DNA of 64,000 bases from an uncultured Methanosarcinales archaeon (GCA_964428335.1 CAYRXW010000008.1:9834-73833); one strand, 5' to 3'; counted from the stretch's first letter, positions 1 through 64,000 are shown. The notes: generated from the sequence alone by a model not told the origin. A program made the numbers and translations.

Positions 1-150
1 CATATCTTTTCGTTCATTATTTAGAATCCTAAAATTTAATTCAAGTTCTTTTCCTGGTTCAAAGAAAATTTCTTGGTATGCTGGGGCAATTCCAATGCCA
101 TAAACTGCAGGAATTAAAAATAATAGCAGCAAAAATAATATTTTTTTCAT
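1..150 (-). CDS. Partial CDS (N-terminus only, continues off the left edge): predicted secreted protein
   Basis: Too short in the window to appear in the ORF track. The reverse-strand ATG at 148-150 reads MKKILFLLLLFLIPAVYGIGIAPAYQEIFFEPGKELELNF..., a basic N-terminus plus hydrophobic core typical of a signal peptide. Its ATG overlaps the TGA stop (147-149) of the giant gene in an ATGA junction. Confidence 0.45.
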   Translation of the reverse strand, partial: MKKILFLLLLFLIPAVYGIGIAPAYQEIFFEPGKELELNFRILNNERKDM

Positions 151-3100
151 GGGCTCTCACCTATGATATATACTATTGTGCTTTTTCTTCCTGCGCCTTC
201 TGTTGTTGGAACAGTCACTTTAATGTCTATTTCAGCAGTATCTTGTGAATCCTGGTATTTTAAATGAGCAATAGCACTTTTGTTCTGCACTGTTATAGAT
301 GTAATATTTGTCCATGATGTTTGTGAAGATGTCCAGTTAAATGAACTGCTTTCTGTTGTATCATTGTCTATCTTGAACTGGAAATATGCTGTATTTAATC
401 CTATTGAAGAGAATAATGAATTTAGTGCACTTACATAGCTTATGTTAAGCCTTATATTTCCGTCATTTTGAACAATTAGAGGTGAGGCATTGCCATCAGT
501 TGAAACAATATCTCCATTTGATAAATTTCCAAAGTTCACTCTATTTGTTGTTAAGTTTAGTACAATTATTGGCTCTAATGTGAAATTCCATTTTTGCGAC
601 CATTGACCATATTCAGTCCCATCATATGCTCTGACCTGCCAGAAATACATGTTTCCAATGCAAAGCTCTGATTGAGCTGTGAAATTCAATGATGATATGT
701 TTCCGTAATAAAGGTTTGAACAGTAAGGTGAAGTGATATTTAATGTGTAATTTAATGGATCACTATCCAAATCATATGCTGCGTCCCATGTGAATCTTGT
801 ATATCTTCTATGAACTGTTGTGTTACCTGCTGTTGGTGTGCTTAAGTTAACTCTTGTTGGGGCTGTGTTTGTAGCTGAGATTATAACTGATGTTGAATTC
901 TTTGTCTGGCCATCTGAATAGCCGTCGTTTGGTGTGACTGAACATTTCCATTGTTCACCTAACGCAGTACTTTCTAATGTTATTATATTAGCTGTTTTAT
1001 TATTTAGGCCTGCTTTATAATTCTGGTAAATTTGGCCTGCTGATAATGTATAATTGTATATCTTGACTTCATCAATAGTTCCATTGAATACTGAAGCACC
1101 AGTATCGCTTGCTCCAATAGCAAGGAATTCCGGATCTGGGATAATATTTGTTACAGTAGCAAATGTATCTGTAGTACTATAAGTTCCATCAAAGTAATAA
1201 TCTATCTGATCAGTATTCATCTTGAGAACAAAAACAACATGATACCATCTGCCAGCTTGATTGAAAGTACCAGCCTGCTCCTGTTCAGAGGTTACGCCAT
1301 TTCCAATTTCAAAACCTAATGCATTGTTAGACAATGTCCTGATTCTATATCCTTTGAATGTTGTGCCATTAAAACTATCTAATAAGTAGGTTGTATCGCC
1401 AAGCTCTCTTCTTTTAAACCACATTTCAATACTGAAATTCTGTGAAAGATTATATGCAGGTATATGGGAAATAACTATATTATCATTTGTTCCATCAAAA
1501 CTATATCCTCCTCCGACCTTTCCTCCTGTCCTATTCCATGTAGCTCCAAATACCGTCCCTTTATTCCTGTATCCTGAGTAATCTGTAGCATTCCTTGATT
1601 CATTGCCATTGCCTTCGAACGGCATATATAATACAGTTGAAGACACTCCATTCTTATACCAATTTGTGATGTTCACAACTTTCTCACCATCTGCATCGCT
1701 GACACTTTGCCAGTTACATGTAAGGTTGCTGGTCGCATTAGGTAAGGTTGGTGTGATTGTTGGTGTACTTTGTGTTGGAATAGAATTGTTTATTGGTATT
1801 CTAGCAGTCTTGTTTGTTCCAAATAAGATTCCATCATATGGTTTCACAGTGCAGTTCCATCTCTCGCCTTTGGTGGTGTTCCCTGCACCTAGAGTTGTGA
1901 TAAGTGTATTGACACCGGAAGTCACGCTTGTTGTTCCGCTGAGTTTCAATGTGCTTGAGTTGAACCAGTACCAGTATGCTGTCAAAGAACTTGATTCCAA
2001 ATCAGTTGCTGTTGCATAGCATCCTATGTTTGAGGAAGTGTTTGCAGTGCTTGGGCTTAATGTAGGAGTAGTGATTAATGGGATAGAATCGATGGTCACT
2101 TTTGTCGAATTCTTTGTTATCCCATCACCATATCCATCGTTTGGAGTGACTGAACACATCCAACTATCATAAAGTGATGTATCGCTGCTGATTATTTTTT
2201 TGGGTGGATGGCTTAGCGTACCTGCCTGAAAATTAGCATAGATTTGCCTGTCGCTCAGGGAATGGTTGTATATCCTTACCTCATCAATGCTGCCATTGAA
2301 AGCGCCATCATTGGCCGAAACTGAATTGAATGCTGTCCCTATCCCTATCGGCTGGATACTATCATATCTTGGAATCGCTGTTGTTCTTAAACCTACGACT
2401 TTTGTACCATTCAGGAAAATATCCAAACTAGTCCCATTGAATCTCATCGCAGCATAATACCATCTATTCTGATTAAGATTCAAATCTGCCGTGACATTTA
2501 TGTTATTCCCAGTACTATACTCTTCATAACCTGCAACAAGATTTGTACCTGAAGAAAGAAAACCGAACATATAATTGGTATCCTTGTTATTGCCATCAGC
2601 TTCACCCCTACCTTTGGAGACAAATGGCTGCATCGACATGCTATTGGTGCCCATATTTGTGCTATCACCAGGTCCTTTATTGTTGAACCATAGCTCAATC
2701 GTGAAATTCTTTGTGCCAAGCGTGGCAGAATTTGCTATTATAATATAATTGTCAAGATTCCCGTCAAACTCATATCCCCCTCCTACCTTCCCTCCTGTCC
2801 TATTCCATGTCGCTCCAAAGACAGTTCCGTTATTCTCATATCCTGAATAATCAGTTGCATTCCTTGCTTCATTCCCATTGCCTTCAAAAGGCATGTATAA
2901 TAGGGTAGTGGATTTATTATTCTTATACCAATTAGTGATATTCATTGTTCTGTCACTGTCAGCATCACTGACACTTTGCCAGTTACATGTCAGATTACTT
3001 GTCGCATTTGGATATGTAGGAGTAATCGTTGGCGTATTATGTGTGGGCAGCCTATTTACCCAAAGGCTAGTATTTAGCCTATAATAATCTGAATATAATC

Positions 3101-6100
3101 CAGAACCACTTGGATCTACTGCCCGGCACCTTAGCCTTTCATATGTTTCATGTTTTGGATCTGATGCTAAGTTCCATGTAAGCGTAGTTCCAGCTGTATG
3201 ATTTCCTATTACTGTATAGTCATATTTCCTGTATTTTATATATAATATCGGTGCAGCAGCACTTTCGCCGTCATAAGATTCCATCTCTCTTACATCATAT
3301 AAATCATTAGATGAGTTGCTCTCACCGATGAATATTGCCATGTTGTTCCCGGATGACCATCCTGGCCTATCCACAATCTCCTGGATGATATCTCTTATGT
3401 TTGGAGTGGCATATTTTGTATTGACAGGGGTGAACTGCTGGCTGATTGCCCAGTTTACTTCTGAAGATGTCTTTTCCCTATTTGTAAGGTTTCCTGAACT
3501 TGCCGAGAAAGCTGGAGCAGAGTTTGTATCCTCTCCAAGCACATTCACGTTGAATTTTCCAGTCCATGTTGCAACATCAACTTCCATAGTAACATTGGCA
3601 TACAATATCTCTGCGCCTTGAGGTATATTTACACTTTGGAATCTCATACCAACCAACTGCCTGTTTCCATCAAGTCCTATTTCTAGGTCAGAGCTTGCCA
3701 GATCGACTGCGTAAGGACCTGGCTCAAATTCTTCAGCATCATCGTTTCCTGTATTTATCTGCTTGTTAAGTGTTGTTGTAGCATTATATGAAGATGCATT
3801 TCCTTTCTCTATTACATAGACTATGCTGTCTCCTAGGAAATCAGTGCTGCCTGAACAGTTTAGCACAATGGAATCAGAGAAAGAGTCTGCACAGCTTCCT
3901 TTGTTGCATGTCAAGGTGCTTGGAATTGTAGGTGAATTCTGTATGAATACTGATGCATTCTTCATCGTCCCATCTATATATCCATCATTAGGAATAACTA
4001 GGCATGCCCATTTTTCGTTTCCTGCAGTCCTTTCAGCAGATAATTTCCTATATGTTTTGTTGTTGAATCCTGCAATATATTCATCGTACACTTCAGTACT
4101 TGTCAGGCTATAATTATATATCTTGACTTCATCTATAGTGCCATTGAACTCATGGTCTATTGTTCCTCCGGATATCCTTGCACCTATAGTGATAGGATTT
4201 GTAGATGTTGAATACACTGGAGATACAAGGTCGCTGTCAATTAATACACCATTCACAAAAAGCCTGGTGACCCTGCCATCATAAGTTCCGGCAAGATGAT
4301 ACCATGAGCTGTTTGTCACATTGAAGGTAGTCGTGCTTACTGGACTATCATGCGCTTGGAAGAACACTACTTCAGTGGAATCATATTGAAGTGCAAATAC
4401 ATAGCTATCATCAGCAGAGTTTCTCTGCGTTACAATTTTCGCATTATCTTTTTGCCTTCTTTGTGGCTTTATCCAAGTCATTACTGTGATTGATTCTGTT
4501 GCATCATAATCAGAGCCAATGTCGATAATATCATCATTGCCATCGAATTCATATCCACCACCGATTTTTCCGATGCTCCTCCCAAATATTGCACTTGATA
4601 CATTCCCATTATTATTTAAGCCTGAGTAATCCTTTGTATATGTTGAATTGGAACCACCTTCAAATGGCAGATATACCAGCATAACTGATCTGTTGTTTTT
4701 GAGCCAGCTTGTGATATTATAGACCTTTTCTCCTTCAGTATCGGTTACACTCTGCCAGTTGCAGGTCAGGTTGCTTGTTGTGATTGGCGAGGTAGGTGTG
4801 ATTGTTGGAGTACTTTGTGTAGGAGCAGAATTATCAAGATATATTGATGTAGAGTTTTTCGTGACTGCTTCTTCATAACCATCATTTGGTGTGACAGAGC
4901 ACAGCCATTCTTCATCAGCACCAAGTTCGTTTGAAACTATTTTTTTCAAGCTTTTTCCGACAAGGCCTGCTTGGTAATTAGCTCTTATCTGCTGGGGAGA
5001 TAAAGAATGGTTATAGAACCTTACTTCATCTATGGAACCGTTCCACGAATTGCTTGTATAGTATGCACCACTTCCTATATGTATTGGGTTTTGCAGGTTT
5101 AAGACTTTTCCAGTTATAATTTCAGTATCTGCCTGTTCTATACCATTGACGAACATCTTGAGGATATGCCCATCATACCTTACTACAAGATGCACCCATT
5201 CATGTTTCGGTAAAGCTGAGTCGCTATATATCTGCCCGAAATCCGTAGTGGTATTGAGATCAAAGTAGATTTTCTGGTCTGCTGTGCTGTCAGTTTCAAG
5301 GACAAATGCCCTTTCTCTATTCAATACAGTATTGCCCTTTTCAATAATCCTATCCCAGTCACCTTTTGTATTTGCATATACCCATGTCTCTATAGTCAGC
5401 TGGTTCATGCCACCTAATTTTCCGTCATCTTCTATGGAAATATAATTGCTGTCTGTACTATAGAACCTATATGCCCCTCCAACTTTTCCCCCTGTCCTGT
5501 TCCAGTCAGCCAGTATCACAGTCCCATTATGTTCATGGCCAGAATAATCAGTCACATTATTCTCTTCATTTCCATTCCCTTCGAACGGAAGATAAAGCAG
5601 AGTAATTGATTTGTTATTCTTATACCAGTTTGTGATATTTATTACTGTATCATGGTTGATGTCAGAGACACTGTTCCAGCTGCATGTTAGGTTGCTTGAT
5701 ATGTTCGGACTGCTTGGAGTTATTGTAGGGGTATTATGAGTAGGTACGCTATTTATCCTTACGTAAGTAGAATTTTTTGTTGTTCCATCGATGTATCCGT
5801 CATTTGGAGTTACAGAGCAATACCAATGCTGTGATGAATCTAAATCTTCAGAGACAATAACTCTTGGTGTTTTATTATTTGAACCTGCTACATAATTTGC
5901 ATATATCTGTTGGTCTGAAAGTGCAATATTATATATCTTTACTTCATCTATTGAGCCGTTCCAGTAGTCGCCCCATGAAGTGTGTGCATCCACCCCTATA
6001 TGTAATGGTGTTCCGGATACATTTAGAACTTTTCCGGTGAATGCATTGTTATCAGACTGTCTTACTCCATTGACAAACACTCTGGTTTCTGTTCCATCAT

Positions 6101-9100
6101 ACCTTCCTACAATATGATTCCACTGGTTAAATGGCAGGCCTGAATTGCTGTAAGTGTTAGCTCCACCAGAATCTGTTGTCAAGTCAAACTGCAATCTTTG
6201 AGTTCCACTTTCAATTCTGAGTGCATAAGAAATATTTGTGTCTCCTGCACCAGCAGCTCCTTTTTCCAAAATTCTTGGATAATAACTGAAATTAGTACCT
6301 GTATATACCCATGCTTCAACAGTTAATTCAGACATCCCTCTAAGAGTTCTGTCATCTGGAATTTCTATGTAGCTTGAGTCCCCATCAAAATAATAATCTC
6401 CTCCTATTTTTCCACCGGTCCTGTTCCATATTGCATTGAATACAGTTCCATTGTTTTCATAACCTGAATAATCTGTTGCATTGTATTCTTCATTGTCATT
6501 GCCTTCAAAAGGCATGTATAATACTGTAATTGAATTATTGTTCTTGTACCAGTTAGTTATATTCAACACGTTGTTGTCTTCAGCATCTGTGATATTATTC
6601 CAGTTGCAAGTAATATTTGTAGTCATATTTGGATAGGTAGGTGTAACCGTAGGTGTGTTCTGTGTCGGAGCTGTGTTTGGTGTTATTGTCACAGCAGATG
6701 AAGATTTGGTTATCCCGTCCCAATAGCCATCATTTGGAGTCACAACGCAAATATATTGCTCATTTCCAACTAATTCATCATCTTTGATAATTCTATTTAT
6801 TTTGCCATTTACTCCTGCTGTATATGCTTGATTCACCTGAGCAGCTGAAAGCGAATGGTTATAGATTTTGATTTCATCAATGAGGCCGTCGAAATACCCA
6901 CCATCAGTTCTTCTCCCTATCTGGAGATTTCCTGATGTTCCTAGACCAAAGTCATAAAGGTCTTCATCTTCTCTAAGTACACCATTGACATAGAGATTAA
7001 CAGCATGACTGGAAGCAGTGTAAGTGCCTACGACATGGTACCATGTATTTGGCAGGTAGCCACTATTTATGTTGTCAGTTCCAATTATGTATTGTGTCCC
7101 ACCCTCATTCACTGAAAATGCGAATCCATATGCTTCAGAATCATCTGATGCAGGATCAGTGAGTGTCAATTGATATGCATTATTGGCATCTATCCTATTT
7201 ATCAGGATTCTCTGGTCTATAGAAGCAGTGCCTAAGAAATCATGTGGATAGACCCATGCTTCAAGAGTGAAGTCTCCGGGAAGGTTTAGTGTGCTGTCAG
7301 CTGGAATTTCTATATAATCATTAGTGCCGTCAAACTCATATCTTCCACCTACTCTTCCACCAGTACTGCTCCATATGGCTTCAAACACTGTCCCGTTGTT
7401 GTCATAACCTGAATAATCTGTTGCGTTTTTGTCTTCATTTCCATTCCCTTCAAAAGGCATATGGAGTACAGTGATGGATATATTATTCTTATACCAATTT
7501 GTTATATTCAACACCATATCGTTATCTATATCATCTGCATTGTTCCAGTTGCAGGTCAGGTCATTTGTGGCTGTTGGTGTAACTGGTGTTATGCTTGGCG
7601 TATCATGTGTAGGCGCAAGGCTTTGTATTGTCTTTAAAGCAGAACTAAATTCTGAATACGAGCTGCCATCATAAGTCCTTACTGTGCAGTTCCATACCTC
7701 TCCTCTTGTAGTGTTTCCTCTCCCAAGTGTTGTTATTAGTGCAGGGCTTCCTGCAGTAAGCCCTGATGTATTCCCTCCAAGTTCTAAGGTTGTTGAATTA
7801 TACCAGAACCATTCTACGGTTAAGGTTGAGCTTTCTGTATCATCTGGCGTTGCATAGCACTGGATATTTGAAGAAGTGTTTACTGTGCTTGGCAGGAAGG
7901 TTGGTGTGTTAATTGTCGGAGCTTCATTGCCACCCATGGTTAGATTAGTATCTAATGTATAATATTCTGAATTTGCTGTAGAACCAGTTACATCAATTGC
8001 ACTGCATCTCATTTTTTCATATACTTCTCCAGGTGTATCTAATCCTGTATTCCAACTGTAGGAGCTGCCTGCTGAATGGTTCCCTATCACAGTGAACGAA
8101 TATGCAACATCTGCAGATACATTTATATCATCTACCCAGCAGCCGTCAGTCCCTCCGGCAGTCCCGCTGTTGTCAGCTTCAGCTATCCATCTGAATGATA
8201 TAGGGTTACCGTCTGCTTCCTCTGGCAGAGTAACATTGACCTTAAAGAGTCCAAGGTTTCCTTCCCAGCAGGCATGGCCTGCAGATGGGCCATCGCAAAC
8301 ACCGCTATAGTCGCTTGTAGTTCCAACAATCATAGAATCATCTATAGTGGCCCAGTTATTGTCACCAATCTTATATTCAGCCCAGCATCCATCCCAGCCG
8401 TTTTCCATATTTACTCTTATCCAGAAATTCAAAGTCAGATTTTCAGTTATATCTGGTATGGTTATATTTGGAGACGTCAAGTATCCTGTATAAATGTCAT
8501 CCTCATTATCAATCCAAAATGCTCTTGTTGCGCTCTTATAATATCCATTTCCACCGTAAGTTGAATTCTGCCAGATGACTTTTGGATTATCTGTTGCAAC
8601 ATCACTATATGTACCATACGAGGCATTCCAATCACTCCAGCTGATGCTTTCAACATCCTCAAAGAATATCTCGCCATCTGTCAAACTTCCTTTCTCAACA
8701 ACATAAGTTATTGCGTTGCTTTCATTGTCAAAGCTTCCGGTGCAGTTGAGATTAATAGTCCCGGATGTGGTATAATTGCATAGTCCTCCATCGCAAAGCA
8801 GGGATGTAGGTGCAGTAGGCCTGTAGTTCCCATTTAGTGTTATTGTTGATATGCTAGAATTTTTAGTCTCACCATACTGGCTTCCGTCTGTAGGAGTGAC
8901 TCTGCAGAACCATTCGTCCCAAAGGGTGGTATCACTGCTACTTACCTGAATGGTCTTGTTGCTATATGTACGTATATAATTGAGATATATCTGCTCATCG
9001 CTGAGTGATTCATTATACATGCGCACTTCATCAATAGATCCATTCCAGTAATCGCTCCAGCTAACATATGCATCAACACCTATCATTATTGGATTTGCAA

Positions 9101-12100
9101 TATCTAGAACATCTCCACTGAGATATGAAACCTCTGTCTGCTTGACACCATTGATGAACATATTAATCTTTGTACCATCATATCTCGCAGCAATATGGGT
9201 CCATTGATTCTTAGGAAGTGCTGCATTGCTGTATATTTCAGCTGCTTGTGTTGTAGTGTTGAGATAGAAATACACTTTCTGGTCTGCAGAACCGTCTGTT
9301 TCTAATGCATAGGCGATATCTCTCCACCCAACAGCAGTATCGCCTTTTTGAAGTATTATTGCCCAGTTTGCTTTTGTTATTGGGTATACCCAAGTTTCTA
9401 TAGTAAGTTCTGACATGCCTCTAAGTATTGGACTATCAGGTATTGAGAGATATTCCCCTATCCCTTTATCAAAATGATATCCTCCGCCGATTTTACCATT
9501 TGTATTATTCCATTCAGCGCCATAGACAGTAGCATTGTTACCATAGCCAGAATAATCTGCAGTGATGCTGTCTTCATTGCCTCCATTTGTCTCAAATGGG
9601 AGATAGAGGAGCGTTATTGATTTGCCGTTCTTATACCAATTAGTGATGTTCACACCATAGTCATATCTCTCATCAGTTAGATTGTATAAGCATGTAAGAT
9701 TGCTGCTGTCTATTGGAATCCTTGGTGAAACAATAGGGTTATTAATCCATACTGGAGGATTATTCGCTGCTACTGTGACACGACTGGAATTTTTTCTAAT
9801 GCCATCATTATATCCGTCATTTGGAACAACTGAACAATACCACTGATCTCCTCCTATAAGCTCCTGATATGATAACTTCTTGTTGTTGTTTCCATTTGCA
9901 CCTGCAATATACTCCAGGTAGATCTGGTCAGGTGAAAGTGTAGCATTATAGTGCTTTATTTCATCAATCGTCCCATTGAACCTAGAAGTGGAAGTGGATG
10001 CTCCGCCAATTCTTAATGCTCCGCTGCTTGTATTGAAGGGCCCTGAATTATATGAATCAACATATGATCCATTGACATACAACCTGACTGTATAATCAGT
10101 ATCTATTGTTACAGCAAAATGATACCATTTATTTATTGCAATTGAATAGGGTGTACCTGGTCCATTAAGGTAATTTGTTGCGTTATAATATCTAAATTCT
10201 AGATTGTTTGATGTGCTGGTTATTCTAAGATGCCAAAGATCCTGAGAATTGCCTCTCTTATTAAGCATATACATACTCTCGCCTTTGCTTGCTGATGTTG
10301 TTGTTGAATAAAACCATCCCATAACTGTAAATGGAGGTCTGTCAAAGTAACTTTTTGCAGGTATTTCTATTATATCATTTGAACCATCAAATCTATAAGC
10401 TCCTCCAACCTTACCTCCAGTCCTGTTCCAGGTTGGCCCATTTGATGAAAGCCTTCCTTTATTGCCATTACCAGAATAATCAAATGCAACCTTGCTCTCA
10501 AGGCCATTTCCTTCAAAAGGCATGTAAAGGTTTGTAAATGATTTGTTGTTCTTGTACCAGTTTGTGATGTTCTTAAGTGTATCACCGTTTGAATCCAGAA
10601 TGCTGTTCCAACCGCAGGTCAGAGTGCTTGAGACATTTGGGCTGCTTGGTGTTATTATCGGTGTGCTCTGAACCGGGACTGAATTGTTATAATAGCCAAT
10701 CCTTACTTCAACAAAATCAACTAGACAACCTTCATTTGCATCCATGCTAACTCCACTACTCATGAGAACTATCTGACGGGATAGGTTCATCAGGTCTAAG
10801 ACACCAGACGTGTAATTGTATGTTCTTAAGACATCAGATGTTGATGATGTGTTATCTACAATTTCCATCCAATCTGCTTTTGTATAATTATATATCCAGT
10901 AATAGCAGTTTTCTCCATTGCCTGAAGCTTGAATTCTTCTCTGATCCATTGCAACATAAATCCAGTTTACTAGGCTTGGAGATGCGTTGGTTGAAAAATT
11001 AAACCTAGCAAATGGTTCTCTATTGATACCTGCTGCTCCTCTGGCACTAATATTAAGATAGCTTGCGTCATCATTTTTTAGAGCATTATATCCTGCAACT
11101 TTAACTTCATATGCGCCCCATCCTTCTGAACCTGTTGGATTTGTTGCTGTTGTAAAATCCCCTATAGAAATATTGGATACCTGATTGGTTGCATTTGATC
11201 TCATATATACCTTATTTGTAGCAGTATTTGAGAAATTAAGAATTTTTACATTAAACGGATGGCTGTATGAATCATTTATCTCCTGTTCATTACCAAGTGA
11301 GATGAACCTTCTGTTCATTGATTTATATGATGCATTTATCCAATCACCAGTTCTTGCAGTCTTTGACACTCTGACTTCATCCATGACACCATCCGAATCT
11401 CCAGGCCAAGAATCTGTTCCGCCTATCATAAATGAAGCAGTAGTTCCTGTCGGATCACTGGTTCTACCAGTAGTGCTGGTCTCTTTGCCATCTACATAGA
11501 TATAATCAATATCATTAGTTGAATCATGAACAACAGAAACAAAATGCCAAGTATCTGCTAAGATGCTAGATGCATCGCTAGTGATACTATAGTCAGTGGC
11601 ACCATTTCTATAGTAGAATGTCATTCTGTCATTCTCATCATAAAAGCCAAACCCACCATTTCCGCCTCTATTTTTTCCAAGCCAATCATTCCATCCGAAT
11701 GCTTCAGGCTTCACCCAGAAACTCACAGAAAAACTATTGGTTGTTTCTCCGTTTTTTGATGGGAAGCCTGATGCCAGGTTTGAATCGCTCCTATTGATAA
11801 GTCCAGGATTTGCTTCATCATCATCAACATCAATAGAACCTGCAACTTTTCCTGGGTTCGTATAGTGTAAAGTGCTTTTATTATTTAGGTGATTAGCATT
11901 TGAAGTTGAGTCTTGTCTTTGGCCGATAGAGCCATTTAGGTGCCAGACACCTTCATAATACTGATCCCATGTCCCGGTCTTGTTTTGGCCGTCTGATGCA
12001 GCTGAATTATTATAATACAGCCATATATAATCCAAATTCGAGGATTTTGTTATATTCGGGACTTTGACCCATAAAAAGGATTTTCCAGATGCATTCCAAT

Positions 12101-15100
12101 ATTCTAATTCATGCTTTAGGACTGTAGCCCCATCCGCATCAATAAACCTTAAATCTGCACCAAAAGGCTTTGCCAGAGAATAGTTGAAATTAGTCCTGTT
12201 CAAAGGAACCAGTACTGTGAAATTGATAAGATCTTCATTTTGCTCTGAATTAGACAGTGTAATCTTTCTTCTATATCCCCATGAACTGCTCCACCACGCA
12301 TTTGTACCGACCGTGTAATTGATATACAGTCTCGGAGCATAGGTACCATAATCATAAACTTCAAGATCACTATCCCCTGCAGTTCCGTCATTTATTATTA
12401 CGAAGCTGATATTATTATTTACAGACCAACCCTGCCTGTTTATTATCTCCTGAACTATGTCAGTCACACTGACTGAATAATTCTGCCCCGTAACCCACCC
12501 TCCCGGGTAACTTATATCAAAATCTGTCCCGCTTGAGGTCAGGCTCCATGTGGATGGCAGGTTCGCTGAACCAGGGACTGCTCCGCTGTTGGCTGATTGG
12601 GCTTTTACTTTTGAATAAACAGTATAACTTCCGCCTTCTCCGCCGGCAGCTGTTAACCTAAGCACCGCATTATGGATATTTGCTCCCTTTGGAATTTCAA
12701 TCCTTCTGAATCTTGCAACCATCCATTCATCGGATGAAGACGGATCTGTATAATGACCAAACCAGGATGAGAATTCATTCCATGTGTTTTGCGGATATTC
12801 GTGGCCATCATCTGAATCAGCTGCAATAGTGTATGAACTTATAGGATCATAAGCGTAATCACTCACAGTCATGTTCTGGTTTGAAAATTCAAATAGCAAA
12901 GTTGCATAGCCTGCAATATTCATATAATTGGTCAAATACCCTGTTGAATTGCATTCATAATCTTCTATCAATAATTTCCTTATTAATATTGAATCTGTTA
13001 ATGCCAAATCTGCATAATTGTAATAATTGTTTTCATAATCGATTATCTTCAAGTTGTTTATTAGGCTGAGTTCTCCACAGCTTAGGTTTTGGAACGACAT
13101 TTCACCTTTAGTCAAAATATCATCTGTCAAAAATTCTGTCCAGTTTGCATTTGGAGAACTTATTGTTAAATTTCCAATTCCTGTTGTATTAAACGCAACT
13201 ATCCAAGTATCTCCATCCCTTAAATATTCGTAAGGATTAAGGACAGTTATTGAGATTTCAAAAGTCTGATTGGATAGGTGTGGAGTTATCCATTGCAGCT
13301 TATCTATAAGACTATTGTTATTTGTATCAATGTACTCAAGCTCATTAAATTCGTTTCTTGTTCCATTGATTATCCAATATACATTAATTGAACCTTTGCT
13401 TGATTCTTTTATATCTGTGTATGTCAATACGTTCTCATAATGCACTTCTGAAGATATTGTGATTTTTTTCTTGTAACTATTTATTATATCTTCATTAACA
13501 GATGGACCTTCTGTATAATAACTGATTTCCACTTCATTGAGACTAGAGGCAAATTCCAGTGTAATATTCGTTTCTGTTTCAATATCCTGTGCATTTAATG
13601 AAATTATTTTTTTATTTAAGGATGTAACTTTATCATATGTCTCCAAAGATTTATCTTCTTTTGTTGGTTTTTTTAGCCGTTTTACTTCATTTTCCAGTGC
13701 TCTTGAATATGCAAATCCATTATATTCTTCAAGTTCATATTCAACCTCTCCAATCTTTACCTTTACATTTTCTTCAGATGTTATATTGTATGCATCTTTT
13801 GGAAGTATTGTCTTATTGATAAGGGAGGCATTAACAACTTTTTTCCACATGACTGGCTTATTAATTTCAACATTTGAGTAATTTAAAGAAAGTGTTGCTT
13901 TCTCGATTAACGAATTATTTACTGTTGTATTTGCTATGGTTTCATTTATTGATATATTTGATTCTTCAATATAAGTATAAGTTAATTCTGTAAGATTTAA
14001 TATTGCATTATCAACTTCAATTCTTAGTATGATGTTTTTTCCAATATTTTTTAGGTAGCATGTTTCAAGGCAATAGTTTTCAAATGTACTTCCTGAAATT
14101 ATTATTACTGATTCATTTGTAGAAGAAATATTAGTGCTATTTACTCCTTCTAACTGAATTGATTCATTTATAGGATAGTCTGGCAAGGTTGAAATATTTC
14201 CAGAATTTGATTTATTATCTGTGATATTTGATTTTATTTCTACAATTGGAAACTCTGTTTCATTTTGATTACTTGATATATTTTCAAATTCAACTGAACC
14301 TGTTTCAATTGTTTGATTATAGGTTTCATTAACTGTATCAGTTAAATTAATTGTTCCATTTTCCAGGATTAATGAAGTGTTCAAAATCAGAGTGGCATTA
14401 AGCAAAGTAATATTACGCAAAGTAACATTAATTAAAGTTTCATTAATAGGTAAGGAGGAATCATTTTCAATTATTGCTAATTCTTCTGAAATTTCGTTCT
14501 CTGGATTTTGAATTGTAATATTTTCAGAAAGTGATACAGATTCATTAGTTATCAAATCTATAACTTCTGTATTTTCTTCTTCTGTATTTTCTTGTTCTAT
14601 AGTTTCTACATATTCAATTTCTGGAAGTTCTATATTTTCATTTATGACTTCTTGTGTTTCTTCTATTACTGGAAGTTCAACCTGTGGAACTATTTCTTCT
14701 TGCTCTTCTTCTGGTACTTCAATAATGCTTTGGTTTTCAAATACTACAAATCCGGTAATCTGGTCAGATGATTTTTTTATTTTTGAACTGTCCAAAATAA
14801 GCTTATCATCAATGTAGATTTTTGCAGTCCCTTCCCCTAGTATATTACCAGATATCCTTACTGAAGTCACATTGCCTTTCAGGCCAAATGCTAGTGATGA
14901 ATTTTCAAAGAATTGCTCTTGAATAACTAGCCTTTCTGCGTTTGTACCATATGTTACCATTCCTGTAAGTTTTGGATTTAGAACCATTAGGCTTCCAAGA
15001 ATAAAAACTGCAAGTATAATCAGTAATACAGTATATTCTTTCTTAGGATTTTCCTTTTTTTTAGAAGTTTTTGTAAGGAACTCTTTTAATGGCTCTTTAG

Positions 15101-15116
15101 AAAAAGGTAAACTCAT
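147..15116 (-). CDS. Giant (4,989 aa) membrane-anchored surface protein with multiple LamG/concanavalin-A-like lectin domains, a putative adhesin
   Basis: Single uninterrupted 14,970-nt ORF. The N-terminus has a basic tail plus one TM helix (YTVLLIILAVFILGSLMVL), which is a signal anchor. Next come an acidic E/I/V-rich tract and an Asn-rich N-x-S/T tract. A DUF2341-like segment follows (WGYRRKITL..NFTVLVPL..DLRFIDADG..LWVKVPNI..IWLYYNN) with a LamG domain after it. Then come eight nested Ig-like/LamG units and other beta-sandwich modules, ending in FN3-like C-terminal modules. No C-terminal anchor was seen. Confidence 0.9.
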   Translation of the reverse strand: MSLPFSKEPLKEFLTKTSKKKENPKKEYTVLLIILAVFILGSLMVLNPKLTGMVTYGTNAERLVIQEQFFENSSLAFGLKGNVTSVRISGNILGEGTAKIYIDDKLILDSSKIKKSSDQITGFVVFENQSIIEVPEEEQEEIVPQVELPVIEETQEVINENIELPEIEYVETIEQENTEEENTEVIDLITNESVSLSENITIQNPENEISEELAIIENDSSLPINETLINVTLRNITLLNATLILNTSLILENGTINLTDTVNETYNQTIETGSVEFENISSNQNETEFPIVEIKSNITDNKSNSGNISTLPDYPINESIQLEGVNSTNISSTNESVIIISGSTFENYCLETCYLKNIGKNIILRIEVDNAILNLTELTYTYIEESNISINETIANTTVNNSLIEKATLSLNYSNVEINKPVMWKKVVNASLINKTILPKDAYNITSEENVKVKIGEVEYELEEYNGFAYSRALENEVKRLKKPTKEDKSLETYDKVTSLNKKIISLNAQDIETETNITLEFASSLNEVEISYYTEGPSVNEDIINSYKKKITISSEVHYENVLTYTDIKESSKGSINVYWIINGTRNEFNELEYIDTNNNSLIDKLQWITPHLSNQTFEISITVLNPYEYLRDGDTWIVAFNTTGIGNLTISSPNANWTEFLTDDILTKGEMSFQNLSCGELSLINNLKIIDYENNYYNYADLALTDSILIRKLLIEDYECNSTGYLTNYMNIAGYATLLFEFSNQNMTVSDYAYDPISSYTIAADSDDGHEYPQNTWNEFSSWFGHYTDPSSSDEWMVARFRRIEIPKGANIHNAVLRLTAAGGEGGSYTVYSKVKAQSANSGAVPGSANLPSTWSLTSSGTDFDISYPGGWVTGQNYSVSVTDIVQEIINRQGWSVNNNISFVIINDGTAGDSDLEVYDYGTYAPRLYINYTVGTNAWWSSSWGYRRKITLSNSEQNEDLINFTVLVPLNRTNFNYSLAKPFGADLRFIDADGATVLKHELEYWNASGKSFLWVKVPNITKSSNLDYIWLYYNNSAASDGQNKTGTWDQYYEGVWHLNGSIGQRQDSTSNANHLNNKSTLHYTNPGKVAGSIDVDDDEANPGLINRSDSNLASGFPSKNGETTNSFSVSFWVKPEAFGWNDWLGKNRGGNGGFGFYDENDRMTFYYRNGATDYSITSDASSILADTWHFVSVVHDSTNDIDYIYVDGKETSTTGRTSDPTGTTASFMIGGTDSWPGDSDGVMDEVRVSKTARTGDWINASYKSMNRRFISLGNEQEINDSYSHPFNVKILNFSNTATNKVYMRSNATNQVSNISIGDFTTATNPTGSEGWGAYEVKVAGYNALKNDDASYLNISARGAAGINREPFARFNFSTNASPSLVNWIYVAMDQRRIQASGNGENCYYWIYNYTKADWMEIVDNTSSTSDVLRTYNYTSGVLDLMNLSRQIVLMSSGVSMDANEGCLVDFVEVRIGYYNNSVPVQSTPIITPSSPNVSSTLTCGWNSILDSNGDTLKNITNWYKNNKSFTNLYMPFEGNGLESKVAFDYSGNGNKGRLSSNGPTWNRTGGKVGGAYRFDGSNDIIEIPAKSYFDRPPFTVMGWFYSTTTSASKGESMYMLNKRGNSQDLWHLRITSTSNNLEFRYYNATNYLNGPGTPYSIAINKWYHFAVTIDTDYTVRLYVNGSYVDSYNSGPFNTSSGALRIGGASTSTSRFNGTIDEIKHYNATLSPDQIYLEYIAGANGNNNKKLSYQELIGGDQWYCSVVPNDGYNDGIRKNSSRVTVAANNPPVWINNPIVSPRIPIDSSNLTCLYNLTDERYDYGVNITNWYKNGKSITLLYLPFETNGGNEDSITADYSGYGNNATVYGAEWNNTNGKIGGGYHFDKGIGEYLSIPDSPILRGMSELTIETWVYPITKANWAIILQKGDTAVGWRDIAYALETDGSADQKVYFYLNTTTQAAEIYSNAALPKNQWTHIAARYDGTKINMFINGVKQTEVSYLSGDVLDIANPIMIGVDAYVSWSDYWNGSIDEVRMYNESLSDEQIYLNYIRTYSNKTIQVSSSDTTLWDEWFCRVTPTDGSQYGETKNSSISTITLNGNYRPTAPTSLLCDGGLCNYTTSGTINLNCTGSFDNESNAITYVVEKGSLTDGEIFFEDVESISWSDWNASYGTYSDVATDNPKVIWQNSTYGGNGYYKSATRAFWIDNEDDIYTGYLTSPNITIPDITENLTLNFWIRVNMENGWDGCWAEYKIGDNNWATIDDSMIVGTTSDYSGVCDGPSAGHACWEGNLGLFKVNVTLPEEADGNPISFRWIAEADNSGTAGGTDGCWVDDINVSADVAYSFTVIGNHSAGSSYSWNTGLDTPGEVYEKMRCSAIDVTGSTANSEYYTLDTNLTMGGNEAPTINTPTFLPSTVNTSSNIQCYATPDDTESSTLTVEWFWYNSTTLELGGNTSGLTAGSPALITTLGRGNTTRGEVWNCTVRTYDGSSYSEFSSALKTIQSLAPTHDTPSITPVTPTATNDLTCNWNNADDIDNDMVLNITNWYKNNISITVLHMPFEGNGNEDKNATDYSGYDNNGTVFEAIWSSTGGRVGGRYEFDGTNDYIEIPADSTLNLPGDFTLEAWVYPHDFLGTASIDQRILINRIDANNAYQLTLTDPASDDSEAYGFAFSVNEGGTQYIIGTDNINSGYLPNTWYHVVGTYTASSHAVNLYVNGVLREDEDLYDFGLGTSGNLQIGRRTDGGYFDGLIDEIKIYNHSLSAAQVNQAYTAGVNGKINRIIKDDELVGNEQYICVVTPNDGYWDGITKSSSAVTITPNTAPTQNTPTVTPTYPNMTTNITCNWNNITDAEDNNVLNITNWYKNNNSITVLYMPFEGNDNEEYNATDYSGYENNGTVFNAIWNRTGGKIGGDYYFDGDSSYIEIPDDRTLRGMSELTVEAWVYTGTNFSYYPRILEKGAAGAGDTNISYALRIESGTQRLQFDLTTDSGGANTYSNSGLPFNQWNHIVGRYDGTETRVFVNGVRQSDNNAFTGKVLNVSGTPLHIGVDAHTSWGDYWNGSIDEVKIYNIALSDQQIYANYVAGSNNKTPRVIVSEDLDSSQHWYCSVTPNDGYIDGTTKNSTYVRINSVPTHNTPTITPSSPNISSNLTCSWNSVSDINHDTVINITNWYKNNKSITLLYLPFEGNGNEENNVTDYSGHEHNGTVILADWNRTGGKVGGAYRFYSTDSNYISIEDDGKLGGMNQLTIETWVYANTKGDWDRIIEKGNTVLNRERAFVLETDSTADQKIYFDLNTTTDFGQIYSDSALPKHEWVHLVVRYDGHILKMFVNGIEQADTEIITGKVLNLQNPIHIGSGAYYTSNSWNGSIDEVRFYNHSLSPQQIRANYQAGLVGKSLKKIVSNELGADEEWLCSVTPNDGYEEAVTKNSTSIYLDNSAPTQSTPTITPTSPITTSNLTCNWQSVTDTEGEKVYNITSWLKNNRSVMLVYLPFEGGSNSTYTKDYSGLNNNGNVSSAIFGRSIGKIGGGYEFDGNDDIIDIGSDYDATESITVMTWIKPQRRQKDNAKIVTQRNSADDSYVFALQYDSTEVVFFQAHDSPVSTTTFNVTNSSWYHLAGTYDGRVTRLFVNGVLIDSDLVSPVYSTSTNPITIGARISGGTIDHEFNGTIDEVKIYNYSLTSTEVYDEYIAGFNNKTYRKLSAERTAGNEKWACLVIPNDGYIDGTMKNASVFIQNSPTIPSTLTCNKGSCADSFSDSIVLNCSGSTDFLGDSIVYVIEKGNASSYNATTTLNKQINTGNDDAEEFEPGPYAVDLASSDLEIGLDGNRQLVGMRFQSVNIPQGAEILYANVTMEVDVATWTGKFNVNVLGEDTNSAPAFSASSGNLTNREKTSSEVNWAISQQFTPVNTKYATPNIRDIIQEIVDRPGWSSGNNMAIFIGESNSSNDLYDVREMESYDGESAAAPILYIKYRKYDYTVIGNHTAGTTLTWNLASDPKHETYERLRCRAVDPSGSGLYSDYYRLNTSLWVNRLPTHNTPTITPTYPNATSNLTCNWQSVSDADSDRTMNITNWYKNNKSTTLLYMPFEGNGNEARNATDYSGYENNGTVFGATWNRTGGKVGGGYEFDGNLDNYIIIANSATLGTKNFTIELWFNNKGPGDSTNMGTNSMSMQPFVSKGRGEADGNNKDTNYMFGFLSSGTNLVAGYEEYSTGNNINVTADLNLNQNRWYYAAMRFNGTSLDIFLNGTKVVGLRTTAIPRYDSIQPIGIGTAFNSVSANDGAFNGSIDEVRIYNHSLSDRQIYANFQAGTLSHPPKKIISSDTSLYDSWMCSVTPNDGYGDGITKNSTKVTIDSIPLITTPTLSPSTANTSSNIGCYATATDLESSSLTAYWYWFNSSTLKLSGTTSVTSGVNTLITTLGAGNTTKGERWNCTVKPYDGILFGTNKTARIPINNSIPTQSTPTITPTLPNATSNLTCNWQSVSDADGEKVVNITNWYKNGVSSTVLYMPFEGNGNESRNATDYSGYRNKGTVFGATWNRTGGKVGGGYSFDGTNDNIVISHIPAYNLSQNFSIEMWFKRRELGDTTYLLDSFNGTTFKGYRIRTLSNNALGFEIGNGVTSEQEQAGTFNQAGRWYHVVFVLKMNTDQIDYYFDGTYSTTDTFATVTNIIPDPEFLAIGASDTGASVFNGTIDEVKIYNYTLSAGQIYQNYKAGLNNKTANIITLESTALGEQWKCSVTPNDGYSDGQTKNSTSVIISATNTAPTRVNLSTPTAGNTTVHRRYTRFTWDAAYDLDSDPLNYTLNITSPYCSNLYYGNISSLNFTAQSELCIGNMYFWQVRAYDGTEYGQWSQKWNFTLEPIIVLNLTTNRVNFGNLSNGDIVSTDGNASPLIVQNDGNIRLNISYVSALNSLFSSIGLNTAYFQFKIDNDTTESSSFNWTSSQTSWTNITSITVQNKSAIAHLKYQDSQDTAEIDIKVTVPTTEGAGRKSTIVYIIGESP
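876..1785 (-). repeat. Nested Ig-like/LamG unit 8
   Basis: The NITNWYKNGVSSTVLYMPFEGNGNE anchor is near 1651-1675. The unit ends with WKCSVTPNDGYSDGQTKNST. Confidence 0.7.
1786..2088 (-). repeat. Uninterrupted Ig-like module b
   Basis: The translation reads NIGCYATATDLESSSLTAYWYWFNSSTLKLSGTTS...KGERWNCTVKPYDGILFGTN. Confidence 0.6.
2089..3055 (-). repeat. Nested Ig-like/LamG unit 7
   Basis: The NITNWYKNNKSTTLLYMPFEGNGNE anchor is near 2921-2940. The unit ends with WMCSVTPNDGYGDGITKNST. Confidence 0.7.
3056..3945 (-). other. Block X2: the same Cys-rich host module as X1, carrying a DNRLRE-like guest domain
   Basis: The N-part of the host is LTCNKGSCADSFSDSIVLNCSGSTDFLGDSIVYVIEKGN. The guest has MRFQSVNIPQGAEI. 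The C-part of the host is YDYTVIGNHTAGTTLTWNLASDPKHETYERLRCRAVDPSGS..DYYRLNTSL. Confidence 0.5.
3946..4835 (-). repeat. Nested Ig-like/LamG unit 6 (most diverged)
   Basis: The NITSWLKNNRSVMLVYLPFEGGSNS anchor is near 4700-4715. The unit ends with WACLVIPNDGYIDGTMKNAS. Confidence 0.65.
4836..5755 (-). repeat. Nested Ig-like/LamG unit 5
   Basis: The NITNWYKNNKSITLLYLPFEGNGNE anchor is near 5620-5640. The unit ends with WLCSVTPNDGYEEAVTKNST. Confidence 0.7.
5756..6680 (-). repeat. Nested Ig-like/LamG unit 4
   Basis: The NITNWYKNNNSITVLYMPFEGNDNE anchor is near 6541-6565. The unit ends with WYCSVTPNDGYIDGTTKNST. Confidence 0.7.
6681..7620 (-). repeat. Nested Ig-like/LamG unit 3
   Basis: The NITNWYKNNISITVLHMPFEGNGNE anchor is near 7485-7500. 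The unit ends with YICVVTPNDGYWDGITKSSS. Confidence 0.7.
7621..7930 (-). repeat. Uninterrupted Ig-like module a (host fold without a LamG insert)
   Basis: The translation reads NIQCYATPDDTESSTLTVEWFWYNSTTLELGGNTSG...RGEVWNCTVRTYDGSSYSEF. Confidence 0.6.
7931..8850 (-). other. Block X1: Cys-rich beta-sandwich host module carrying a MAM/CBM-like guest domain
   Basis: The N-part of the host is LLCDGGLCNYTTSGTINLNCTGSFDNESNAITYVVEKGS. The guest ends in GCWVDDINVS. The C-part of the host is YSFTVIGNHSAGSSYSWNTGLDTPGEVYEKMRCSAIDVTGS..EYYTLDTNL. Confidence 0.5.
8851..9770 (-). repeat. Nested Ig-like/LamG unit 2
   Basis: The NITNWYKNGKSITLLYLPFETNG anchor is near 9628-9650. The unit ends with WFCRVTPTDGSQYGETKNSS. 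Confidence 0.7.
9771..10680 (-). repeat. Nested Ig-like/LamG unit 1
   Basis: The NITNWYKNNKSFTNLYMPFEGNG anchor is encoded near 10545-10570. The unit ends with WYCSVVPNDGYNDGIRKNSS. Confidence 0.7.
11300..11960 (-). other. Stand-alone LamG (Laminin_G_3-like) domain following the DUF2341-like segment
   Basis: The translation reads GVWHLNGS...GKVAGSIDVDDD...FSVSFWVKPEA...WHFVSVVHDS...IYVDGKE...GVMDEVRVSKTARTGDWI. Confidence 0.65.
11990..12300 (-). other. DUF2341-like domain of the giant protein
   Basis: Motif order is W-x-Y/R-R-K-I-T-L, NFTVLVPL, DLRFIDADG, ELEYWN, LWVKVPNI, IWLYYNN. The family assignment is from memory and was not searched. Confidence 0.5.
12310..12850 (-). other. Beta-sandwich domain with an R-F-x-x-I/V-x-I-P-x-G-A-x-I signature (DNRLRE-like); paralog of the guest domain in block X2
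   Basis: The translation reads WMVARFRRIEIPKGANIHNAVLRL ... VTDIVQEIINRQGWSVNNNISFVI ... APRLYINYT. The X2 guest reads LVGMRFQSVNIPQGAEILYANVTM ... IRDIIQEIVDRPGWSSGNNMAIFI ... APILYIKYR. Confidence 0.5.
13950..14720 (-). repeat. Low-complexity acidic and Asn-rich stalk region, dense in N-x-S/T sequons
   Basis: The translation runs EVPEEEQEEIVPQVELPVIEETQEVINENIELPEIEYVETIEQENTEEENTEV, then NITLLNATLILNTSLILENGTINLTDTVNETYNQT and similar. Boundaries are approximate. Confidence 0.6.
14975..15035 (-). other. Signal-anchor transmembrane helix of the giant protein
   Basis: The reverse complement of 14981-15035 translates to YTVLLIILAVFILGSLMV. It is preceded by the Lys-rich segment TSKKKENPKKE. 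Confidence 0.75.
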
Positions 15117-15562
15117 TTTTTCCCACCTTTCTTTTCAGCCCTATTTTGCAGAGTCCATATAGTTTTTTGGCTTCTTTTAAGTAGCCTTGCTATCTCTGTT
15201 AGTTTAAGGGAATGAGTATTTTTTAAGTAAAAGACTATAATTTCAGCCATTGATTTGGTTTCTGAATTTAGTTCTGATATAGGAATTGAATATTTTGAAA
15301 CTAATGATGAAAATTTTTTATGGCTTTTTTTTTCAGTTCTCTTAAATGTAGTCCATATGACCTGCCTGTCTTTATTAAGAATTCTTCCACATTCTGAATA
15401 ACTAAAATTTTTTTCTTGGATAAGATACTTCACTATGGATTCAAAAGGGCTCAATTCTTCTGAAAAAATTGAAATTGGTACCTGATCTTCTTTTTTATCC
15501 AAAAAGTCTGAAAACTCTTCAAGAATTACATTTTTGTCATATTTTGTAAGATTAATTGTCAT
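15113..15562 (-). CDS. Small DNA-binding protein with two tandem sigma-70 region 4/LuxR/HTH_10-type helix-turn-helix repeats
   Basis: There is an internal duplication. Copy 1 is SPFESIVKYLIQEKNFSYSECGRILNKDRQVIWTTFKRTEKK. Copy 2 is SMAEIIVFYLKNTHSLKLTEIARLLKRSQKTIWTLQNRAEKK. Its TGA stop overlaps the ATG of the giant gene (ATGA at 15113-15116). Confidence 0.7.
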   Translation of the reverse strand: MTINLTKYDKNVILEEFSDFLDKKEDQVPISIFSEELSPFESIVKYLIQEKNFSYSECGRILNKDRQVIWTTFKRTEKKSHKKFSSLVSKYSIPISELNSETKSMAEIIVFYLKNTHSLKLTEIARLLKRSQKTIWTLQNRAEKKGGKK

Positions 15563-15624
15563 ATTATGTAGGTATTATGTAAGTTTTTGTAGGAAATTAA
15601 TCATTTTTTGTAATATTATGTAAG
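15542..15624. promoter_or_regulatory. Phased array of six TTWTGTARG-like direct repeats across the start codon and 5' region of the HTH gene
   Basis: The copies are ttttgtaag 15542-50, ttatgtagg 15564-72, ttatgtaag 15575-83, ttttgtagg 15585-93, ttttgtaat 15606-14 and ttatgtaag 15616-24. The G of TGTA falls at 15546, 15568, 15579, 15589, 15610 and 15620. The spacings are 22, 11, 10, 21 and 10, which is about one helical turn per slot. Confidence 0.55.
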
Positions 15625-15690
15625 AATATAGTTTATAAAACTTACCATATTTTTGCAAAGGTTTAATAGAGATTTAAAATTCTAAAGAGT

Positions 15691-16059
15691 GTGAAAATAG
15701 CAATTATAGGCGCTTCAAAAGATAGGGATAAGTACAGCAATAAAGCTGTGAGAGCTTATGTATCAAGTCATCATGTTGTTTTTCCTGTTAACCCAAATGA
15801 AAGGGAAATTGAAGGATTAAAATGCTATAATTCTGTTTTGGATATACCTATGGATGTGGAATGTGCCTCAATCTACCTTCCTTATGAAATAGGAATGAAA
15901 GTTGCTGATGACATTCTTAAAAAAGGCATAAAAAATGTGATTTTAAATCCTGGTGCAGATAACCCTGAACTTTTAGACAAGTTCAATGCTTTGGGAATAA
16001 ATACTTTGAGGACATGCTCGATAAGGCATATAGGAGTTAACCCTAAGGAAATACAATAA
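15691..16059 (+). CDS. CoA-binding domain protein (YneT/YccU-like)
   Basis: GTG start. The translation MKIAIIGASKDRDKYSNKAVRAY...FPVNPN...IEG..CY.S..DIP matches the pattern typical of CoA_binding_2 proteins. Confidence 0.75.
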   Translation: MKIAIIGASKDRDKYSNKAVRAYVSSHHVVFPVNPNEREIEGLKCYNSVLDIPMDVECASIYLPYEIGMKVADDILKKGIKNVILNPGADNPELLDKFNALGINTLRTCSIRHIGVNPKEIQ

Positions 16060-16090
16060 ATATTAATACCACTTTTACTAACCTGTTTAA

Positions 16091-16483
16091 ATGGAGTTTC
16101 ATTCTTCCCAAAAAAGCAAGATATCAACTGAGATGTACCTGAAGGAGATTTATCTTTTCCACGATAAGAATAAATCATATCCTAAGGCTGTTGATTTAGT
16201 TAAAGAGCTCAAATTTTCAAAAGGTACTGTCTCTGAAATGCTTAAAAAACTTGAGACATTGAAGCTTATAACTTATAAGGATTTTGAAATAAAGCTTACA
16301 AAAAAGGGCATGATGGAAGCTAAAAATGTTGTGAGGAAATATGTTGTCATAAAAAAATTCCTTTCTGATGTGCTAAAGACACCGGATGATAAAATACATG
16401 AAGAAGCTTGCAACCTTGAGCATGCTTTTTCTGACGAGAGCGTTGCTAAGCTGAATATTTTAAATAAGATCCTTAAAAAGTAG
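16091..16483 (+). CDS. DtxR/MntR/IdeR-family metal-dependent transcriptional repressor (no SH3-like C-terminal domain)
   Basis: STEMYLKEIYLF...AVDLVKELKFSKGTVSEMLKKLETLKLI is the winged HTH. NVVRKYVVIKKFLSDVL...HEEACNLEHAFSDES is the dimerisation and metal-site helices. Confidence 0.8.
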   Translation: MEFHSSQKSKISTEMYLKEIYLFHDKNKSYPKAVDLVKELKFSKGTVSEMLKKLETLKLITYKDFEIKLTKKGMMEAKNVVRKYVVIKKFLSDVLKTPDDKIHEEACNLEHAFSDESVAKLNILNKILKK

Positions 16484-16537
16484 TTCGTTTAACCGAACTG
16501 TTAAGGAAATATTTATAAGTTGTTCGGCATTCCGAAC
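16482..16537. promoter_or_regulatory. Two GTTCG-N-CGAAC palindromes bracketing a TATA box, a candidate DtxR operator/promoter
   Basis: Palindrome 1 is AGTTCGtttaacCGAACT at 16482-16499. The TATA-like atttataa is at 16511-16518. Palindrome 2 is GTTCGGcattCCGAAC at 16522-16537. The ATG of the downstream gene is at 16542. Confidence 0.55.
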
Positions 16538-16541
16538 AAAT

Positions 16542-17102
16542 ATGCGCACAAGAAACAGTAATATTAAGGAAAGCATTTATGTTAAAATCCTAAAGAACAG
16601 AACCCTACTTATATCGGTAGCATCCATATTCTTTATCCTGATTTTCCTGAAATTCAAATCTTTTGTTCTTTTCGTTGCAATCTGCTCCATTGCTGCTGCA
16701 ATCAATTATTTCATCCATACTACAAGCATCCACCTTCATCTGGGACACGTCTCTTTCCTTTCAGTAATTTTCAGTTATACACTAGGCTGGCAGTACGGGA
16801 TAGCGATGATTTTAATTGCTCATGTGCTTGCTGAAGTGCTTGCCGGCCATGCTGATATGGAACTTTTCAATACTGGAATCATTTATGTGATAAATGTTTT
16901 TATTGCGTTTTTTTTAAAGGGAGCTGATATTGTTACCCTTGGAATCGGGCTTACGATTTTCCAGGCTATTGCAACAACGATGCTTGGCGTTTTTACAGGA
17001 GCGCCAATACACGAGATAATAACTGAAGACGGGCTGGAGTTTATTATGCTCATGTTTTATTATCTTACAATTTCAAGAAGCTTAATAGGAATAATAGGGT
17101 GA
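16542..17102 (+). CDS. Polytopic membrane protein, paralog family member A
   Basis: 186 aa with a basic N-tail and multiple TM helices. The core SIHLHLGHVSFLSVIFSYTLG and the end SRSLIGIIG are shared with 18044..18580. Confidence 0.7.
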   Translation: MRTRNSNIKESIYVKILKNRTLLISVASIFFILIFLKFKSFVLFVAICSIAAAINYFIHTTSIHLHLGHVSFLSVIFSYTLGWQYGIAMILIAHVLAEVLAGHADMELFNTGIIYVINVFIAFFLKGADIVTLGIGLTIFQAIATTMLGVFTGAPIHEIITEDGLEFIMLMFYYLTISRSLIGIIG

Positions 17103-17111
17103 AAATAAAAA

Positions 17112-17939
17112 ATGTTTGCAAGCTTTTTAATCACATTTAGGGAAACACTGGAAGCAGCACTTATAATAGGCCTGGTATTTGCTTTCTTAAAAAAATCAAA
17201 TGAAGAGAGGCTCTATAAGCATGCTTACCTTGGAATATTTGCAGGGATAATATTGAGCATAATTGCTGCTGTGCTTTTTAACACACTGGCAGGTGGTTTT
17301 GTTGGAAGATCTGAGGAGATATTTGAAGGAGTTACCATGCTCATCGGTGCAATCCTCCTGACAACAGTGATTATTTTTATGCAGAACCACGGAAAGCACC
17401 TAAAGAAAAAGATGTCTCTTGAGATGGAGAAAAAAGAAGGATTTGGTATATTTTTACTAGTTTTGGTATCTATTCTGAGGGAAGGTGTTGAAACTGTTAT
17501 ATTTTTAGCCGCTGCTAGCTATGCTACAGGGATTTCAATAGTTGAAAGCATTTTAGGTGTAGTGATTGCTATTGCATTAGGTTATCTGGTTTATAGGACT
17601 TCAATCAGTGTGAACATAAAGAAATTCTTTGCTTATTCAAGCTTCATCCTGATTCTTTTTGCTGCAGGGCTTGTGGCTCATGGAGTTCATGAACTTGAAG
17701 AAGCAAAGGTATTAAATCCTATAGTCGAGCATGTATGGGACATAAACCCAGTCGCTCCGAATGCTGCTGAAGGAATATACCCCTTATTTCATGAAAAGGG
17801 GACAATTGGGCTATTCTTGACAGGCATCTTTGGGTACAATGCAAACCCTTCCCTGCTTGAAATGATATCCTACGTAGCATACCTGATTATGATACTGTTT
17901 TTAACTAAGCACCTGAAAAAGAACCCTGCCAACGCATAA
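17112..17939 (+). CDS. FTR1/EfeU-family high-affinity iron permease
   Basis: Two REXXE motifs lie in TM helices, FRETLEA and LREGVET. The protein is 275 aa and polytopic. Confidence 0.85.
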   Translation: MFASFLITFRETLEAALIIGLVFAFLKKSNEERLYKHAYLGIFAGIILSIIAAVLFNTLAGGFVGRSEEIFEGVTMLIGAILLTTVIIFMQNHGKHLKKKMSLEMEKKEGFGIFLLVLVSILREGVETVIFLAAASYATGISIVESILGVVIAIALGYLVYRTSISVNIKKFFAYSSFILILFAAGLVAHGVHELEEAKVLNPIVEHVWDINPVAPNAAEGIYPLFHEKGTIGLFLTGIFGYNANPSLLEMISYVAYLIMILFLTKHLKKNPANA

Positions 17940-18043
17940 CTAATAAAGGAATATAGACCATATTAATGAAATTTAATCTACTTTGTCTTTTCATTTATAA
18001 ATCGTTTATCAACTATAGATTTAAAAATTTGCACCTTTAAACA

Positions 18044-18580
18044 TTGCCAATGATAAAAAAAAGGCATGCCAGGGCATTATTTATACTTGCATTAGTGCTG
18101 CTTGTGTCACTTCTTTTTTTTAGAGCTCTGTTTTTATATTCACTTATACTAGTTGTGTCATTTTTTATCCAGGCAATGACCTATAAGGGAGACCTGAAAT
18201 TCAATCTGGGACATGTTTTCTTCCTATCTATTCTCATACAGAAAATGATGGGAACTGCTGAAGCGATAATACTCCTGGTATTTGCAGGGTTCCTGCCAAA
18301 GATTTACTCTGGGGAGATGGATTTAAAGAGCCTTATTTCCCTTCCTGCTGAAATAGTGCTTGTTATTGCATCATCTTTTCTCTCGCTCAATATCTACCTG
18401 ATTGCATTTCTTTTTTCCATAATCAATTACGGGATGCTGTTTTTGATGGCTAAATTTTCAGGTGAATCAATGCCTGAAATACTTGCAGAAGTGGCCCTGC
18501 CTTTCTTCATGAATTTTATCTATTTCCTTGTATTTTCAGGACCAATAGGAAGAATAATCGGCTATTTTACAATAGTTTAA
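18044..18580 (+). CDS. Polytopic membrane protein, paralog family member B
   Basis: 178 aa. The core DLKFNLGHVFFLSILIQKMMG and the end SGPIGRIIG align with member A. Confidence 0.7.
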   Translation: MPMIKKRHARALFILALVLLVSLLFFRALFLYSLILVVSFFIQAMTYKGDLKFNLGHVFFLSILIQKMMGTAEAIILLVFAGFLPKIYSGEMDLKSLISLPAEIVLVIASSFLSLNIYLIAFLFSIINYGMLFLMAKFSGESMPEILAEVALPFFMNFIYFLVFSGPIGRIIGYFTIV

Positions 18581-18911
18581 GTTTACCGGTTATAGAATCA
18601 ATTTTTTCTTCATCATCCGGGCCAATTGCCATGCATGTCTCGGTTCCTGGAGCTACAACTGTCTTTCCTGCATCTGTTATCAAGGCTGTTGTTAAACCTG
18701 CATCTTTTGCTTCCTGAAGGTATTTATAGAGCTCCTTTTTATCAGCCACTTTTAATGCAATCTTTGGCATGCCGCTAAGCCTCCAAGCTTTTACATCATC
18801 TTTATCTGCTTTTAAGACAGCTTCAACGCTTGCATGTGCTGCCTGGGCTGCAAGCTTTCCTTTTGGAAGCTTTAGGTCATCACGTATTAGGATTACTTGT
18901 TTTAGTGGCAT
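18567..18911 (-). CDS. pth2: Peptidyl-tRNA hydrolase, archaeal/eukaryotic type (Pth2)
   Basis: The translation reads KQVILIRDDLKLPKGKLAAQAAHASV...TDAGKTVVAPGTETCMAIGP. At 114 aa this is the canonical Pth2 size. Confidence 0.9.
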   Translation of the reverse strand: MPLKQVILIRDDLKLPKGKLAAQAAHASVEAVLKADKDDVKAWRLSGMPKIALKVADKKELYKYLQEAKDAGLTTALITDAGKTVVAPGTETCMAIGPDDEEKIDSITGKLKLL

Positions 18912-18936
18912 TTTAGTAATATATTTCTAGGACTAT

Positions 18937-20592
18937 TTAATTTTTTTGCACAATAGTCAAATTTCCGCTTCTTTTTTCAGTAACATCATACCTTCCAGGT
19001 ACGTTTTGAGTAGTGTTATGCCGGTGTATAGCTTGATATACAAACGTATATACCCCTTCTATTACTTCATTTACAGTATGCTCTTTATGCTTTGCATTTG
19101 CAGTTCGTCTTGAAACTGATTCTAATCCATCTTTTGTTCCAGACCAGACTAGTCTTGACACCTTATATTCATCCTGTAAAGGTATAGCCTTTGTTGCAGC
19201 AAGAGTTTCAATTAATTGCTCGATATCACTTACATTTTCTAAGGTCGCATCATGCATGACCATGTTTCTTAGTTCACCATACGCTCTTATTTTTTCTATC
19301 TGTCTTAGTGTCTCACTTTTTTCATCAACTTGCATATTATAGTCTATGTCTCCAAATTGTGTTTTCAGTGAAACCCTGTTAAGTTTCTCAGATTTCTTTG
19401 CCTCGTCTATCAAATTGTCAAGCTTGCTTAGCGCTCTCACATAATCTTGATCAAATAGCTGCTGGAACAGGCTTTTCACATAAGTAAACCTTGCCTTGCC
19501 ATCATATTCTTCCATACCTCTAAGGTTTATATCTTGATGGCTCTTTTCATAAAGCACCTGGGCAGAACGCATCTGAACACTATATTCATTAAAAATCTCA
19601 GCTTTTATTTCATCAACAAAATCAGCTACCTGCTCTGGTGTATCCAATCCTATGGATTCAAAGTATTTTTTATCTATGGCAAAAATTGTCTCGTCACCAC
19701 CTAATGCCCCAAGCAACTCAAAATCATTAATCCCTAGCCTATGAATGAATTTGTTCCTAAGTGCACTATTATAAGATTCCATCATAAAATCCACATTCCT
19801 TAGAACATTGCTTAAGATCCTGTATGCTTCCTTAGCATTGCCACTATTCATCAAAGCATATATTTGAATTGCCGCGCTTTCCATCTCTATCCTATTAAAA
19901 ACATTTAGGCCAACAGCATCAAACATGAAAAGATAGTAATCTTGTGCAGAAGAAGTGACCCGTTCATTGAATCTGGCTCTGCTCAGAAACCTCTGGTTTT
20001 TTGGATCAAAATCAACAAGCTTATCTGCATCCTCCCATAAGAAAGTCTCAAAAAATCTAGATGGATCTTCTTTATCAAATTGCTCAAAATAACCTTCTAT
20101 CTTATTTGCCGACTCTTGCAGGCTATTAAACCAATTCATATCTGTGCTTCTGACCTGGAAAGTATCCAAATAATTTAATTGAGTATAATACTTCAAAGCT
20201 ACTTCTGCATTCTCATCTCCTTGGATTGGAGTCGCTCCATGCCGAAAATACCAAAATACATCCAGATTCATTAAACCACCATGAGACCTCTCTAAAGAGA
20301 TTTTTTCACCATTATAATCAAGATTAATAAGTTCATTATCTCTGAAAGAGGCTCCAATTCCTCTAATTTCAGCTATTTTGTCGAAAAATAAGGTAGGATC
20401 AAATGTCGCTTTATAATTTGGACTGTCTTCAGCAAATTTCACTGCAACCTCAGCCATTGCTCTTGCTATAAAATACGACTCAATACCTTCATCAGCTGCA
20501 TATTCCGCAGAACCCAATATATAGTTTAGGTGTTCACCTTTAGGAATCTGTATACTTCGAAGCGCCCATAGTATGTTCTCTAGTAGACTCAT
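18937..20592 (-). CDS. Orphan 551-aa cytoplasmic protein with a possible diverged palm-domain (GGDEF/Cas10-like) signature
   Basis: No TM segments. YYLFMFDAVGLNVFN is a beta-strand ending in Asp followed by G-hydrophobic-x-x-F. About 75 aa later comes FELLGALGGDETIFAID. I did not recognise any other family. Confidence 0.6.
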   Translation of the reverse strand: MSLLENILWALRSIQIPKGEHLNYILGSAEYAADEGIESYFIARAMAEVAVKFAEDSPNYKATFDPTLFFDKIAEIRGIGASFRDNELINLDYNGEKISLERSHGGLMNLDVFWYFRHGATPIQGDENAEVALKYYTQLNYLDTFQVRSTDMNWFNSLQESANKIEGYFEQFDKEDPSRFFETFLWEDADKLVDFDPKNQRFLSRARFNERVTSSAQDYYLFMFDAVGLNVFNRIEMESAAIQIYALMNSGNAKEAYRILSNVLRNVDFMMESYNSALRNKFIHRLGINDFELLGALGGDETIFAIDKKYFESIGLDTPEQVADFVDEIKAEIFNEYSVQMRSAQVLYEKSHQDINLRGMEEYDGKARFTYVKSLFQQLFDQDYVRALSKLDNLIDEAKKSEKLNRVSLKTQFGDIDYNMQVDEKSETLRQIEKIRAYGELRNMVMHDATLENVSDIEQLIETLAATKAIPLQDEYKVSRLVWSGTKDGLESVSRRTANAKHKEHTVNEVIEGVYTFVYQAIHRHNTTQNVPGRYDVTEKRSGNLTIVQKN

Positions 20593-20703
20593 ATTCTGTG
20601 TGGACTTTCCTTCCTTTATAAATCTTTCTATTTTTCACCACTAAAAAGTGATAAATATATTATTTGAGATAAGTTTAAGTATTTATAAAGCATATATATA
20701 TGC

Positions 20704-21273
20704 ATGAGAGAGATTGAAACAGATACACTGACAAAAAAGCCTGAAAAAAATAGAACCCTCTCTAAAAAAACACTATATATCATTTATGCATCTATAGCAG
20801 GGTTATTCTTGTTCTCCCTCCTGATTAAGAATGAAGCGCTTCTCTGGCTTTTTTTAACAGCTTCTTGCATGGTTGCAAACTACCATATAGATATGATGAC
20901 AATTAGGGTAAATGTTGCTCCGCATCTTTTTTCCAGCTTGCTAATCACAAGAACAATGGGACTTAATCATGCAATTATCATGCTACTTTTTTCCACTTTG
21001 TTTATACACATATATACTGCAAGGCTAGATAAAGATACTTTGCTTGGATTTATCCTTTATATCCTTGCAAATATTGCGATGAGTTTTTTCCCTGGTGCCA
21101 ATTTTGTAATATTAGGACTAGTAATTACAAGCATTAAGTTCCTTATTGGCCTTGGTATAAACCTACTGATTGACATACAACCAGAAGAGATACTCTTTGA
21201 GCATGTTCTTGGATTTGTCTCCAATATCCTGCTATTCCTGACAATTGGAGGCATTGCTGAAAAGCTATTCTGA
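20704..21273 (+). CDS. Polytopic membrane protein, paralog family member C
   Basis: 189 aa with the same architecture. The core is TIRVNVAPHLFSSLLITRTMG and the end is LTIGGIAEKLF. Confidence 0.65.
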   Translation: MREIETDTLTKKPEKNRTLSKKTLYIIYASIAGLFLFSLLIKNEALLWLFLTASCMVANYHIDMMTIRVNVAPHLFSSLLITRTMGLNHAIIMLLFSTLFIHIYTARLDKDTLLGFILYILANIAMSFFPGANFVILGLVITSIKFLIGLGINLLIDIQPEEILFEHVLGFVSNILLFLTIGGIAEKLF

Positions 21274-21322
21274 ACAAAAAAACATGAAACTTATTTAAAT
21301 AAAAGGATAATTTCATAGTCCC

Positions 21323-21886
21323 ATGAAATTTTTACTAGCTTTGACTTTTGTACTGACAATGGTAGCTTACCTGCCATTAAACAGGAGAAAAAGCACGTAT
21401 AATTTTGAATCAAACCTCGATAAGCATATCCCTATATTAAGCATCTTTGTTATCCCTTATATCGCTTACTTTCCATATATAGCCTATGCGTTCATAATGC
21501 TATGGAACACAGAAGTATTTTTTCATTTTTCATTATGCATGATATTAATGAACCTAATAAATGCTGCATTTTGGCTGGCTTTCCCAAACGGAGTAAAGAG
21601 ACCTGAAATAAAGCCGGAAACTAACCTGCTTTATGTCCTTTCACTGATACATTATTATGATGGTGACACAAATGGCTTCCCAAGCTTTCATGTCTCACAT
21701 ACTTTGCTCATTACGTTTTTCCTGACTTTGGCAGGCCAGCATTTTGCATTAATCATAACTGTTGCATATCTTATAATTGTCTCAACACTATTCACAAAAC
21801 AGCATTATATTGTTGATGTCCTGGGAGGGATTGCATCTTTTGCAGTTACATTGATTTTATATAATAAGATTTTCTTCCTGATTTAA
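21323..21886 (+). CDS. PAP2-superfamily membrane phosphatase/phosphotransferase
   Basis: The PAP2 motifs are FPSFHVSH and LFTKQHYIVDVLGG (S-x-H ... H-x-x-x-D) in a polytopic protein. Confidence 0.75.
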   Translation: MKFLLALTFVLTMVAYLPLNRRKSTYNFESNLDKHIPILSIFVIPYIAYFPYIAYAFIMLWNTEVFFHFSLCMILMNLINAAFWLAFPNGVKRPEIKPETNLLYVLSLIHYYDGDTNGFPSFHVSHTLLITFFLTLAGQHFALIITVAYLIIVSTLFTKQHYIVDVLGGIASFAVTLILYNKIFFLI

Positions 21887-21888
21887 GA

Positions 21889-22533
21889 ATGGATGACCCA
21901 AATATCTTTAATGAAGAGTATCAGGAGCATTACAAATCTACCACTGGAGGAATTGAGGAAGCTTACCAGAAGTTCATTATTCCCTGTGGCATACCAATAC
22001 TTGCAAAAAGCGGAAAAGTAAACATATTAGACATTGGATTTGGACTTGGTTTTAACGCTATTGCTGCAATTGACTGCGCATTAGACATAAACCCTAATTG
22101 CGAGATCTCAATTTATTCGCTTGAAAAAGATTTAATTCTTGATAAATTAAAAACCCTTAGACCAGAACTGAAAAATTATTGTATAATTAAAAAGCTTGAA
22201 TTTGATCCTGTGACAAAATCATATCTTTATGAAGACAAGAATATTTTTCTTAAGATAAAGATTGGAAAAGCTGAAGAATTAATAAAAAAAATAAAAAACA
22301 AGTTCAATGCCTGTTTTCTTGATCCTTTTTCACCTAAAAAGAACCCTGAGCTTTGGAGCGAAGAGTTCTTATCTGATATTGCTAAGATATTAAATCCTGA
22401 AGCAAAGCTTGCTACTTACTCTTGCGCAAGAATTGTTAGGGATAATTTGAGAAAAAATGGATTTCTTGTTGAAGATGGCCCAAAGATCGGAAGAAGGGGA
22501 CCTAGCACAGTAGCAACATTTAAAAAATCTTGA
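21889..22533 (+). CDS. MnmC-like SAM-dependent methyltransferase domain protein (DUF752-like)
   Basis: ILDIGFGLGFN is the SAM motif I. FLDPFSPKKNPELWSEEF matches the classical FLDGFAPAKNPEMWS signature of the MnmC methyltransferase domain. Confidence 0.7.
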   Translation: MDDPNIFNEEYQEHYKSTTGGIEEAYQKFIIPCGIPILAKSGKVNILDIGFGLGFNAIAAIDCALDINPNCEISIYSLEKDLILDKLKTLRPELKNYCIIKKLEFDPVTKSYLYEDKNIFLKIKIGKAEELIKKIKNKFNACFLDPFSPKKNPELWSEEFLSDIAKILNPEAKLATYSCARIVRDNLRKNGFLVEDGPKIGRRGPSTVATFKKS

Positions 22534-22549
22534 TTCTATATTCTTCTTA

Positions 22550-23614
22550 ATGGCCCTTGATTATAAAAACCTTGTAAAGCAGCACCTTGATATCCTAAAA
22601 AAACTGCAATATCCAACAGGGCTTTTTGCAGCTTCAGATAAGAAGGTAGGCACGGGATATGATAAGTCCTGGCTTAGGGATAATTTCTATGAATGCCTTG
22701 CATTTGAAGTACTGAATGACTGGGATACTGTTGAAAAGACCTATAATGCGCTGCTTGAAATTTTCCTAAAGCATGAATATAAGATCGATCACGCAATAGC
22801 AAATAAGCCAAAATACAGGCATGAATATATCCATGCAAGGTTTAACCCGGAGAATTTTGATGAGTTCTGGGAGGAATGGGGAAACAAGCAGAATGACAGC
22901 ATTGGCGCAGTACTATTTAGGATTGGAGAATTGGAGCACCACCATAAAAGAAGCATCCTGAAAGATGAAAACCATGTGAGGATTGTGAATAAGCTTGTGA
23001 AATATCTTGAAAGCATTGAATACTGGCATGACCTTGATTCAGGGATGTGGGAAGAAGATGAAGAAGTCCATGCTTCAAGCGTTGGAGCATGTGTTGCTGG
23101 GCTTAAATCCATCAATAAGCTTGAAAAAATCACTGTGCCACCTTATATCATACTAAATGGTGAAAACACATTGAACCACCTTCTTCCAAGGGAAAGCAAG
23201 AAGAAATTTGTTGATTTGGCGCTTTTATCATTAATATATCCTTATAATATCGTTAATGATGAACAAAGAGACGAGATCCTAAAGAATGTTGAATACCTTC
23301 TTTTAAGAAAAAGGGGTGTTATAAGGTATAAGAACGACCATTATTACAATAAAAATCCTGACGGATACAGCGAGGAAGCAGAATGGACATTTGGGCTAAG
23401 CTGGCTTGCAATCATACATTCAAAGCTTGGTGACCTAAAAAAAGCGCAGAAGTTCATTGATAAGATGATAAAGACAGACACAAAGAAAGGGGTTCCTGAA
23501 CTTTATTTCTCAAATTCAAAGAAAGCAAATGAAAATAATCCACTAGGATGGGCAGAATCCTTGTTTATCGTGGCTTTGCATGATATGAATGCGAAGCTTA
23601 TTAAGGAAAAATAG
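22550..23614 (+). CDS. Glycoside hydrolase family 15-like protein (glucoamylase-related catalytic domain)
   Basis: The recognised segments are SWLRDNFY, NKQNDSIGAVLFRIGE, GMWEEDEEVHASSVGACVAGL and NPLGWAESLF. Confidence 0.7.
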   Translation: MALDYKNLVKQHLDILKKLQYPTGLFAASDKKVGTGYDKSWLRDNFYECLAFEVLNDWDTVEKTYNALLEIFLKHEYKIDHAIANKPKYRHEYIHARFNPENFDEFWEEWGNKQNDSIGAVLFRIGELEHHHKRSILKDENHVRIVNKLVKYLESIEYWHDLDSGMWEEDEEVHASSVGACVAGLKSINKLEKITVPPYIILNGENTLNHLLPRESKKKFVDLALLSLIYPYNIVNDEQRDEILKNVEYLLLRKRGVIRYKNDHYYNKNPDGYSEEAEWTFGLSWLAIIHSKLGDLKKAQKFIDKMIKTDTKKGVPELYFSNSKKANENNPLGWAESLFIVALHDMNAKLIKEK

Positions 23615-23620
23615 ACAATA

Positions 23621-23628
23621 ATATAAAT
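23621..23628 (+). promoter_or_regulatory. TATA box for the tRNA gene
   Basis: The sequence atataaat lies about 26-33 nt upstream of the tRNA 5' end at 23654. Confidence 0.45.
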
Positions 23629-23653
23629 AAAATTCTTATCAACTTAATATAAT

Positions 23654-23787
23654 GTCCCTGTAGTGTAGCTTGGACACATAATAATGTGAAGCAAATAGCA
23701 CGCAAGATTGCGGAAGTATAGTGCGTTAATTATATCCACTTGTTATGTGAAAATCTTGTAGCCGGAGTTCAAATCTTCGCAGGGACG
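23654..23787 (+). tRNA. tRNA-Arg (anticodon GCG) with two introns: a D-loop intron at about 23674-23694 and a canonical 37/38 intron at 23714-23752
   Basis: The acceptor stem is GTCCCTG (23654-60) with CAGGGAC (23780-86), and the discriminator is G at 23787. No CCA is encoded and an oligo-T follows. The T-arm is CGGAG-TTCAAAT-CTTCG. The D-stem is GTGT with GCAC. The anticodon stem is CAAGA (23703-07) with TCTTG (23754-58). The spliced anticodon loop is TTGCGGA. Both introns sit in helix/3-nt bulge/4-bp helix/3-nt bulge motifs with the same bulges, GGA and AAA. The mature length is 74 nt. Confidence 0.8.
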
Positions 23788-23834
23788 TTTTTTATAAAGC
23801 AAAATTTAAATTCTCTAATGATTAAGTAAAGCCA

Positions 23835-24155
23835 ATGAACCAGGATCAAAAACTTATAATGCTTTTCATATACTATGCACTTTTCATGTTTTCATTCTAT
23901 GGTGCATTTCAAACAAGAAGTGTTATCCTTGGAAAAGATGAGGGAGACTATGTTATAAAAATACTCTGGAAAGAGATACACCTGCAGACTATTGAAAGCA
24001 TAACAAAGATGAGGTATGTCTTTTTTACATTAAGCTTTTTGACTCTGCTTGTTTCTGTTTTCCTGATTTATTGGACAATAAACTATAATTATGAAGTCAT
24101 TAAAGATAAGCCGGATAAATATAAAGAAGAAATAAAAAAAATCTGGAACAACTAG
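23835..24155 (+). CDS. Small membrane protein (hypothetical)
   Basis: 106 aa with two predicted TM helices (LIMLFIYYALFMFSFYGAF and FFTLSFLTLLVSVFLIYW). No family recognised. Confidence 0.5.
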   Translation: MNQDQKLIMLFIYYALFMFSFYGAFQTRSVILGKDEGDYVIKILWKEIHLQTIESITKMRYVFFTLSFLTLLVSVFLIYWTINYNYEVIKDKPDKYKEEIKKIWNN

Positions 24156-24823
24156 ACTTTTTCTACATTATTTGTCCCAAGAAATTTCTGGACCAAAGAC
24201 TCGTATTTTGTTACAATCCTTTCTTTTGGAACTTCCCTTTTCTCAACAACAATCTCTGTCTTTTTCTCGTATTGTGTAATAAATTTACACTCTTCTGTTG
24301 TAGGGGAATCTATTACTTTATAGCTTCCTGTCCTTTTGTCTGTTGCGACACATTCTTCATGATTAAACACAAATTCATCTTTTGCGTTTCCTGCAATTTC
24401 CTTTGTTAACCTGACAGGTTCATAGTCCTGACCATTCACATTAAAAGTGAAATCTATTGTCCAATCTCCTTCGCTTGGCTCGTTATTCCAAACCATTAAT
24501 CTTGCTTCGCAAAACTCGTTTGTACCTAGTTTCTCAATTCTTACAAAGTTATTGTAATCGATTTTATAGTCTGAAGGAACCTGGTCGCATACTCTTACAT
24601 TAACTGGCCTTTCCAAGTCATCTACCAGCTTTTCAGTTTTTACTTCCTCAATTTCCACATAGCTTTCCTTTGCCTGGTATGGAAACTTAAGTACTGTGAA
24701 TACTAATAGAAGAATTACCGCTATTCCAACAATATATACTGGAATAGGAACCTTCTTTGTAATATGATGGTGAATACCTTTTTTTTCTGGCTTTTTTTCG
24801 CCACTTTCATTTTCTTTTGTCAT
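24152..24823 (-). CDS. Membrane-anchored extracytoplasmic protein (hypothetical)
   Basis: 223 aa. A basic N-tail is followed by a single TM helix (VPIPVYIVGIAVILLLVFTVL) and then a Cys-containing soluble domain. Confidence 0.55.
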   Translation of the reverse strand: MTKENESGEKKPEKKGIHHHITKKVPIPVYIVGIAVILLLVFTVLKFPYQAKESYVEIEEVKTEKLVDDLERPVNVRVCDQVPSDYKIDYNNFVRIEKLGTNEFCEARLMVWNNEPSEGDWTIDFTFNVNGQDYEPVRLTKEIAGNAKDEFVFNHEECVATDKRTGSYKVIDSPTTEECKFITQYEKKTEIVVEKREVPKERIVTKYESLVQKFLGTNNVEKV

Positions 24824-24966
24824 GTTTTACCCTCCTTTTAATAATCTGAATATAGTATATAAGCAATAAAACTATATAAAATTATTTACTTGTCATTTAT
24901 AATTCCATGCTTTATCTGACAGTTTTGAGAAGAATCTGAAAAAAAATTAAAAGAAAAGAACTAAAG

Positions 24967-27378
24967 TTACTTTTTTTTCTTCTTTTCTGTCTCTAGAACA
25001 TTAAGAAGGGTCTTAACCAACGCATCAGGTGTAACTGACAATGCTTCAATTCCGCAGCTTACAAGGAACTCGGCATAACCTGGTATTGAGCTTGGCGCAT
25101 CCCCGCAGAAACCCATATGCTTCTTCTTTTTCTTTGCAACTGCGATGACACGGCTAATCAACTGCTTTACAGCCGGGTTCCTCTCATCATATATATGCGC
25201 AACAAGTTCTGAATCCCTGTCTAAACCTAATGTCAACTGCGTTAGGTCATTGCTTCCTATTGAGAACCCATCGAAAATATCAAGGAATTCTTCTGCAAGT
25301 AAGACGTTTGCCGGGATTTCGCACATTGCATAAATCTTCAAGCCGTTTTTTCCCTGTTTCAGCCCATTTTCTGCCATTACTTTTATCACGCTTCTTCCTT
25401 CATCTAATGTCCTGCAGAAAGGAACCATGACAATTAAGTTTGTAAGGCCCATATCATCCCTTACTTTCTTCATTGCCTTGCATTCAAGGGCAAATGCTTC
25501 CTTATACCTTTCATCATAGTACCTTGAAGCTCCTCTCCATCCAATCATTGGGTTGTCTTCAACAGGCTCAAATTCCTTTCCACCAATAAGGTTTGCATAT
25601 TCATTGCTCTTGAAATCTGAAAGCCTTACAACGACATCTTTTGGATAGAATGCTGCTGCAATTGTTGCAACTCCATATGCTAGCTTATCAACAAAATACT
25701 GCGCTTTGTCCTTATATCCAAATGTCAGCTCTGCAATCTCTTCCTTCACTCTTTTGTTTCCTAATTTATTGTAATGCAAAAGAGCCAGTGGGTGTATCTT
25801 GATGTAAGAGTTTATGATAAATTCTTCCCTTGCAAGCCCTACTCCTGCGTTTGGCAGACTTGCCAACTGGAATGCCTGCTCAGGATTTCCAATGTTCATC
25901 ATGACTTTTGTCTTTGATTTCGGCAATTTTTTCAAGTCGGTCTTTACAACTTCAAATTTTAAAAGCCCGTCATAGATTAAGCCTTCGCTTCCTGCTGAGC
26001 AATCAACAGTGACTTTCTGGTTTGTCTTAACCTTTGATGTTGCTGTCATTGAGCCTACAATGCAAGGAATACCTAGTTCCCTTGAAACAATTGCTGCGTG
26101 GCATGTCCTTCCGCCCTTGTCTGTAACAATTGCTGAGGCAATCTTCATAATTGGCTCCCAGTCTGGATCTGTCATCTCAGTCACAAGAACTTCGCCTTTC
26201 CTGAACTTATTTATGTCTTTGACACTCCTTATGACATGAGCTTCTCCTTGGCCAATCTTTTCACCTACACTTCTTCCTGTAGCCAATACCTTGCCATGTG
26301 ATTTCAGCACATATTTCTCTAAAGTGTCAACATTCTTTGTGCTGTGGACCGTCTCAGGCCTTGCCTGGACAATAAACAATTGCCCTGTCTGGCCATCTTT
26401 TGCCCATTCCATATCCATCGGCTTGAAGTGTCCTGCTTTTTTTGAATAATGGTCTTCGATTATGCATGCCCATTTTGCCAAAAGAAGGATTTCCTTATCA
26501 TCCAAAACAAACTTGTGCCTCATCTCATCTGATACAGGGATTGTCTTTACTGGCCTTCCTCCCTCATTTGTATAGACCATCATAATCTTCTTTGCGCCGA
26601 CTTCTTTTGCAATTATCGCATTCTTTCCCTGCTTTAATGTCGGCTTGAACACATAGAACTCATCCGGATTGACTGATCCCTGTACAACTGTCTCACCAAG
26701 ACCATATGCGCCTGTGATGAACACAGCATCCTTGAATCCTGATTCTGTATCAATTGAAAACATGACACCAGAACATGCCTTATCGCTTCTTACCATCTTC
26801 TGCACTGCTATTGAAAGCCCGATTGAGAAATGGTCAAATCCTTTGTCTACCCTATATGAAATTGCCCTGTCTGTAAATAATGATGCGAAGCAGTCCATGC
26901 ATGCTTTCTCAAGAGCCATTGCTCCTCTTATGTTCAGGTAAGTTTCCTGCTGCCCTGCAAAACTTGCATCAGGAAGGTCTTCTGCTGTTGCTGAACTTCT
27001 TACTGCAACATCAACTAGTGCAGTCTTATACTGCTTTGAAAGTTTCTGGTAATTCTCAATTATGAGCTTCCTTAGTTCAGGAGGCATGTGTGCTTCCCTA
27101 ATCAATTTCCTGACTTTACTTCCTCTTTCCTGCAGGTTATGCATGTTTCTTGTATCAAGATCGCTTAAAATATCCTTGATTTTTTTCTTAATTCCTGCTT
27201 TCTCTAAAATATAGAAATATGATTTTGCTGTTATTGCAAACCCGTTTGGGATATTAACTCCCTTGCTATTTAGGAGCCTATACATCTCCCCAAGTGAAGC
27301 GTTCTTCCCCCCGACTAAAGGAACATCTTCAATACCTAGCTCATTAAACCATAGAACAAATGCTGATTTTTTATCCAT
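24967..27378 (-). CDS. ppsA: Phosphoenolpyruvate synthase (pyruvate, water dikinase)
   Basis: The N-terminus reads VLWFNELGIEDVPLVGGKNASLGEM. The phosphohistidine segment is TDKGGRTCHAAIVSRELGIPCIVG. The C-terminal PEP-utilising TIM barrel has GFSIGSNDLTQL. Length is 803 aa. Confidence 0.95.
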   Translation of the reverse strand: MDKKSAFVLWFNELGIEDVPLVGGKNASLGEMYRLLNSKGVNIPNGFAITAKSYFYILEKAGIKKKIKDILSDLDTRNMHNLQERGSKVRKLIREAHMPPELRKLIIENYQKLSKQYKTALVDVAVRSSATAEDLPDASFAGQQETYLNIRGAMALEKACMDCFASLFTDRAISYRVDKGFDHFSIGLSIAVQKMVRSDKACSGVMFSIDTESGFKDAVFITGAYGLGETVVQGSVNPDEFYVFKPTLKQGKNAIIAKEVGAKKIMMVYTNEGGRPVKTIPVSDEMRHKFVLDDKEILLLAKWACIIEDHYSKKAGHFKPMDMEWAKDGQTGQLFIVQARPETVHSTKNVDTLEKYVLKSHGKVLATGRSVGEKIGQGEAHVIRSVKDINKFRKGEVLVTEMTDPDWEPIMKIASAIVTDKGGRTCHAAIVSRELGIPCIVGSMTATSKVKTNQKVTVDCSAGSEGLIYDGLLKFEVVKTDLKKLPKSKTKVMMNIGNPEQAFQLASLPNAGVGLAREEFIINSYIKIHPLALLHYNKLGNKRVKEEIAELTFGYKDKAQYFVDKLAYGVATIAAAFYPKDVVVRLSDFKSNEYANLIGGKEFEPVEDNPMIGWRGASRYYDERYKEAFALECKAMKKVRDDMGLTNLIVMVPFCRTLDEGRSVIKVMAENGLKQGKNGLKIYAMCEIPANVLLAEEFLDIFDGFSIGSNDLTQLTLGLDRDSELVAHIYDERNPAVKQLISRVIAVAKKKKKHMGFCGDAPSSIPGYAEFLVSCGIEALSVTPDALVKTLLNVLETEKKKKK

Positions 27379-27444
27379 AAACTCACACCTCTTAATGGTG
27401 TTTTTTAAGAGGAAGTGGTTTATATAGGTTTTGAAAGTTAAAAA

Positions 27445-28050
27445 CTAAAGCTGTTTTTCAATTCTCCAGCAACCAACCTTCACATCATACCTTTTTTTTG
27501 TATGGAAATCCTGGGTCTTCTTCAGGGGGAAATCAAACTTGAAGAAATGAGTCACCTTAAACCCTTTTTCCTTTGAAAGCTTGTCAATGAAACTGTCTGA
27601 TTCTATTTTATGAAAGCTATAGATCACTTTTGCAAGCCTGAATGCCTGCTCCAAAAAGATCCTGTCTGCATGCTCGCTCTGTACGCCAAATGGCGGGTTT
27701 TGGAATATAACATCCACCTCCTGATTAAAGTCCCTTACATCTTTATTATATATCTCGCCTTTTAATTCCATTAGTTTAAGATTCTCTTCAAGCTGCTTCA
27801 GCGCATATTTGTCTATATCTACAAAATATACTTTTTCAGGAATGAATTGCAGGCATCCAATCCCTAGTATCCCTGTGCCGCATCCTAAATCTGCAATCCT
27901 TTTTCCCCTTATATCCCCATTCATGTCAGCAAACCATAGCACTTCAGCAGCTATCTCGCTATCAGTCGGATACTGTTCAAGCCTTGCCGAAGGTTTCTGA
28001 AAAACTGATAGCCTGGACAAAATGACTGCCAGCTGTTTTTTTGAATTCAT
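27445..28050 (-). CDS. METTL5-like N6-adenine RNA methyltransferase (COG2263 type)
   Basis: The SAM motif is IADLGCGTGILGIG and the catalytic motif is FQNPPFG (NPPF). Confidence 0.75.
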   Translation of the reverse strand: MNSKKQLAVILSRLSVFQKPSARLEQYPTDSEIAAEVLWFADMNGDIRGKRIADLGCGTGILGIGCLQFIPEKVYFVDIDKYALKQLEENLKLMELKGEIYNKDVRDFNQEVDVIFQNPPFGVQSEHADRIFLEQAFRLAKVIYSFHKIESDSFIDKLSKEKGFKVTHFFKFDFPLKKTQDFHTKKRYDVKVGCWRIEKQL

Positions 28051-28105
28051 TCCAGAATGTAAACAACCACAGATTTAAAAATTTTAACCATATCCCACAG
28101 GTATT

Positions 28106-28582
28106 ATGGCTGATTCAAAAGATAAGCAAATAAAAGAAGCATTCAGGAAGATAAAAGAGGAGATGACTGACCATCTGGAAGCCATAAATGCAAACACTGA
28201 AGAGATAAATGCAAATTATTCTTATGCACAGGAATTAGAGAAGATGATTGCAAAGCTTAAGGAAAGGATTGATGACCTGGAAACTAAGCTGAATGAAAAA
28301 ACAGCTGTAAAAACCAACGAAGAGCTTAGGAAGATAAAATTAAGCCCTAAGGAAAAAGAAGTTTTTTTGATGCTTTATGAAGAAAAAGGCGAGCTTTTGG
28401 ATTATAAGAAAATAGCCAGGAGCCTTGGACTGACAAGCGAAATAATAAGAAGGATTGTTTCAGGGATTATAGATAAGGGAATCCCTATTGTCAAGAAAGA
28501 ATTTGATGGCCATGTTTACCTTATGATTGATTCTGGTTTTAGGAACTTGCAGGCAAAAGAAAACCTGATAAGCTTTCAGTAA
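28106..28582 (+). CDS. Coiled-coil protein with a C-terminal HTH (same HTH type as 15113..15562)
   Basis: The N-terminal half has heptad character. The C-terminal part reads LSPKEKEVFLMLYEEKGELLDYKKIARSLGLTSEIIRRIVSGIIDKG. Confidence 0.6.
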   Translation: MADSKDKQIKEAFRKIKEEMTDHLEAINANTEEINANYSYAQELEKMIAKLKERIDDLETKLNEKTAVKTNEELRKIKLSPKEKEVFLMLYEEKGELLDYKKIARSLGLTSEIIRRIVSGIIDKGIPIVKKEFDGHVYLMIDSGFRNLQAKENLISFQ

Positions 28583-28614
28583 AATTTATATAGCATATAT
28601 CTCTAATTTTTATA

Positions 28615-30741
28615 ATGCTCTTTGGAAAACCTATCAGCGCAAAGCTTTCTGACCTTAAGGAAGAAGTGGAAAAGTCTGATAACCTTGAAGCTGAGTTTAA
28701 AAAAACCACGAAATCTGCAAATGATATCTTCAGAAAAAAATTTAATGTGGTATATAAGTTCACATATGAGGATCTGAAGCATGAGATAATGCAAAAAGAT
28801 TCTCCTGAAAGAAAATATGCTTCAAAAATCTGCGACCTGCTAAACAATATTGAGTTTGACAGGACAAAGCTGACAAAGAATAACCTGATTGATATCTGTG
28901 AAATGTTAAAAAACCTATCAGACGGCAAAATAATGATTGAGATTGAGCCTTTGAAAGAAGAAATGTTTGCTCCGCCTCAGATGCAAACTCCTCAGCTTAT
29001 TGATTTACCTGCTTTTTCAGTTGACCTAAATAGCGAAATAAATTCTTTAATGGAAAACCTCAAGCAGAACAAAACTGAACTGGATAACCAGCTAAAGCTT
29101 ATTGAAGAAGAAAAAGACATCCTAAAAAGAGAACAAAAACTACCAAAGTTCAAGTCAAAAAAGAAAGTTGATGAAGAGCTTGAAAGTTTGGAAACCAAAA
29201 AGAAAGAACTTGAGAAAAAAGAAGAAGCAATTGATGAAAAACTCCTTGAAATAAAAAAGATTGAATATGAGATAGATGAACATGCAAAAAAACTCAGTGC
29301 TGATGATTTAGCATTGAAGGAAAAAGAGGATTTTATAATATCAAAGGAAAAATTAATTGAAGAGATTAGAAAAGATTTCAAGGTAAAATATGACGATACA
29401 TTAAAGGAAATTGAAGAATTAAAAAAAGACCTAAAAGACAAAGAAGAAAGCTTTCTTGGGCTTCAAAAATTCTATCAAAAAAGAGAAGAGAAGCTTTTTT
29501 TGGAAGAAAATAATCTTCTTGAAGAAAAAAGAAGGTATGGAAAAACTGTCTCAGGGTTGATTGGCAATCATATTAATATTGCAAAGGAGGATATTGAAAA
29601 GACGCAAGCTGAGATTTTATCATTAAAATCTAAAATTCAGAAAGCCGATGAATCTTTTAAGGAATATTCAAAGAACCAGAAGAAGCTGATGCATGAGAAA
29701 GATATGCTAAGAAAAACCCTTGATGGGAAGAAAAAATATTTCAGCGAGATTGAAAAGGATTTCTCAAAAAAAGACCTTGAATTCCAGAGCCTTGAAAAAG
29801 ATATTCTGAAGAGACAGGAAAAAGCCGCGAAGCTTGAGCAAAAGCTGCATGATTATGAAACACATATAACTAAGGCAGAAGAAGACGCAAGAAAAAAACA
29901 CCATGAGCTGGAACTAAAGGAGCTTGATTTGAGAGCTATTGACAAGCAGATAGGAAGGATGCAGTTTGACATGAAAAACCAGAAGCTAAGGCTTGATACA
30001 AGGGAAAAATACTTGCAAAAGAGGCTTGATTCATTTGAAGAATTAAGAAAAGACATAAAAAACCAGATTGCTGCTGAAAAAAGAGCAGTAGCAAGGCTGG
30101 AGGAAAAGCTTTATAACAGGGGCAATAAGGTGAACAGAAGGCTTAGGGCAGCTGAGACTGAAGAAGAGAACTATGATTCTATAATAAAAGGGGTTTACAG
30201 CAATGCAGATAACGAAAGCCAATATTCTGAAGATGACACTCTTGAGGAATTTGACGAGCCTTATGAAGTTGCAAAAATAACAGAAGAAAAAACAGATGAA
30301 ACAAAGCAGGTTGTAAATGAGATAACTGTGACACATCTCCCTGATACCAGAATTGGAAACCCAAGCTACCTTGATATCCTGAGGTTGATAAATATTGCAA
30401 AGGATTCACTTGAAAAAAGCATGGCTGACAGGGCAAAAGGGTGTTATGTTGAAATCATAAAGCTGTTTGATGACCTATCTGAGCAGGATAAAGACGAGTT
30501 GTATAGCATGATTACTGAAGTCTTCAGGACAAAAGGGAGTTATATAAGAGTAATAAGCGAGAAGATTGAATCCCTCCTGACACAATTCAATTCTGCAGTA
30601 GAAAGGGGAGACATGGTCTCGTCCTCGCATATATATTCAATGCTCCAGCAAAAGTATCTTGCCTTGCCAAAGGAAGACAAGCCAAGGTATTACAATAAGA
30701 TTATGGAAGTATATAACAGCGCAGCGCTTGCGCAGGTTTAG
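28615..30741 (+). CDS. Large K/E-rich coiled-coil protein (hypothetical) with a helical C-terminal domain
   Basis: 708 aa. There are about 450 aa of continuous K/E/L heptad-like sequence. The antisense ORFs over this region are low-complexity shadows. Confidence 0.7.
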   Translation: MLFGKPISAKLSDLKEEVEKSDNLEAEFKKTTKSANDIFRKKFNVVYKFTYEDLKHEIMQKDSPERKYASKICDLLNNIEFDRTKLTKNNLIDICEMLKNLSDGKIMIEIEPLKEEMFAPPQMQTPQLIDLPAFSVDLNSEINSLMENLKQNKTELDNQLKLIEEEKDILKREQKLPKFKSKKKVDEELESLETKKKELEKKEEAIDEKLLEIKKIEYEIDEHAKKLSADDLALKEKEDFIISKEKLIEEIRKDFKVKYDDTLKEIEELKKDLKDKEESFLGLQKFYQKREEKLFLEENNLLEEKRRYGKTVSGLIGNHINIAKEDIEKTQAEILSLKSKIQKADESFKEYSKNQKKLMHEKDMLRKTLDGKKKYFSEIEKDFSKKDLEFQSLEKDILKRQEKAAKLEQKLHDYETHITKAEEDARKKHHELELKELDLRAIDKQIGRMQFDMKNQKLRLDTREKYLQKRLDSFEELRKDIKNQIAAEKRAVARLEEKLYNRGNKVNRRLRAAETEEENYDSIIKGVYSNADNESQYSEDDTLEEFDEPYEVAKITEEKTDETKQVVNEITVTHLPDTRIGNPSYLDILRLINIAKDSLEKSMADRAKGCYVEIIKLFDDLSEQDKDELYSMITEVFRTKGSYIRVISEKIESLLTQFNSAVERGDMVSSSHIYSMLQQKYLALPKEDKPRYYNKIMEVYNSAALAQV

Positions 30742-30796
30742 GAATTTAAAGTTTTGCTGCGAATAATCAAAACATTTAAATAGCAATTTTAACTTA

Positions 30797-31432
30797 ATGT
30801 ATACCAATATGGCAGATTATACTTCTCCGTTCACAACAGGTATCCAGTTTCTGGACCGATTAGGAGTCTATGAAGTATTATTACCTTTCCTTCTGATATT
30901 CACGCTTGTTTTCGCAATTTTAGAGAAAACAAAAATATTTGGGACTGAAGAAGTCCATGGCCACCATATGGCCAAGAAGAACCTTAATTCAATGTTTGCT
31001 TTTGTGACTGCTTTCCTTGTAGTTGCATCTTCACGACTTGTTGCTGCAGTGAATGAAGCCGTTGCAAACATGACAATATTATTACTTCTGGGTTTCTGTT
31101 TCCTGCTTTTAGGAGGAGTTTTCCATACAGGAGAAAAAGAATACCAGGCAAAAGAATGGAAAGGCCTGTTCATGATAATCATGTTTGCAGGAATACTGCT
31201 GATATTCTTGCACGCGATAAAAACAAAAGAAGGAACACCATGGCTTTACTTTGCATGGAACTTTATTGTAAGGAACATGGACACAGGTGCTATGGCAGCA
31301 CTCATACTTACACTGTTGATTGTAGGTGTCATGGGATATTTAACCGGAAAGCCGGGAGAAGGATCATTTGGACTTAGCGGATCAAAAAAAGATGAAGGAG
31401 GCGGAGGAGGAGACTCCCACGGCCACCACTGA
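30797..31432 (+). CDS. Membrane protein, tandem paralog 1 of 3, with a Gly/His-rich C-terminal tail
   Basis: The N-terminal motif is LDRLGVYEVLLPFLLIFTLVFAILEKTKIFG. The tail is KKDEGGGGGDSHGHH. Confidence 0.65.
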   Translation: MYTNMADYTSPFTTGIQFLDRLGVYEVLLPFLLIFTLVFAILEKTKIFGTEEVHGHHMAKKNLNSMFAFVTAFLVVASSRLVAAVNEAVANMTILLLLGFCFLLLGGVFHTGEKEYQAKEWKGLFMIIMFAGILLIFLHAIKTKEGTPWLYFAWNFIVRNMDTGAMAALILTLLIVGVMGYLTGKPGEGSFGLSGSKKDEGGGGGDSHGHH

Positions 31433-31444
31433 GGTGTATAAACA

Positions 31445-32029
31445 ATGGCAATTTTTACTGACGCAATTTTAGCATTAGAAAGCATGGGATTACTTGACGT
31501 CCTGCTTCCGTTCATACTTATATTCACAATAGCATTTGCGGTTCTTCAGAAATCTAAGATTTTGGGCATGAATGCTTATAGGTTCAATGTCGGGGTTGCT
31601 TTTGTATTGGCACTTGCTGCTATAATCCCACATATCACAGGAAATGGACCTGATGTTGTAAAGATAATAAATCAGGCACTTCCAAACATATCACTGCTTA
31701 TGATTGCATCAATGATGACTTTGCTTTTGATTGGGGTATTTGGAAACGACATAAATATTGCAGGGACAAACCTTGCATCAATTGTAGTACTATTTGCAGT
31801 CCTTGCAGTAGGCTATACTTTCATTGCTGCTGCCGGATACTGGAACCTTCCAAACTATCTTGACCAGGAAACAATGAATCTTTTGATTGCTATAATAATA
31901 TTTGGAGTGATTGTCAACTTTATTACAGCTGACCCATCACAAAAGAAGAAAGATGAAGGGTTCGGGCACTTCTTTAAAGGTATGGGAGATGTGCTCGGTA
32001 AAGGAGGCCATGGAGACCACGGGCATTAA
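31445..32029 (+). CDS. Membrane protein, tandem paralog 2 of 3, with a Gly/His-rich C-terminal tail
   Basis: The N-terminal motif is LESMGLLDVLLPFILIFTIAFAVLQKSKILG. The tail is GKGGHGDHGH. It starts 13 nt after paralog 1. Confidence 0.65.
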   Translation: MAIFTDAILALESMGLLDVLLPFILIFTIAFAVLQKSKILGMNAYRFNVGVAFVLALAAIIPHITGNGPDVVKIINQALPNISLLMIASMMTLLLIGVFGNDINIAGTNLASIVVLFAVLAVGYTFIAAAGYWNLPNYLDQETMNLLIAIIIFGVIVNFITADPSQKKKDEGFGHFFKGMGDVLGKGGHGDHGH

Positions 32030-32031
32030 AC

Positions 32032-32592
32032 ATGGCATCACTCCTTGACATTTCCTTATTAAATTATTTTTCAGATATTTTTGTAATCATACTTATATTT
32101 ACAGCAACATATGCAATATTGATTGCTAAAGGTGTTTTTGGAGGAGATAAAGGCCTAAATGCTGCAATAGCATTTTCCATTTCAATAGTTTTCATATTTT
32201 CAAAAGACGCCATAACTATAGTAAAAAATACTGTTCCATGGTTCATAATTATGATGCTTGTCATGACACTATTGCTTCTTGTGACAAAATCATTTGGTGG
32301 TGGCTGGTCAGCCTTGATAAACGAGAGTCTTGGAACCTATATTCTTGTTATAGGGATAATAATCCTTGTAATTAATATCGGACTAAGTTTTGGTCAGAAT
32401 GTTGGGCCTTATTTGGGGTCCAATGGCACAATTGACCCAGACAATGTTGCTATGGGAGATTCTGCAGATGTAGCATCTGATAATTTTGCACAAAACTTTT
32501 CAGCAACTCTTTTTCATCCAAAAGTCCTTGCTATGATACTTGTGATAATTGTATCTATATTCTCTGTAATGCTTATAGGATACTGGATATAA
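32032..32592 (+). CDS. Membrane protein, tandem paralog 3 of 3 (no His tail)
   Basis: The N-terminus is LLDISLLNYFSDIFVIILIFTATYAILIAKGVFGG. It starts 2 nt after the stop of paralog 2. Confidence 0.6.
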   Translation: MASLLDISLLNYFSDIFVIILIFTATYAILIAKGVFGGDKGLNAAIAFSISIVFIFSKDAITIVKNTVPWFIIMMLVMTLLLLVTKSFGGGWSALINESLGTYILVIGIIILVINIGLSFGQNVGPYLGSNGTIDPDNVAMGDSADVASDNFAQNFSATLFHPKVLAMILVIIVSIFSVMLIGYWI

Positions 32593-32630
32593 GATTATAT
32601 TTTTTATTTGAATAAAAATAAGAAATAAAA

Positions 32631-35132
32631 TCAGAAACTCACGTCGAATTCCCCTTCCTCAAACTCTATATCTTTTACAATTGATATTGCCGAAATATCC
32701 TTAAGGAGAGTTTCCAAAAGCAGCCGTTGTTCCTTTGAACATTTTATCAGCATCGAAGAAAGCCCTTCTTTTAGCGATATCTGCTTCTCTGATTTATGTT
32801 TCCTGACCTGGGATATAATTTCAACAGCCAAGTCCCCTGCTTTTTCTGCAGTCTCATCTAGCAAGTCCTGATTATATTGCGGCCAGCTTGATTGATGTAT
32901 ACTTTTCTTTCCTTCTTTTGATGCAAAATACCCAGAATACAATTCCTCTGTGATAAAAGGCATTATAGGCGCAATCAGCTTTAATATATTAAGCAACCCT
33001 TCATACAGCCCATATTTTGCAGAGTATATTTCTGTCTCTGAATGGTTTTCAATATTATATAACCTGTCTTTCACGAATTCCAGGTAATTATCGCAGAATA
33101 TTTTCCAAAAGAAAACTTCAACTTCCAGCTTTGCTTTTGAATACTCATAATTTTCCATATACGCTGTTGCATTCTTTATGACTTTCTGAAGCTTTGTCAA
33201 AAGCCACTTATCCATGACTTCAAGCTCATGATTCTGGTAGGAAAAGCCTTCAAGATGCATAATAACGAATTTTGATGCATTAAAGAGCTTATTCACCATC
33301 TTATTTCCTGTAACAAGGTCTTTTTCCTGGAAAGGCAGATCATCCCCAAGTTTTGAGCCTGCTGCCCAAAATCTAAGGGCATCTGCATTGTATTTCAATA
33401 TCATCTCCTGCGGCGCAATTGTGTTTCCCTTGCTCTTTGACATCTTTTTTCCATGTGGGTCAAGCGCCCAGCCTGAAATCATGATATTTTCCCATGGTAT
33501 CTTCTCATGGTGAAGGTATGATTTTACAACAGTATTAAAAAGCCAGAAAGTGATTATGTCGTGCGCCTGCGGCCTTAGTGACATTGTTTCCAGTTTTTTA
33601 TAGACTTCTTCATCCTTAAAAAGCTCTTTTGCAAGTTGTGGGCTAAGTGAAGATGTTGCCCATGTGTCCAGTACATCTTTCTCTGCTAAAAACTCAGAGC
33701 TTCCGCAGCTGCATTTTTTTGGCTTATCTTTAAGTGGGTCAACTGGCAAGTCTTTCTCATCTGCCAGAACTATTTCACTGCACTTTGAGCATGTCCAAAG
33801 TGGGAAAGGAACCCCAAAATGCCTCTGCCTTGAAATGCACCAGTCCCACTTTAATCCAAGTATCCAGTTATCGTATCTTGCTTTCATATGAGCCGGATAC
33901 CATGTCATCTTATTCCCCTGCTCAAGGAGCTTTTCTTTCAAATCAAGTATCCTGATAAACCATTGCTCTGTTGCAACATATTCAATATCTGTACCGCATC
34001 TCTCGTGGGTATTTACAACATGCTCGATATGGTCTTTCCTAATAAGGAAACCTTGGCTTTCCAGATCAATCAACGACTGTTTTCTTGCCTCTTCGCTTGT
34101 CATCCCTTTATAATTTCCTGACAGCTCATTATACCTGCCATCCATTCCCATGACATTTATTGCCTTTGCGTCAGGGTGCCTTACCATCCATTCAATGCAA
34201 TCCATCCCTCCATATGTGCAATAGTAAACAACACCTGTGCCATACTGTGTCTCTGTAAGGTCGTCATGGCTTAGCTTCACGATAATGTTTGAGATTGGAA
34301 CTGTTACTTTTTTACCAACAAGTTCCTTGCCTTTGAATTCCTTTTCTATTGTATAATCCTTAAACTTCTCCAGTGAATCTTTGCTTACAATAAAATGCTC
34401 ATTATTAATCTTAATTTTTACGTAAATCCCATTTTCATTTATGCTCATGCCTACACATGCATATAGCAGTTCAGGCCTTGTTGTTGCATAGATTATGAAA
34501 GAGCCATCTTCCATCTTTGCCTTCAGATAATTTAATGTTGATTTTGATTTCTTGTCATCCATTTCAACCTGGGCAATTGCTGTCCTGCAAAGCGGGCAGA
34601 ATATTATAGGGGCAAATTTCTTGTATATCCTTCCTTTTTTATACAGCTCAATAAAAGACCTTTGGGAAATCTTCCTGCAGTGGTCGTTTATTGTCGAATA
34701 GAATAAAGAATAATCACAGCTGATGCCGACATTTTTCCAATCCTGTACAAAATCCGGCCTTATCTCATTAAGGGTTTCTAAGCATAATTTGATGAATTCA
34801 TCTCTCTGCATCTTTTTTGAATTGACATTTTTTAGTTTCTCTACTAGTTTTTCAGTTGCAAGACCATTATCATCTGTCCCAAAAGGATAGAACATGTTGA
34901 AGCCCTTCATCCTCTTATAACGGGCAATGAAATCCATCTGCGAGAATGAGAATGAATGCCCTAAGTGCATCTTTCCAGATACAGTCGGAGGAGGAGTGTC
35001 TATTGAAAAAATCTCTTTTTGCTCATCATCCTTATCAAAAGCATAGACGTTTTCTTTTTCCCAGTATTCTAACCATTTCTTTTCTGCTATTTTAGGATCA
35101 TATCTTTCCATAATGAACACACCTCGAATCAC
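32631..35132 (-). CDS. valS: Valyl-tRNA synthetase (archaeal type); the true start is probably the MERYDP Met at 35111
   Basis: The N-terminus reads YDPKIAEKKWLEYWEKENVY. The HIGH-type motif is TPPPTVSGKMHLGHSFS. The KMSKS motif is GKKMSKSKGN. The length of about 826-833 aa fits ValRS rather than LeuRS or IleRS. Confidence 0.88.
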   Translation of the reverse strand: MIRGVFIMERYDPKIAEKKWLEYWEKENVYAFDKDDEQKEIFSIDTPPPTVSGKMHLGHSFSFSQMDFIARYKRMKGFNMFYPFGTDDNGLATEKLVEKLKNVNSKKMQRDEFIKLCLETLNEIRPDFVQDWKNVGISCDYSLFYSTINDHCRKISQRSFIELYKKGRIYKKFAPIIFCPLCRTAIAQVEMDDKKSKSTLNYLKAKMEDGSFIIYATTRPELLYACVGMSINENGIYVKIKINNEHFIVSKDSLEKFKDYTIEKEFKGKELVGKKVTVPISNIIVKLSHDDLTETQYGTGVVYYCTYGGMDCIEWMVRHPDAKAINVMGMDGRYNELSGNYKGMTSEEARKQSLIDLESQGFLIRKDHIEHVVNTHERCGTDIEYVATEQWFIRILDLKEKLLEQGNKMTWYPAHMKARYDNWILGLKWDWCISRQRHFGVPFPLWTCSKCSEIVLADEKDLPVDPLKDKPKKCSCGSSEFLAEKDVLDTWATSSLSPQLAKELFKDEEVYKKLETMSLRPQAHDIITFWLFNTVVKSYLHHEKIPWENIMISGWALDPHGKKMSKSKGNTIAPQEMILKYNADALRFWAAGSKLGDDLPFQEKDLVTGNKMVNKLFNASKFVIMHLEGFSYQNHELEVMDKWLLTKLQKVIKNATAYMENYEYSKAKLEVEVFFWKIFCDNYLEFVKDRLYNIENHSETEIYSAKYGLYEGLLNILKLIAPIMPFITEELYSGYFASKEGKKSIHQSSWPQYNQDLLDETAEKAGDLAVEIISQVRKHKSEKQISLKEGLSSMLIKCSKEQRLLLETLLKDISAISIVKDIEFEEGEFDVSF

Positions 35133-35238
35133 TTTCGTAAAGTATTTTTCAATAAAAAGGTTTCTTTAAAATAAGTTACCATTTTATAAGCGTAAAGATG
35201 GAAAGATTTAAAAATAAAAGGTTTGTAACCTGAGAAAT

Positions 35239-35565
35239 ATGAGTTATATCCAGAACGGACCAACATATTTGCAGGACATTTTCAATAGTGTTCTTGATAG
35301 GGCACAAAAAAATGTACATTCTGCTATGCTAAATGGCCAATCAAAAATGGAACAGATGCTTAGATTGCTCCCTTATGATCCTTTTATGGTGCAGCTTAAT
35401 GACAAATATAATGCTGCATTGGGACAGATGGCAAATGACCCACACTATTTTGCAAGAAAAGCTGAACCTGTTACAAGTTCATTGGCAAATATTGTCCAAA
35501 ATTCATCTGCATACAACAATTTACAGCCTGCTTTAGCATACTATGCTAGCAAAGGCAAGAGATAA
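35239..35565 (+). CDS. Hypothetical protein
   Basis: A 108-aa ORF filling an otherwise empty gap. No motif recognised. Confidence 0.4.
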   Translation: MSYIQNGPTYLQDIFNSVLDRAQKNVHSAMLNGQSKMEQMLRLLPYDPFMVQLNDKYNAALGQMANDPHYFARKAEPVTSSLANIVQNSSAYNNLQPALAYYASKGKR

Positions 35566-35590
35566 ATAACACTTCTTTCTCCTTAATCAA

Positions 35591-36445
35591 ATGGAATCCA
35601 AAAAGAAAACTCTACTTGCAGACATTGGATTGTTTTATGCTGCTGCAATCTGGGGTTCGACTTTTTTTCTTGTGAAAAACAGCCTAAGCAACATAGACCC
35701 TGTAACTCTTGTTGCATACAGGTTTTTACTGGCAACTGCACTCATGCTGCCTTTTGTCTTCAGAAAAAAAGTATTCCAGAATTTTAAGAACGGTTTTTTC
35801 CTTGGCTTCCTGCTTTGGCTGCTTTATGTCCCGCAGACATTAGGATTAAAGTATACGACAGCCTCAAATTCAGGGTTCATTACGGGCCTTTTTGTTGTCT
35901 TTGTCCCTATATTTTCTTTTTTCATGTTTAAGAAGAATGTCAGCAGGCAAAAGACAATATCTGTAATTGTTGCTGCTCTAGGTTTATGGTTCCTTACAGG
36001 TGGACTAAAAACATTGAACCTAGGGGATCTGCTTACATTAATAGCTGCTGTTACTTATGCCTTGCACATAATCTTTGCAGATAAATATATGAAAGATTCA
36101 GACCCTTATGTCCTTAATTTCCAGCAGATTCTTACAGTAGGCGTACTATCTTTTATAACAGCCATACTATTCAGGCTACCGCTAAATATAGGAAATACCC
36201 TTCCGATAATCCTGTTCCTTACGTTATTCCCTACACTCTCTGCATTCTTAATACAGCTTATTGCACAGAAATTCACATCAGCAATAAAAGTTGCCATGAT
36301 ATTTTCCCTAGAACCTGTATTTGCAGCAATCTTTGCATGGACAATCGGAGGGGAAAAATTTATCTTTACAAGTGCAATCGGAGGATTACTAATAGTTATT
36401 GCAATGGTAATTTCAGAAATCCCTATAAAAAATGGAACTAAATAA
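35591..36445 (+). CDS. EamA/DMT-family transporter
   Basis: About 10 TM helices in a two-fold repeat. The N-terminus LLADIGLFYAAAIWGSTFFLVK is typical of the family. Confidence 0.8.
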   Translation: MESKKKTLLADIGLFYAAAIWGSTFFLVKNSLSNIDPVTLVAYRFLLATALMLPFVFRKKVFQNFKNGFFLGFLLWLLYVPQTLGLKYTTASNSGFITGLFVVFVPIFSFFMFKKNVSRQKTISVIVAALGLWFLTGGLKTLNLGDLLTLIAAVTYALHIIFADKYMKDSDPYVLNFQQILTVGVLSFITAILFRLPLNIGNTLPIILFLTLFPTLSAFLIQLIAQKFTSAIKVAMIFSLEPVFAAIFAWTIGGEKFIFTSAIGGLLIVIAMVISEIPIKNGTK

Positions 36446-36986
36446 GCTTTTTAAGAAGGTATATGCAGACAAGAAAAAGCTCTTCTTGGTAATAATTATC
36501 CTTGCATTTCTTTCGCTGACCTATTCAGGCATAATCAAAAAAGCAATCACTATAATTGCGTTCATTTTGATTTCCGGCATCTCCAAGATATATCACAAAT
36601 TTTTCAAAAGCACACTTGGAATAGATCTTGTCTTTTTTACAACTGCCGTCATCTCTGTTGCATATAATAACCTGTTCCTTTCACTTTTTGTAGGATGGTC
36701 CGGCCTTATACTTGCTGATTCCCTTGGGACAAAGTTCACGCATTTTTCATTAGTTACCCTAATCGGCCTTAGTGCTGTGTCATTAATCTCCGGAACAGTA
36801 TTATTTTTGCCTGCTGTTACTGCACTGATAGTGCTTATGATTGTTTTTGAGATAATAACTATAATATTTTACTTCATCATGGGCAGCTCAGCAGATAAAA
36901 TAGCTGTTTTTTTCTTTAGCCATCTATTATTCAACCTATTCCTGATACTGAATTTCAGCACCGACATAATAAAATTAATTTCCTAA
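36432..36986 (+). CDS. Polytopic membrane protein, paralog family member D (most divergent)
   Basis: 184 aa with the same size and topology. The core is STLGIDLVFFTTAVISVAY. It overlaps the EamA gene by 14 nt. Confidence 0.55.
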   Translation: MELNKLFKKVYADKKKLFLVIIILAFLSLTYSGIIKKAITIIAFILISGISKIYHKFFKSTLGIDLVFFTTAVISVAYNNLFLSLFVGWSGLILADSLGTKFTHFSLVTLIGLSAVSLISGTVLFLPAVTALIVLMIVFEIITIIFYFIMGSSADKIAVFFFSHLLFNLFLILNFSTDIIKLIS

Positions 36987-37681
36987 AACCAGCTCATCTT
37001 AAACCTTTCTTTCCTTACAAAACCCTTTAGTTTTTCCTCTATTAATGGATCGTGAAATTTCCTTTCTAGCTCCCGAAATTCCCTGCTATGATGAACCATC
37101 CTCTTCCCTCTCTTTTCACCACGGAGCTTTTTATGGAGCATCTCATGGTACATCACATAATCTAGAAGCAAGAGATCTTTTTTTAGAAGCGATGAAATCA
37201 TTATCGTATCTTCATTATAATTATATGTACCCATTGTCCTGAAATTATCCCCCCCAAAAACAAGGTTTGGCTGGAGCATCATATCTGAAAAATACATTGC
37301 ATTCATCCTTTTGAAAGAGTCTTCAAGGATTGGGTCTGATTCTGTTTTTTTTGAAAGTGTCGGTATTTTTTTGAGGAATATCTCATAAAACTCTATGTTC
37401 AATGTCTTTATGCTGGTCTTATGGATTTTATTTAACAAAGACTGGATAAGACCTATCTTTATATCTTCAGAAACTTCTTTCCATGAATAAGCTAAGTGGA
37501 ACTCCATATATTCTTTTGTATATTTCACGTTTGCATTATAGCCCTTGAATGCCCTTGAATATTTTATCACTGTTTTTTTTTCAATATCCTTATTAAAAAG
37601 TTCATAGAATGATTTATCCACTAGTTCTGACATCAATTCAAAAATTGGCTGGTTCTTTTTAATGTTTTCTAAGTTAAGCAA
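36983..37681 (-). CDS. HExxH zinc metallopeptidase, SprT/YgjP(DUF45)-like
   Basis: The translation reads DYVMYHEMLHKKL...VHHSREFRELERKF, which is HExxH followed by H-x-x-x-F. Confidence 0.55.
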   Translation of the reverse strand: MLNLENIKKNQPIFELMSELVDKSFYELFNKDIEKKTVIKYSRAFKGYNANVKYTKEYMEFHLAYSWKEVSEDIKIGLIQSLLNKIHKTSIKTLNIEFYEIFLKKIPTLSKKTESDPILEDSFKRMNAMYFSDMMLQPNLVFGGDNFRTMGTYNYNEDTIMISSLLKKDLLLLDYVMYHEMLHKKLRGEKRGKRMVHHSREFRELERKFHDPLIEEKLKGFVRKERFKMSWF

Positions 37682-37765
37682 ATTGAAAAGTTAAAACATA
37701 AATTTAAATAGAATATTTGCTTAAAAAACATTCAGAGTATACTAAGAAAAGCGAAAGACCAAAAA

Positions 37766-38044
37766 ATGACTAATAAAGAGATTGCATCTGGAGTTATGCA
37801 TACTGTACCCCAAGATTTGCGAAAAGCACTTGCTGATTCAGAAAGAATCAGGGAGTTATGGAACGGCTTAACACCGCTTGCGCGCAATGAGTGGATATGC
37901 TGGACAACTTACGTCAAGAAAGAAGAGACAAGAAAAGAGCATATCAAAAGGTTATGCGAGGACCTTCTCAAAGGAAAGCGAAGGCCGTGCTGCTGGCCTG
38001 GTTGTCCTCATCGTAGGCCAAGCGCAAAAAAATGGTTTAAGTAA
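37766..38044 (+). CDS. YdeI/OmpD-associated (OmdA-like) small protein
   Basis: The translation reads VPQDLRKALADSERIRELWNGLTPLARNEWICWTTYVKKEETRKEHIKRLCEDLLKGKRR. The gene is visibly more GC-rich than its neighbours. Confidence 0.6.
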   Translation: MTNKEIASGVMHTVPQDLRKALADSERIRELWNGLTPLARNEWICWTTYVKKEETRKEHIKRLCEDLLKGKRRPCCWPGCPHRRPSAKKWFK

Positions 38045-38088
38045 GTTCTGGCCTGAAACAAGTAAAAAGGAAGAAATTTTCCTTTAAC

Positions 38089-38520
38089 TCAGATTATATG
38101 CACTTCAATCATTGATTCTGGCTGCACTGCAATACTTGATTTAGTTCTTGCATACCTTACTGTAATCGAGCTTCCACCATATCTGGTAAATGGCTCTTTA
38201 AAGTAGCTGTCTGAAAATACTCTTGGAACAAAATTGTCTTTTTCGTATTTTTCTTTAGGTATGAATTCAGGTATTGCTATTCTCTGTCCGTCTTTGTCCC
38301 CTATATAAATCCTTAATGGCTGTGTGCCTGCGATTGAATAAGGCCTTAGGCTAGGATGATAATCCTCTTTATAGATATCATAATTGTCATCCTCATACTC
38401 ATCAATATCATACCTTGCTTCATCACCATTATCATCAGAATTACTATCTTCATCGTGATATGCAAAAGCATTGATGCTCAATATAATCAACAAGGCAATA
38501 AATAATATTTTTAGTTTCAT
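38089..38520 (-). CDS. Secreted acidic protein (hypothetical)
   Basis: The signal peptide is MKLKILFIALLIILSINAFA, followed by a D/E/Y-rich tract. Confidence 0.55.
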   Translation of the reverse strand: MKLKILFIALLIILSINAFAYHDEDSNSDDNGDEARYDIDEYEDDNYDIYKEDYHPSLRPYSIAGTQPLRIYIGDKDGQRIAIPEFIPKEKYEKDNFVPRVFSDSYFKEPFTRYGGSSITVRYARTKSSIAVQPESMIEVHII

Positions 38521-38576
38521 AAAACGCTGGTAGAAAACTCTTATATTAAAAGCTAATGCATTAAAAACTAATCTTG

Positions 38577-39674
38577 CTAATGCAATTCATACCTTAAGAT
38601 TGCAGCATACCTTCCCATATCCCTCAGCTGCACGCCTTCCCTTGTCTCAACTGAAATGATCTCAACCTTTGTGCCATAGCTTTCTGCTTTCTCTTCAAAT
38701 TCTTCAATCACACTATCTGGCAAATCCTCGCTTAACAGGATTATGTCTGCTGCTGCTGCTTCCATTGCTTTTCTTACCTGGATCTCTCCGTATGCTACCT
38801 GAAGCGGCTTTTTTGATAGTATGTCGAAAAATCTCTGCATAAGCGCTTTTTCCTGGGAGATTTCCTCATTTGCTAAAACATCCTGGCATCTCTCTACAAG
38901 CTCCTGCAAGCCAAATTCACCAGTATATCCAACATCCTTTATTGCCAGAATTTTCCTTTTAATCAGGTCAGTAAGGTAATTCCCGTCTATCCATTCATTT
39001 TTGGTATGCCCAGGACCTCCAACTAAAACCCCTTTTATATCAGGATTATGCAAAAACTGCTCTTTTACGTATTCAGCCAGCTTGTTGTAGAAATCCTTTG
39101 CTGCACCTTCCCTTAGCTGCTCAAACCTGTGCGCGGACTGTCCTCCAGCCCTTGTCTTTCCTGGAACTACTGAATTTGTCGTCTGCAATGGGATTATTGA
39201 TTTTCCTTTCAATAAAGCAATATTCCCTTCCCTCTTATCCATGACAACAAGACCATAGACTTCCTTTTTTTCTGCAATCTCTTTCAATGTATCTAGGACA
39301 AAAGTCTTGTCGCATCGATACAACCTGAAATTCAATGGTTCTGGTGTCTCAACCGAGAACACTTCAATATCCTGCTGGCCTTCCCTTTCAGCAACATTAC
39401 CTGAAAAAACTGCAAGGCCATTTTTTGGAGTTTGCTTAAATAATCTTAGATGCTGTATCATCCTTTCTAACGAATCTGTAACGTTTTTCCTTGTTGTTGA
39501 ATCTTTTATGTTTGATGCGGTCCCCTGTTCCTGTGCAAGATGCTGAATAATCTTATTTATATCATAGCCTGCTGGAATGTAGACTGAAACAAGCTCAGTA
39601 TGCCTTCCTTTTATAGGCTCAAGCTTTCTTATGAACTTCAAAAGCGCTCTTCTTTCATGTGATGATAAACTCAT
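38577..39674 (-). CDS. prf1: Peptide chain release factor aRF1
   Basis: The codon-recognition loop is GTASNIKDSTTRKNV (NIKS-type). YRCDKTF is the YxCxxxF motif. The GGQ motif is RAGGQSAHRF. At 365 aa the protein is compact. Confidence 0.9.
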   Translation of the reverse strand: MSLSSHERRALLKFIRKLEPIKGRHTELVSVYIPAGYDINKIIQHLAQEQGTASNIKDSTTRKNVTDSLERMIQHLRLFKQTPKNGLAVFSGNVAEREGQQDIEVFSVETPEPLNFRLYRCDKTFVLDTLKEIAEKKEVYGLVVMDKREGNIALLKGKSIIPLQTTNSVVPGKTRAGGQSAHRFEQLREGAAKDFYNKLAEYVKEQFLHNPDIKGVLVGGPGHTKNEWIDGNYLTDLIKRKILAIKDVGYTGEFGLQELVERCQDVLANEEISQEKALMQRFFDILSKKPLQVAYGEIQVRKAMEAAAADIILLSEDLPDSVIEEFEEKAESYGTKVEIISVETREGVQLRDMGRYAAILRYELH

Positions 39675-39694
39675 ATATGCTCGAAAACACGGAA

Positions 39695-39738
39695 GTTATA
39701 TAAACCTTTTTCCTGAAAAATATGGAAACCTTTAAATA
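39695..39738. promoter_or_regulatory. Divergent TATA boxes for aRF1 (minus strand, gttatataaacc 39695-39706) and TFB (plus strand, tttaaata 39731-39738)
   Basis: The aRF1 TATA lies about 25 nt from its ATG. The TFB TATA is followed by a leader with a GGGAGGAG ribosome-binding site at 39817-39824. Confidence 0.45.
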
Positions 39739-39829
39739 CAACTTGTTTTTAACTTGCCCTACTAATCAAGGTTTTGTCTTTCTAAAAGGGGGCAAGAATT
39801 GGAAAGACTTACGCGAGGGAGGAGTTAGA

Positions 39830-40759
39830 ATGGTTAAAGAATTACAGTATAAAAAATGTCCTGAATGTGCTGCTGAACAGCTTACATGGAATAAAGATAA
39901 AGGGGAAGTCACCTGCAAGGGCTGCGGCCTTGTTTTAGACGACAAACTATTTGACTTTGGCCAGGAATGGAGAGAATTTGACTCCGAAGGAAGTGAAAAC
40001 AGGAGAAGAACCGGCGCTCCTCTAACCTATACTCAGGAAGACAGAGGTCTTGGAACTGCTATTGGGACAAAAGCAGACTTACACAAGCTTTCAAAGAAAG
40101 ACAAAGACAAGTTTTATAGATTAAGGCTTTGGCAAAGAAGGGTTTCAACTGCAATCGAAAGCAACTTGAGACTTGCTTTAAGCGAGATTAAAAGGATTGT
40201 TTCTGTTCTTGGGCTTCCAAATTATGTTGAAGAAGAAATATCAAGAATTTATACTGAGGCTGTCCAGAGAGGCCTTGTAAGAGGACATTCAACAGAAGCT
40301 GTTGTTGCTGGAGTTGTTTATGCTGTTCTTAGAATGTATGATATACCAAGAACATTAAATGAAGTTTCTGAAGTTACAGGAATAGACAAAAAGAAAGTAG
40401 CAAAGAATTTCAAGTATGTTTCAAGGAACTTAAACATCAGGACATTACCAATAGACCCGACAAACTATGTAGCAAGGTTTGCATCTGAATTAAAGCTAAA
40501 CCCAGGGACACAGACAAAAGCACTTGATATTGTTCAGGTTGCAACGAAGGAAGAGATAACCTCAGGAAGAAGTCCAAAAGGAATTGCAGCTGGAGCATTG
40601 TATATCGCTTCAAAGATACATAATGAAAGGAAGACCCAGGCTGAGATTGCAAAAGTTGCTGATGTGACTGAAGTTACAGTGAGGAATTCATACAAGGAAC
40701 TTATAGAAAACCTTGATTTCCTTAACGATGAGCTTGAAAAAGCAAAAGTAGAAGCATAA
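39830..40759 (+). CDS. tfb: Transcription initiation factor IIB (TFB)
   Basis: The Zn ribbon is CPECAAEQLTWNKDKGEVTCKGCG, followed by two cyclin-fold repeats. The start was moved from the ORF-track ATG at 39722 to the ATG at 39830, which has GGAGG just upstream. Confidence 0.9.
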   Translation: MVKELQYKKCPECAAEQLTWNKDKGEVTCKGCGLVLDDKLFDFGQEWREFDSEGSENRRRTGAPLTYTQEDRGLGTAIGTKADLHKLSKKDKDKFYRLRLWQRRVSTAIESNLRLALSEIKRIVSVLGLPNYVEEEISRIYTEAVQRGLVRGHSTEAVVAGVVYAVLRMYDIPRTLNEVSEVTGIDKKKVAKNFKYVSRNLNIRTLPIDPTNYVARFASELKLNPGTQTKALDIVQVATKEEITSGRSPKGIAAGALYIASKIHNERKTQAEIAKVADVTEVTVRNSYKELIENLDFLNDELEKAKVEA

Positions 40760-40795
40760 TTTTTTCTTATTTTCTTAACTTTCTTAAAAATTAGT

Positions 40796-41344
40796 TTATA
40801 GGTTGATAAAATTGAACATATCATTAAGCGCTCCTGCAAAACCAGCAAGATTGCCATCGCTTGGAAGTATTACAACAAATATTGTCCAGACAATATAAAC
40901 TATAAGACCGATATTAAGTATCATGCCTAATATTGGAAAAAGAAGCCCTGACATCTTTTTCTTTTGTATATAATCTGCTGCTATCATGCATATAACCATT
41001 CCAACAAGAGGTATTGGAGAAAGAAGGAATGCAACCAGACCAAATACCGAAAATTGTTTTTTTTCCTTTTTTACCGGATCTTTAACTGTATTTTCAGTTT
41101 TTTCTACGATTGTTGCTTTCTCCTGAAAAGCTGGATCTTTTTGCGCAACATCTTGTTCCTGTTTTTGTTCGCTTTGTGTTTCTAAAACCTGAGGGACTAC
41201 TAAGTCTGCTTCCTGTTTTCCCTTTTCAATTATGTCTTCAGGCCAGCCTGCAGCTTTTAGGGAAGACTCAATCAAAGAATCTGTCATGCCTGACTGCCTG
41301 CATTTCACGATATAATCTTTCAGGTTGGTCTGTGGCATATCCAT
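40796..41344 (-). CDS. Membrane protein with a small N-terminal cytoplasmic domain (hypothetical)
   Basis: The N-terminal part reads LKDYIVKCRQSGMTDSLIESSLKAAGWPEDII. A charged linker follows, then 2-3 C-terminal TM helices. Confidence 0.55.
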   Translation of the reverse strand: MDMPQTNLKDYIVKCRQSGMTDSLIESSLKAAGWPEDIIEKGKQEADLVVPQVLETQSEQKQEQDVAQKDPAFQEKATIVEKTENTVKDPVKKEKKQFSVFGLVAFLLSPIPLVGMVICMIAADYIQKKKMSGLLFPILGMILNIGLIVYIVWTIFVVILPSDGNLAGFAGALNDMFNFINL

Positions 41345-41377
41345 AAAAAGGATTTATGCATTCTGGTATTTAAGCAT

Positions 41378-41656
41378 TTGCTTAGCTTTTTATATAACAT
41401 GCCATTCCCAAGCCCTATGATAAGCTCACTTATTCTGCAGATTGAAGAGAGAAAAAGCAAGCTTATGACTCTTTTTGAAAACGGGAAACTGGATCATGAA
41501 AAGCAGCAGAATATAATGGGCGCAATCCAGGAACTTGATAATATACTTAAAATTCTTGATGACTTGAAAGATTCAGAGGAATATAAGGAAAACAATCCCG
41601 AGGATGTCTTTTTGTATAAGCCTGTGAATAATGGCATTTTTGACTTTATAAAGTGA
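41378..41656 (+). CDS. Hypothetical small helical protein
   Basis: 92-aa ORF with an uncertain start. No motif recognised. Confidence 0.35.
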   Translation: MLSFLYNMPFPSPMISSLILQIEERKSKLMTLFENGKLDHEKQQNIMGAIQELDNILKILDDLKDSEEYKENNPEDVFLYKPVNNGIFDFIK

Positions 41657-41730
41657 TTATTCTTCTTTGATTTAGGCACTATTGGAATAGTTTTATAAAT
41701 GGACATTGTTCTCTTTAAACTGGTGATTAT

Positions 41731-42045
41731 ATGTTACAGGTTACAGATGCAAATTTCGAAAGCGAGGTATTAAAGTCAGATAAACCGGTCATTGTTGATT
41801 TTTGGGCTGAATGGTGCGGACCATGCAGGATATTAGGACCTAGGTTCGAGGAGCTTTCAAAAGAGATGAAAGATATAAAGTTTGCAAAGCTTAATGTTGA
41901 CGAGAATCAGGAAACCTCAGGGAATTTTGGAATAAGAAGCATCCCGACACTTTTGATATTCCATAAAGGTGAGGTTGTTGGAAATATTATAGGGGCCTTG
42001 CCAAAAGAGATGTTAAAACAAAAGATTGAGGCTTCCTTGAATTGA
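41731..42045 (+). CDS. trxA: Thioredoxin
   Basis: The active site is WAEWCGPCR. SIPTLLIF contains the cis-Pro loop. Length is 104 aa. Confidence 0.92.
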   Translation: MLQVTDANFESEVLKSDKPVIVDFWAEWCGPCRILGPRFEELSKEMKDIKFAKLNVDENQETSGNFGIRSIPTLLIFHKGEVVGNIIGALPKEMLKQKIEASLN

Positions 42046-42561
42046 AGATATAATTTCTTTTCCTGTTTTTGATTTTATTCTTTCCTTATTTGTACTTATG
42101 AATTCAGTGACCTTGTCTTCTTTCAATCTTTTGGAATACATGTATGCCTGAAGTATTGTATCCAGCTTGTCACATTCCCTTGCAAGTTTTGAGAATTCAG
42201 TCTTCTCTTCCTGGTATTCATGAAAAAGCCTGCTAAATTCTTTCTTTATCCCTTCTGGAACAGTGTTTAGAAGATTTTCTGCAACTTTGTTTTCAATCTC
42301 CCTTTTATTCTTGAAATCCTTATCACCTGGAAGATAATCATTTACATGCGCCATTATCAGATCATGGATAAGGAGCATCTTGATCAGCTTTTCAGAATCA
42401 ATCCCTTCGCTTTCTGCAATTATCCAGGCTACCAAAGCCGAACCATAAGAATGTGAAGCTATTGTATCTTTTACTCCATTTACGCCTATCCTGATCCAGC
42501 CTTCCCTTTCCTTATGCTTTATGGAATCTACGTTCTTATAGAAGTTTAATATATCATTCAT
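42013..42561 (-). CDS. HD-domain phosphohydrolase (YfbR-like 5'-deoxynucleotidase family)
   Basis: The recognised segments are KEREGWIRIGV..DTIASHSYGSALVAWII and LLIHDL (H...HD). Confidence 0.7.
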   Translation of the reverse strand: MNDILNFYKNVDSIKHKEREGWIRIGVNGVKDTIASHSYGSALVAWIIAESEGIDSEKLIKMLLIHDLIMAHVNDYLPGDKDFKNKREIENKVAENLLNTVPEGIKKEFSRLFHEYQEEKTEFSKLARECDKLDTILQAYMYSKRLKEDKVTEFISTNKERIKSKTGKEIISSIQGSLNLLF

Positions 42562-42670
42562 AATATAATGTATTCAGCTAAGTTTAAAAAATTTCTTGAA
42601 AAATAATAATTTCTTTAAAAACCTGCATTTTTTGGGGCTGTCCTTGTTCCCTTCTTCCTTACCGGCTAGA

Positions 42671-43942
42671 CTAATTTATTAAATTGCTTTCATACGCCTG
42701 CTTTAGATGTGTACTTTTTAATTCATCCAAATCAAACTCAGGAGGAACCGGCTTTTTATACCTAGAATAATAGCTAGTTTTATCTGCTGGAGCAACATAA
42801 TAGAAAATACCCCGCTCAAAGTTTATCAGTTTCCATACTGTATAATTCTTCATGGCATTTCTTCCTATTATCCCGTTTGGTATGAGTATCTTGCCACCAC
42901 CGTTTGGCGCATCTATTACAAGCTGAGGGGTTGCAAAACCAGACGTATGCCCTCTTATGTTATCTATTATCTCAAGACCTTTTTCAACAGGTGTTCTGAA
43001 ATGCGCTGTGCCTTCAACCGGATCGCAAAGGTAGATGTAATAAGGCTTTACACCCATGCTAAGAAGCTTTTTATTCAGCTCTTTCATGATATTTATGTCA
43101 TCATTCACTCCTTTTAACAGTACTGCCTGGTTTCCAAGAGGGCTTCCTGCCATGCTAAGCCTAAAGCATGCTTCCCTTGCTTCTGGCGTGCATTCTCCAG
43201 GATTATTGAAATGCGTATTTACATAAACCGGTTTTCTTGTCCCTTCAAATTCCCTGCTGTTTAGTTCTCTCAATTTTTCTGCAAATTCCTTAGTGATTCT
43301 TTGAGGCAATGTTACCAGATTTCTTGTGCCAAGCCTCATCATCTCAATATTCTTTATGTCCTGTATGTCTGAGATTATCCTAAAAAGCCTTTCATCTGAA
43401 AGAGATAGTGGGTCTCCTCCTGAAATGACAACATCCCTTACCTCTGGATGGTTCCTTAGATAGCCTAAGCCTAATTCTATCTGGCTTGATGTCGCTGCTG
43501 AACCAGGGTTTGAAACTTTTCTCTTCCTTGTACAATGCCTGCAATAGACAGGACAATTATGCGTGGTATAAAGTAGAACCCTGTCAGGATACCTATGAGT
43601 AAGCCCTGGGACAGGCATATCATGTTCCTCTCCAAGTGGATCGTCAATATCATCAACATATTTCACAGCCTCTTCTTCCTGTGGGATGGACTGAAGCCTC
43701 ATAGGGCAGTCTTTATCCTTTAAGTCAATCAAAGAAAAATAATAAGGGGTTATCCCCATCATAAAATCCATAGAGGTTTTTTCAAAGGCCAATATCTCTT
43801 CTTTTCTTAGAGAGTCCCCCATCACAAGTTTCAGGTGCTCAAGCTTAGTTAACCTGTTTACCTGCTGCCAGTGCCAGTCATTCCATTTCTCATCAGGAAT
43901 GTCTTTCCAGTAAGTATGTTTCTTAGATACTGGAAACTGCAT
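42671..43942 (-). CDS. kamA: KamA-family radical SAM aminomutase (lysine 2,3-aminomutase-like)
   Basis: The N-terminus reads WNDWHWQQVNRL. The cluster motif is CPVYCRHCTRK. GGDPLSL is also present. Length is 423 aa. Confidence 0.85.
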   Translation of the reverse strand: MQFPVSKKHTYWKDIPDEKWNDWHWQQVNRLTKLEHLKLVMGDSLRKEEILAFEKTSMDFMMGITPYYFSLIDLKDKDCPMRLQSIPQEEEAVKYVDDIDDPLGEEHDMPVPGLTHRYPDRVLLYTTHNCPVYCRHCTRKRKVSNPGSAATSSQIELGLGYLRNHPEVRDVVISGGDPLSLSDERLFRIISDIQDIKNIEMMRLGTRNLVTLPQRITKEFAEKLRELNSREFEGTRKPVYVNTHFNNPGECTPEAREACFRLSMAGSPLGNQAVLLKGVNDDINIMKELNKKLLSMGVKPYYIYLCDPVEGTAHFRTPVEKGLEIIDNIRGHTSGFATPQLVIDAPNGGGKILIPNGIIGRNAMKNYTVWKLINFERGIFYYVAPADKTSYYSRYKKPVPPEFDLDELKSTHLKQAYESNLIN

Positions 43943-44993
43943 CTTTCTTGCTCCTGCTCACTAGCTTTTTCTCTTCCAGAAGATTATACCTTTTCATAGC
44001 ATCTGTAAGAATAGTCATTATGATATCTTCATACTTCATCCCTGAAGCATAGCAGGATTTTGGAAACCTTGAGTTTTCCAAAGGATCAGGCATTAAGCCA
44101 GGAAGGGCATTCACCTCAATCACATTTGGTATCCCTTCTCTATCCAGCCTTATATCCATCCTGCATAAATCAACTATTCCAAGTACTTTGAATGTCGAAA
44201 GCGCAATCTTTTTTATCTGCTCTTCCAACTGCTTTGATATCTTTGCAGGACATATTATTGGGTCTATAGGATTATTCGGATTATCCCATACCCACTTAAC
44301 TTCATAGGAATCAAACTTATTGACTCCTTCTGGCAGATAATCAAATGTTATTTCAACTATGGGAAGCACTTTTGGAGGGTTATTTCCAAGAACTGAAACT
44401 GTAAATTCCCTTCCTTCCAGAAATTCCTCAACTATTGCAGCCTGGCCATAGCTTTTTATTACAAACTTGAGCATCTCCCTAAGCTCTTTCTCATTATTGA
44501 CCAAAGAATTGTTCCTGATTCCCTTTGATGAGCCTTCTGAATTCGGCTTCACAAACAAAGGATACCTAAGTTCAGGGTTTATTTTTTGAGTTGGTTTTGT
44601 AAATATCTGAAACTTCGCATTCGGGATGCCATAGTAAGATAGCACTTCTTTTGTCCTTCTCTTATCCAGAGTCAATGCCTGTGTGAAAACTCCACTGCCT
44701 GTGTATGGAATCTTTAGCATCTCAAGCATCGCAGGAACATGGCTCTCCCTTGATTCTCCGTGTATCCCTTCTGCAATATTAAAAACAAAACCATATGTAC
44801 CGTATTTTAATTTTTCATACAAATTTTCATCTGCTTCAAGGATGTCAACCTCATAATTATTTTTTATAAGAGCATTTTTTATTGCTGTTGGCACATCAAT
44901 GTTATCACATTCAGCATAGAAATCATCCGGCTGGTTTTTAGAAGCTTCCTTTTTCTGGTTATATATTACTGCTATCTTATTTACAGATCTCAT
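43923..44993 (-). CDS. D-alanine--D-alanine ligase-family ATP-grasp enzyme
   Basis: Typical Ddl-family layout with GIHGESRESHVPAMLEMLKIPYTGSG, LFVKPNSEGSSKGI and VIEVNALPGL. Its 3' end overlaps the kamA start by 20 nt. Confidence 0.75.
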   Translation of the reverse strand: MRSVNKIAVIYNQKKEASKNQPDDFYAECDNIDVPTAIKNALIKNNYEVDILEADENLYEKLKYGTYGFVFNIAEGIHGESRESHVPAMLEMLKIPYTGSGVFTQALTLDKRRTKEVLSYYGIPNAKFQIFTKPTQKINPELRYPLFVKPNSEGSSKGIRNNSLVNNEKELREMLKFVIKSYGQAAIVEEFLEGREFTVSVLGNNPPKVLPIVEITFDYLPEGVNKFDSYEVKWVWDNPNNPIDPIICPAKISKQLEEQIKKIALSTFKVLGIVDLCRMDIRLDREGIPNVIEVNALPGLMPDPLENSRFPKSCYASGMKYEDIIMTILTDAMKRYNLLEEKKLVSRSKKDAVSSI

Positions 44994-45227
44994 TTATTTT
45001 TTTCCTCCTGGAACTATGTTTATGATTAAGCGAGAATGATTAAGCCACATCCCATCCATATGAGAATCAAATGACTTTTCGAAACTTACATTGATATCAT
45101 GCATTGCAATATCACTGGAAGTCCCATGCAAATATTTTTATGGCATGCATTGCTAAAATCAATAAAAAAATATTACTTTATTATATATAAAATTAATGTT
45201 TTAGTTGAATCAGAATTTTTTAATTAT

Positions 45228-46670
45228 TTAGAAATTTTTTATTGCTGAAAATAGTTTAGTTGCATAATGCTGAAGAGTTCTTTGCGGCAAAAATTCTACT
45301 ATTTCTTTTAATGTACGCTCAATTTTTATTGCATCTTTGTCATTATCTGCTATAATCATATAATTGAGCACTCCATCATTTAATGCCTCAGGTCCTGTCA
45401 ATATTACACCAGCACTTTTTTCTTTTGTAAAGCCTATTCCTTTTTCCATTAATATACTATTAAGCCTATTGAAATCATATCCCCTTACATTTTTTGCATC
45501 AGTTGAATTAGTCATATAGTAATGGTCATTGAATTTATCTTTTCCAAATAAGGACACTGCAACATTGTATGCATATGTTCCTCCTGTCCTTCTGATATTT
45601 GATTCAGCAATCCATATTTTTCCGTTTTTATCAATGTGGCAGTCAACATCAAAGTTTCCACGATAACCTCTTATAAAATATTCATTCCCAAGTTTTTCTC
45701 CGATATATTTTAGTTGTCTTTCAATGTCTGTTGAAAAAACATCTTTTCCAAATTCCACGCCAACAAAATCTTTCTCATGTTCAACCCTAAGACCACAGAC
45801 ATATAGAACATCAACACCTTTATCTGTTACCCTAACTTCAATATTTGGGCCTCCACCATGTTTAGTTATATCAATATCAATCAAATCTTCAACAACAACA
45901 TTAAATTCATTCCAGTACTTTTCTTTAAGCTTACCTTTCAGGTAATCCTTAATCTTAAACTCATCAAAGTCTTTTACTTCATCTTCTTTAATCAATAAAA
46001 CTCCTACACCTCCATGTGCTTTATCAATTTTTATTACAACACCTTCGCCTTTCATTAATTTAGTTGTTGAATAGTCTATTACATCTTCAATGTTTGAACT
46101 GTCAAAATAGAAAATTTTTCCATTAGGCATCACAAGTTTATTATCGTTTAAACCTTCAACAAGTTCTCTAATTCCTGATTTTGTTCCTAATCTTTTAATA
46201 TTTTCCCAGTTTTTCTTTGAAGTTACATCAATTTTTTTTGCATGTCTACCAAACACATGAGTTAATTTATACAATTCTTCAGACATGCAATATGCTGTTA
46301 AATCAACTGGTTCATTAAAAGGCAGTTCTTCCATAGCCAGCCTATTTTCTAAAGTATCTTCAGAGACACTTCCATTATGGTGTCTAAGTTTTTGGTTTGG
46401 GACAATGATATTAAGTTGCTCTCTTTTCACACCAAATAAATCACATGCATAATTAACATAATTTTCATCAAGTTTCCATGGTGTAACGTAATAGAATTCT
46501 TCTCTGTCTTTATATTCAGCCAGAAAACTTAATAGTTCTCTTCCTGTATACCAGGTTGCACATTGCCTGTATTCAAGTTCTCTTGCTTTTTTGTTAAGAG
46601 TTTTAGCAAAAGCTAAAACATCCTCAAGCATATTAAAGACATATACTATTGGTTTTTTTTCCCTTGACAT
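45228..46670 (-). CDS. Second ATP-grasp-type ligase (PGM1-like/pre-ATP-grasp family, tentative)
   Basis: VVIKIDKAHGGVGVLLI is the nucleotide-binding strand. GNFDVDCHIDKNGKIWIAESNIRRTGGT is the Mg/ATP C-terminal motif. Confidence 0.55.
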   Translation of the reverse strand: MSREKKPIVYVFNMLEDVLAFAKTLNKKARELEYRQCATWYTGRELLSFLAEYKDREEFYYVTPWKLDENYVNYACDLFGVKREQLNIIVPNQKLRHHNGSVSEDTLENRLAMEELPFNEPVDLTAYCMSEELYKLTHVFGRHAKKIDVTSKKNWENIKRLGTKSGIRELVEGLNDNKLVMPNGKIFYFDSSNIEDVIDYSTTKLMKGEGVVIKIDKAHGGVGVLLIKEDEVKDFDEFKIKDYLKGKLKEKYWNEFNVVVEDLIDIDITKHGGGPNIEVRVTDKGVDVLYVCGLRVEHEKDFVGVEFGKDVFSTDIERQLKYIGEKLGNEYFIRGYRGNFDVDCHIDKNGKIWIAESNIRRTGGTYAYNVAVSLFGKDKFNDHYYMTNSTDAKNVRGYDFNRLNSILMEKGIGFTKEKSAGVILTGPEALNDGVLNYMIIADNDKDAIKIERTLKEIVEFLPQRTLQHYATKLFSAIKNF

Positions 46671-46798
46671 GAACTAACGCAACTCATATCTAATTTTAAG
46701 AACCACTTTTTTTCTTTTTCTAGATTATTAAATTATTTATAAATCTATAAGAAAATTTAAAAACTAAAACCCCTAAATTAATTTAAAGAGGTGTTAAT

Positions 46799-47962
46799 AT
46801 GTTTAAACTTAAAGATTTCAATTTTGCAAACAAAAGAGTTCTGATAAGGGTAGATTACAATGTTCCAATAAAGAAAGGAATTATTGCAGATGATGCCAGG
46901 ATTAAAAAAACCATCCCGACAATCAATTATATCCTTGGGAAAAACGCCAGACAGATAATCCTTGTTTCCCACCTTGGAAGACCTGATGGTAAATACAACG
47001 AAGAATATTCATTAAAACCTGTTGCAAAAAGGCTAAGCGAGCTTATGAACCTGGAAATCACTCTTGCAGCTCCTAATGTCAGGGAAGTATCAATACCTGA
47101 AAAAAGAATAGTCATGCTTGAAAACATAAGGTTTGACATTGGGGATGAGACTAACGATGACGAGCTTGCAAAAAAACTTGCTTCTTTTGCAGATATCTTT
47201 GTTTTTGACGCTTTTGGAGTTTCACACAGGGAACAGGCATCTGTCACAGGTGTTATGAAATATATGAAATCCTGCTCTGGTTTTCTGATGGAAAAAGAAG
47301 TCACATTCCTTAGGGATAAGATGAAAAAGCCAGCAAGGCCATTTGTTGCAATAATAGGTGGAGCAAAAGAAGATAAGATCAGCGTCATTGATAAGCTGAT
47401 TAAAAAGGTCGATATCCTTATTGTAGGTGGTGTACTTGCAAATACTTTCCTTAAAGCAAAAGGGAGGGAGATTGGGAATTCAAAATACAGCGTAGACTAT
47501 TTAGGATATGCAAGAGACATGATTAGAAAGTATGCTGATAAGATTGCCATGCCTGTGGATTTTATTGTAGCTGACAGCTACAGTGAATCTGCAAAGACAA
47601 GATGCGCCGGTCTTCCTGATGACATTACAGGATGGATGATAATGGACATAGGGCCATACACTATTACTGGATATAAGGAGATACTGAGCAGGGCTAAGAC
47701 AATTGTCTGGGCAGGGCCTATAGGTGTCTTTGAATGGGAAGCTTTCAGGAGAGGAACACTGGATCTCGCTAACCATATTGCAACACTTGATGCGGTAAAG
47801 ATAATTGGTGGTGGAGACAGCGGGGAAGCGATTGAAAAATTTGGGCTTGCTGATAAGATGTCCCTGGTTTCAACAGGTGGCGGAGCTTCACTGGAACTTT
47901 TATCAGGAAAAGAGCTTCCTGCAATCAAAGCACTTGAAGAAAACCAGGAAAAGTTCAGGTGA
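46799..47962 (+). CDS. pgk: Phosphoglycerate kinase
   Basis: The recognised segments are KRVLIRVDYNVPIK, SHLGRPDG, FVAIIGGAKEDKI and STGGGASLELLSGKELP. A GAGGTG ribosome-binding site lies upstream. Confidence 0.93.
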   Translation: MFKLKDFNFANKRVLIRVDYNVPIKKGIIADDARIKKTIPTINYILGKNARQIILVSHLGRPDGKYNEEYSLKPVAKRLSELMNLEITLAAPNVREVSIPEKRIVMLENIRFDIGDETNDDELAKKLASFADIFVFDAFGVSHREQASVTGVMKYMKSCSGFLMEKEVTFLRDKMKKPARPFVAIIGGAKEDKISVIDKLIKKVDILIVGGVLANTFLKAKGREIGNSKYSVDYLGYARDMIRKYADKIAMPVDFIVADSYSESAKTRCAGLPDDITGWMIMDIGPYTITGYKEILSRAKTIVWAGPIGVFEWEAFRRGTLDLANHIATLDAVKIIGGGDSGEAIEKFGLADKMSLVSTGGGASLELLSGKELPAIKALEENQEKFR

Positions 47963-47965
47963 AAA

Positions 47966-48469
47966 ATGAAGCTCGGGATAATTTCAGATTCTCATGACCA
48001 GGTTGAAAATATAAAAAAAGCAATCAGGATATTCAATAAGGAGAAAGTTGACTTGGCCTACCATCTTGGAGACTGGTGCTCTCCATTTAACCTTCACCTG
48101 TTTAAAGAGCTAAACTGCTCATTAAAAGGTATATTTGGGAATAATGATGCTGATATCTATAAGTTTTTCAAATACAAGCCTGCTAACATTGAATTTTTTG
48201 ATAAGTTCTATGTAGATGAAGTGAAGAAAAAAAAGATTTGCCTTTTCCATGGGGATCCTGCTGAACTTGTTGAGAGGTTATACGAAAGCAAGAAATATGA
48301 CCTGCTCTTGACAGGGCATGACCATATCGCAAAAATTAGAGATAATGGAAAGACTTTGCACATCAATCCTGGTAACCTTATCGGGAAATTCTCTGAACAG
48401 ACAAAAGAATGGACAAAGCCTAGCATTGCAATATATGATTTTAGGAAAGCCAGGATTATCAAGATTTAA
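47966..48469 (+). CDS. MJ0936/YfcE-family metallophosphoesterase
   Basis: The motifs are ISDSHD, GDWCSP, GNND, FHGD and GHDH. Confidence 0.8.
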   Translation: MKLGIISDSHDQVENIKKAIRIFNKEKVDLAYHLGDWCSPFNLHLFKELNCSLKGIFGNNDADIYKFFKYKPANIEFFDKFYVDEVKKKKICLFHGDPAELVERLYESKKYDLLLTGHDHIAKIRDNGKTLHINPGNLIGKFSEQTKEWTKPSIAIYDFRKARIIKI

Positions 48470-48495
48470 AAAGCGGTTTCTTTTACTTTGGAAAA

Positions 48496-49080
48496 ATGAT
48501 AATTGCAAAAGGCGCTGAAGCAGAAATCCACCTTGAAGAAGATAAGATAATAAAAAAAAGAATCAGGAAAAATTACAGGCTAAAAGCGCTTGATGACTCT
48601 CTTAGGAAATCAAGGACAAGAAGGGAAGCTAAGATACTTGAAAAGCTTCCAAAAGAAATCAATGCTCCAAAAATAATCAAGTCTGGCGAAACTGAGATTG
48701 AAATGGAACATATTAAGGGAGAAAAGGTAAGGGATGTTCTTGATTCAAAATTAATCTTAGCTAAACAAATTGGTGAAAGCATTGCAATTCTGCACAACAA
48801 TGGAATTATACATGGAGACCTTACAACTTCAAACATGATATATAATAAGAAAATATATCTTGTGGATTTTGGGCTTAGCTATTTTTCAGATAAAACAGAA
48901 GACAAGGCAGTTGACCTACATCTTTTAAGGCAAGCTTTGGAAAGCAAGCATTATAAGGTTTTTAAGAAAGCTTTTAAACTGGTATTGGAAGGATATAAAT
49001 CAAAATCAAAAGATTATAAATTAGTAATGGAGAGGCTTGAGAAAGTTGAGAGCAGGGGAAGGAACAAAGGAAAATATTAA
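48496..49080 (+). CDS. bud32: Bud32/PRPK-type atypical kinase (KEOPS subunit), stand-alone
   Basis: The recognised segments are IAKGAEAEI, IIHGDLTTSNMI, LVDFGLS and DKAVDLHLL. Length is 194 aa. Confidence 0.8.
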   Translation: MIIAKGAEAEIHLEEDKIIKKRIRKNYRLKALDDSLRKSRTRREAKILEKLPKEINAPKIIKSGETEIEMEHIKGEKVRDVLDSKLILAKQIGESIAILHNNGIIHGDLTTSNMIYNKKIYLVDFGLSYFSDKTEDKAVDLHLLRQALESKHYKVFKKAFKLVLEGYKSKSKDYKLVMERLEKVESRGRNKGKY

Positions 49081-49786
49081 GCTTCATTATGAGATATATG
49101 GGAATGGAAAACCTTTGATATTTCTTCATGGAGCTTTCTGGAACATAGAATATTACAGGGAATTTATAGATATATTAAGCAAAAAATTCAAGGTGATTGC
49201 CGTTGACTTGCCGTTTCATGGGAAATCCAATAATAGATTAATGGATTTTTCAGAAACATCTGACATTGTTTATAAAATCTGCCAAAATGAAAATATTCAA
49301 AACCCTTCAATTATTTCCCACTCTGCCGGAAGCGGAATTGCAATAGTCTATGCCTCAAAATTCAAAGTAAAAAAATTATACTTGATAGCTCCTGCTGGAA
49401 TCAGGTATTTTAAACATGAGATATTATTTTATTCTAAGGCCATTATTGCCCAACCTATTATGTCACTAAGATTTTCAGGAATCAAAATGCTAAAAATCTA
49501 CAAAGCAGGAGCAGAATTCATAAAAAAAAATCGGAAAACAAAAAATCTGTTAGAGTTTATGAATAAGCTGCTTAAATTGGATTTAAGGAAAGATATGAAT
49601 ATGATTAAGTGTCCGGTCACAATAATCTGGACAAAGGAGGATGAAATGCTTCCTATAAGGCACAGCACTGAGTTTCTAAAAAACATAAAAAAATCAAAGC
49701 TGATCATTATCCACGGCTGCCATAACTGGCCTGCATTCAATCCTGAAAACATCTATAAGATTGATGAACTGAAATTAAAGGCCTAG
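49037..49786 (+). CDS. Alpha/beta hydrolase
   Basis: The recognised segments are GKPLIFLHGAF, the nucleophile elbow SHSAGSG, and a late HGCHNW. The TTG start overlaps bud32 by 44 nt, so the start is uncertain. Confidence 0.65.
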   Translation: MRKLRAGEGTKENIKLHYEIYGNGKPLIFLHGAFWNIEYYREFIDILSKKFKVIAVDLPFHGKSNNRLMDFSETSDIVYKICQNENIQNPSIISHSAGSGIAIVYASKFKVKKLYLIAPAGIRYFKHEILFYSKAIIAQPIMSLRFSGIKMLKIYKAGAEFIKKNRKTKNLLEFMNKLLKLDLRKDMNMIKCPVTIIWTKEDEMLPIRHSTEFLKNIKKSKLIIIHGCHNWPAFNPENIYKIDELKLKA

Positions 49787-50139
49787 CTATAGCTTAAATC
49801 CAGCTCATCCTGGTAATCCAGCGAATCCCCGCCATCTACAGTCACTGCGCTTCCCTTATTCTTCTTGTATTTAACTGTCTCTTTTTTCTTTTCCTTAATC
49901 TGCCCCATGGCAAGCTTATCTGCATCTGCGTTTGTTATCTTTTTGAGATCATCAAAGCCCTTTATATCAAATGCCCTCAATGCTTTTCTTAATAATCCGT
50001 CTTCGCTTTCCTTGACCTCCTTAAAGACTGTGTGCTTCGCTATACATTTATTGCATACATTGTCTTTCCCTATAAAATAAAGGAAAGTAAGCTCTTTTCT
50101 GCAGGAGTCGCATTTCATTAAGCCATGAAAAGAAATCAT
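49783..50139 (-). CDS. Small zinc-ribbon protein (hypothetical)
   Basis: Two CxxC pairs are present, CDSCRKEL ... CNKCIAKH. Confidence 0.5.
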   Translation of the reverse strand: MISFHGLMKCDSCRKELTFLYFIGKDNVCNKCIAKHTVFKEVKESEDGLLRKALRAFDIKGFDDLKKITNADADKLAMGQIKEKKKETVKYKKNKGSAVTVDGGDSLDYQDELDLSYS

Positions 50140-50168
50140 TCATTAAAATAGGTTTCGGTTAAAAAAAT

Positions 50169-50828
50169 TTAGAGATAATATTCAACAGTTATGTCCTTCT
50201 TCAAAACATCATATGCTTTCCCTATATCCTTATCATTTAAGATGAAAGTTGCTTCTGTTTCTGTATTCACAAGGTCCATTATAGAGATGTTATGCATTGC
50301 CAGGGTCTTTGTGACAGCATAATAGAAACCTGGGGTATTTATCATCTCTTTTGGAATCTTTAATGAAATTGAAGCCATATTCCTGTTTATTGCCTTAATC
50401 TTTTCTCCTTTTAATGCATCAATAAACTTGTGCTCATATTTTTCATTGCTGATTACAAGTACCTCATAATTTCCATATATTATGTTAAGGGTATCTCCGA
50501 CTTCAAAGTCAACAAACTTATACAGCCTGATAAGCTTTTTATGCAGGGATTGTGTTTTCTTGACAGATATTTCAAACAATCCTGATTTTACAAGTATTGA
50601 CGTTTCCTTCGAAAGCCTGATTTTTTTTGAGGTGCTTTTAGTCTTTTCAATATACCTTCTTATTGCCATTGATATTGCTGATACCTTGACTTCCCCAAGT
50701 TCTTTTTTTACTTCTGGATATATCAATTCAGAAAGGGCCATTATGTTCACCAAATCTTTTTCCAGCGATTCATGTAGGTATGGCTTTTCCCTAAGAATTT
50801 TTATTGTTACCTGTGAGATATTTACCAT
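50169..50828 (-). CDS. Hypothetical protein with a C-terminal ACT-like domain
   Basis: The C-terminal part reads NTPGFYYAVTKTLAMHNISIMDLVNTETEATFILNDKDIGKAYDVLKK. Confidence 0.5.
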   Translation of the reverse strand: MVNISQVTIKILREKPYLHESLEKDLVNIMALSELIYPEVKKELGEVKVSAISMAIRRYIEKTKSTSKKIRLSKETSILVKSGLFEISVKKTQSLHKKLIRLYKFVDFEVGDTLNIIYGNYEVLVISNEKYEHKFIDALKGEKIKAINRNMASISLKIPKEMINTPGFYYAVTKTLAMHNISIMDLVNTETEATFILNDKDIGKAYDVLKKDITVEYYL

Positions 50829-50925
50829 TTTCGCTGCTTTTTATGAATAAGACATTTCTTTTTGTTAAATTTTTAACAGAAAGTTAAAAAGCTTTATAAA
50901 GATTTTCAATATTCTTAACGCAATT

Positions 50926-51480
50926 ATGAAGAAATTCAAAATAAAATATGTAAACATAGACCTGGATAGGAAGTGGCTTATTATAGGAGCCATGTTTTTC
51001 ATAATCTCGTTTTTCATAAATGTATGGCCACTGGTATTCTTAGGCATTTTTTGCGTAGGAAACGCTATTGTGCTTTCCCTGGACAGGTATGTAAGCCTTC
51101 CTATTGATATTGAGTTCTCAACCTTTTCCTCAATTTTGATGACAAAAGTCTTTGGGCTTGAATGGGGGATTGCAAATGCAATAATAACTAAGCTATCAGC
51201 AATCATCCATAACAAGAAATTTGCAATGGACCATATCTTCATGATAGGAGGGTATTGCTTTGCTGCAATACTTGCAAACATGCTTCCTGGAAGCATCTTT
51301 TCGATAGGGCTTCTTGCCACAGTGATTGTAAATATCTACATAGTTTTTGTATCAAAGTTCATAACAATGCTTTCCATGCAGGAAATTTTCATGTATGGCA
51401 TTAGCAACACTCTGTTCAACCTTGTCCTTTTTGTCGGGTTTTCTGATTTGTTCTATAAAATAATGATGTTTTTTGCTTAA
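50926..51480 (+). CDS. Polytopic membrane protein, paralog family member E
   Basis: 184 aa. The core is SLPIDIEFSTFSSILMTKVFGLEWGIANAI. The overlapping antisense ORF 50865..51320 is judged a shadow ORF. Confidence 0.6.
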   Translation: MKKFKIKYVNIDLDRKWLIIGAMFFIISFFINVWPLVFLGIFCVGNAIVLSLDRYVSLPIDIEFSTFSSILMTKVFGLEWGIANAIITKLSAIIHNKKFAMDHIFMIGGYCFAAILANMLPGSIFSIGLLATVIVNIYIVFVSKFITMLSMQEIFMYGISNTLFNLVLFVGFSDLFYKIMMFFA

Positions 51481-51513
51481 TTTTATTAATTTAAAGCAAC
51501 TTAAGAAACATAA

Positions 51514-51996
51514 ATGAAAATTTTAAAGAAGATATGGCTAAGGGACTGGCTGGTAAACCTATTACTGGCATATATACTGATATCAGATATTTTTTTCATA
51601 ATATCATTTAAGGCTGAGATGATTATTTTTGGACTGCCTTTTATTCTGCTAAGCATCATTTTTTTCCCGTTCATAATATTTATTTTTTCACCCTGCATGA
51701 TAATATATGATTCTGGGATAAAACTTCGGCAGAAATATCTTCCATGGAATGAAATAAAAAGCATAAGCTTTAGCAGCGGAAGATTTAGGGATACTGTTTT
51801 TTGGAGAGGACTTAAGCTTCCTGCAACGCAAAGGATATATGTCCTTGACATGAAAGGAAATGAATACAACACAATAATAGACTTGGATCATTCCCTGAAA
51901 ATCAACAGGAGCTCAAACAACATATCAATTATCAGCGAAGTTTTTCATCTTACCGGAAGAGCCAACATTCTAAGTGACTGGGCAGAAAAGAGGTAG
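51514..51996 (+). CDS. Membrane protein with a C-terminal soluble (PH-like?) domain (hypothetical)
   Basis: Two N-terminal TM helices are followed by YDSGIKLRQKYLPWNEIKSISF. Confidence 0.5.
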   Translation: MKILKKIWLRDWLVNLLLAYILISDIFFIISFKAEMIIFGLPFILLSIIFFPFIIFIFSPCMIIYDSGIKLRQKYLPWNEIKSISFSSGRFRDTVFWRGLKLPATQRIYVLDMKGNEYNTIIDLDHSLKINRSSNNISIISEVFHLTGRANILSDWAEKR

Positions 51997-52196
51997 TGAA
52001 ATTATCTTCTTAAAAAATTTTTTATTTTATATATGATTACTCCAAAAAATGAAACCACTAAGTAAGGCAGCATTCTAAAAAAATCAAAAGGAGAATAAAC
52101 TATTGCTGCAGGGCATAGCCCTGGAGTACATGCACCAGAAGCACAAATTAAGCACATCAGAAATCACTCAATTTAGTCTATTTTTTAAGTTTGCCA

Positions 52197-52580
52197 CTAT
52201 GGGACCACCAGCTTTATGTAATCAGCTTTTTTTGATGTCTGAAGCTCATTCATCAGCGTCCTTATTTTGCCTGCATCACCTTCAAGGATGAAAATTTGAA
52301 GGCATTTATGTGTGTCAAGATGGTTATGTATCTGTGTTTTTATTATTTCATTATATTTATGCCTTATACCCGATATGTCTTCATTATGCTCTTCTTCATT
52401 AACCACAATAAGCGTCCCTGCAACTTTGCCGGAAAGGCTTGATTTTTCCTTTTCAGAAGCGATAAGCATCCTTAGTCCAGAGCGTATTATTTCGCTTCTA
52501 CCACTATAACCAAGATCTTTTTGAAATCTGTCCATTTCTTTAATTAATCTGTCATTCAAAGAAATGCTTATTATGGCCAT
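52197..52580 (-). CDS. NikR-like ribbon-helix-helix (CopG) regulator with a C-terminal metal-sensing ACT-like domain
   Basis: The RHH is MAIISISLNDRLIKEMDRFQKDLGYSGRSEIIRSGLRMLI. The C-terminal domain carries H-x-x-H and Cys (QIHNHLDTHKC). The start was moved to the internal Met at 52580. The ORF-track N-terminal extension is AT-rich spacer. Confidence 0.7.
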   Translation of the reverse strand: MAIISISLNDRLIKEMDRFQKDLGYSGRSEIIRSGLRMLIASEKEKSSLSGKVAGTLIVVNEEEHNEDISGIRHKYNEIIKTQIHNHLDTHKCLQIFILEGDAGKIRTLMNELQTSKKADYIKLVVP

Positions 52581-52676
52581 ATGCCCTATAATTATTAATA
52601 TATTTATATAGTTAATCATAAAAATTATTAACAATAAGCTTAAATATTAATAACAATACCTTATTGAAGGATTAAA

Positions 52677-53426
52677 ATGAACGAAACTTGGGTTTTAACA
52701 TTATTAAGCGTAACTATAATCAGCCTAATATCCTTTGCTGGCGTTTTTACGCTGACATTGAAAGGGAGAATCCTAAATAAAATCCTTTTATTCCTTGTCA
52801 GCTTCTCAACAGGTGCCTTGCTTGGAGACGCTTTTATCCATCTTCTTCCTGAGATGATTGAAGAGACAGGCTTCACCCTTTCAAGCTCTTTTGCTGTTAT
52901 AGGCGGAATCCTTATATTTTTTGTCTTGGAAAAATTCATCCATTGGAGACACTGCCATGTCCCGACATCTAAAGATCACCCACACCCTGTTGGAATAATG
53001 AACCTTGTTGGAGACGGCTTTCATAATTTTATGGATGGCATGATCATTGCCGGAAGCTTCATGGCTGACACAAGGATAGGGATTGCAACAACAATTGCAG
53101 TAATACTTCACGAGATACCGCAGGAGATTGGCGAACTTGGGATACTTATACACGCAGGATATTCTAAATCAAAAGCATTGATACTAAATTTCATGTCTGC
53201 GCTCATATCTGTTCTTGGAGCATTGATTGCACTTTTGCTTGGAAGCCTTTCAGAAAATTTCATACTATTTGTAACCCCAATTACTATAGGCGGATTCATC
53301 TATATTGCTTCAGCTGACCTTATTCCTGAACTCCATAAGGAGACTGACCCGAAAAAATCATTTATGCAGCTTGTTGGAATAGTGCTTGGAGTTGGAATAA
53401 TGCTTTCGCTCCTTTTCCTTGAGTAA
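52677..53426 (+). CDS. ZIP-family (ZupT-like) divalent metal transporter
   Basis: The recognised segments are GDAFIHLLPE, GDGFHNFMDG and LHEIPQEIGE. Confidence 0.85.
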   Translation: MNETWVLTLLSVTIISLISFAGVFTLTLKGRILNKILLFLVSFSTGALLGDAFIHLLPEMIEETGFTLSSSFAVIGGILIFFVLEKFIHWRHCHVPTSKDHPHPVGIMNLVGDGFHNFMDGMIIAGSFMADTRIGIATTIAVILHEIPQEIGELGILIHAGYSKSKALILNFMSALISVLGALIALLLGSLSENFILFVTPITIGGFIYIASADLIPELHKETDPKKSFMQLVGIVLGVGIMLSLLFLE

Positions 53427-53458
53427 TCTTTTTAACCATAAATGAATTTATTTTTCAT

Positions 53459-54211
53459 ATGAACCCTATTGTTTTTCTTGCTTTAGCTTTAACAGTAGTA
53501 TATTCTTTTTTCCTGGCCCTTTTCCTGACTCCAAAAGCCCATAAAAAAAAGATAAAGCATGGAAAATTTGACCTTTTCCAGTTCATGCTGCTGTTTTTTG
53601 CCCCAATGGTTGTGATACCTGCATTATATTTCCTGAAGAGAATAATTATTTCAAGCCAAAAGATTGAGGTCTTTTCATTTCCTATTATCTGGTTTGACCT
53701 TTTTTTCTTTCTGCTGATATATTTCCTCATCCTTGGAAACGGAATACATTCTGTATCTGTCATTAATCAAAAGCATATGAAAGACCTTAGGAAACATAAC
53801 CTGTGGAAGATAAATGAATTTTTCCACAATTCATTCAGCCATTTCCTGATTACTGTCCCTGCAATGCTTATTCCGTTTCTATACTCCATGCTGGAAATTA
53901 ACCATCCTGTTTCAGCTATCACAAGTATTGAAATTTGGATAATATTGCTTTGCGGCATATTGCTTGGCATAGGCACAGGGATTGCATGCACAGAAGGAAG
54001 CATACCAAAAGTCATGTTCTATGTTATATTTTCTCTTTCTATCATGATTCCTTTGATTTTTGTATCCAAAAACCTAGATTTCAGAAACTATCCTTTCTCT
54101 ACGTTGACAGAAACAGTGTATATTTCTGCAGTCCTTACCCTATCTTTCTATAAATACAAGCTAAAAGGCTTTCCTGAGATGGTTCCTCATTATTTTTTTG
54201 ACGATAAATAA
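53459..54211 (+). CDS. Polytopic membrane protein (hypothetical)
   Basis: 250 aa with about 7 TM helices. No motif recognised. Confidence 0.55.
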   Translation: MNPIVFLALALTVVYSFFLALFLTPKAHKKKIKHGKFDLFQFMLLFFAPMVVIPALYFLKRIIISSQKIEVFSFPIIWFDLFFFLLIYFLILGNGIHSVSVINQKHMKDLRKHNLWKINEFFHNSFSHFLITVPAMLIPFLYSMLEINHPVSAITSIEIWIILLCGILLGIGTGIACTEGSIPKVMFYVIFSLSIMIPLIFVSKNLDFRNYPFSTLTETVYISAVLTLSFYKYKLKGFPEMVPHYFFDDK

Positions 54212-54939
54212 ATATATGCTGAAACTGCCATTATAGCAATACTAACTAGCTGCGAAAGGGCAAGACCAAAGAAAAATACTGTGTAAGTTGACCTGAATAA
54301 ATCTGTCACAAACCTAAATAGGCTGTAGCTGAACAAATATATCAAAGTCAGCTTTCCTGCTTTTAAATTCTGCTTTCCAAAATAAAGCATCATGCCAAAA
54401 AGCAGAAACTGGGTTATTGCCTCATAAATCTGAACAGGATGCCTGCACACTTCATCAACCATAAGGAAAACTACACACCAAGGCAAGCTGCTTGGCAAGC
54501 CAATATGCTCAGAATTAATAAAATTGGCAATCCTTCCGAATGCTGTCACAATGGATAATGGAACAACTATAAAATCCATTATTTCTAAGAATGATATTTT
54601 ATGCTTTTTTGTAAAAAAATAGGCTGCTAAAGTTCCTCCGATTAAACCACCATGAAAAGCCAGCCCTCCCTGCCATACTGCAAATATCTCCCCAAGATTT
54701 GAAGAGTAATAGCTCCATTCTGTAAGGACATGCACAATTCTTGCGCCAAGTATGCCAAAAAGCATTATGTATATCACTAAATCTGATGCATTTTCTTTTG
54801 TTAAATTTTTTATTTTCCCTGCCTTTTTTATAAGAAGATAATTCACAAGAAGGAAACCAAGTGCGTAGACTATGCCATAAAACCTGACTGAAAATGGGCC
54901 TAGAGAGATTATGTCGGGATTTATGTTTTGAAGGAACAT
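54190..54939 (-). CDS. lgt: Prolipoprotein diacylglyceryl transferase (Lgt) homolog
   Basis: The recognised segments are GPFSVRFYGIVYALGFLL, ARIVHV, WQGGLAFHGGLIGG, GRIANFINSEHIG and RHPVQIYEA. Confidence 0.8.
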   Translation of the reverse strand: MFLQNINPDIISLGPFSVRFYGIVYALGFLLVNYLLIKKAGKIKNLTKENASDLVIYIMLFGILGARIVHVLTEWSYYSSNLGEIFAVWQGGLAFHGGLIGGTLAAYFFTKKHKISFLEIMDFIVVPLSIVTAFGRIANFINSEHIGLPSSLPWCVVFLMVDEVCRHPVQIYEAITQFLLFGMMLYFGKQNLKAGKLTLIYLFSYSLFRFVTDLFRSTYTVFFFGLALSQLVSIAIMAVSAYIYLSSKK

Positions 54940-54985
54940 GAAAATTAGTTATTGAAAAGCCATTTATAATTTTATCTGAAACTTG

Positions 54986-55663
54986 CTAGATATAGTCATA
55001 ATTATACTCAAAGAGTTGTTTATCTATTTTCCCGATAAGCACCCTATAGATTTCTGAATACAGGCTTTTTATTGTAAGCCCTATGAAACCTTCCTTTCTT
55101 ATCCTTCTTGGAGAAGTAAAAACAAAAAGCCTTGAAAAATAGCATCTTGCGCCTGCTTTTTTTGCCCGGCTAACCAAATCATGCTCTTCCCCGAGCACTA
55201 AAGACCCGTCAAACCCATTAAGCTTCTCAAAAAGGCTTTTTTTTATGTACATGCATTGGCCTGAACAATGAGGGGAAGGATTATGCTTATTCAGGAAGTT
55301 CTTGGTATTATAATAAAGCCTATAAAAAAGGTTCTTTGAACCCACATATACATGGCAGGTTGAAAAATCATATTCTTTTGATTCTTCAAGAAAAGATCCG
55401 AGGAAGTTTTTTGGAAGCATTACGTCACTATCCAGAAAAAGCAGGTCATATTTAGCTATCTTTGCGCCATTATTCCTAGCTATAGCCGGTGTCCCGCCAT
55501 TTACTACGATACAATTCTCTTTAGAGGCAATTTTCCTTGTTTCATCCTTAGAACTATCAGCTACAATTATCTCGCAACCTATATCTCCCTGTGCTTTTAT
55601 GCTTTTTAGAAGCAATGGAAGCGTACTTTCCTCATTCCTTGCCGGAATAACTATTGATATCAT
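54986..55663 (-). CDS. Family 2 glycosyltransferase
   Basis: ISIVIPARNEESTLPLLLKSI is present, plus a D-x-D-type LFLDSDV. Confidence 0.8.
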   Translation of the reverse strand: MISIVIPARNEESTLPLLLKSIKAQGDIGCEIIVADSSKDETRKIASKENCIVVNGGTPAIARNNGAKIAKYDLLFLDSDVMLPKNFLGSFLEESKEYDFSTCHVYVGSKNLFYRLYYNTKNFLNKHNPSPHCSGQCMYIKKSLFEKLNGFDGSLVLGEEHDLVSRAKKAGARCYFSRLFVFTSPRRIRKEGFIGLTIKSLYSEIYRVLIGKIDKQLFEYNYDYI

Positions 55664-55700
55664 AGAAAGCTATAAAACTTGGACTTAAATATTAAACTTT

Positions 55701-56000
55701 ATGATTACTTACATTTATGCATTCATCCTTGGCTATATCACTGCAAAGATATTTTCAGGCAGCCATGAGCATATAAAAGGGCCTTTAGGTTCTATACTTA
55801 TAAAAATAAGAAAGCTCAGAATCCACATCCACCACTGGATACTTGGATTTTTGTTTACTGTTGTTATCCTGTTCTTTAAGGCAATGTCGATTGAGGACAT
55901 AAACAGCTTTGACCTCCATCTTGTCTCTTTTTTCATTGGGATAATGTTCCAGGGGATATATGAATTCAATGACTGGAAGGAAATCATAGAAAAAGTATAA
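55701..56000 (+). CDS. Small membrane protein (hypothetical)
   Basis: 99 aa with 2-3 TM helices. Confidence 0.45.
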   Translation: MITYIYAFILGYITAKIFSGSHEHIKGPLGSILIKIRKLRIHIHHWILGFLFTVVILFFKAMSIEDINSFDLHLVSFFIGIMFQGIYEFNDWKEIIEKV

Positions 56001-56008
56001 AACCTGCC

Positions 56009-57490
56009 TTGATTTCCTGCTGTAAAATGTCATATACCATCCTGGACTGCTACACTGATGAGGCTGCCGGACTAGGAGTCCCTCCTTATCTAGGAACTTA
56101 CCCCAGATATATCTTTGGGCTGCTGATGGCAGAAGGGAAAAAGGTCAATTATATCACAATAGATGACCTGAGATTCTCAAGAATCTATAAAAACAGGCAT
56201 AAGAAGGAAGAGAAGACAAACATAAAAATCTATAACCTGACAAGGGAAGATGTAGCAAAGATACTTCTTGAGACTGATACATTGATTGTAAATCTTGGCG
56301 TTCACGTACCTGGAAAATATCTTTCAGCAGTTCCCGGAACACTAAGGGAAGTCGTCCCTTTGATTAAAGACCTAAACTGCAAGAAAATCCTTACTGGCCC
56401 TGCAATTTTTGGGACCCAGCTTGAAGGCGGAAAATATTATGAGAAGACAGATACAAAACTTTTTGATGAAGTAAAGCAGTTTGGGTTTGAATTCGGAGGC
56501 TTTGAGAAGCTCCAGAAATACTCGCTTCTTGGGGCGCACATCATAAAGCAGATACCTTATCCTTTGATGATTGAAATTGAAACAGGAAGAGGATGCAATG
56601 TCGGAAGATGCAGCTTTTGCACTGAACCCTTAAAAAATAAGTTCATAAACAGGAAAACTGAAGACATATTAGAGGAAGTAAAAGAGTTTTATGACCTTGG
56701 CTGCAGGTTTTTTAGGCTTGGAAAACAGGCTGACTTTTATTCTATTGAAGACCCTATAAGGCTTCTTAAAGGAATAAGGGAAAAATGCCCGGATATAAAG
56801 ATACTTCATCTTGATAATGTTAACCCTGTGTTTGTAATAAACGAAAAAGGGATAGAGATAACAAAAGCAATTGTGAAATATTGCTCATCAGGAAATGTCG
56901 CTGCTTTTGGCGTTGAAAGCTTTGATCCTTTAGTTGTAAAGGAAAACACGCTTAATTGCACACCAGGAATTGCAATGAAGGCTATAAAGATATTAAATGA
57001 GCTTGGATCAGCTAGGGGAGAAGATGGCATGCCAAAATACTTGCCTGGATTAAACATTATCTATGGCCTTGGATTTGAATCAAGAAAAACGCATGAATAC
57101 AACATACAGGCATTAAAGCAGATTTATGACAATGGCTGGATGCTAAGAAGGATAAACATAAGGCAGGCTGCAATCCTTCCCGGAACCATGATGGAACAGA
57201 AATTCGGGAAAAAATATTATAGGAAAAATAAAAGGTATTATTGGAAATGGCGAGACGATATAAGGCAGAATATTGATTTTCCGATGCTTCAGAGGGTTGT
57301 CCCTAAGGGCACTATACTTAAGAACATATATACTGAGATACATGACGGAAACACTACATTCGGAAGACAGTTTGGCACATATCCTTTGATTGTAGGCATA
57401 AAAGGGAAGCTTCCACTAAAACAATTTATTAGTGTAAAGGTTACAGATCATATGCTTAGGAGTGTAAGCGGTGAGCAAGTGAATGGATAA
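56009..57490 (+). CDS. Radical SAM protein with a variant CX4CX2C cluster motif; the probable start is the MSYTILD Met at 56027
   Basis: The N-terminus reads ILDCYTDEAAGLGVPPYLGTYPRY. The cluster region is ETGRGCNVGRCSFCTEP. The C-terminal beta-rich end is KVTDHMLRSVSGEQV. Confidence 0.7.
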   Translation: MISCCKMSYTILDCYTDEAAGLGVPPYLGTYPRYIFGLLMAEGKKVNYITIDDLRFSRIYKNRHKKEEKTNIKIYNLTREDVAKILLETDTLIVNLGVHVPGKYLSAVPGTLREVVPLIKDLNCKKILTGPAIFGTQLEGGKYYEKTDTKLFDEVKQFGFEFGGFEKLQKYSLLGAHIIKQIPYPLMIEIETGRGCNVGRCSFCTEPLKNKFINRKTEDILEEVKEFYDLGCRFFRLGKQADFYSIEDPIRLLKGIREKCPDIKILHLDNVNPVFVINEKGIEITKAIVKYCSSGNVAAFGVESFDPLVVKENTLNCTPGIAMKAIKILNELGSARGEDGMPKYLPGLNIIYGLGFESRKTHEYNIQALKQIYDNGWMLRRINIRQAAILPGTMMEQKFGKKYYRKNKRYYWKWRDDIRQNIDFPMLQRVVPKGTILKNIYTEIHDGNTTFGRQFGTYPLIVGIKGKLPLKQFISVKVTDHMLRSVSGEQVNG

Positions 57491-57546
57491 CCAGCATTTT
57501 ATTTTCTCTTCAAAAATTATTTAAACTGTCATTCTTTAATTAAAAT

Positions 57547-58266
57547 ATGCGCTTAAAGATTGCATCAATCAATTTTTGGGGACTGCCATGGCCTCTTTCA
57601 ATCCAAAAAAGGAATAGGATAGGAAAGTTGATTTCTTTCATCAAAAAAAGCGATTTGGATGTCATATGCCTTCAGGAGATATGGAGAACAATAGATCTGG
57701 AATTAATAAAATCCAGGCTTAAGGAATATTATTTTTTTGACGCTTCTAAGAGAAAAGCAAACCCTTCTGGACTTGTTATCCTTTCAAAATACCCTATAAT
57801 TGACGGGAACTATGTTCCTTTCTGGAATGTGCATTACGAATTTGTATTCAGGAAAGGCATGCTTATATCGAATATCCTTGCAAACGGTGAAAAAATCAAG
57901 ATAATTAATACTCATTTTTATGCTACATTGCATCCATTAAAATCCAAGATATGGCTAAGGCAGTTAACTTCCCTTTATTCAGCTATAAGCAATAAGCAAA
58001 CCTTAATTTTTGGAGATTTCAATTATGACTATAATGATTTTCCTCTCCCTGAACTTTATCTTATCTCTGAAAGTAAAATACCTACAAGAAATACAAAAAA
58101 CCCTTATACTAAACGCTCGCTAAACAGGTTTTCAAAGATAAATATGGCATGCGATATAATACTTAGCAATTTTGAATTAGAAGTGAAAAAAAAAGAGATA
58201 AGAAAAGATAAAAATATCCTGTTTTCTGACCATTATTCAGTCATATCGCATATTAAGATAAAATGA
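57547..58266 (+). CDS. Endonuclease/exonuclease/phosphatase (EEP) family protein, sphingomyelinase/phosphodiesterase-like
   Basis: The recognised segments are IASINFWGLPWP, DVICLQEIW, FGDFNY and FSDHYSV. Confidence 0.75.
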   Translation: MRLKIASINFWGLPWPLSIQKRNRIGKLISFIKKSDLDVICLQEIWRTIDLELIKSRLKEYYFFDASKRKANPSGLVILSKYPIIDGNYVPFWNVHYEFVFRKGMLISNILANGEKIKIINTHFYATLHPLKSKIWLRQLTSLYSAISNKQTLIFGDFNYDYNDFPLPELYLISESKIPTRNTKNPYTKRSLNRFSKINMACDIILSNFELEVKKKEIRKDKNILFSDHYSVISHIKIK

Positions 58267-58730
58267 CACTGGAAAATCTATATCTAATACTTCCAGGGCT
58301 TCTTGGAAACTTAGGAGCCTGGACTTTTGGGAAAATCAATTCATTCAATTACCCGATAGACTTCAATATAAAATTCAAAGGAAAAAGATTATTCGGGAAG
58401 AATAAGACTTTCAAAGGAGTTCTTGCATCAATAGCTATAGCGTCTATTGTGAACTTTTCATTAAATAGTAATGCTGGTCTGGGTGCCATGATGGGTTTTT
58501 CTGTTGCGTTCGGGGACACTTTAAAAAGTTTTTTCAAGAGAAGATTAAACATTAAAGAAGGCAAAGACTGGCTGCCATATGACCTTTTTGACCTTCCTAT
58601 TGGATATTCTCTCTTTATTTTTCCTATCCTGAAGATAAAACTACTAGACATAATTATTTGCACTACTTTTGCAATCTTAATTACTTTGCTTGCACAGCTT
58701 GTCGGAAAATCATTAAACATCAAGAAATGA
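58263..58730 (+). CDS. carS: CDP-archaeol synthase (CarS, DUF46 family)
   Basis: The recognised segments are GKNKTFKGVLASI and GDTLKSFFKRRLNIKEGKDWLPYDLFD. The ATG overlaps the EEP stop (ATGA at 58263-58266). Confidence 0.75.
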   Translation: MTLENLYLILPGLLGNLGAWTFGKINSFNYPIDFNIKFKGKRLFGKNKTFKGVLASIAIASIVNFSLNSNAGLGAMMGFSVAFGDTLKSFFKRRLNIKEGKDWLPYDLFDLPIGYSLFIFPILKIKLLDIIICTTFAILITLLAQLVGKSLNIKK

Positions 58731-59663
58731 TTAAGGTATAGTCCTAAATCTTGTATTAAGAAGAAGCCACTCTATTAATAAAGCTATAAACCCGGTAAAA
58801 AATAACACTGCGGATAGATCATATGGAACAAGGACAAGTTCTGTTTTATTATCTAATAGCTCAAAAACTTTCTCAATCTCATCTTCACTTTTCACTTCAA
58901 AATACATCCCATTAGTATCCTCTGAAATCTTTTTCAGTGTTGAAAAATCATAAACTGCAGGAAGGTCAACATATGCTGCTCCTATCTCTCCAGAACCGAT
59001 AGCAATTGTATTGGCCACAGCATTATTTTTTCTTATGTAATTTAATGCATGCTGCAGGTTCTCATCAACATATATCCCTGCTGTGTCTGATCCATCGCTC
59101 AAAAGGACTATTGACTTTGCGCCTTCCGGAAGCATATTAACCGCTGTTATCAGTGCTGAGCCTATATCTGTCCCTGATGAAGGATCAACGTCTATTGAGG
59201 ATAAAGCAATCATTAAGTTTGCCTTTTCCAATGTAAGAGGCTGCTTAATATATGAAACGCCTGAAAAAGACATAACTGCAATTTTTGCATCAAGCCTCTT
59301 CACAAGCTCCTCTGATATTTTTTTTGCCATGTCAATCCTAGTCGGGAAAATATCATGACTGGACATGCTTGCAGAAGTATCTATAGCAATCACATAATTG
59401 CTTATCAAAAGCTCTGTTTCATAATAGATTTCAGGCCTTGATGCGCTTAAAACCATGAGTGTTATTACTATAACCCTAAGTGCCAACTGCGAATTGTTTT
59501 TTGTGATTAGATTTGTCCCTGTAACCCTTTTCATGGCTGAAAAGTTTGAAAATTTCATCGCTTTCTTCTTGTTGTGCTGATAGAAGTAATAGTGAAGAAT
59601 TATGATAAAAGGGATAAACAACAAAAGGTAGAGCATAAGCGGCTGCTGGAAAACTATCTCCAT
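58731..59663 (-). CDS. VWA-domain membrane protein (BatA-like)
   Basis: The N-terminus FQQPLMLYLLLFIPFIII is typical of BatA. The MIDAS motif is IAIDTSASMS. A C-terminal TM helix is present. Confidence 0.8.
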   Translation of the reverse strand: MEIVFQQPLMLYLLLFIPFIIILHYYFYQHNKKKAMKFSNFSAMKRVTGTNLITKNNSQLALRVIVITLMVLSASRPEIYYETELLISNYVIAIDTSASMSSHDIFPTRIDMAKKISEELVKRLDAKIAVMSFSGVSYIKQPLTLEKANLMIALSSIDVDPSSGTDIGSALITAVNMLPEGAKSIVLLSDGSDTAGIYVDENLQHALNYIRKNNAVANTIAIGSGEIGAAYVDLPAVYDFSTLKKISEDTNGMYFEVKSEDEIEKVFELLDNKTELVLVPYDLSAVLFFTGFIALLIEWLLLNTRFRTIP

Positions 59664-60595
59664 CTTGCACCAACCCTGTTAAAAAATTTGAGCATATTAT
59701 GAAAATAAGGCTCATCTGTCCTTAGCTCTAATAAATTGCTTTTATTTTTCTGGAAAATCTGCCTTACTGTATTTAGGTCTTTCCTGTTGTAGTCCCGATA
59801 AATGCCTGCATATTCTTTTGCATCTATGTATAATGTTTTCTTTGAATATGGATCCTCAATAACCATTTGTCCTGAATCAACAGGTATCTCAAAGTCCCTT
59901 GGATCCCTGACCATTATACCTATAACCTCATGAACATGACATATTATTTTAAGGTATTCTGCTAAGCTATCCTGCATATCTATGAAATCACTTACTAAAA
60001 AAATAAGGTTTCTTTTATCAAGAATGGATAGTACCTGCTGGACAGCTTTCCTTAGGTTTTTTTGCCCGCCATAGTTTTTTACGCTCCTAAGCTCATTTAC
60101 AAACTGGTGGAACTGCTTCTTTCCCATCTTTGGGGTGGCTAAGGATTTAATTCCATCAGAAAATAAACCATACCCTACAGAATTCCCTGAATTTATCAGA
60201 CCGTAAAATATTGAATTTACTGCTTCTGCTGCATATTCGCACTTAAGTTTTTTTTGAGATGAAAAAAGCATGCTCTCGCTTGCATCAATCAAGAAAAAAG
60301 CATTGAAATTTATGTCTACCTTATACTCCCTGACCAGTAGCTTTTGCGACCTTTGTGAAGCCATCCAGTCAATCCTTGATGCATCATCTGTGTTTGAATA
60401 ATCCCTGTAGTCTTCAAATTCAATGCCTCTTCCCTTTAATTTTGATGCCAGTTCCCCAGCCATGGCTGTAGTCAAAAAATCCTTCCTGACTTTCATTACA
60501 AGCTCTTTTGATTTTGGAAGCAAGTCTGCTTTGAATTCTTTAAGAGGCATAATGTAAAAACTAGGTAGTAGCATATTTAAATATTTCCTTGTCAA
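59654..60595 (-). CDS. DUF58-family protein
   Basis: The recognised segment is GIEFEDYRDYSNTDDASRIDWMASQRSQKLLVREYK. It overlaps the VWA gene start by 10 nt. Confidence 0.8.
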   Translation of the reverse strand: MTRKYLNMLLPSFYIMPLKEFKADLLPKSKELVMKVRKDFLTTAMAGELASKLKGRGIEFEDYRDYSNTDDASRIDWMASQRSQKLLVREYKVDINFNAFFLIDASESMLFSSQKKLKCEYAAEAVNSIFYGLINSGNSVGYGLFSDGIKSLATPKMGKKQFHQFVNELRSVKNYGGQKNLRKAVQQVLSILDKRNLIFLVSDFIDMQDSLAEYLKIICHVHEVIGIMVRDPRDFEIPVDSGQMVIEDPYSKKTLYIDAKEYAGIYRDYNRKDLNTVRQIFQKNKSNLLELRTDEPYFHNMLKFFNRVGARWR

Positions 60596-60624
60596 AAAGA
60601 TTAATCTGAAGAAATACAGGAAAT

Positions 60625-61068
60625 TTACTTTTTTCTTGACCAGAACTGAAGGGATTCAGGGCTCCGTTTGTTTATATGTGGTATCCTTGGGATTATCATG
60701 CATGACAATGCCGCAATTCCTGCTATCATGTGATAGCCATATCCTAAAGCCATCCCAATTGCGCCTGAAAACCAGACACTTGCTGCAGTAGTTAAATTTT
60801 TGACATTTAACCCATCTTTTACAATTAGTCCAGCTCCTAGAAATCCTATCCCTGTAACAATCTGCGCAGCAATTCTTGATTCTGAAGCTGGGTCAACCCT
60901 GGCTGAAAGGAAAGTAAAAAGCATCGCACCTGAAATAACCATAGTATGGGTACTTATCCCTGCATCCTTTCCCCTTGATTCCCTTTCTGCACCAATAAAA
61001 TAGCCAAATACCAAAGCCAATGCCAAATCGATGACAAATTCTAGCTCCATTATCATAAGGACAGTCAA
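60625..61068 (-). CDS. MgtC/SapB-family membrane protein
   Basis: The recognised segment is ALVFGYFIGAERESRGKDAGISTHTMV. Confidence 0.8.
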   Translation of the reverse strand: MTVLMIMELEFVIDLALALVFGYFIGAERESRGKDAGISTHTMVISGAMLFTFLSARVDPASESRIAAQIVTGIGFLGAGLIVKDGLNVKNLTTAASVWFSGAIGMALGYGYHMIAGIAALSCMIIPRIPHINKRSPESLQFWSRKK

Positions 61069-61697
61069 TCCAAGCTTCTTAATAAAGATTTAGAAAATGC
61101 AAACAGGAATAATGTTTTTAAAAACAGCTTAATAAAAACCACCTGTGAAAACCACATGAATAATCCATCAGGATAGAGCGCTTTCATAATACTGACATTT
61201 GGGTCAAAAGCATAATTGCCTGCAAAAAAAACCTTATGAAAAAACTCAAAAGCATATGAAAAACCCATAATATAGTAAAAGAACACCAGCAGAACAATAA
61301 GAATAAGAACTATTCCAGAAGAATTCAATACCAATTTCCAGTTTAACAGCAATAAAAAAAAGAATGTTGTAAGAGATGCAAAATAGATGATACTTATAGT
61401 CGATAATATATTCCTAACATCCTTAAGATGGCTAATTTCATCTTCTTTTAAGAAATCCAGGCTGTTTTTTTCACTTCCTTTTAAAAAAGCCACTATTCCT
61501 GCGTTTTTTGTGTCTGCATCCTGCTTATCAAAAATCTCATAAACACCATACTTTTCAAATGAATAACTGAAATAATTCTGCTCTATAGATGAATATAACG
61601 ATGAAAAAAGCAATATAAAAAATAAGGATATTGCTGACAAGCTAAGAATAATAATATCTGCCTTTCCCTTTTTGTTCCCTGTCTTTGACGCTTCCAT
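61065..61697 (-). CDS. DUF1461/TIGR01906-like integral membrane protein (the family that includes the lipoprotein intramolecular transacylase Lit)
   Basis: The recognised segments are FEKYGVYE, EISHLKDVRNIL and FHKVFFAGNYAFDPNVSIMKALYPDGLF. The family call is from memory. The annotated start overlaps ABCE1 by 56 nt. Confidence 0.5.
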   Translation of the reverse strand: MEASKTGNKKGKADIIILSLSAISLFFILLFSSLYSSIEQNYFSYSFEKYGVYEIFDKQDADTKNAGIVAFLKGSEKNSLDFLKEDEISHLKDVRNILSTISIIYFASLTTFFFLLLLNWKLVLNSSGIVLILIVLLVFFYYIMGFSYAFEFFHKVFFAGNYAFDPNVSIMKALYPDGLFMWFSQVVFIKLFLKTLFLFAFSKSLLRSLD

Positions 61698-63393
61698 ATT
61701 TGTTTATCCTTGGCCTAAACGATGTTTCGTCCCTTCTCATAGATATATCAAGATTGGATAAAAGATCATTCATGCCTTTTTCCATCTCAAATGGGCCTTT
61801 TGCTGTTCCCTCAACTGCAGGCTCCCCTTCAAAAACCAATAGCCTGTCTGACAAATAATCCAGAAACAATAAGTCATGGTCAACAACAAGGGCAGTTATT
61901 TTCCTTTGCTCAATGATATTTGAGATGACCTTTGAAACATTAAGCCTTTGCTCTACATCAAGGTATGCTGAAGGCTCATCAAGCAAGAGAAGCTCTGCAT
62001 CTTTGGATAGGCATAATGCTATCGCAACCCTCTGAAGCTCTCCTCCAGAAAGCTCATTAAGCTTTTTTAGCATAAGAGGTTTTATATCCAGTGGCCTTAC
62101 TATTTCAACTTCGTATTTTTGCAACGCTTCCTGCAAAACTACCATCACCATCTCATCTGATTCTGAATTAAGGTATTGCGGCTTATATGAGACCTTAACT
62201 TTCAAGTCCAGCTTTGCATCATCTGGTGTCTCTACTCCTGCAAGCAGCTTGACAAAGCTTGTCTTTCCAATCCCATTTTCCCCTAAGACCCCAACCTTTT
62301 CATAAGTCCTAAGCTCCCCTTCCTTTGCATTAAGCATAAATGATCCATATTTTTTTGAAAAATCCGGCCAATTAGTTAGCCTTGAAGTCTGGGAAGACTT
62401 GAAAGGCTGCTTGACGTTAAACTGTATCTTATGATCCCTAAACCTTACATTTTCCTCTTTAAGATATCCTTCCAGGAAAGTATTTATGCCATTTTTTGTC
62501 GGCCTTACCTGGGAAACAATACCAAAAACCCCATTCATACCATATAGTATATGGACTAAGTCTGCCATGTAATCAAGCGCAATCAAATCATGCTCAATCA
62601 CCAGGACTGCTGTATTTTCATCTGCAAGTTCCCTTATCAGTTTTGATATATGAAGCCTCTGCTTTATATCAAGATAGGAAGTTATCTCATCAAAAATATA
62701 CACGTTGGCTTTTTTCAGGAATGTTGCTGCAACAGCAACCCTTTGAAGCTCTCCTCCAGAAATATGCTTTACATCCCTATCAAGTATCTTTTCAAGCTCA
62801 AAATTTTTTACTGCCCATTCCAGATTATTTTTTTCATTTATCTTCTCCAAAAGCTCAGATACCTTCCCAGAGAACTGCTTTGGAATCATATCTACATGCT
62901 GCGGCTTATATGCTGTCTTTATCTCTCCTTTTCTTAATTTTTCAAAAAATAACTGCGCTTCTGTACCTTTAAAATATTCAATCACTTCCTTTATTTCTGC
63001 TTCCTTGCCAAAGTTTCCCAGGTTTGGCTTCAAGACACCTGCAAGTATCTTTATTGCGGTACTTTTTCCAATCCCATTTATTCCTAAAAGGCCAACTACC
63101 TTTCCAAATACAGGTGTTGGGAGATTATAAAGCGCAAATTCATTCTGGCCATACCTGTGTATAGGTGGCTTGTTTAGTGCCTCTGGAAGGTTTATTATCT
63201 TAATCGATTCAGGAGCCTGGTTAACGCAGATGCCGCAACCGATACATAGCCCTTCATCTATCAAAAGCTTCTTACCGTCAAAATACATGCATTCGTCCCC
63301 TTTCCTGTTTATCGGACAGAGACTTTGGATATGTTTTTTCTTGTCCATATCCTTAAGCTTTGTATTGTCTACAACAGCAATCCTTTTTCCCAT
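61642..63393 (-). CDS. abcE1: ABCE1/RNase L inhibitor-type ribosome recycling ATPase
   Basis: The N-terminal 4Fe-4S ferredoxin domain has CPINRKGDEC...CIGCGICV. Two ABC cassettes follow, with GINGIGKST and GENGIGKTS, and LSGGELQRVA occurs twice. Confidence 0.93.
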   Translation of the reverse strand: MGKRIAVVDNTKLKDMDKKKHIQSLCPINRKGDECMYFDGKKLLIDEGLCIGCGICVNQAPESIKIINLPEALNKPPIHRYGQNEFALYNLPTPVFGKVVGLLGINGIGKSTAIKILAGVLKPNLGNFGKEAEIKEVIEYFKGTEAQLFFEKLRKGEIKTAYKPQHVDMIPKQFSGKVSELLEKINEKNNLEWAVKNFELEKILDRDVKHISGGELQRVAVAATFLKKANVYIFDEITSYLDIKQRLHISKLIRELADENTAVLVIEHDLIALDYMADLVHILYGMNGVFGIVSQVRPTKNGINTFLEGYLKEENVRFRDHKIQFNVKQPFKSSQTSRLTNWPDFSKKYGSFMLNAKEGELRTYEKVGVLGENGIGKTSFVKLLAGVETPDDAKLDLKVKVSYKPQYLNSESDEMVMVVLQEALQKYEVEIVRPLDIKPLMLKKLNELSGGELQRVAIALCLSKDAELLLLDEPSAYLDVEQRLNVSKVISNIIEQRKITALVVDHDLLFLDYLSDRLLVFEGEPAVEGTAKGPFEMEKGMNDLLSNLDISMRRDETSFRPRINKYGSVKDREQKGKGRYYYS

Positions 63394-63439
63394 AATTAAG
63401 CTTGAAGTTCAAGGATTTATTTAAATAGTGCGGTTGCTA

Positions 63440-63597
63440 AGGCGTTGTCCAGAGTCTCGCCATGCTCGACTGCAGCAGCAAGTTTTAAGAGGTAGTTTTT
63501 AGATAAAGACCGTCTCCGTAGGAGCCATCCCTCTGGTCTTTGTCTATACACATAGAGAAGAAAACTTGCACATTGCTGCAGATTCTGGACATCGCCT
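63440..63597 (+). ncRNA. GC-rich 158-nt imperfect palindrome folding into one long rod-like hairpin, either a structured ncRNA or a MITE-like element
   Basis: Helix H1 pairs 63440-57 with 63580-97 (18 positions, 1 U-U mismatch, 1 G-U). Helix H2 pairs 63472-86 with 63561-79 and has a 4-nt bulge. Helix H3 pairs 63501-11 with 63535-45 (11 bp, 1 G-U). The apical hairpin is CTCC-GTA-GGAG. A TATA-like tttaaata sits at 63420-27 and an oligo-T at 63612-16. The direct repeat GTTGCTAAGGC (63434-44) / GTTACTAAGGC (63598-608) flanks the element. The strand assignment is tentative. Confidence 0.55.
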
Positions 63598-63601
63598 GTT
63601 A

Positions 63602-64000
63602 CTAAGGCTTCTTTTTCAGGACTGATATGTTGCCTTCCTTATGCACCAGTTCATATTTATCAATATTTTTTTCCAGAATCATCCGTGAATTTAAGAACAA
63701 GTCCTTTCTCCAGCTGTTTTCAATCGGGCCTAAAACAACATAATTGAAATCCAAGGGATTACAGCCATTTCCAATAAGGTATCTAATTTTCGGATTGTTC
63801 AATAATGCAAAATAGGCTGTATTCACATCATTAAAAGTTCTTGTTTCTGAAATCACGCACACCCATGCTTCCTCATTTATAGTTCCAAGAATATTATCTA
63901 TGTTGATGCTATCTCGAAGGGCATTTTGTGAATATAAATTGAACACTGCTGCAACCAGAACTAGAGCTAAAATTGATTTTTGCCATTTAATATTTTGCAC
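63602..64000 (-). CDS. Secreted protein (hypothetical), possibly truncated at the window edge
   Basis: The N-terminus QNIKWQKSILALVLVAAVFNLYSQ looks like a signal peptide. The ORF reaches position 64000, so the start is unverified. Confidence 0.5.
   Translation of the reverse strand: MQNIKWQKSILALVLVAAVFNLYSQNALRDSINIDNILGTINEEAWVCVISETRTFNDVNTAYFALLNNPKIRYLIGNGCNPLDFNYVVLGPIENSWRKDLFLNSRMILEKNIDKYELVHKEGNISVLKKKP

Follow-up and report, generated by a model that had tools for sequence, protein, structure and literature searches.

A giant multi-LamG surface protein with conserved companion genes in Woesearchaeota (DPANN): a probable autoregulated operon for a surface lectin complex

DPANN archaea rely on contact with other cells, and we know of no attachment apparatus defined so far for the Woesearchaeota among them. 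The locus described here raises the question of what such a cell builds with an uninterrupted gene of nearly 15 kb, how the product is held at the cell surface, and how its expression is set. The gene lies on a chromosome of Woesearchaeota (DPANN) with a tiny genome, in agreement with the small-genome archaeon that an earlier note on this DNA had assumed as its source. Our preferred reading, to which we assign a probability of roughly 60%, is that this gene and its two neighbours form an autoregulated, chromosomal three-gene operon of Woesearchaeota that builds a surface lectin complex. In the following, the window denotes the whole stretch of 64,000 nucleotides that was analysed; the genes and their putative ribosome binding sites are arranged in it as follows.

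15113..15562, minus strand: gene 1, tandem-HTH protein, 149 aa
147..15116, minus strand: gene 2, giant surface protein, 4,989 aa over 14,970 nt, zero internal stops
1..150, minus strand: gene 3, initial 50 codons; the reading frame continues past the window start
15122..15127, minus strand: Shine-Dalgarno-like GGTGGG, 5 nt before the giant ATG, within the end of the HTH gene
157..162, minus strand: Shine-Dalgarno-like AGGTGA, 6 nt before the gene 3 ATG, within the end of the giant gene

The giant reading frame (147..15116, minus strand) had been described as intact, which it is: no stop codon interrupts it, and judging from composition 4,989 stop-free codons cannot have arisen by chance in DNA of 36% GC. 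The ATGA overlaps reported for both of its ends (15113-15116 and 147-150) are likewise present; the TGA of gene 1 (15115-15113) shares ATGA with the giant ATG (15116-14), and the TGA of the giant gene (149-147) shares ATGA with the ATG of gene 3 (150-148). Four-base overlaps of this type are not rare here (the window contains 38 same-strand gene pairs, of which 3 have one). A check of synteny, which the earlier note had proposed, showed that conservation among relatives extends to each of the two junctions, HTH-giant and giant-gene 3. In these relatives the gene after gene 3 is convergent, and the operon thus ends after gene 3. AGGTGA or GGTGGG is found at the position equivalent to the site before the giant gene in L003/L004, L007 and L011 and is absent in L006, and AGGTGA precedes gene 3 also in L009; genes 2 and 3 would thereby be translated from Shine-Dalgarno sites inside the respective preceding gene. 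No Shine-Dalgarno sequence is located ahead of the gene 1 ATG. Taken together, the layout suggests a single transcript for the three genes. A scan for bacterial promoters and terminators yielded background (60 sites versus 66 expected; 7 versus 8.9), and because such a scan is inapplicable to archaea, internal promoters could still be present.

Along the giant protein, the following regions can be distinguished.

14979..15116, minus strand: basic cytoplasmic tail and single transmembrane helix (aa 28-46), aa 1-46; from hydropathy and orthologue alignment
14727..14978, minus strand: conserved N-terminal ectodomain, aa 47-130
13857..14726, minus strand: Glu-rich linker, then Asn-rich, sequon-dense stalk, aa 131-420
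11247..12296, minus strand: DUF2341, then LamG domain 1, aa 941-1290; from Pfam
8826..10679, minus strand: supermodules M1-M2, aa 1480-2097
7617..7916, minus strand: Ig-like domain copy without a LamG insert, aa 2401-2500
3924..7616, minus strand: supermodules M3-M6, aa 2501-3731
2076..3050, minus strand: supermodule M7, aa 4023-4347
864..1781, minus strand: supermodule M8, aa 4446-4751
576..863, minus strand: FN3-like domain, aa ~4752-4847, always directly before the terminal domain
150..575, minus strand: conserved terminal beta-sandwich domain, aa ~4848-4989, always C-terminal

The N-terminal anchor and the acidic, Asn-rich stalk postulated previously are both recognizable. A hydropathy scan revealed one hydrophobic segment only (aa 28-46), which follows a Lys-rich tail without an RR motif; an alignment of orthologues revealed a conserved motif, PF..EPLKEF, in this tail. 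The N-terminal ectodomain is bounded by P-x-L-T-G-M-V directly past the transmembrane helix and by ITGFV at its far end, and its HMM matches 15 ORFs overlapping HTH genes in metagenome loci. Glu makes up 33% of aa 131-200 and Asn 16% of aa 201-420, and the entire protein contains 202 N-X-S/T sequons versus 97 expected from composition. The gene 2 product would thus be exported via its N-terminal signal-anchor and display nine LamG (concanavalin-A-like) domains on a glycosylated acidic stalk. A foreign origin of the giant gene was rejected in view of its native GC content (37.8%, compared with 36.1% in the remaining window).

The earlier claim of at least nine LamG domains and additional modules is well founded, as Laminin_G_3 (PF13385) matches nine separate stretches of the giant (Pfam; E 1.1e-212, 698 bits versus a cut-off of 27.6) and DUF2341 (PF10102) matches aa 986-1052 (42.7 bits versus a cut-off of 23.4). 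This does not extend to the DNRLRE module named alongside, for which there was no NCBIfam match at E<=0.01 across the whole giant. Eight of the nine LamG domains are nested within a small Ig-like domain, in one of its loops; M1 and M2, for example, each consist of an Ig-like domain of ~95 aa with a LamG domain inserted in the loop. Each LamG domain is bracketed by Cys pairs 260-277 aa apart, and with the LamG domains taken out the modules line up collinearly with two Ig-like copies that have no interruption. The nested module is a tidy case in which a domain was inserted and the product then amplified in tandem. An AF2 model of aa 4440-4989 (pLDDT 88.5) yielded matches to LamG-type jelly rolls. 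The best Foldseek matches of this 550-aa tile were the receptor-binding domains of botulinum and tetanus toxin and other sugar-binding jelly rolls, and further matches included arabinanase domain 4 (5hon, TMt 0.74), a pentraxin and a sialidase; the search was dominated by LamG matches and is uninformative on the terminal domain. A catalytic domain was found neither with Pfam nor with NCBIfam, and a Pfam scan detected no ATPase family in the giant. LamG domains also serve as protein binders and plain scaffolds, yet glycan binding by the LamG array appears probable from its sequence and predicted fold, and the array would most plausibly bind glycans of a partner or host cell, or polymers.

Such a role is in line with what has been proposed for other DPANN lineages. 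LamG/concanavalin-A-like proteins (arCOG07813), which show expansions in Mia14/Micrarchaeota, Undinarchaeales and Nanohaloarchaeota, are either secreted or bound to the membrane, contain several LamG domains and have been proposed to function in host recognition (PMC5498576, PMC7414124, PMC10266531). Within DPANN, giant LamG proteins with a proposed adhesin role are already known, and from its lectin domains and this literature the giant may reasonably be suspected to attach to a host or partner (PMC5498576, PMC7414124, PMC10266531). The giant resembles these proteins in domain type and lineage group, but is far larger than most of them (nine LamG domains, 4,989 aa) and differs in the nesting of eight LamG domains in an Ig-like domain. 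It differs also in a terminal domain tied to a partner gene and an HTH gene ahead, and none of these traits is mentioned in PMC5498576, PMC7414124 or PMC10266531; these companion genes of a giant LamG protein are conserved and previously undescribed. Even larger are the SPEARE giants of Nanohaloarchaeota (8,880-9,409 aa), which like the window giant are membrane-associated DPANN ectodomain proteins with Ig/FN-like arrays and, again like it, occupy over 1% of a genome of ~1 Mb (PMC10266531). SPEARE proteins include a VirB4/TraG-like ATPase domain, and the gene downstream of theirs codes for an ATPase of the VirB4 family (PMC10266531); in the window giant no ATPase domain was detected, and its downstream gene codes for an Ig-like membrane protein. 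We therefore rejected membership in the SPEARE family.

No partner of the C-terminal domain of the giant is conserved more strictly than this downstream gene. The 50 gene 3 residues visible in the window agree without exception with the N-terminus of P0016. This 445-aa entry of the protein database has a signal peptide, three beta-sandwich domains of Ig/CARDB-like type, a C-terminal transmembrane helix and a 3-helix cytoplasmic tail; the predicted structure (pLDDT 86.5) contains the three beta-sandwich domains and the transmembrane helix. The family is large, with about 1,900 sequence clusters when grouped at 50% identity, and is unnamed in the libraries that were searched. A gene 3 homologue comes after every terminal-domain-ending ORF examined (13 loci, 10 of them non-redundant), in several cases with a 4-nt overlap, and additional pairs of a small terminal-domain protein and a gene 3 paralogue are present in L013, L014 and L019. 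The terminal domain itself, of ~140 aa, is unannotated: eight terminal domains had no Pfam match even at E<=10, a comparison with PDB sequences returned noise only, and matches to Scone/PQQ beta-propellers were discarded as repeat artefacts. By eye, the smaller terminal-domain proteins have hydrophobic, signal-peptide-like N-termini and would thus need a separate membrane anchor. The gene 3 product would be a type-I membrane protein that most likely grips the C-terminal domain of the giant at the membrane of its own cell. The strict association of the two suggests such a contact, and if in addition the N-terminal transmembrane helix is uncleaved, the giant would be tethered at both ends, an unusual geometry.

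In this role gene 3 would act like WxLIP, which holds WxL proteins in Firmicutes. In the WxL/WxLIP (Csc) clusters of Firmicutes a conserved C-terminal domain is found in large proteins, whose N-terminal parts are binding domains, and in stand-alone small ones, encoded beside an anchor protein (PMC10599100). This genetic logic is common to the window locus, and the anchor protein of these clusters, like the gene 3 product, has a signal peptide, Ig-like domains and a C-terminal transmembrane helix. WxLIP_HBD (DUF3324) matches 13 of 32 gene 3 family members at E<0.01 (best 4.1e-8), with P0016 below the cut-off (22.3 versus 28.9 bits), and structures of E. faecium WxLIP match the gene 3 fold at E 3e-9, although ranked 14th to 22nd in a list consisting mostly of generic Ig arrays. 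In contrast, DUF916 (WxLIP_PGBD) is essentially absent from the gene 3 family (1 of 32 members, E 0.0024; the motif NQIDKxxxYFDLK is not in P0016), WxLIP has two Ig-like domains instead of three, and the giant's terminal domain lacks a WxL Pfam match, the dual W-x-L motif (in its consensus) and a PDB sequence match. Peptidoglycan is not expected in an archaeal host. The terminal domain and gene 3 resemble the WxL/WxLIP system, in which their membership would be putative. A separately encoded membrane protein holding a LamG adhesin is also known from archaea, as haloarchaeal Tat-fimbriae contain the LamG-bearing tip adhesin TafC and, from the same cluster, the membrane anchor TafF (PMC11821415), an arrangement to which the one proposed for the window giant can be likened. 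TafC (NF052521) was the sole NCBIfam match of the giant, at 261.7 bits versus a cut-off of 410 and confined to the LamG portion (model positions 189-360 of 373). In view of this score and the lack of a Tat/RR motif, a TafA-like pilin domain and filament subunit genes, the giant was not assigned to TafC.

Tentatively, and with more doubt than confidence, the terminal domain and the gene 3 family may represent an undescribed, DPANN-wide means of retaining secreted lectins non-covalently on wall-less cells, an archaeal counterpart and possibly distant homologue of WxL/WxLIP, and in addition the tandem-HTH family may couple the state of the surface protein to transcription. A docking pair, if real, explains how secreted LamG proteins are retained on wall-less cells, and a terminal domain followed by the partner gene would then be a genomic marker for DPANN surface-interaction proteins.

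The likeness to WxL-type clusters also bears on a different function of the LamG array, namely that its domains act as carbohydrate-binding modules, by which polysaccharide in soluble or particulate form is kept at the cell surface for uptake, and do not mediate cell-cell attachment. A role in carbohydrate use or binding has been proposed for the Csc/WxL clusters of lactobacilli (PMC10599100, citing Siezen 2006; PMC9026416), and such a function would also fit the arabinanase and sialidase folds among the structural matches and a GH15-family glycoside hydrolase gene that is located nearby and syntenic in relatives. We nevertheless regard substrate capture as unlikely, because the operon includes no transporter gene and no enzymatic module was detected in the giant itself, and because most DPANN archaea live as episymbionts, with LamG proteins that are usually interpreted as host-binding (PMC5498576, PMC7414124).

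Regulation of the proposed lectin operon would reside in gene 1. Its product contains two sigma-70-region-4-like HTH motifs in tandem (about aa 38-85 and 105-145), and in an alignment of the family the internal duplication is visible. The identical HTH gene is also contained in the source samples SRR14271366 and SRR14271372. Sigma70_r4_2 (PF08281) matches 9 of 12 HTH family members (best E 4.4e-9), the protein of the window scoring below the Pfam cut-off (20.9 versus 25.7 bits), and a profile search of the family against the PDB gave a marginal match only, to sigma-H region 4 (E 0.029). NCBIfam sigma-factor models scored 17-24 bits versus cut-offs of 43-323, with region-4-type matches only and none to region 2; an identity as a sigma-70 or ECF sigma factor was therefore rejected. 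Upstream of the gene the following elements were found.

15563..15690, minus strand: divergent promoter region, candidate operator
15632-15640, minus strand: TATA-like TTTTATAAA
15614-15622, 15573-15581 and 15562-15570, minus strand: three TACATAATA sites

All three copies of this 9-mer in the 64-kb window fall in the promoter region, the one at 15562-15570 overlapping the A of the HTH start codon, and a repeat period of 21 nt was detected at 15567-15624 with Tandem Repeats Finder. The positions of the sites are the same in the orthologous loci L001-L005 and L007/L008. We infer that the triplet is an operator bound by the HTH protein; gene 1 protein would most likely bind the three sites across its own promoter and start codon and thereby set expression of the operon. 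Operons whose first gene is their own regulator are a common design, e.g. arsR operons. The view that a DNA-binding protein paired with a giant surface protein is unusual thus needs revision, the more so as the pairing is family-wide and not specific to this locus, and stoichiometric coupling of the two was an overstatement, as an ATGA overlap does not imply it. Among 47 metagenome loci with enough sequence downstream of the HTH gene, an ORF of at least 350 aa begins at the end of this gene in 36; 35 of these ORFs overlap it and 32 encode an N-terminal transmembrane segment. N-terminally anchored large proteins of this kind share a conserved juxtamembrane motif, P-x-x-T-G-[FYM]. A 171-aa 'gene' upstream in L021 proved to be a frame-shifted or cut piece of a giant and not an HTH gene. 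The locus thus provides a testable parts list consisting of a lectin array, a conserved, putative C-terminal docking domain, a dedicated membrane partner, and a regulator with a candidate operator.

The same gene order would be compatible with a signalling pair similar to ECF sigma and anti-sigma factors, in which the tail of the giant holds the HTH protein until ligand or tension frees it to act on DNA. In bacterial ECF pairs, as here, the gene overlapping an HTH gene of r4 type encodes a membrane protein that crosses the membrane once, with its N-terminus inside the cell and a large external domain. In addition to this family-wide arrangement, the motif in the 27-aa tail of the giant is kept even in orthologues with an HTH protein identity as low as 47%, and in 12 of 30 HTH-downstream proteins of relatives the N-terminal region on the cytoplasmic side measures 26-102 aa. 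In the other 18, however, the tails are at most 17 aa long, too short for an anti-sigma-type domain; archaeal RNA polymerase works without sigma factors, and region 2, present in ECF sigma factors, is missing from the HTH protein. We consider this explanation improbable.

More doubtful still is that the giant is a structural component of the envelope, S-layer-like or a matrix protein, and not a specific adhesin. The giant combines heavy predicted N-glycosylation and a membrane anchor with beta-sandwich arrays of a kind typical of archaeal envelope proteins. Surface-layer proteins are described for Mia14 (PMC5498576). A 550-kDa single-copy protein is, however, ill-suited to a lattice, and the wide variation of module count and length among relatives (748 to 4,989 aa) is typical of fast-evolving interaction proteins and not of lattice subunits; a dedicated regulator also speaks for conditional expression. 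That the ORF is an assembly artefact or a decaying pseudogene stitched over repeats is very improbable, because, although the assemblies of relatives all break within the orthologous gene and the gene contains eight paralogous modules, its DNA repeats are only 60-79% identical (longest pair 300 nt at 77%) and thus too diverged for collapse to be likely, the frame is intact and the domains at its two ends are conserved and correctly ordered, its GC content is native, and ORFs of 3,171-3,646+ aa in relatives share both ends.

As to the remainder of the window, tRNA and Rfam scans gave no matches. Diversity-generating retroelements are common in DPANN; a search for them returned no template/variable repeat pair beyond the intragenic module repeats. 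A D-Ala-D-Ala-ligase-type gene is also located in the window.

Giant surface proteins and LamG expansions are documented in DPANN archaea, where they have been read as host-interaction proteins (PMC5498576, PMC7414124, PMC10266531), and the giant encoded by the second gene of the operon thus belongs to a known type, of which it is a very large member. The nanohaloarchaeal giants differ in containing a VirB4-like ATPase domain and in having an ATPase gene next downstream (PMC10266531); here the giant lacks an ATPase domain and no ATPase gene lies next to it. As far as we could find, the nesting of LamG within an Ig-like module, the pairing of a terminal domain with a partner gene (gene 3) and the pairing with an HTH gene are undescribed. 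We infer that the operon encodes an adhesin or glycan-binding complex; the structural interpretation in the earlier note is supported.

Features of the operon and of related loci (L numbers denote related loci in genomes and metagenome assemblies, with their own coordinates)
147-15116, minus strand: giant ORF, 4,989 codons, uninterrupted
15113-15562, minus strand: HTH ORF, 149 codons
150-148, minus strand: ATG of gene 3, whose ORF continues beyond the window
15122-15127, minus strand: Shine-Dalgarno-like GGTGGG inside the HTH gene, preceding the giant start
157-162, minus strand: Shine-Dalgarno-like AGGTGA inside the giant gene, preceding the gene 3 start
14955-14975: P-x-x-T-G-[FYM]-[VIA] motif (giant aa 48-54), also in L011, L034, L051, L073 and others
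14742-14756: ITGFV at the end of the giant's N-domain (aa 121-125)
15691-17939, plus strand: divergent neighbours (CoA-binding protein, DtxR-type iron-dependent repressor, unknown 186-aa protein, FTR1 iron permease)
L013 10522-10992, L014 10824-11312, L016 9526-10014: inserted 156-162-aa protein of more distant clusters

The giant ORF is intact, as had been claimed, and the claimed ATGA overlaps were read at both its ends: at 15116-15113 the giant ATG (15116-15114) is shared with the TGA of the HTH ORF, and at 150-147 the giant TGA (149-147) with the gene 3 ATG. A single such overlap has little weight, because 3 of the 38 same-strand gene pairs in the whole window have a 4-base overlap; the point that carries weight is that both junctions are kept in relatives. 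The next gene after gene 3 is convergent in L009, L012 and L021, and the operon therefore ends there. The three genes probably share a single transcript. Upstream of the HTH gene's ATG the sequence contains no Shine-Dalgarno-like motif.

The lectin array proposed earlier was recovered: Pfam matched DUF2341 at aa 986-1052 and nine Laminin_G_3 stretches (total E 1.1e-212), but DNRLRE was not found with NCBIfam, whose sole match to the giant was a sub-threshold one to the LamG part of the TafC model, LamG being the only feature that TafC and the giant have in common (PMC11821415). Eight of the LamG domains sit in supermodules of 301-325 aa with 34-53% mutual identity, each with a Cys immediately before and after LamG and 260-277 residues between the two; in the two copies without LamG (aa 2401-2500 and 4347-4445) the equivalent Cys are 56-57 apart. 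With LamG deleted, all eight align collinearly with these two uninterrupted Ig-like copies, which indicates that LamG was inserted in a loop of an Ig-like domain of about 95 aa. Amplification of the composite unit followed the insertion. An AF2 model of aa 4440-4989 was confident (pLDDT 88.5), and its fold matches were lectin-type jelly rolls. Repeat collapse in the assembly is unlikely, because the DNA identity between module repeats is only 60-79%. All public assemblies of the orthologous giant gene (L001-L008, L009, L010, L012, L021) stop inside it, and protein databases consequently lack full-length relatives, their matches to the C-terminal tile all being under 1,000 aa.

The giant begins with a Lys-rich 27-aa tail and its sole hydrophobic segment (aa 28-46), followed by a conserved N-domain of about 85 aa, a linker that is 33% Glu (aa 131-200) and an Asn-rich region with 23 sequons (aa 201-420); over its full length the protein has 202 N-X-S/T sequons, where composition predicts 97. 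In most large proteins downstream of HTH-family genes the conserved P-x-x-T-G-[FYM]-[VIA] motif directly follows the N-terminal TM helix, and this arrangement of basic tail, TM and PxxTG resembles, in its layout, a mirrored LPXTG-type sorting signal.

The HTH protein consists of a duplicated sigma-70-region-4-like HTH; PF08281 was matched by 9 of 12 family members (best E 4.4e-9), with the window copy below the cut-off. A sigma factor was rejected, as region 2 is absent and all sigma-factor models scored far below their cut-offs. In every close relative with readable context the start of a long ORF, built at its N-terminus like the giant, overlaps the HTH gene. A metagenome scan yielded 125 HTH relatives, and pairing was counted at the 47 loci where 1 kb or more of sequence follows the HTH gene. 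An ORF of at least 350 aa starts at the HTH gene end in 36 of the 47; 35 of these 36 ORFs overlap the HTH gene (17 by exactly 4 nt), 32 encode a TM within the first 130 residues and 22 are cut short by the end of the sequence. The pairing, which the earlier note called unusual, is thus a family-wide rule. L011 (CAYTWW010000021.1) shows tandem cassettes in the order giant, partner, HTH, second giant; the record bears the label 'uncultured Methanosarcinales archaeon', but the matches to its genes are Woesearchaeota/Nanoarchaeota proteins, and it might be mis-binned.

The motif TACATAATA has only three copies in the 64-kb window, all in a 61-nt stretch that ends on the start codon of the HTH gene, with a TATA-like box just upstream, and the copies keep their positions in orthologous loci whose HTH proteins are only 47% identical. 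This candidate operator is probably bound by the HTH protein, and the operon is probably autoregulated, its first gene encoding its own regulator, which is a common design. Sigma/anti-sigma-like sequestration of the HTH protein is possible, but of the 30 proteins encoded downstream 18 have a cytoplasmic tail of at most 17 aa, which weakens the model.

The terminal domain comprises the final ~140 residues of the giant and follows an FN3-like domain. It has no Pfam match and no PDB sequence match, and many DPANN proteins of 312-875 aa have it conserved at their very C-terminal end. HMM mapping of all loci retrieved placed a gene 3 family member after every ORF ending in this domain. The two overlap by 4 nt in L009, L011, L012, L019/L020 and L021/L022, are about 0.8 kb apart in L010, and are separated in L013, L014 and L016-18 by the inserted protein (N-terminal TM, FN3-like domain, short beta domain), which the window's operon does not contain. 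L013, L014 and L019 also have additional pairs, in which a small terminal-domain protein (213-231 aa) is combined with a gene 3 paralogue. The smaller homologues have hydrophobic N-termini that by eye resemble signal peptides; if these are removed by processing, something else would have to tether the proteins. The gene 3 product probably docks the terminal domain at the membrane.

The 50 visible residues of gene 3 are the start of a 445-aa protein (P0016), whose family comprised 1,917 clusters at 50% identity in an exhaustive profile search (E<=1e-30), almost all of 390-450 aa; members with a source name are 'hypothetical protein' of DPANN archaea. In the AF2 model of P0016 (pLDDT 86.5) a signal peptide is followed by three beta-sandwich domains, a TM helix at 363-386 and, on the cytoplasmic side, a tail of three helices. 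The combination of large and small terminal-domain proteins with gene 3 closely parallels Firmicute WxL clusters, which encode large and small WxL-domain proteins plus WxLIP (PMC10599100). Among 32 family members, WxLIP_HBD was matched by 13 (best E 4e-8) and CARDB by 8, and in Foldseek generic Ig arrays were numerous, E. faecium WxLIP (9i25_C, 9i1y) taking ranks 14-22. However, the terminal domain has neither WxL motifs nor WxL matches and the gene 3 family all but lacks DUF916 (matched by 1 of 32 members), and membership of the pair in WxL/WxLIP is not established.

Among the products of the window (36.4% GC, about 95% coding) are aRF1, TFB, ValRS, PGK and an enzyme of the PEP synthase/PPDK type. 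For each of the three operon genes, the relatives are from MAGs labelled Candidatus Woesearchaeota, Nanoarchaeota or Pacearchaeota, and the divergent neighbours stay beside the HTH gene both in genomes of related Woesearchaeota and in Logan metagenome assemblies. The locus is therefore native to the chromosome of a DPANN archaeon; with 37.8% GC, the giant is in line with the remainder of the window at 36.1%. Two large ORFs, of 551 aa (18937-20592, minus strand) and 708 aa (28615-30741, plus strand), have no Pfam match. Clustered at 42671-46670 (minus strand) are genes for a lysine-2,3-aminomutase-like radical SAM protein, a D-Ala-D-Ala-ligase-type ATP-grasp protein and another ATP-grasp-like protein, which together could form a beta-lysine or peptide-forming pathway. 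A BatA/VWA gene is found at 58731-59663 (minus strand) and neighbours; in L016-L018 (19415-21197), genes of the MoxR-type AAA, DUF58 and VWA families lie beside the expanded terminal-domain/partner clusters, and such clusters are possibly recurrently associated with Bat-like aerotolerance/VWA genes.
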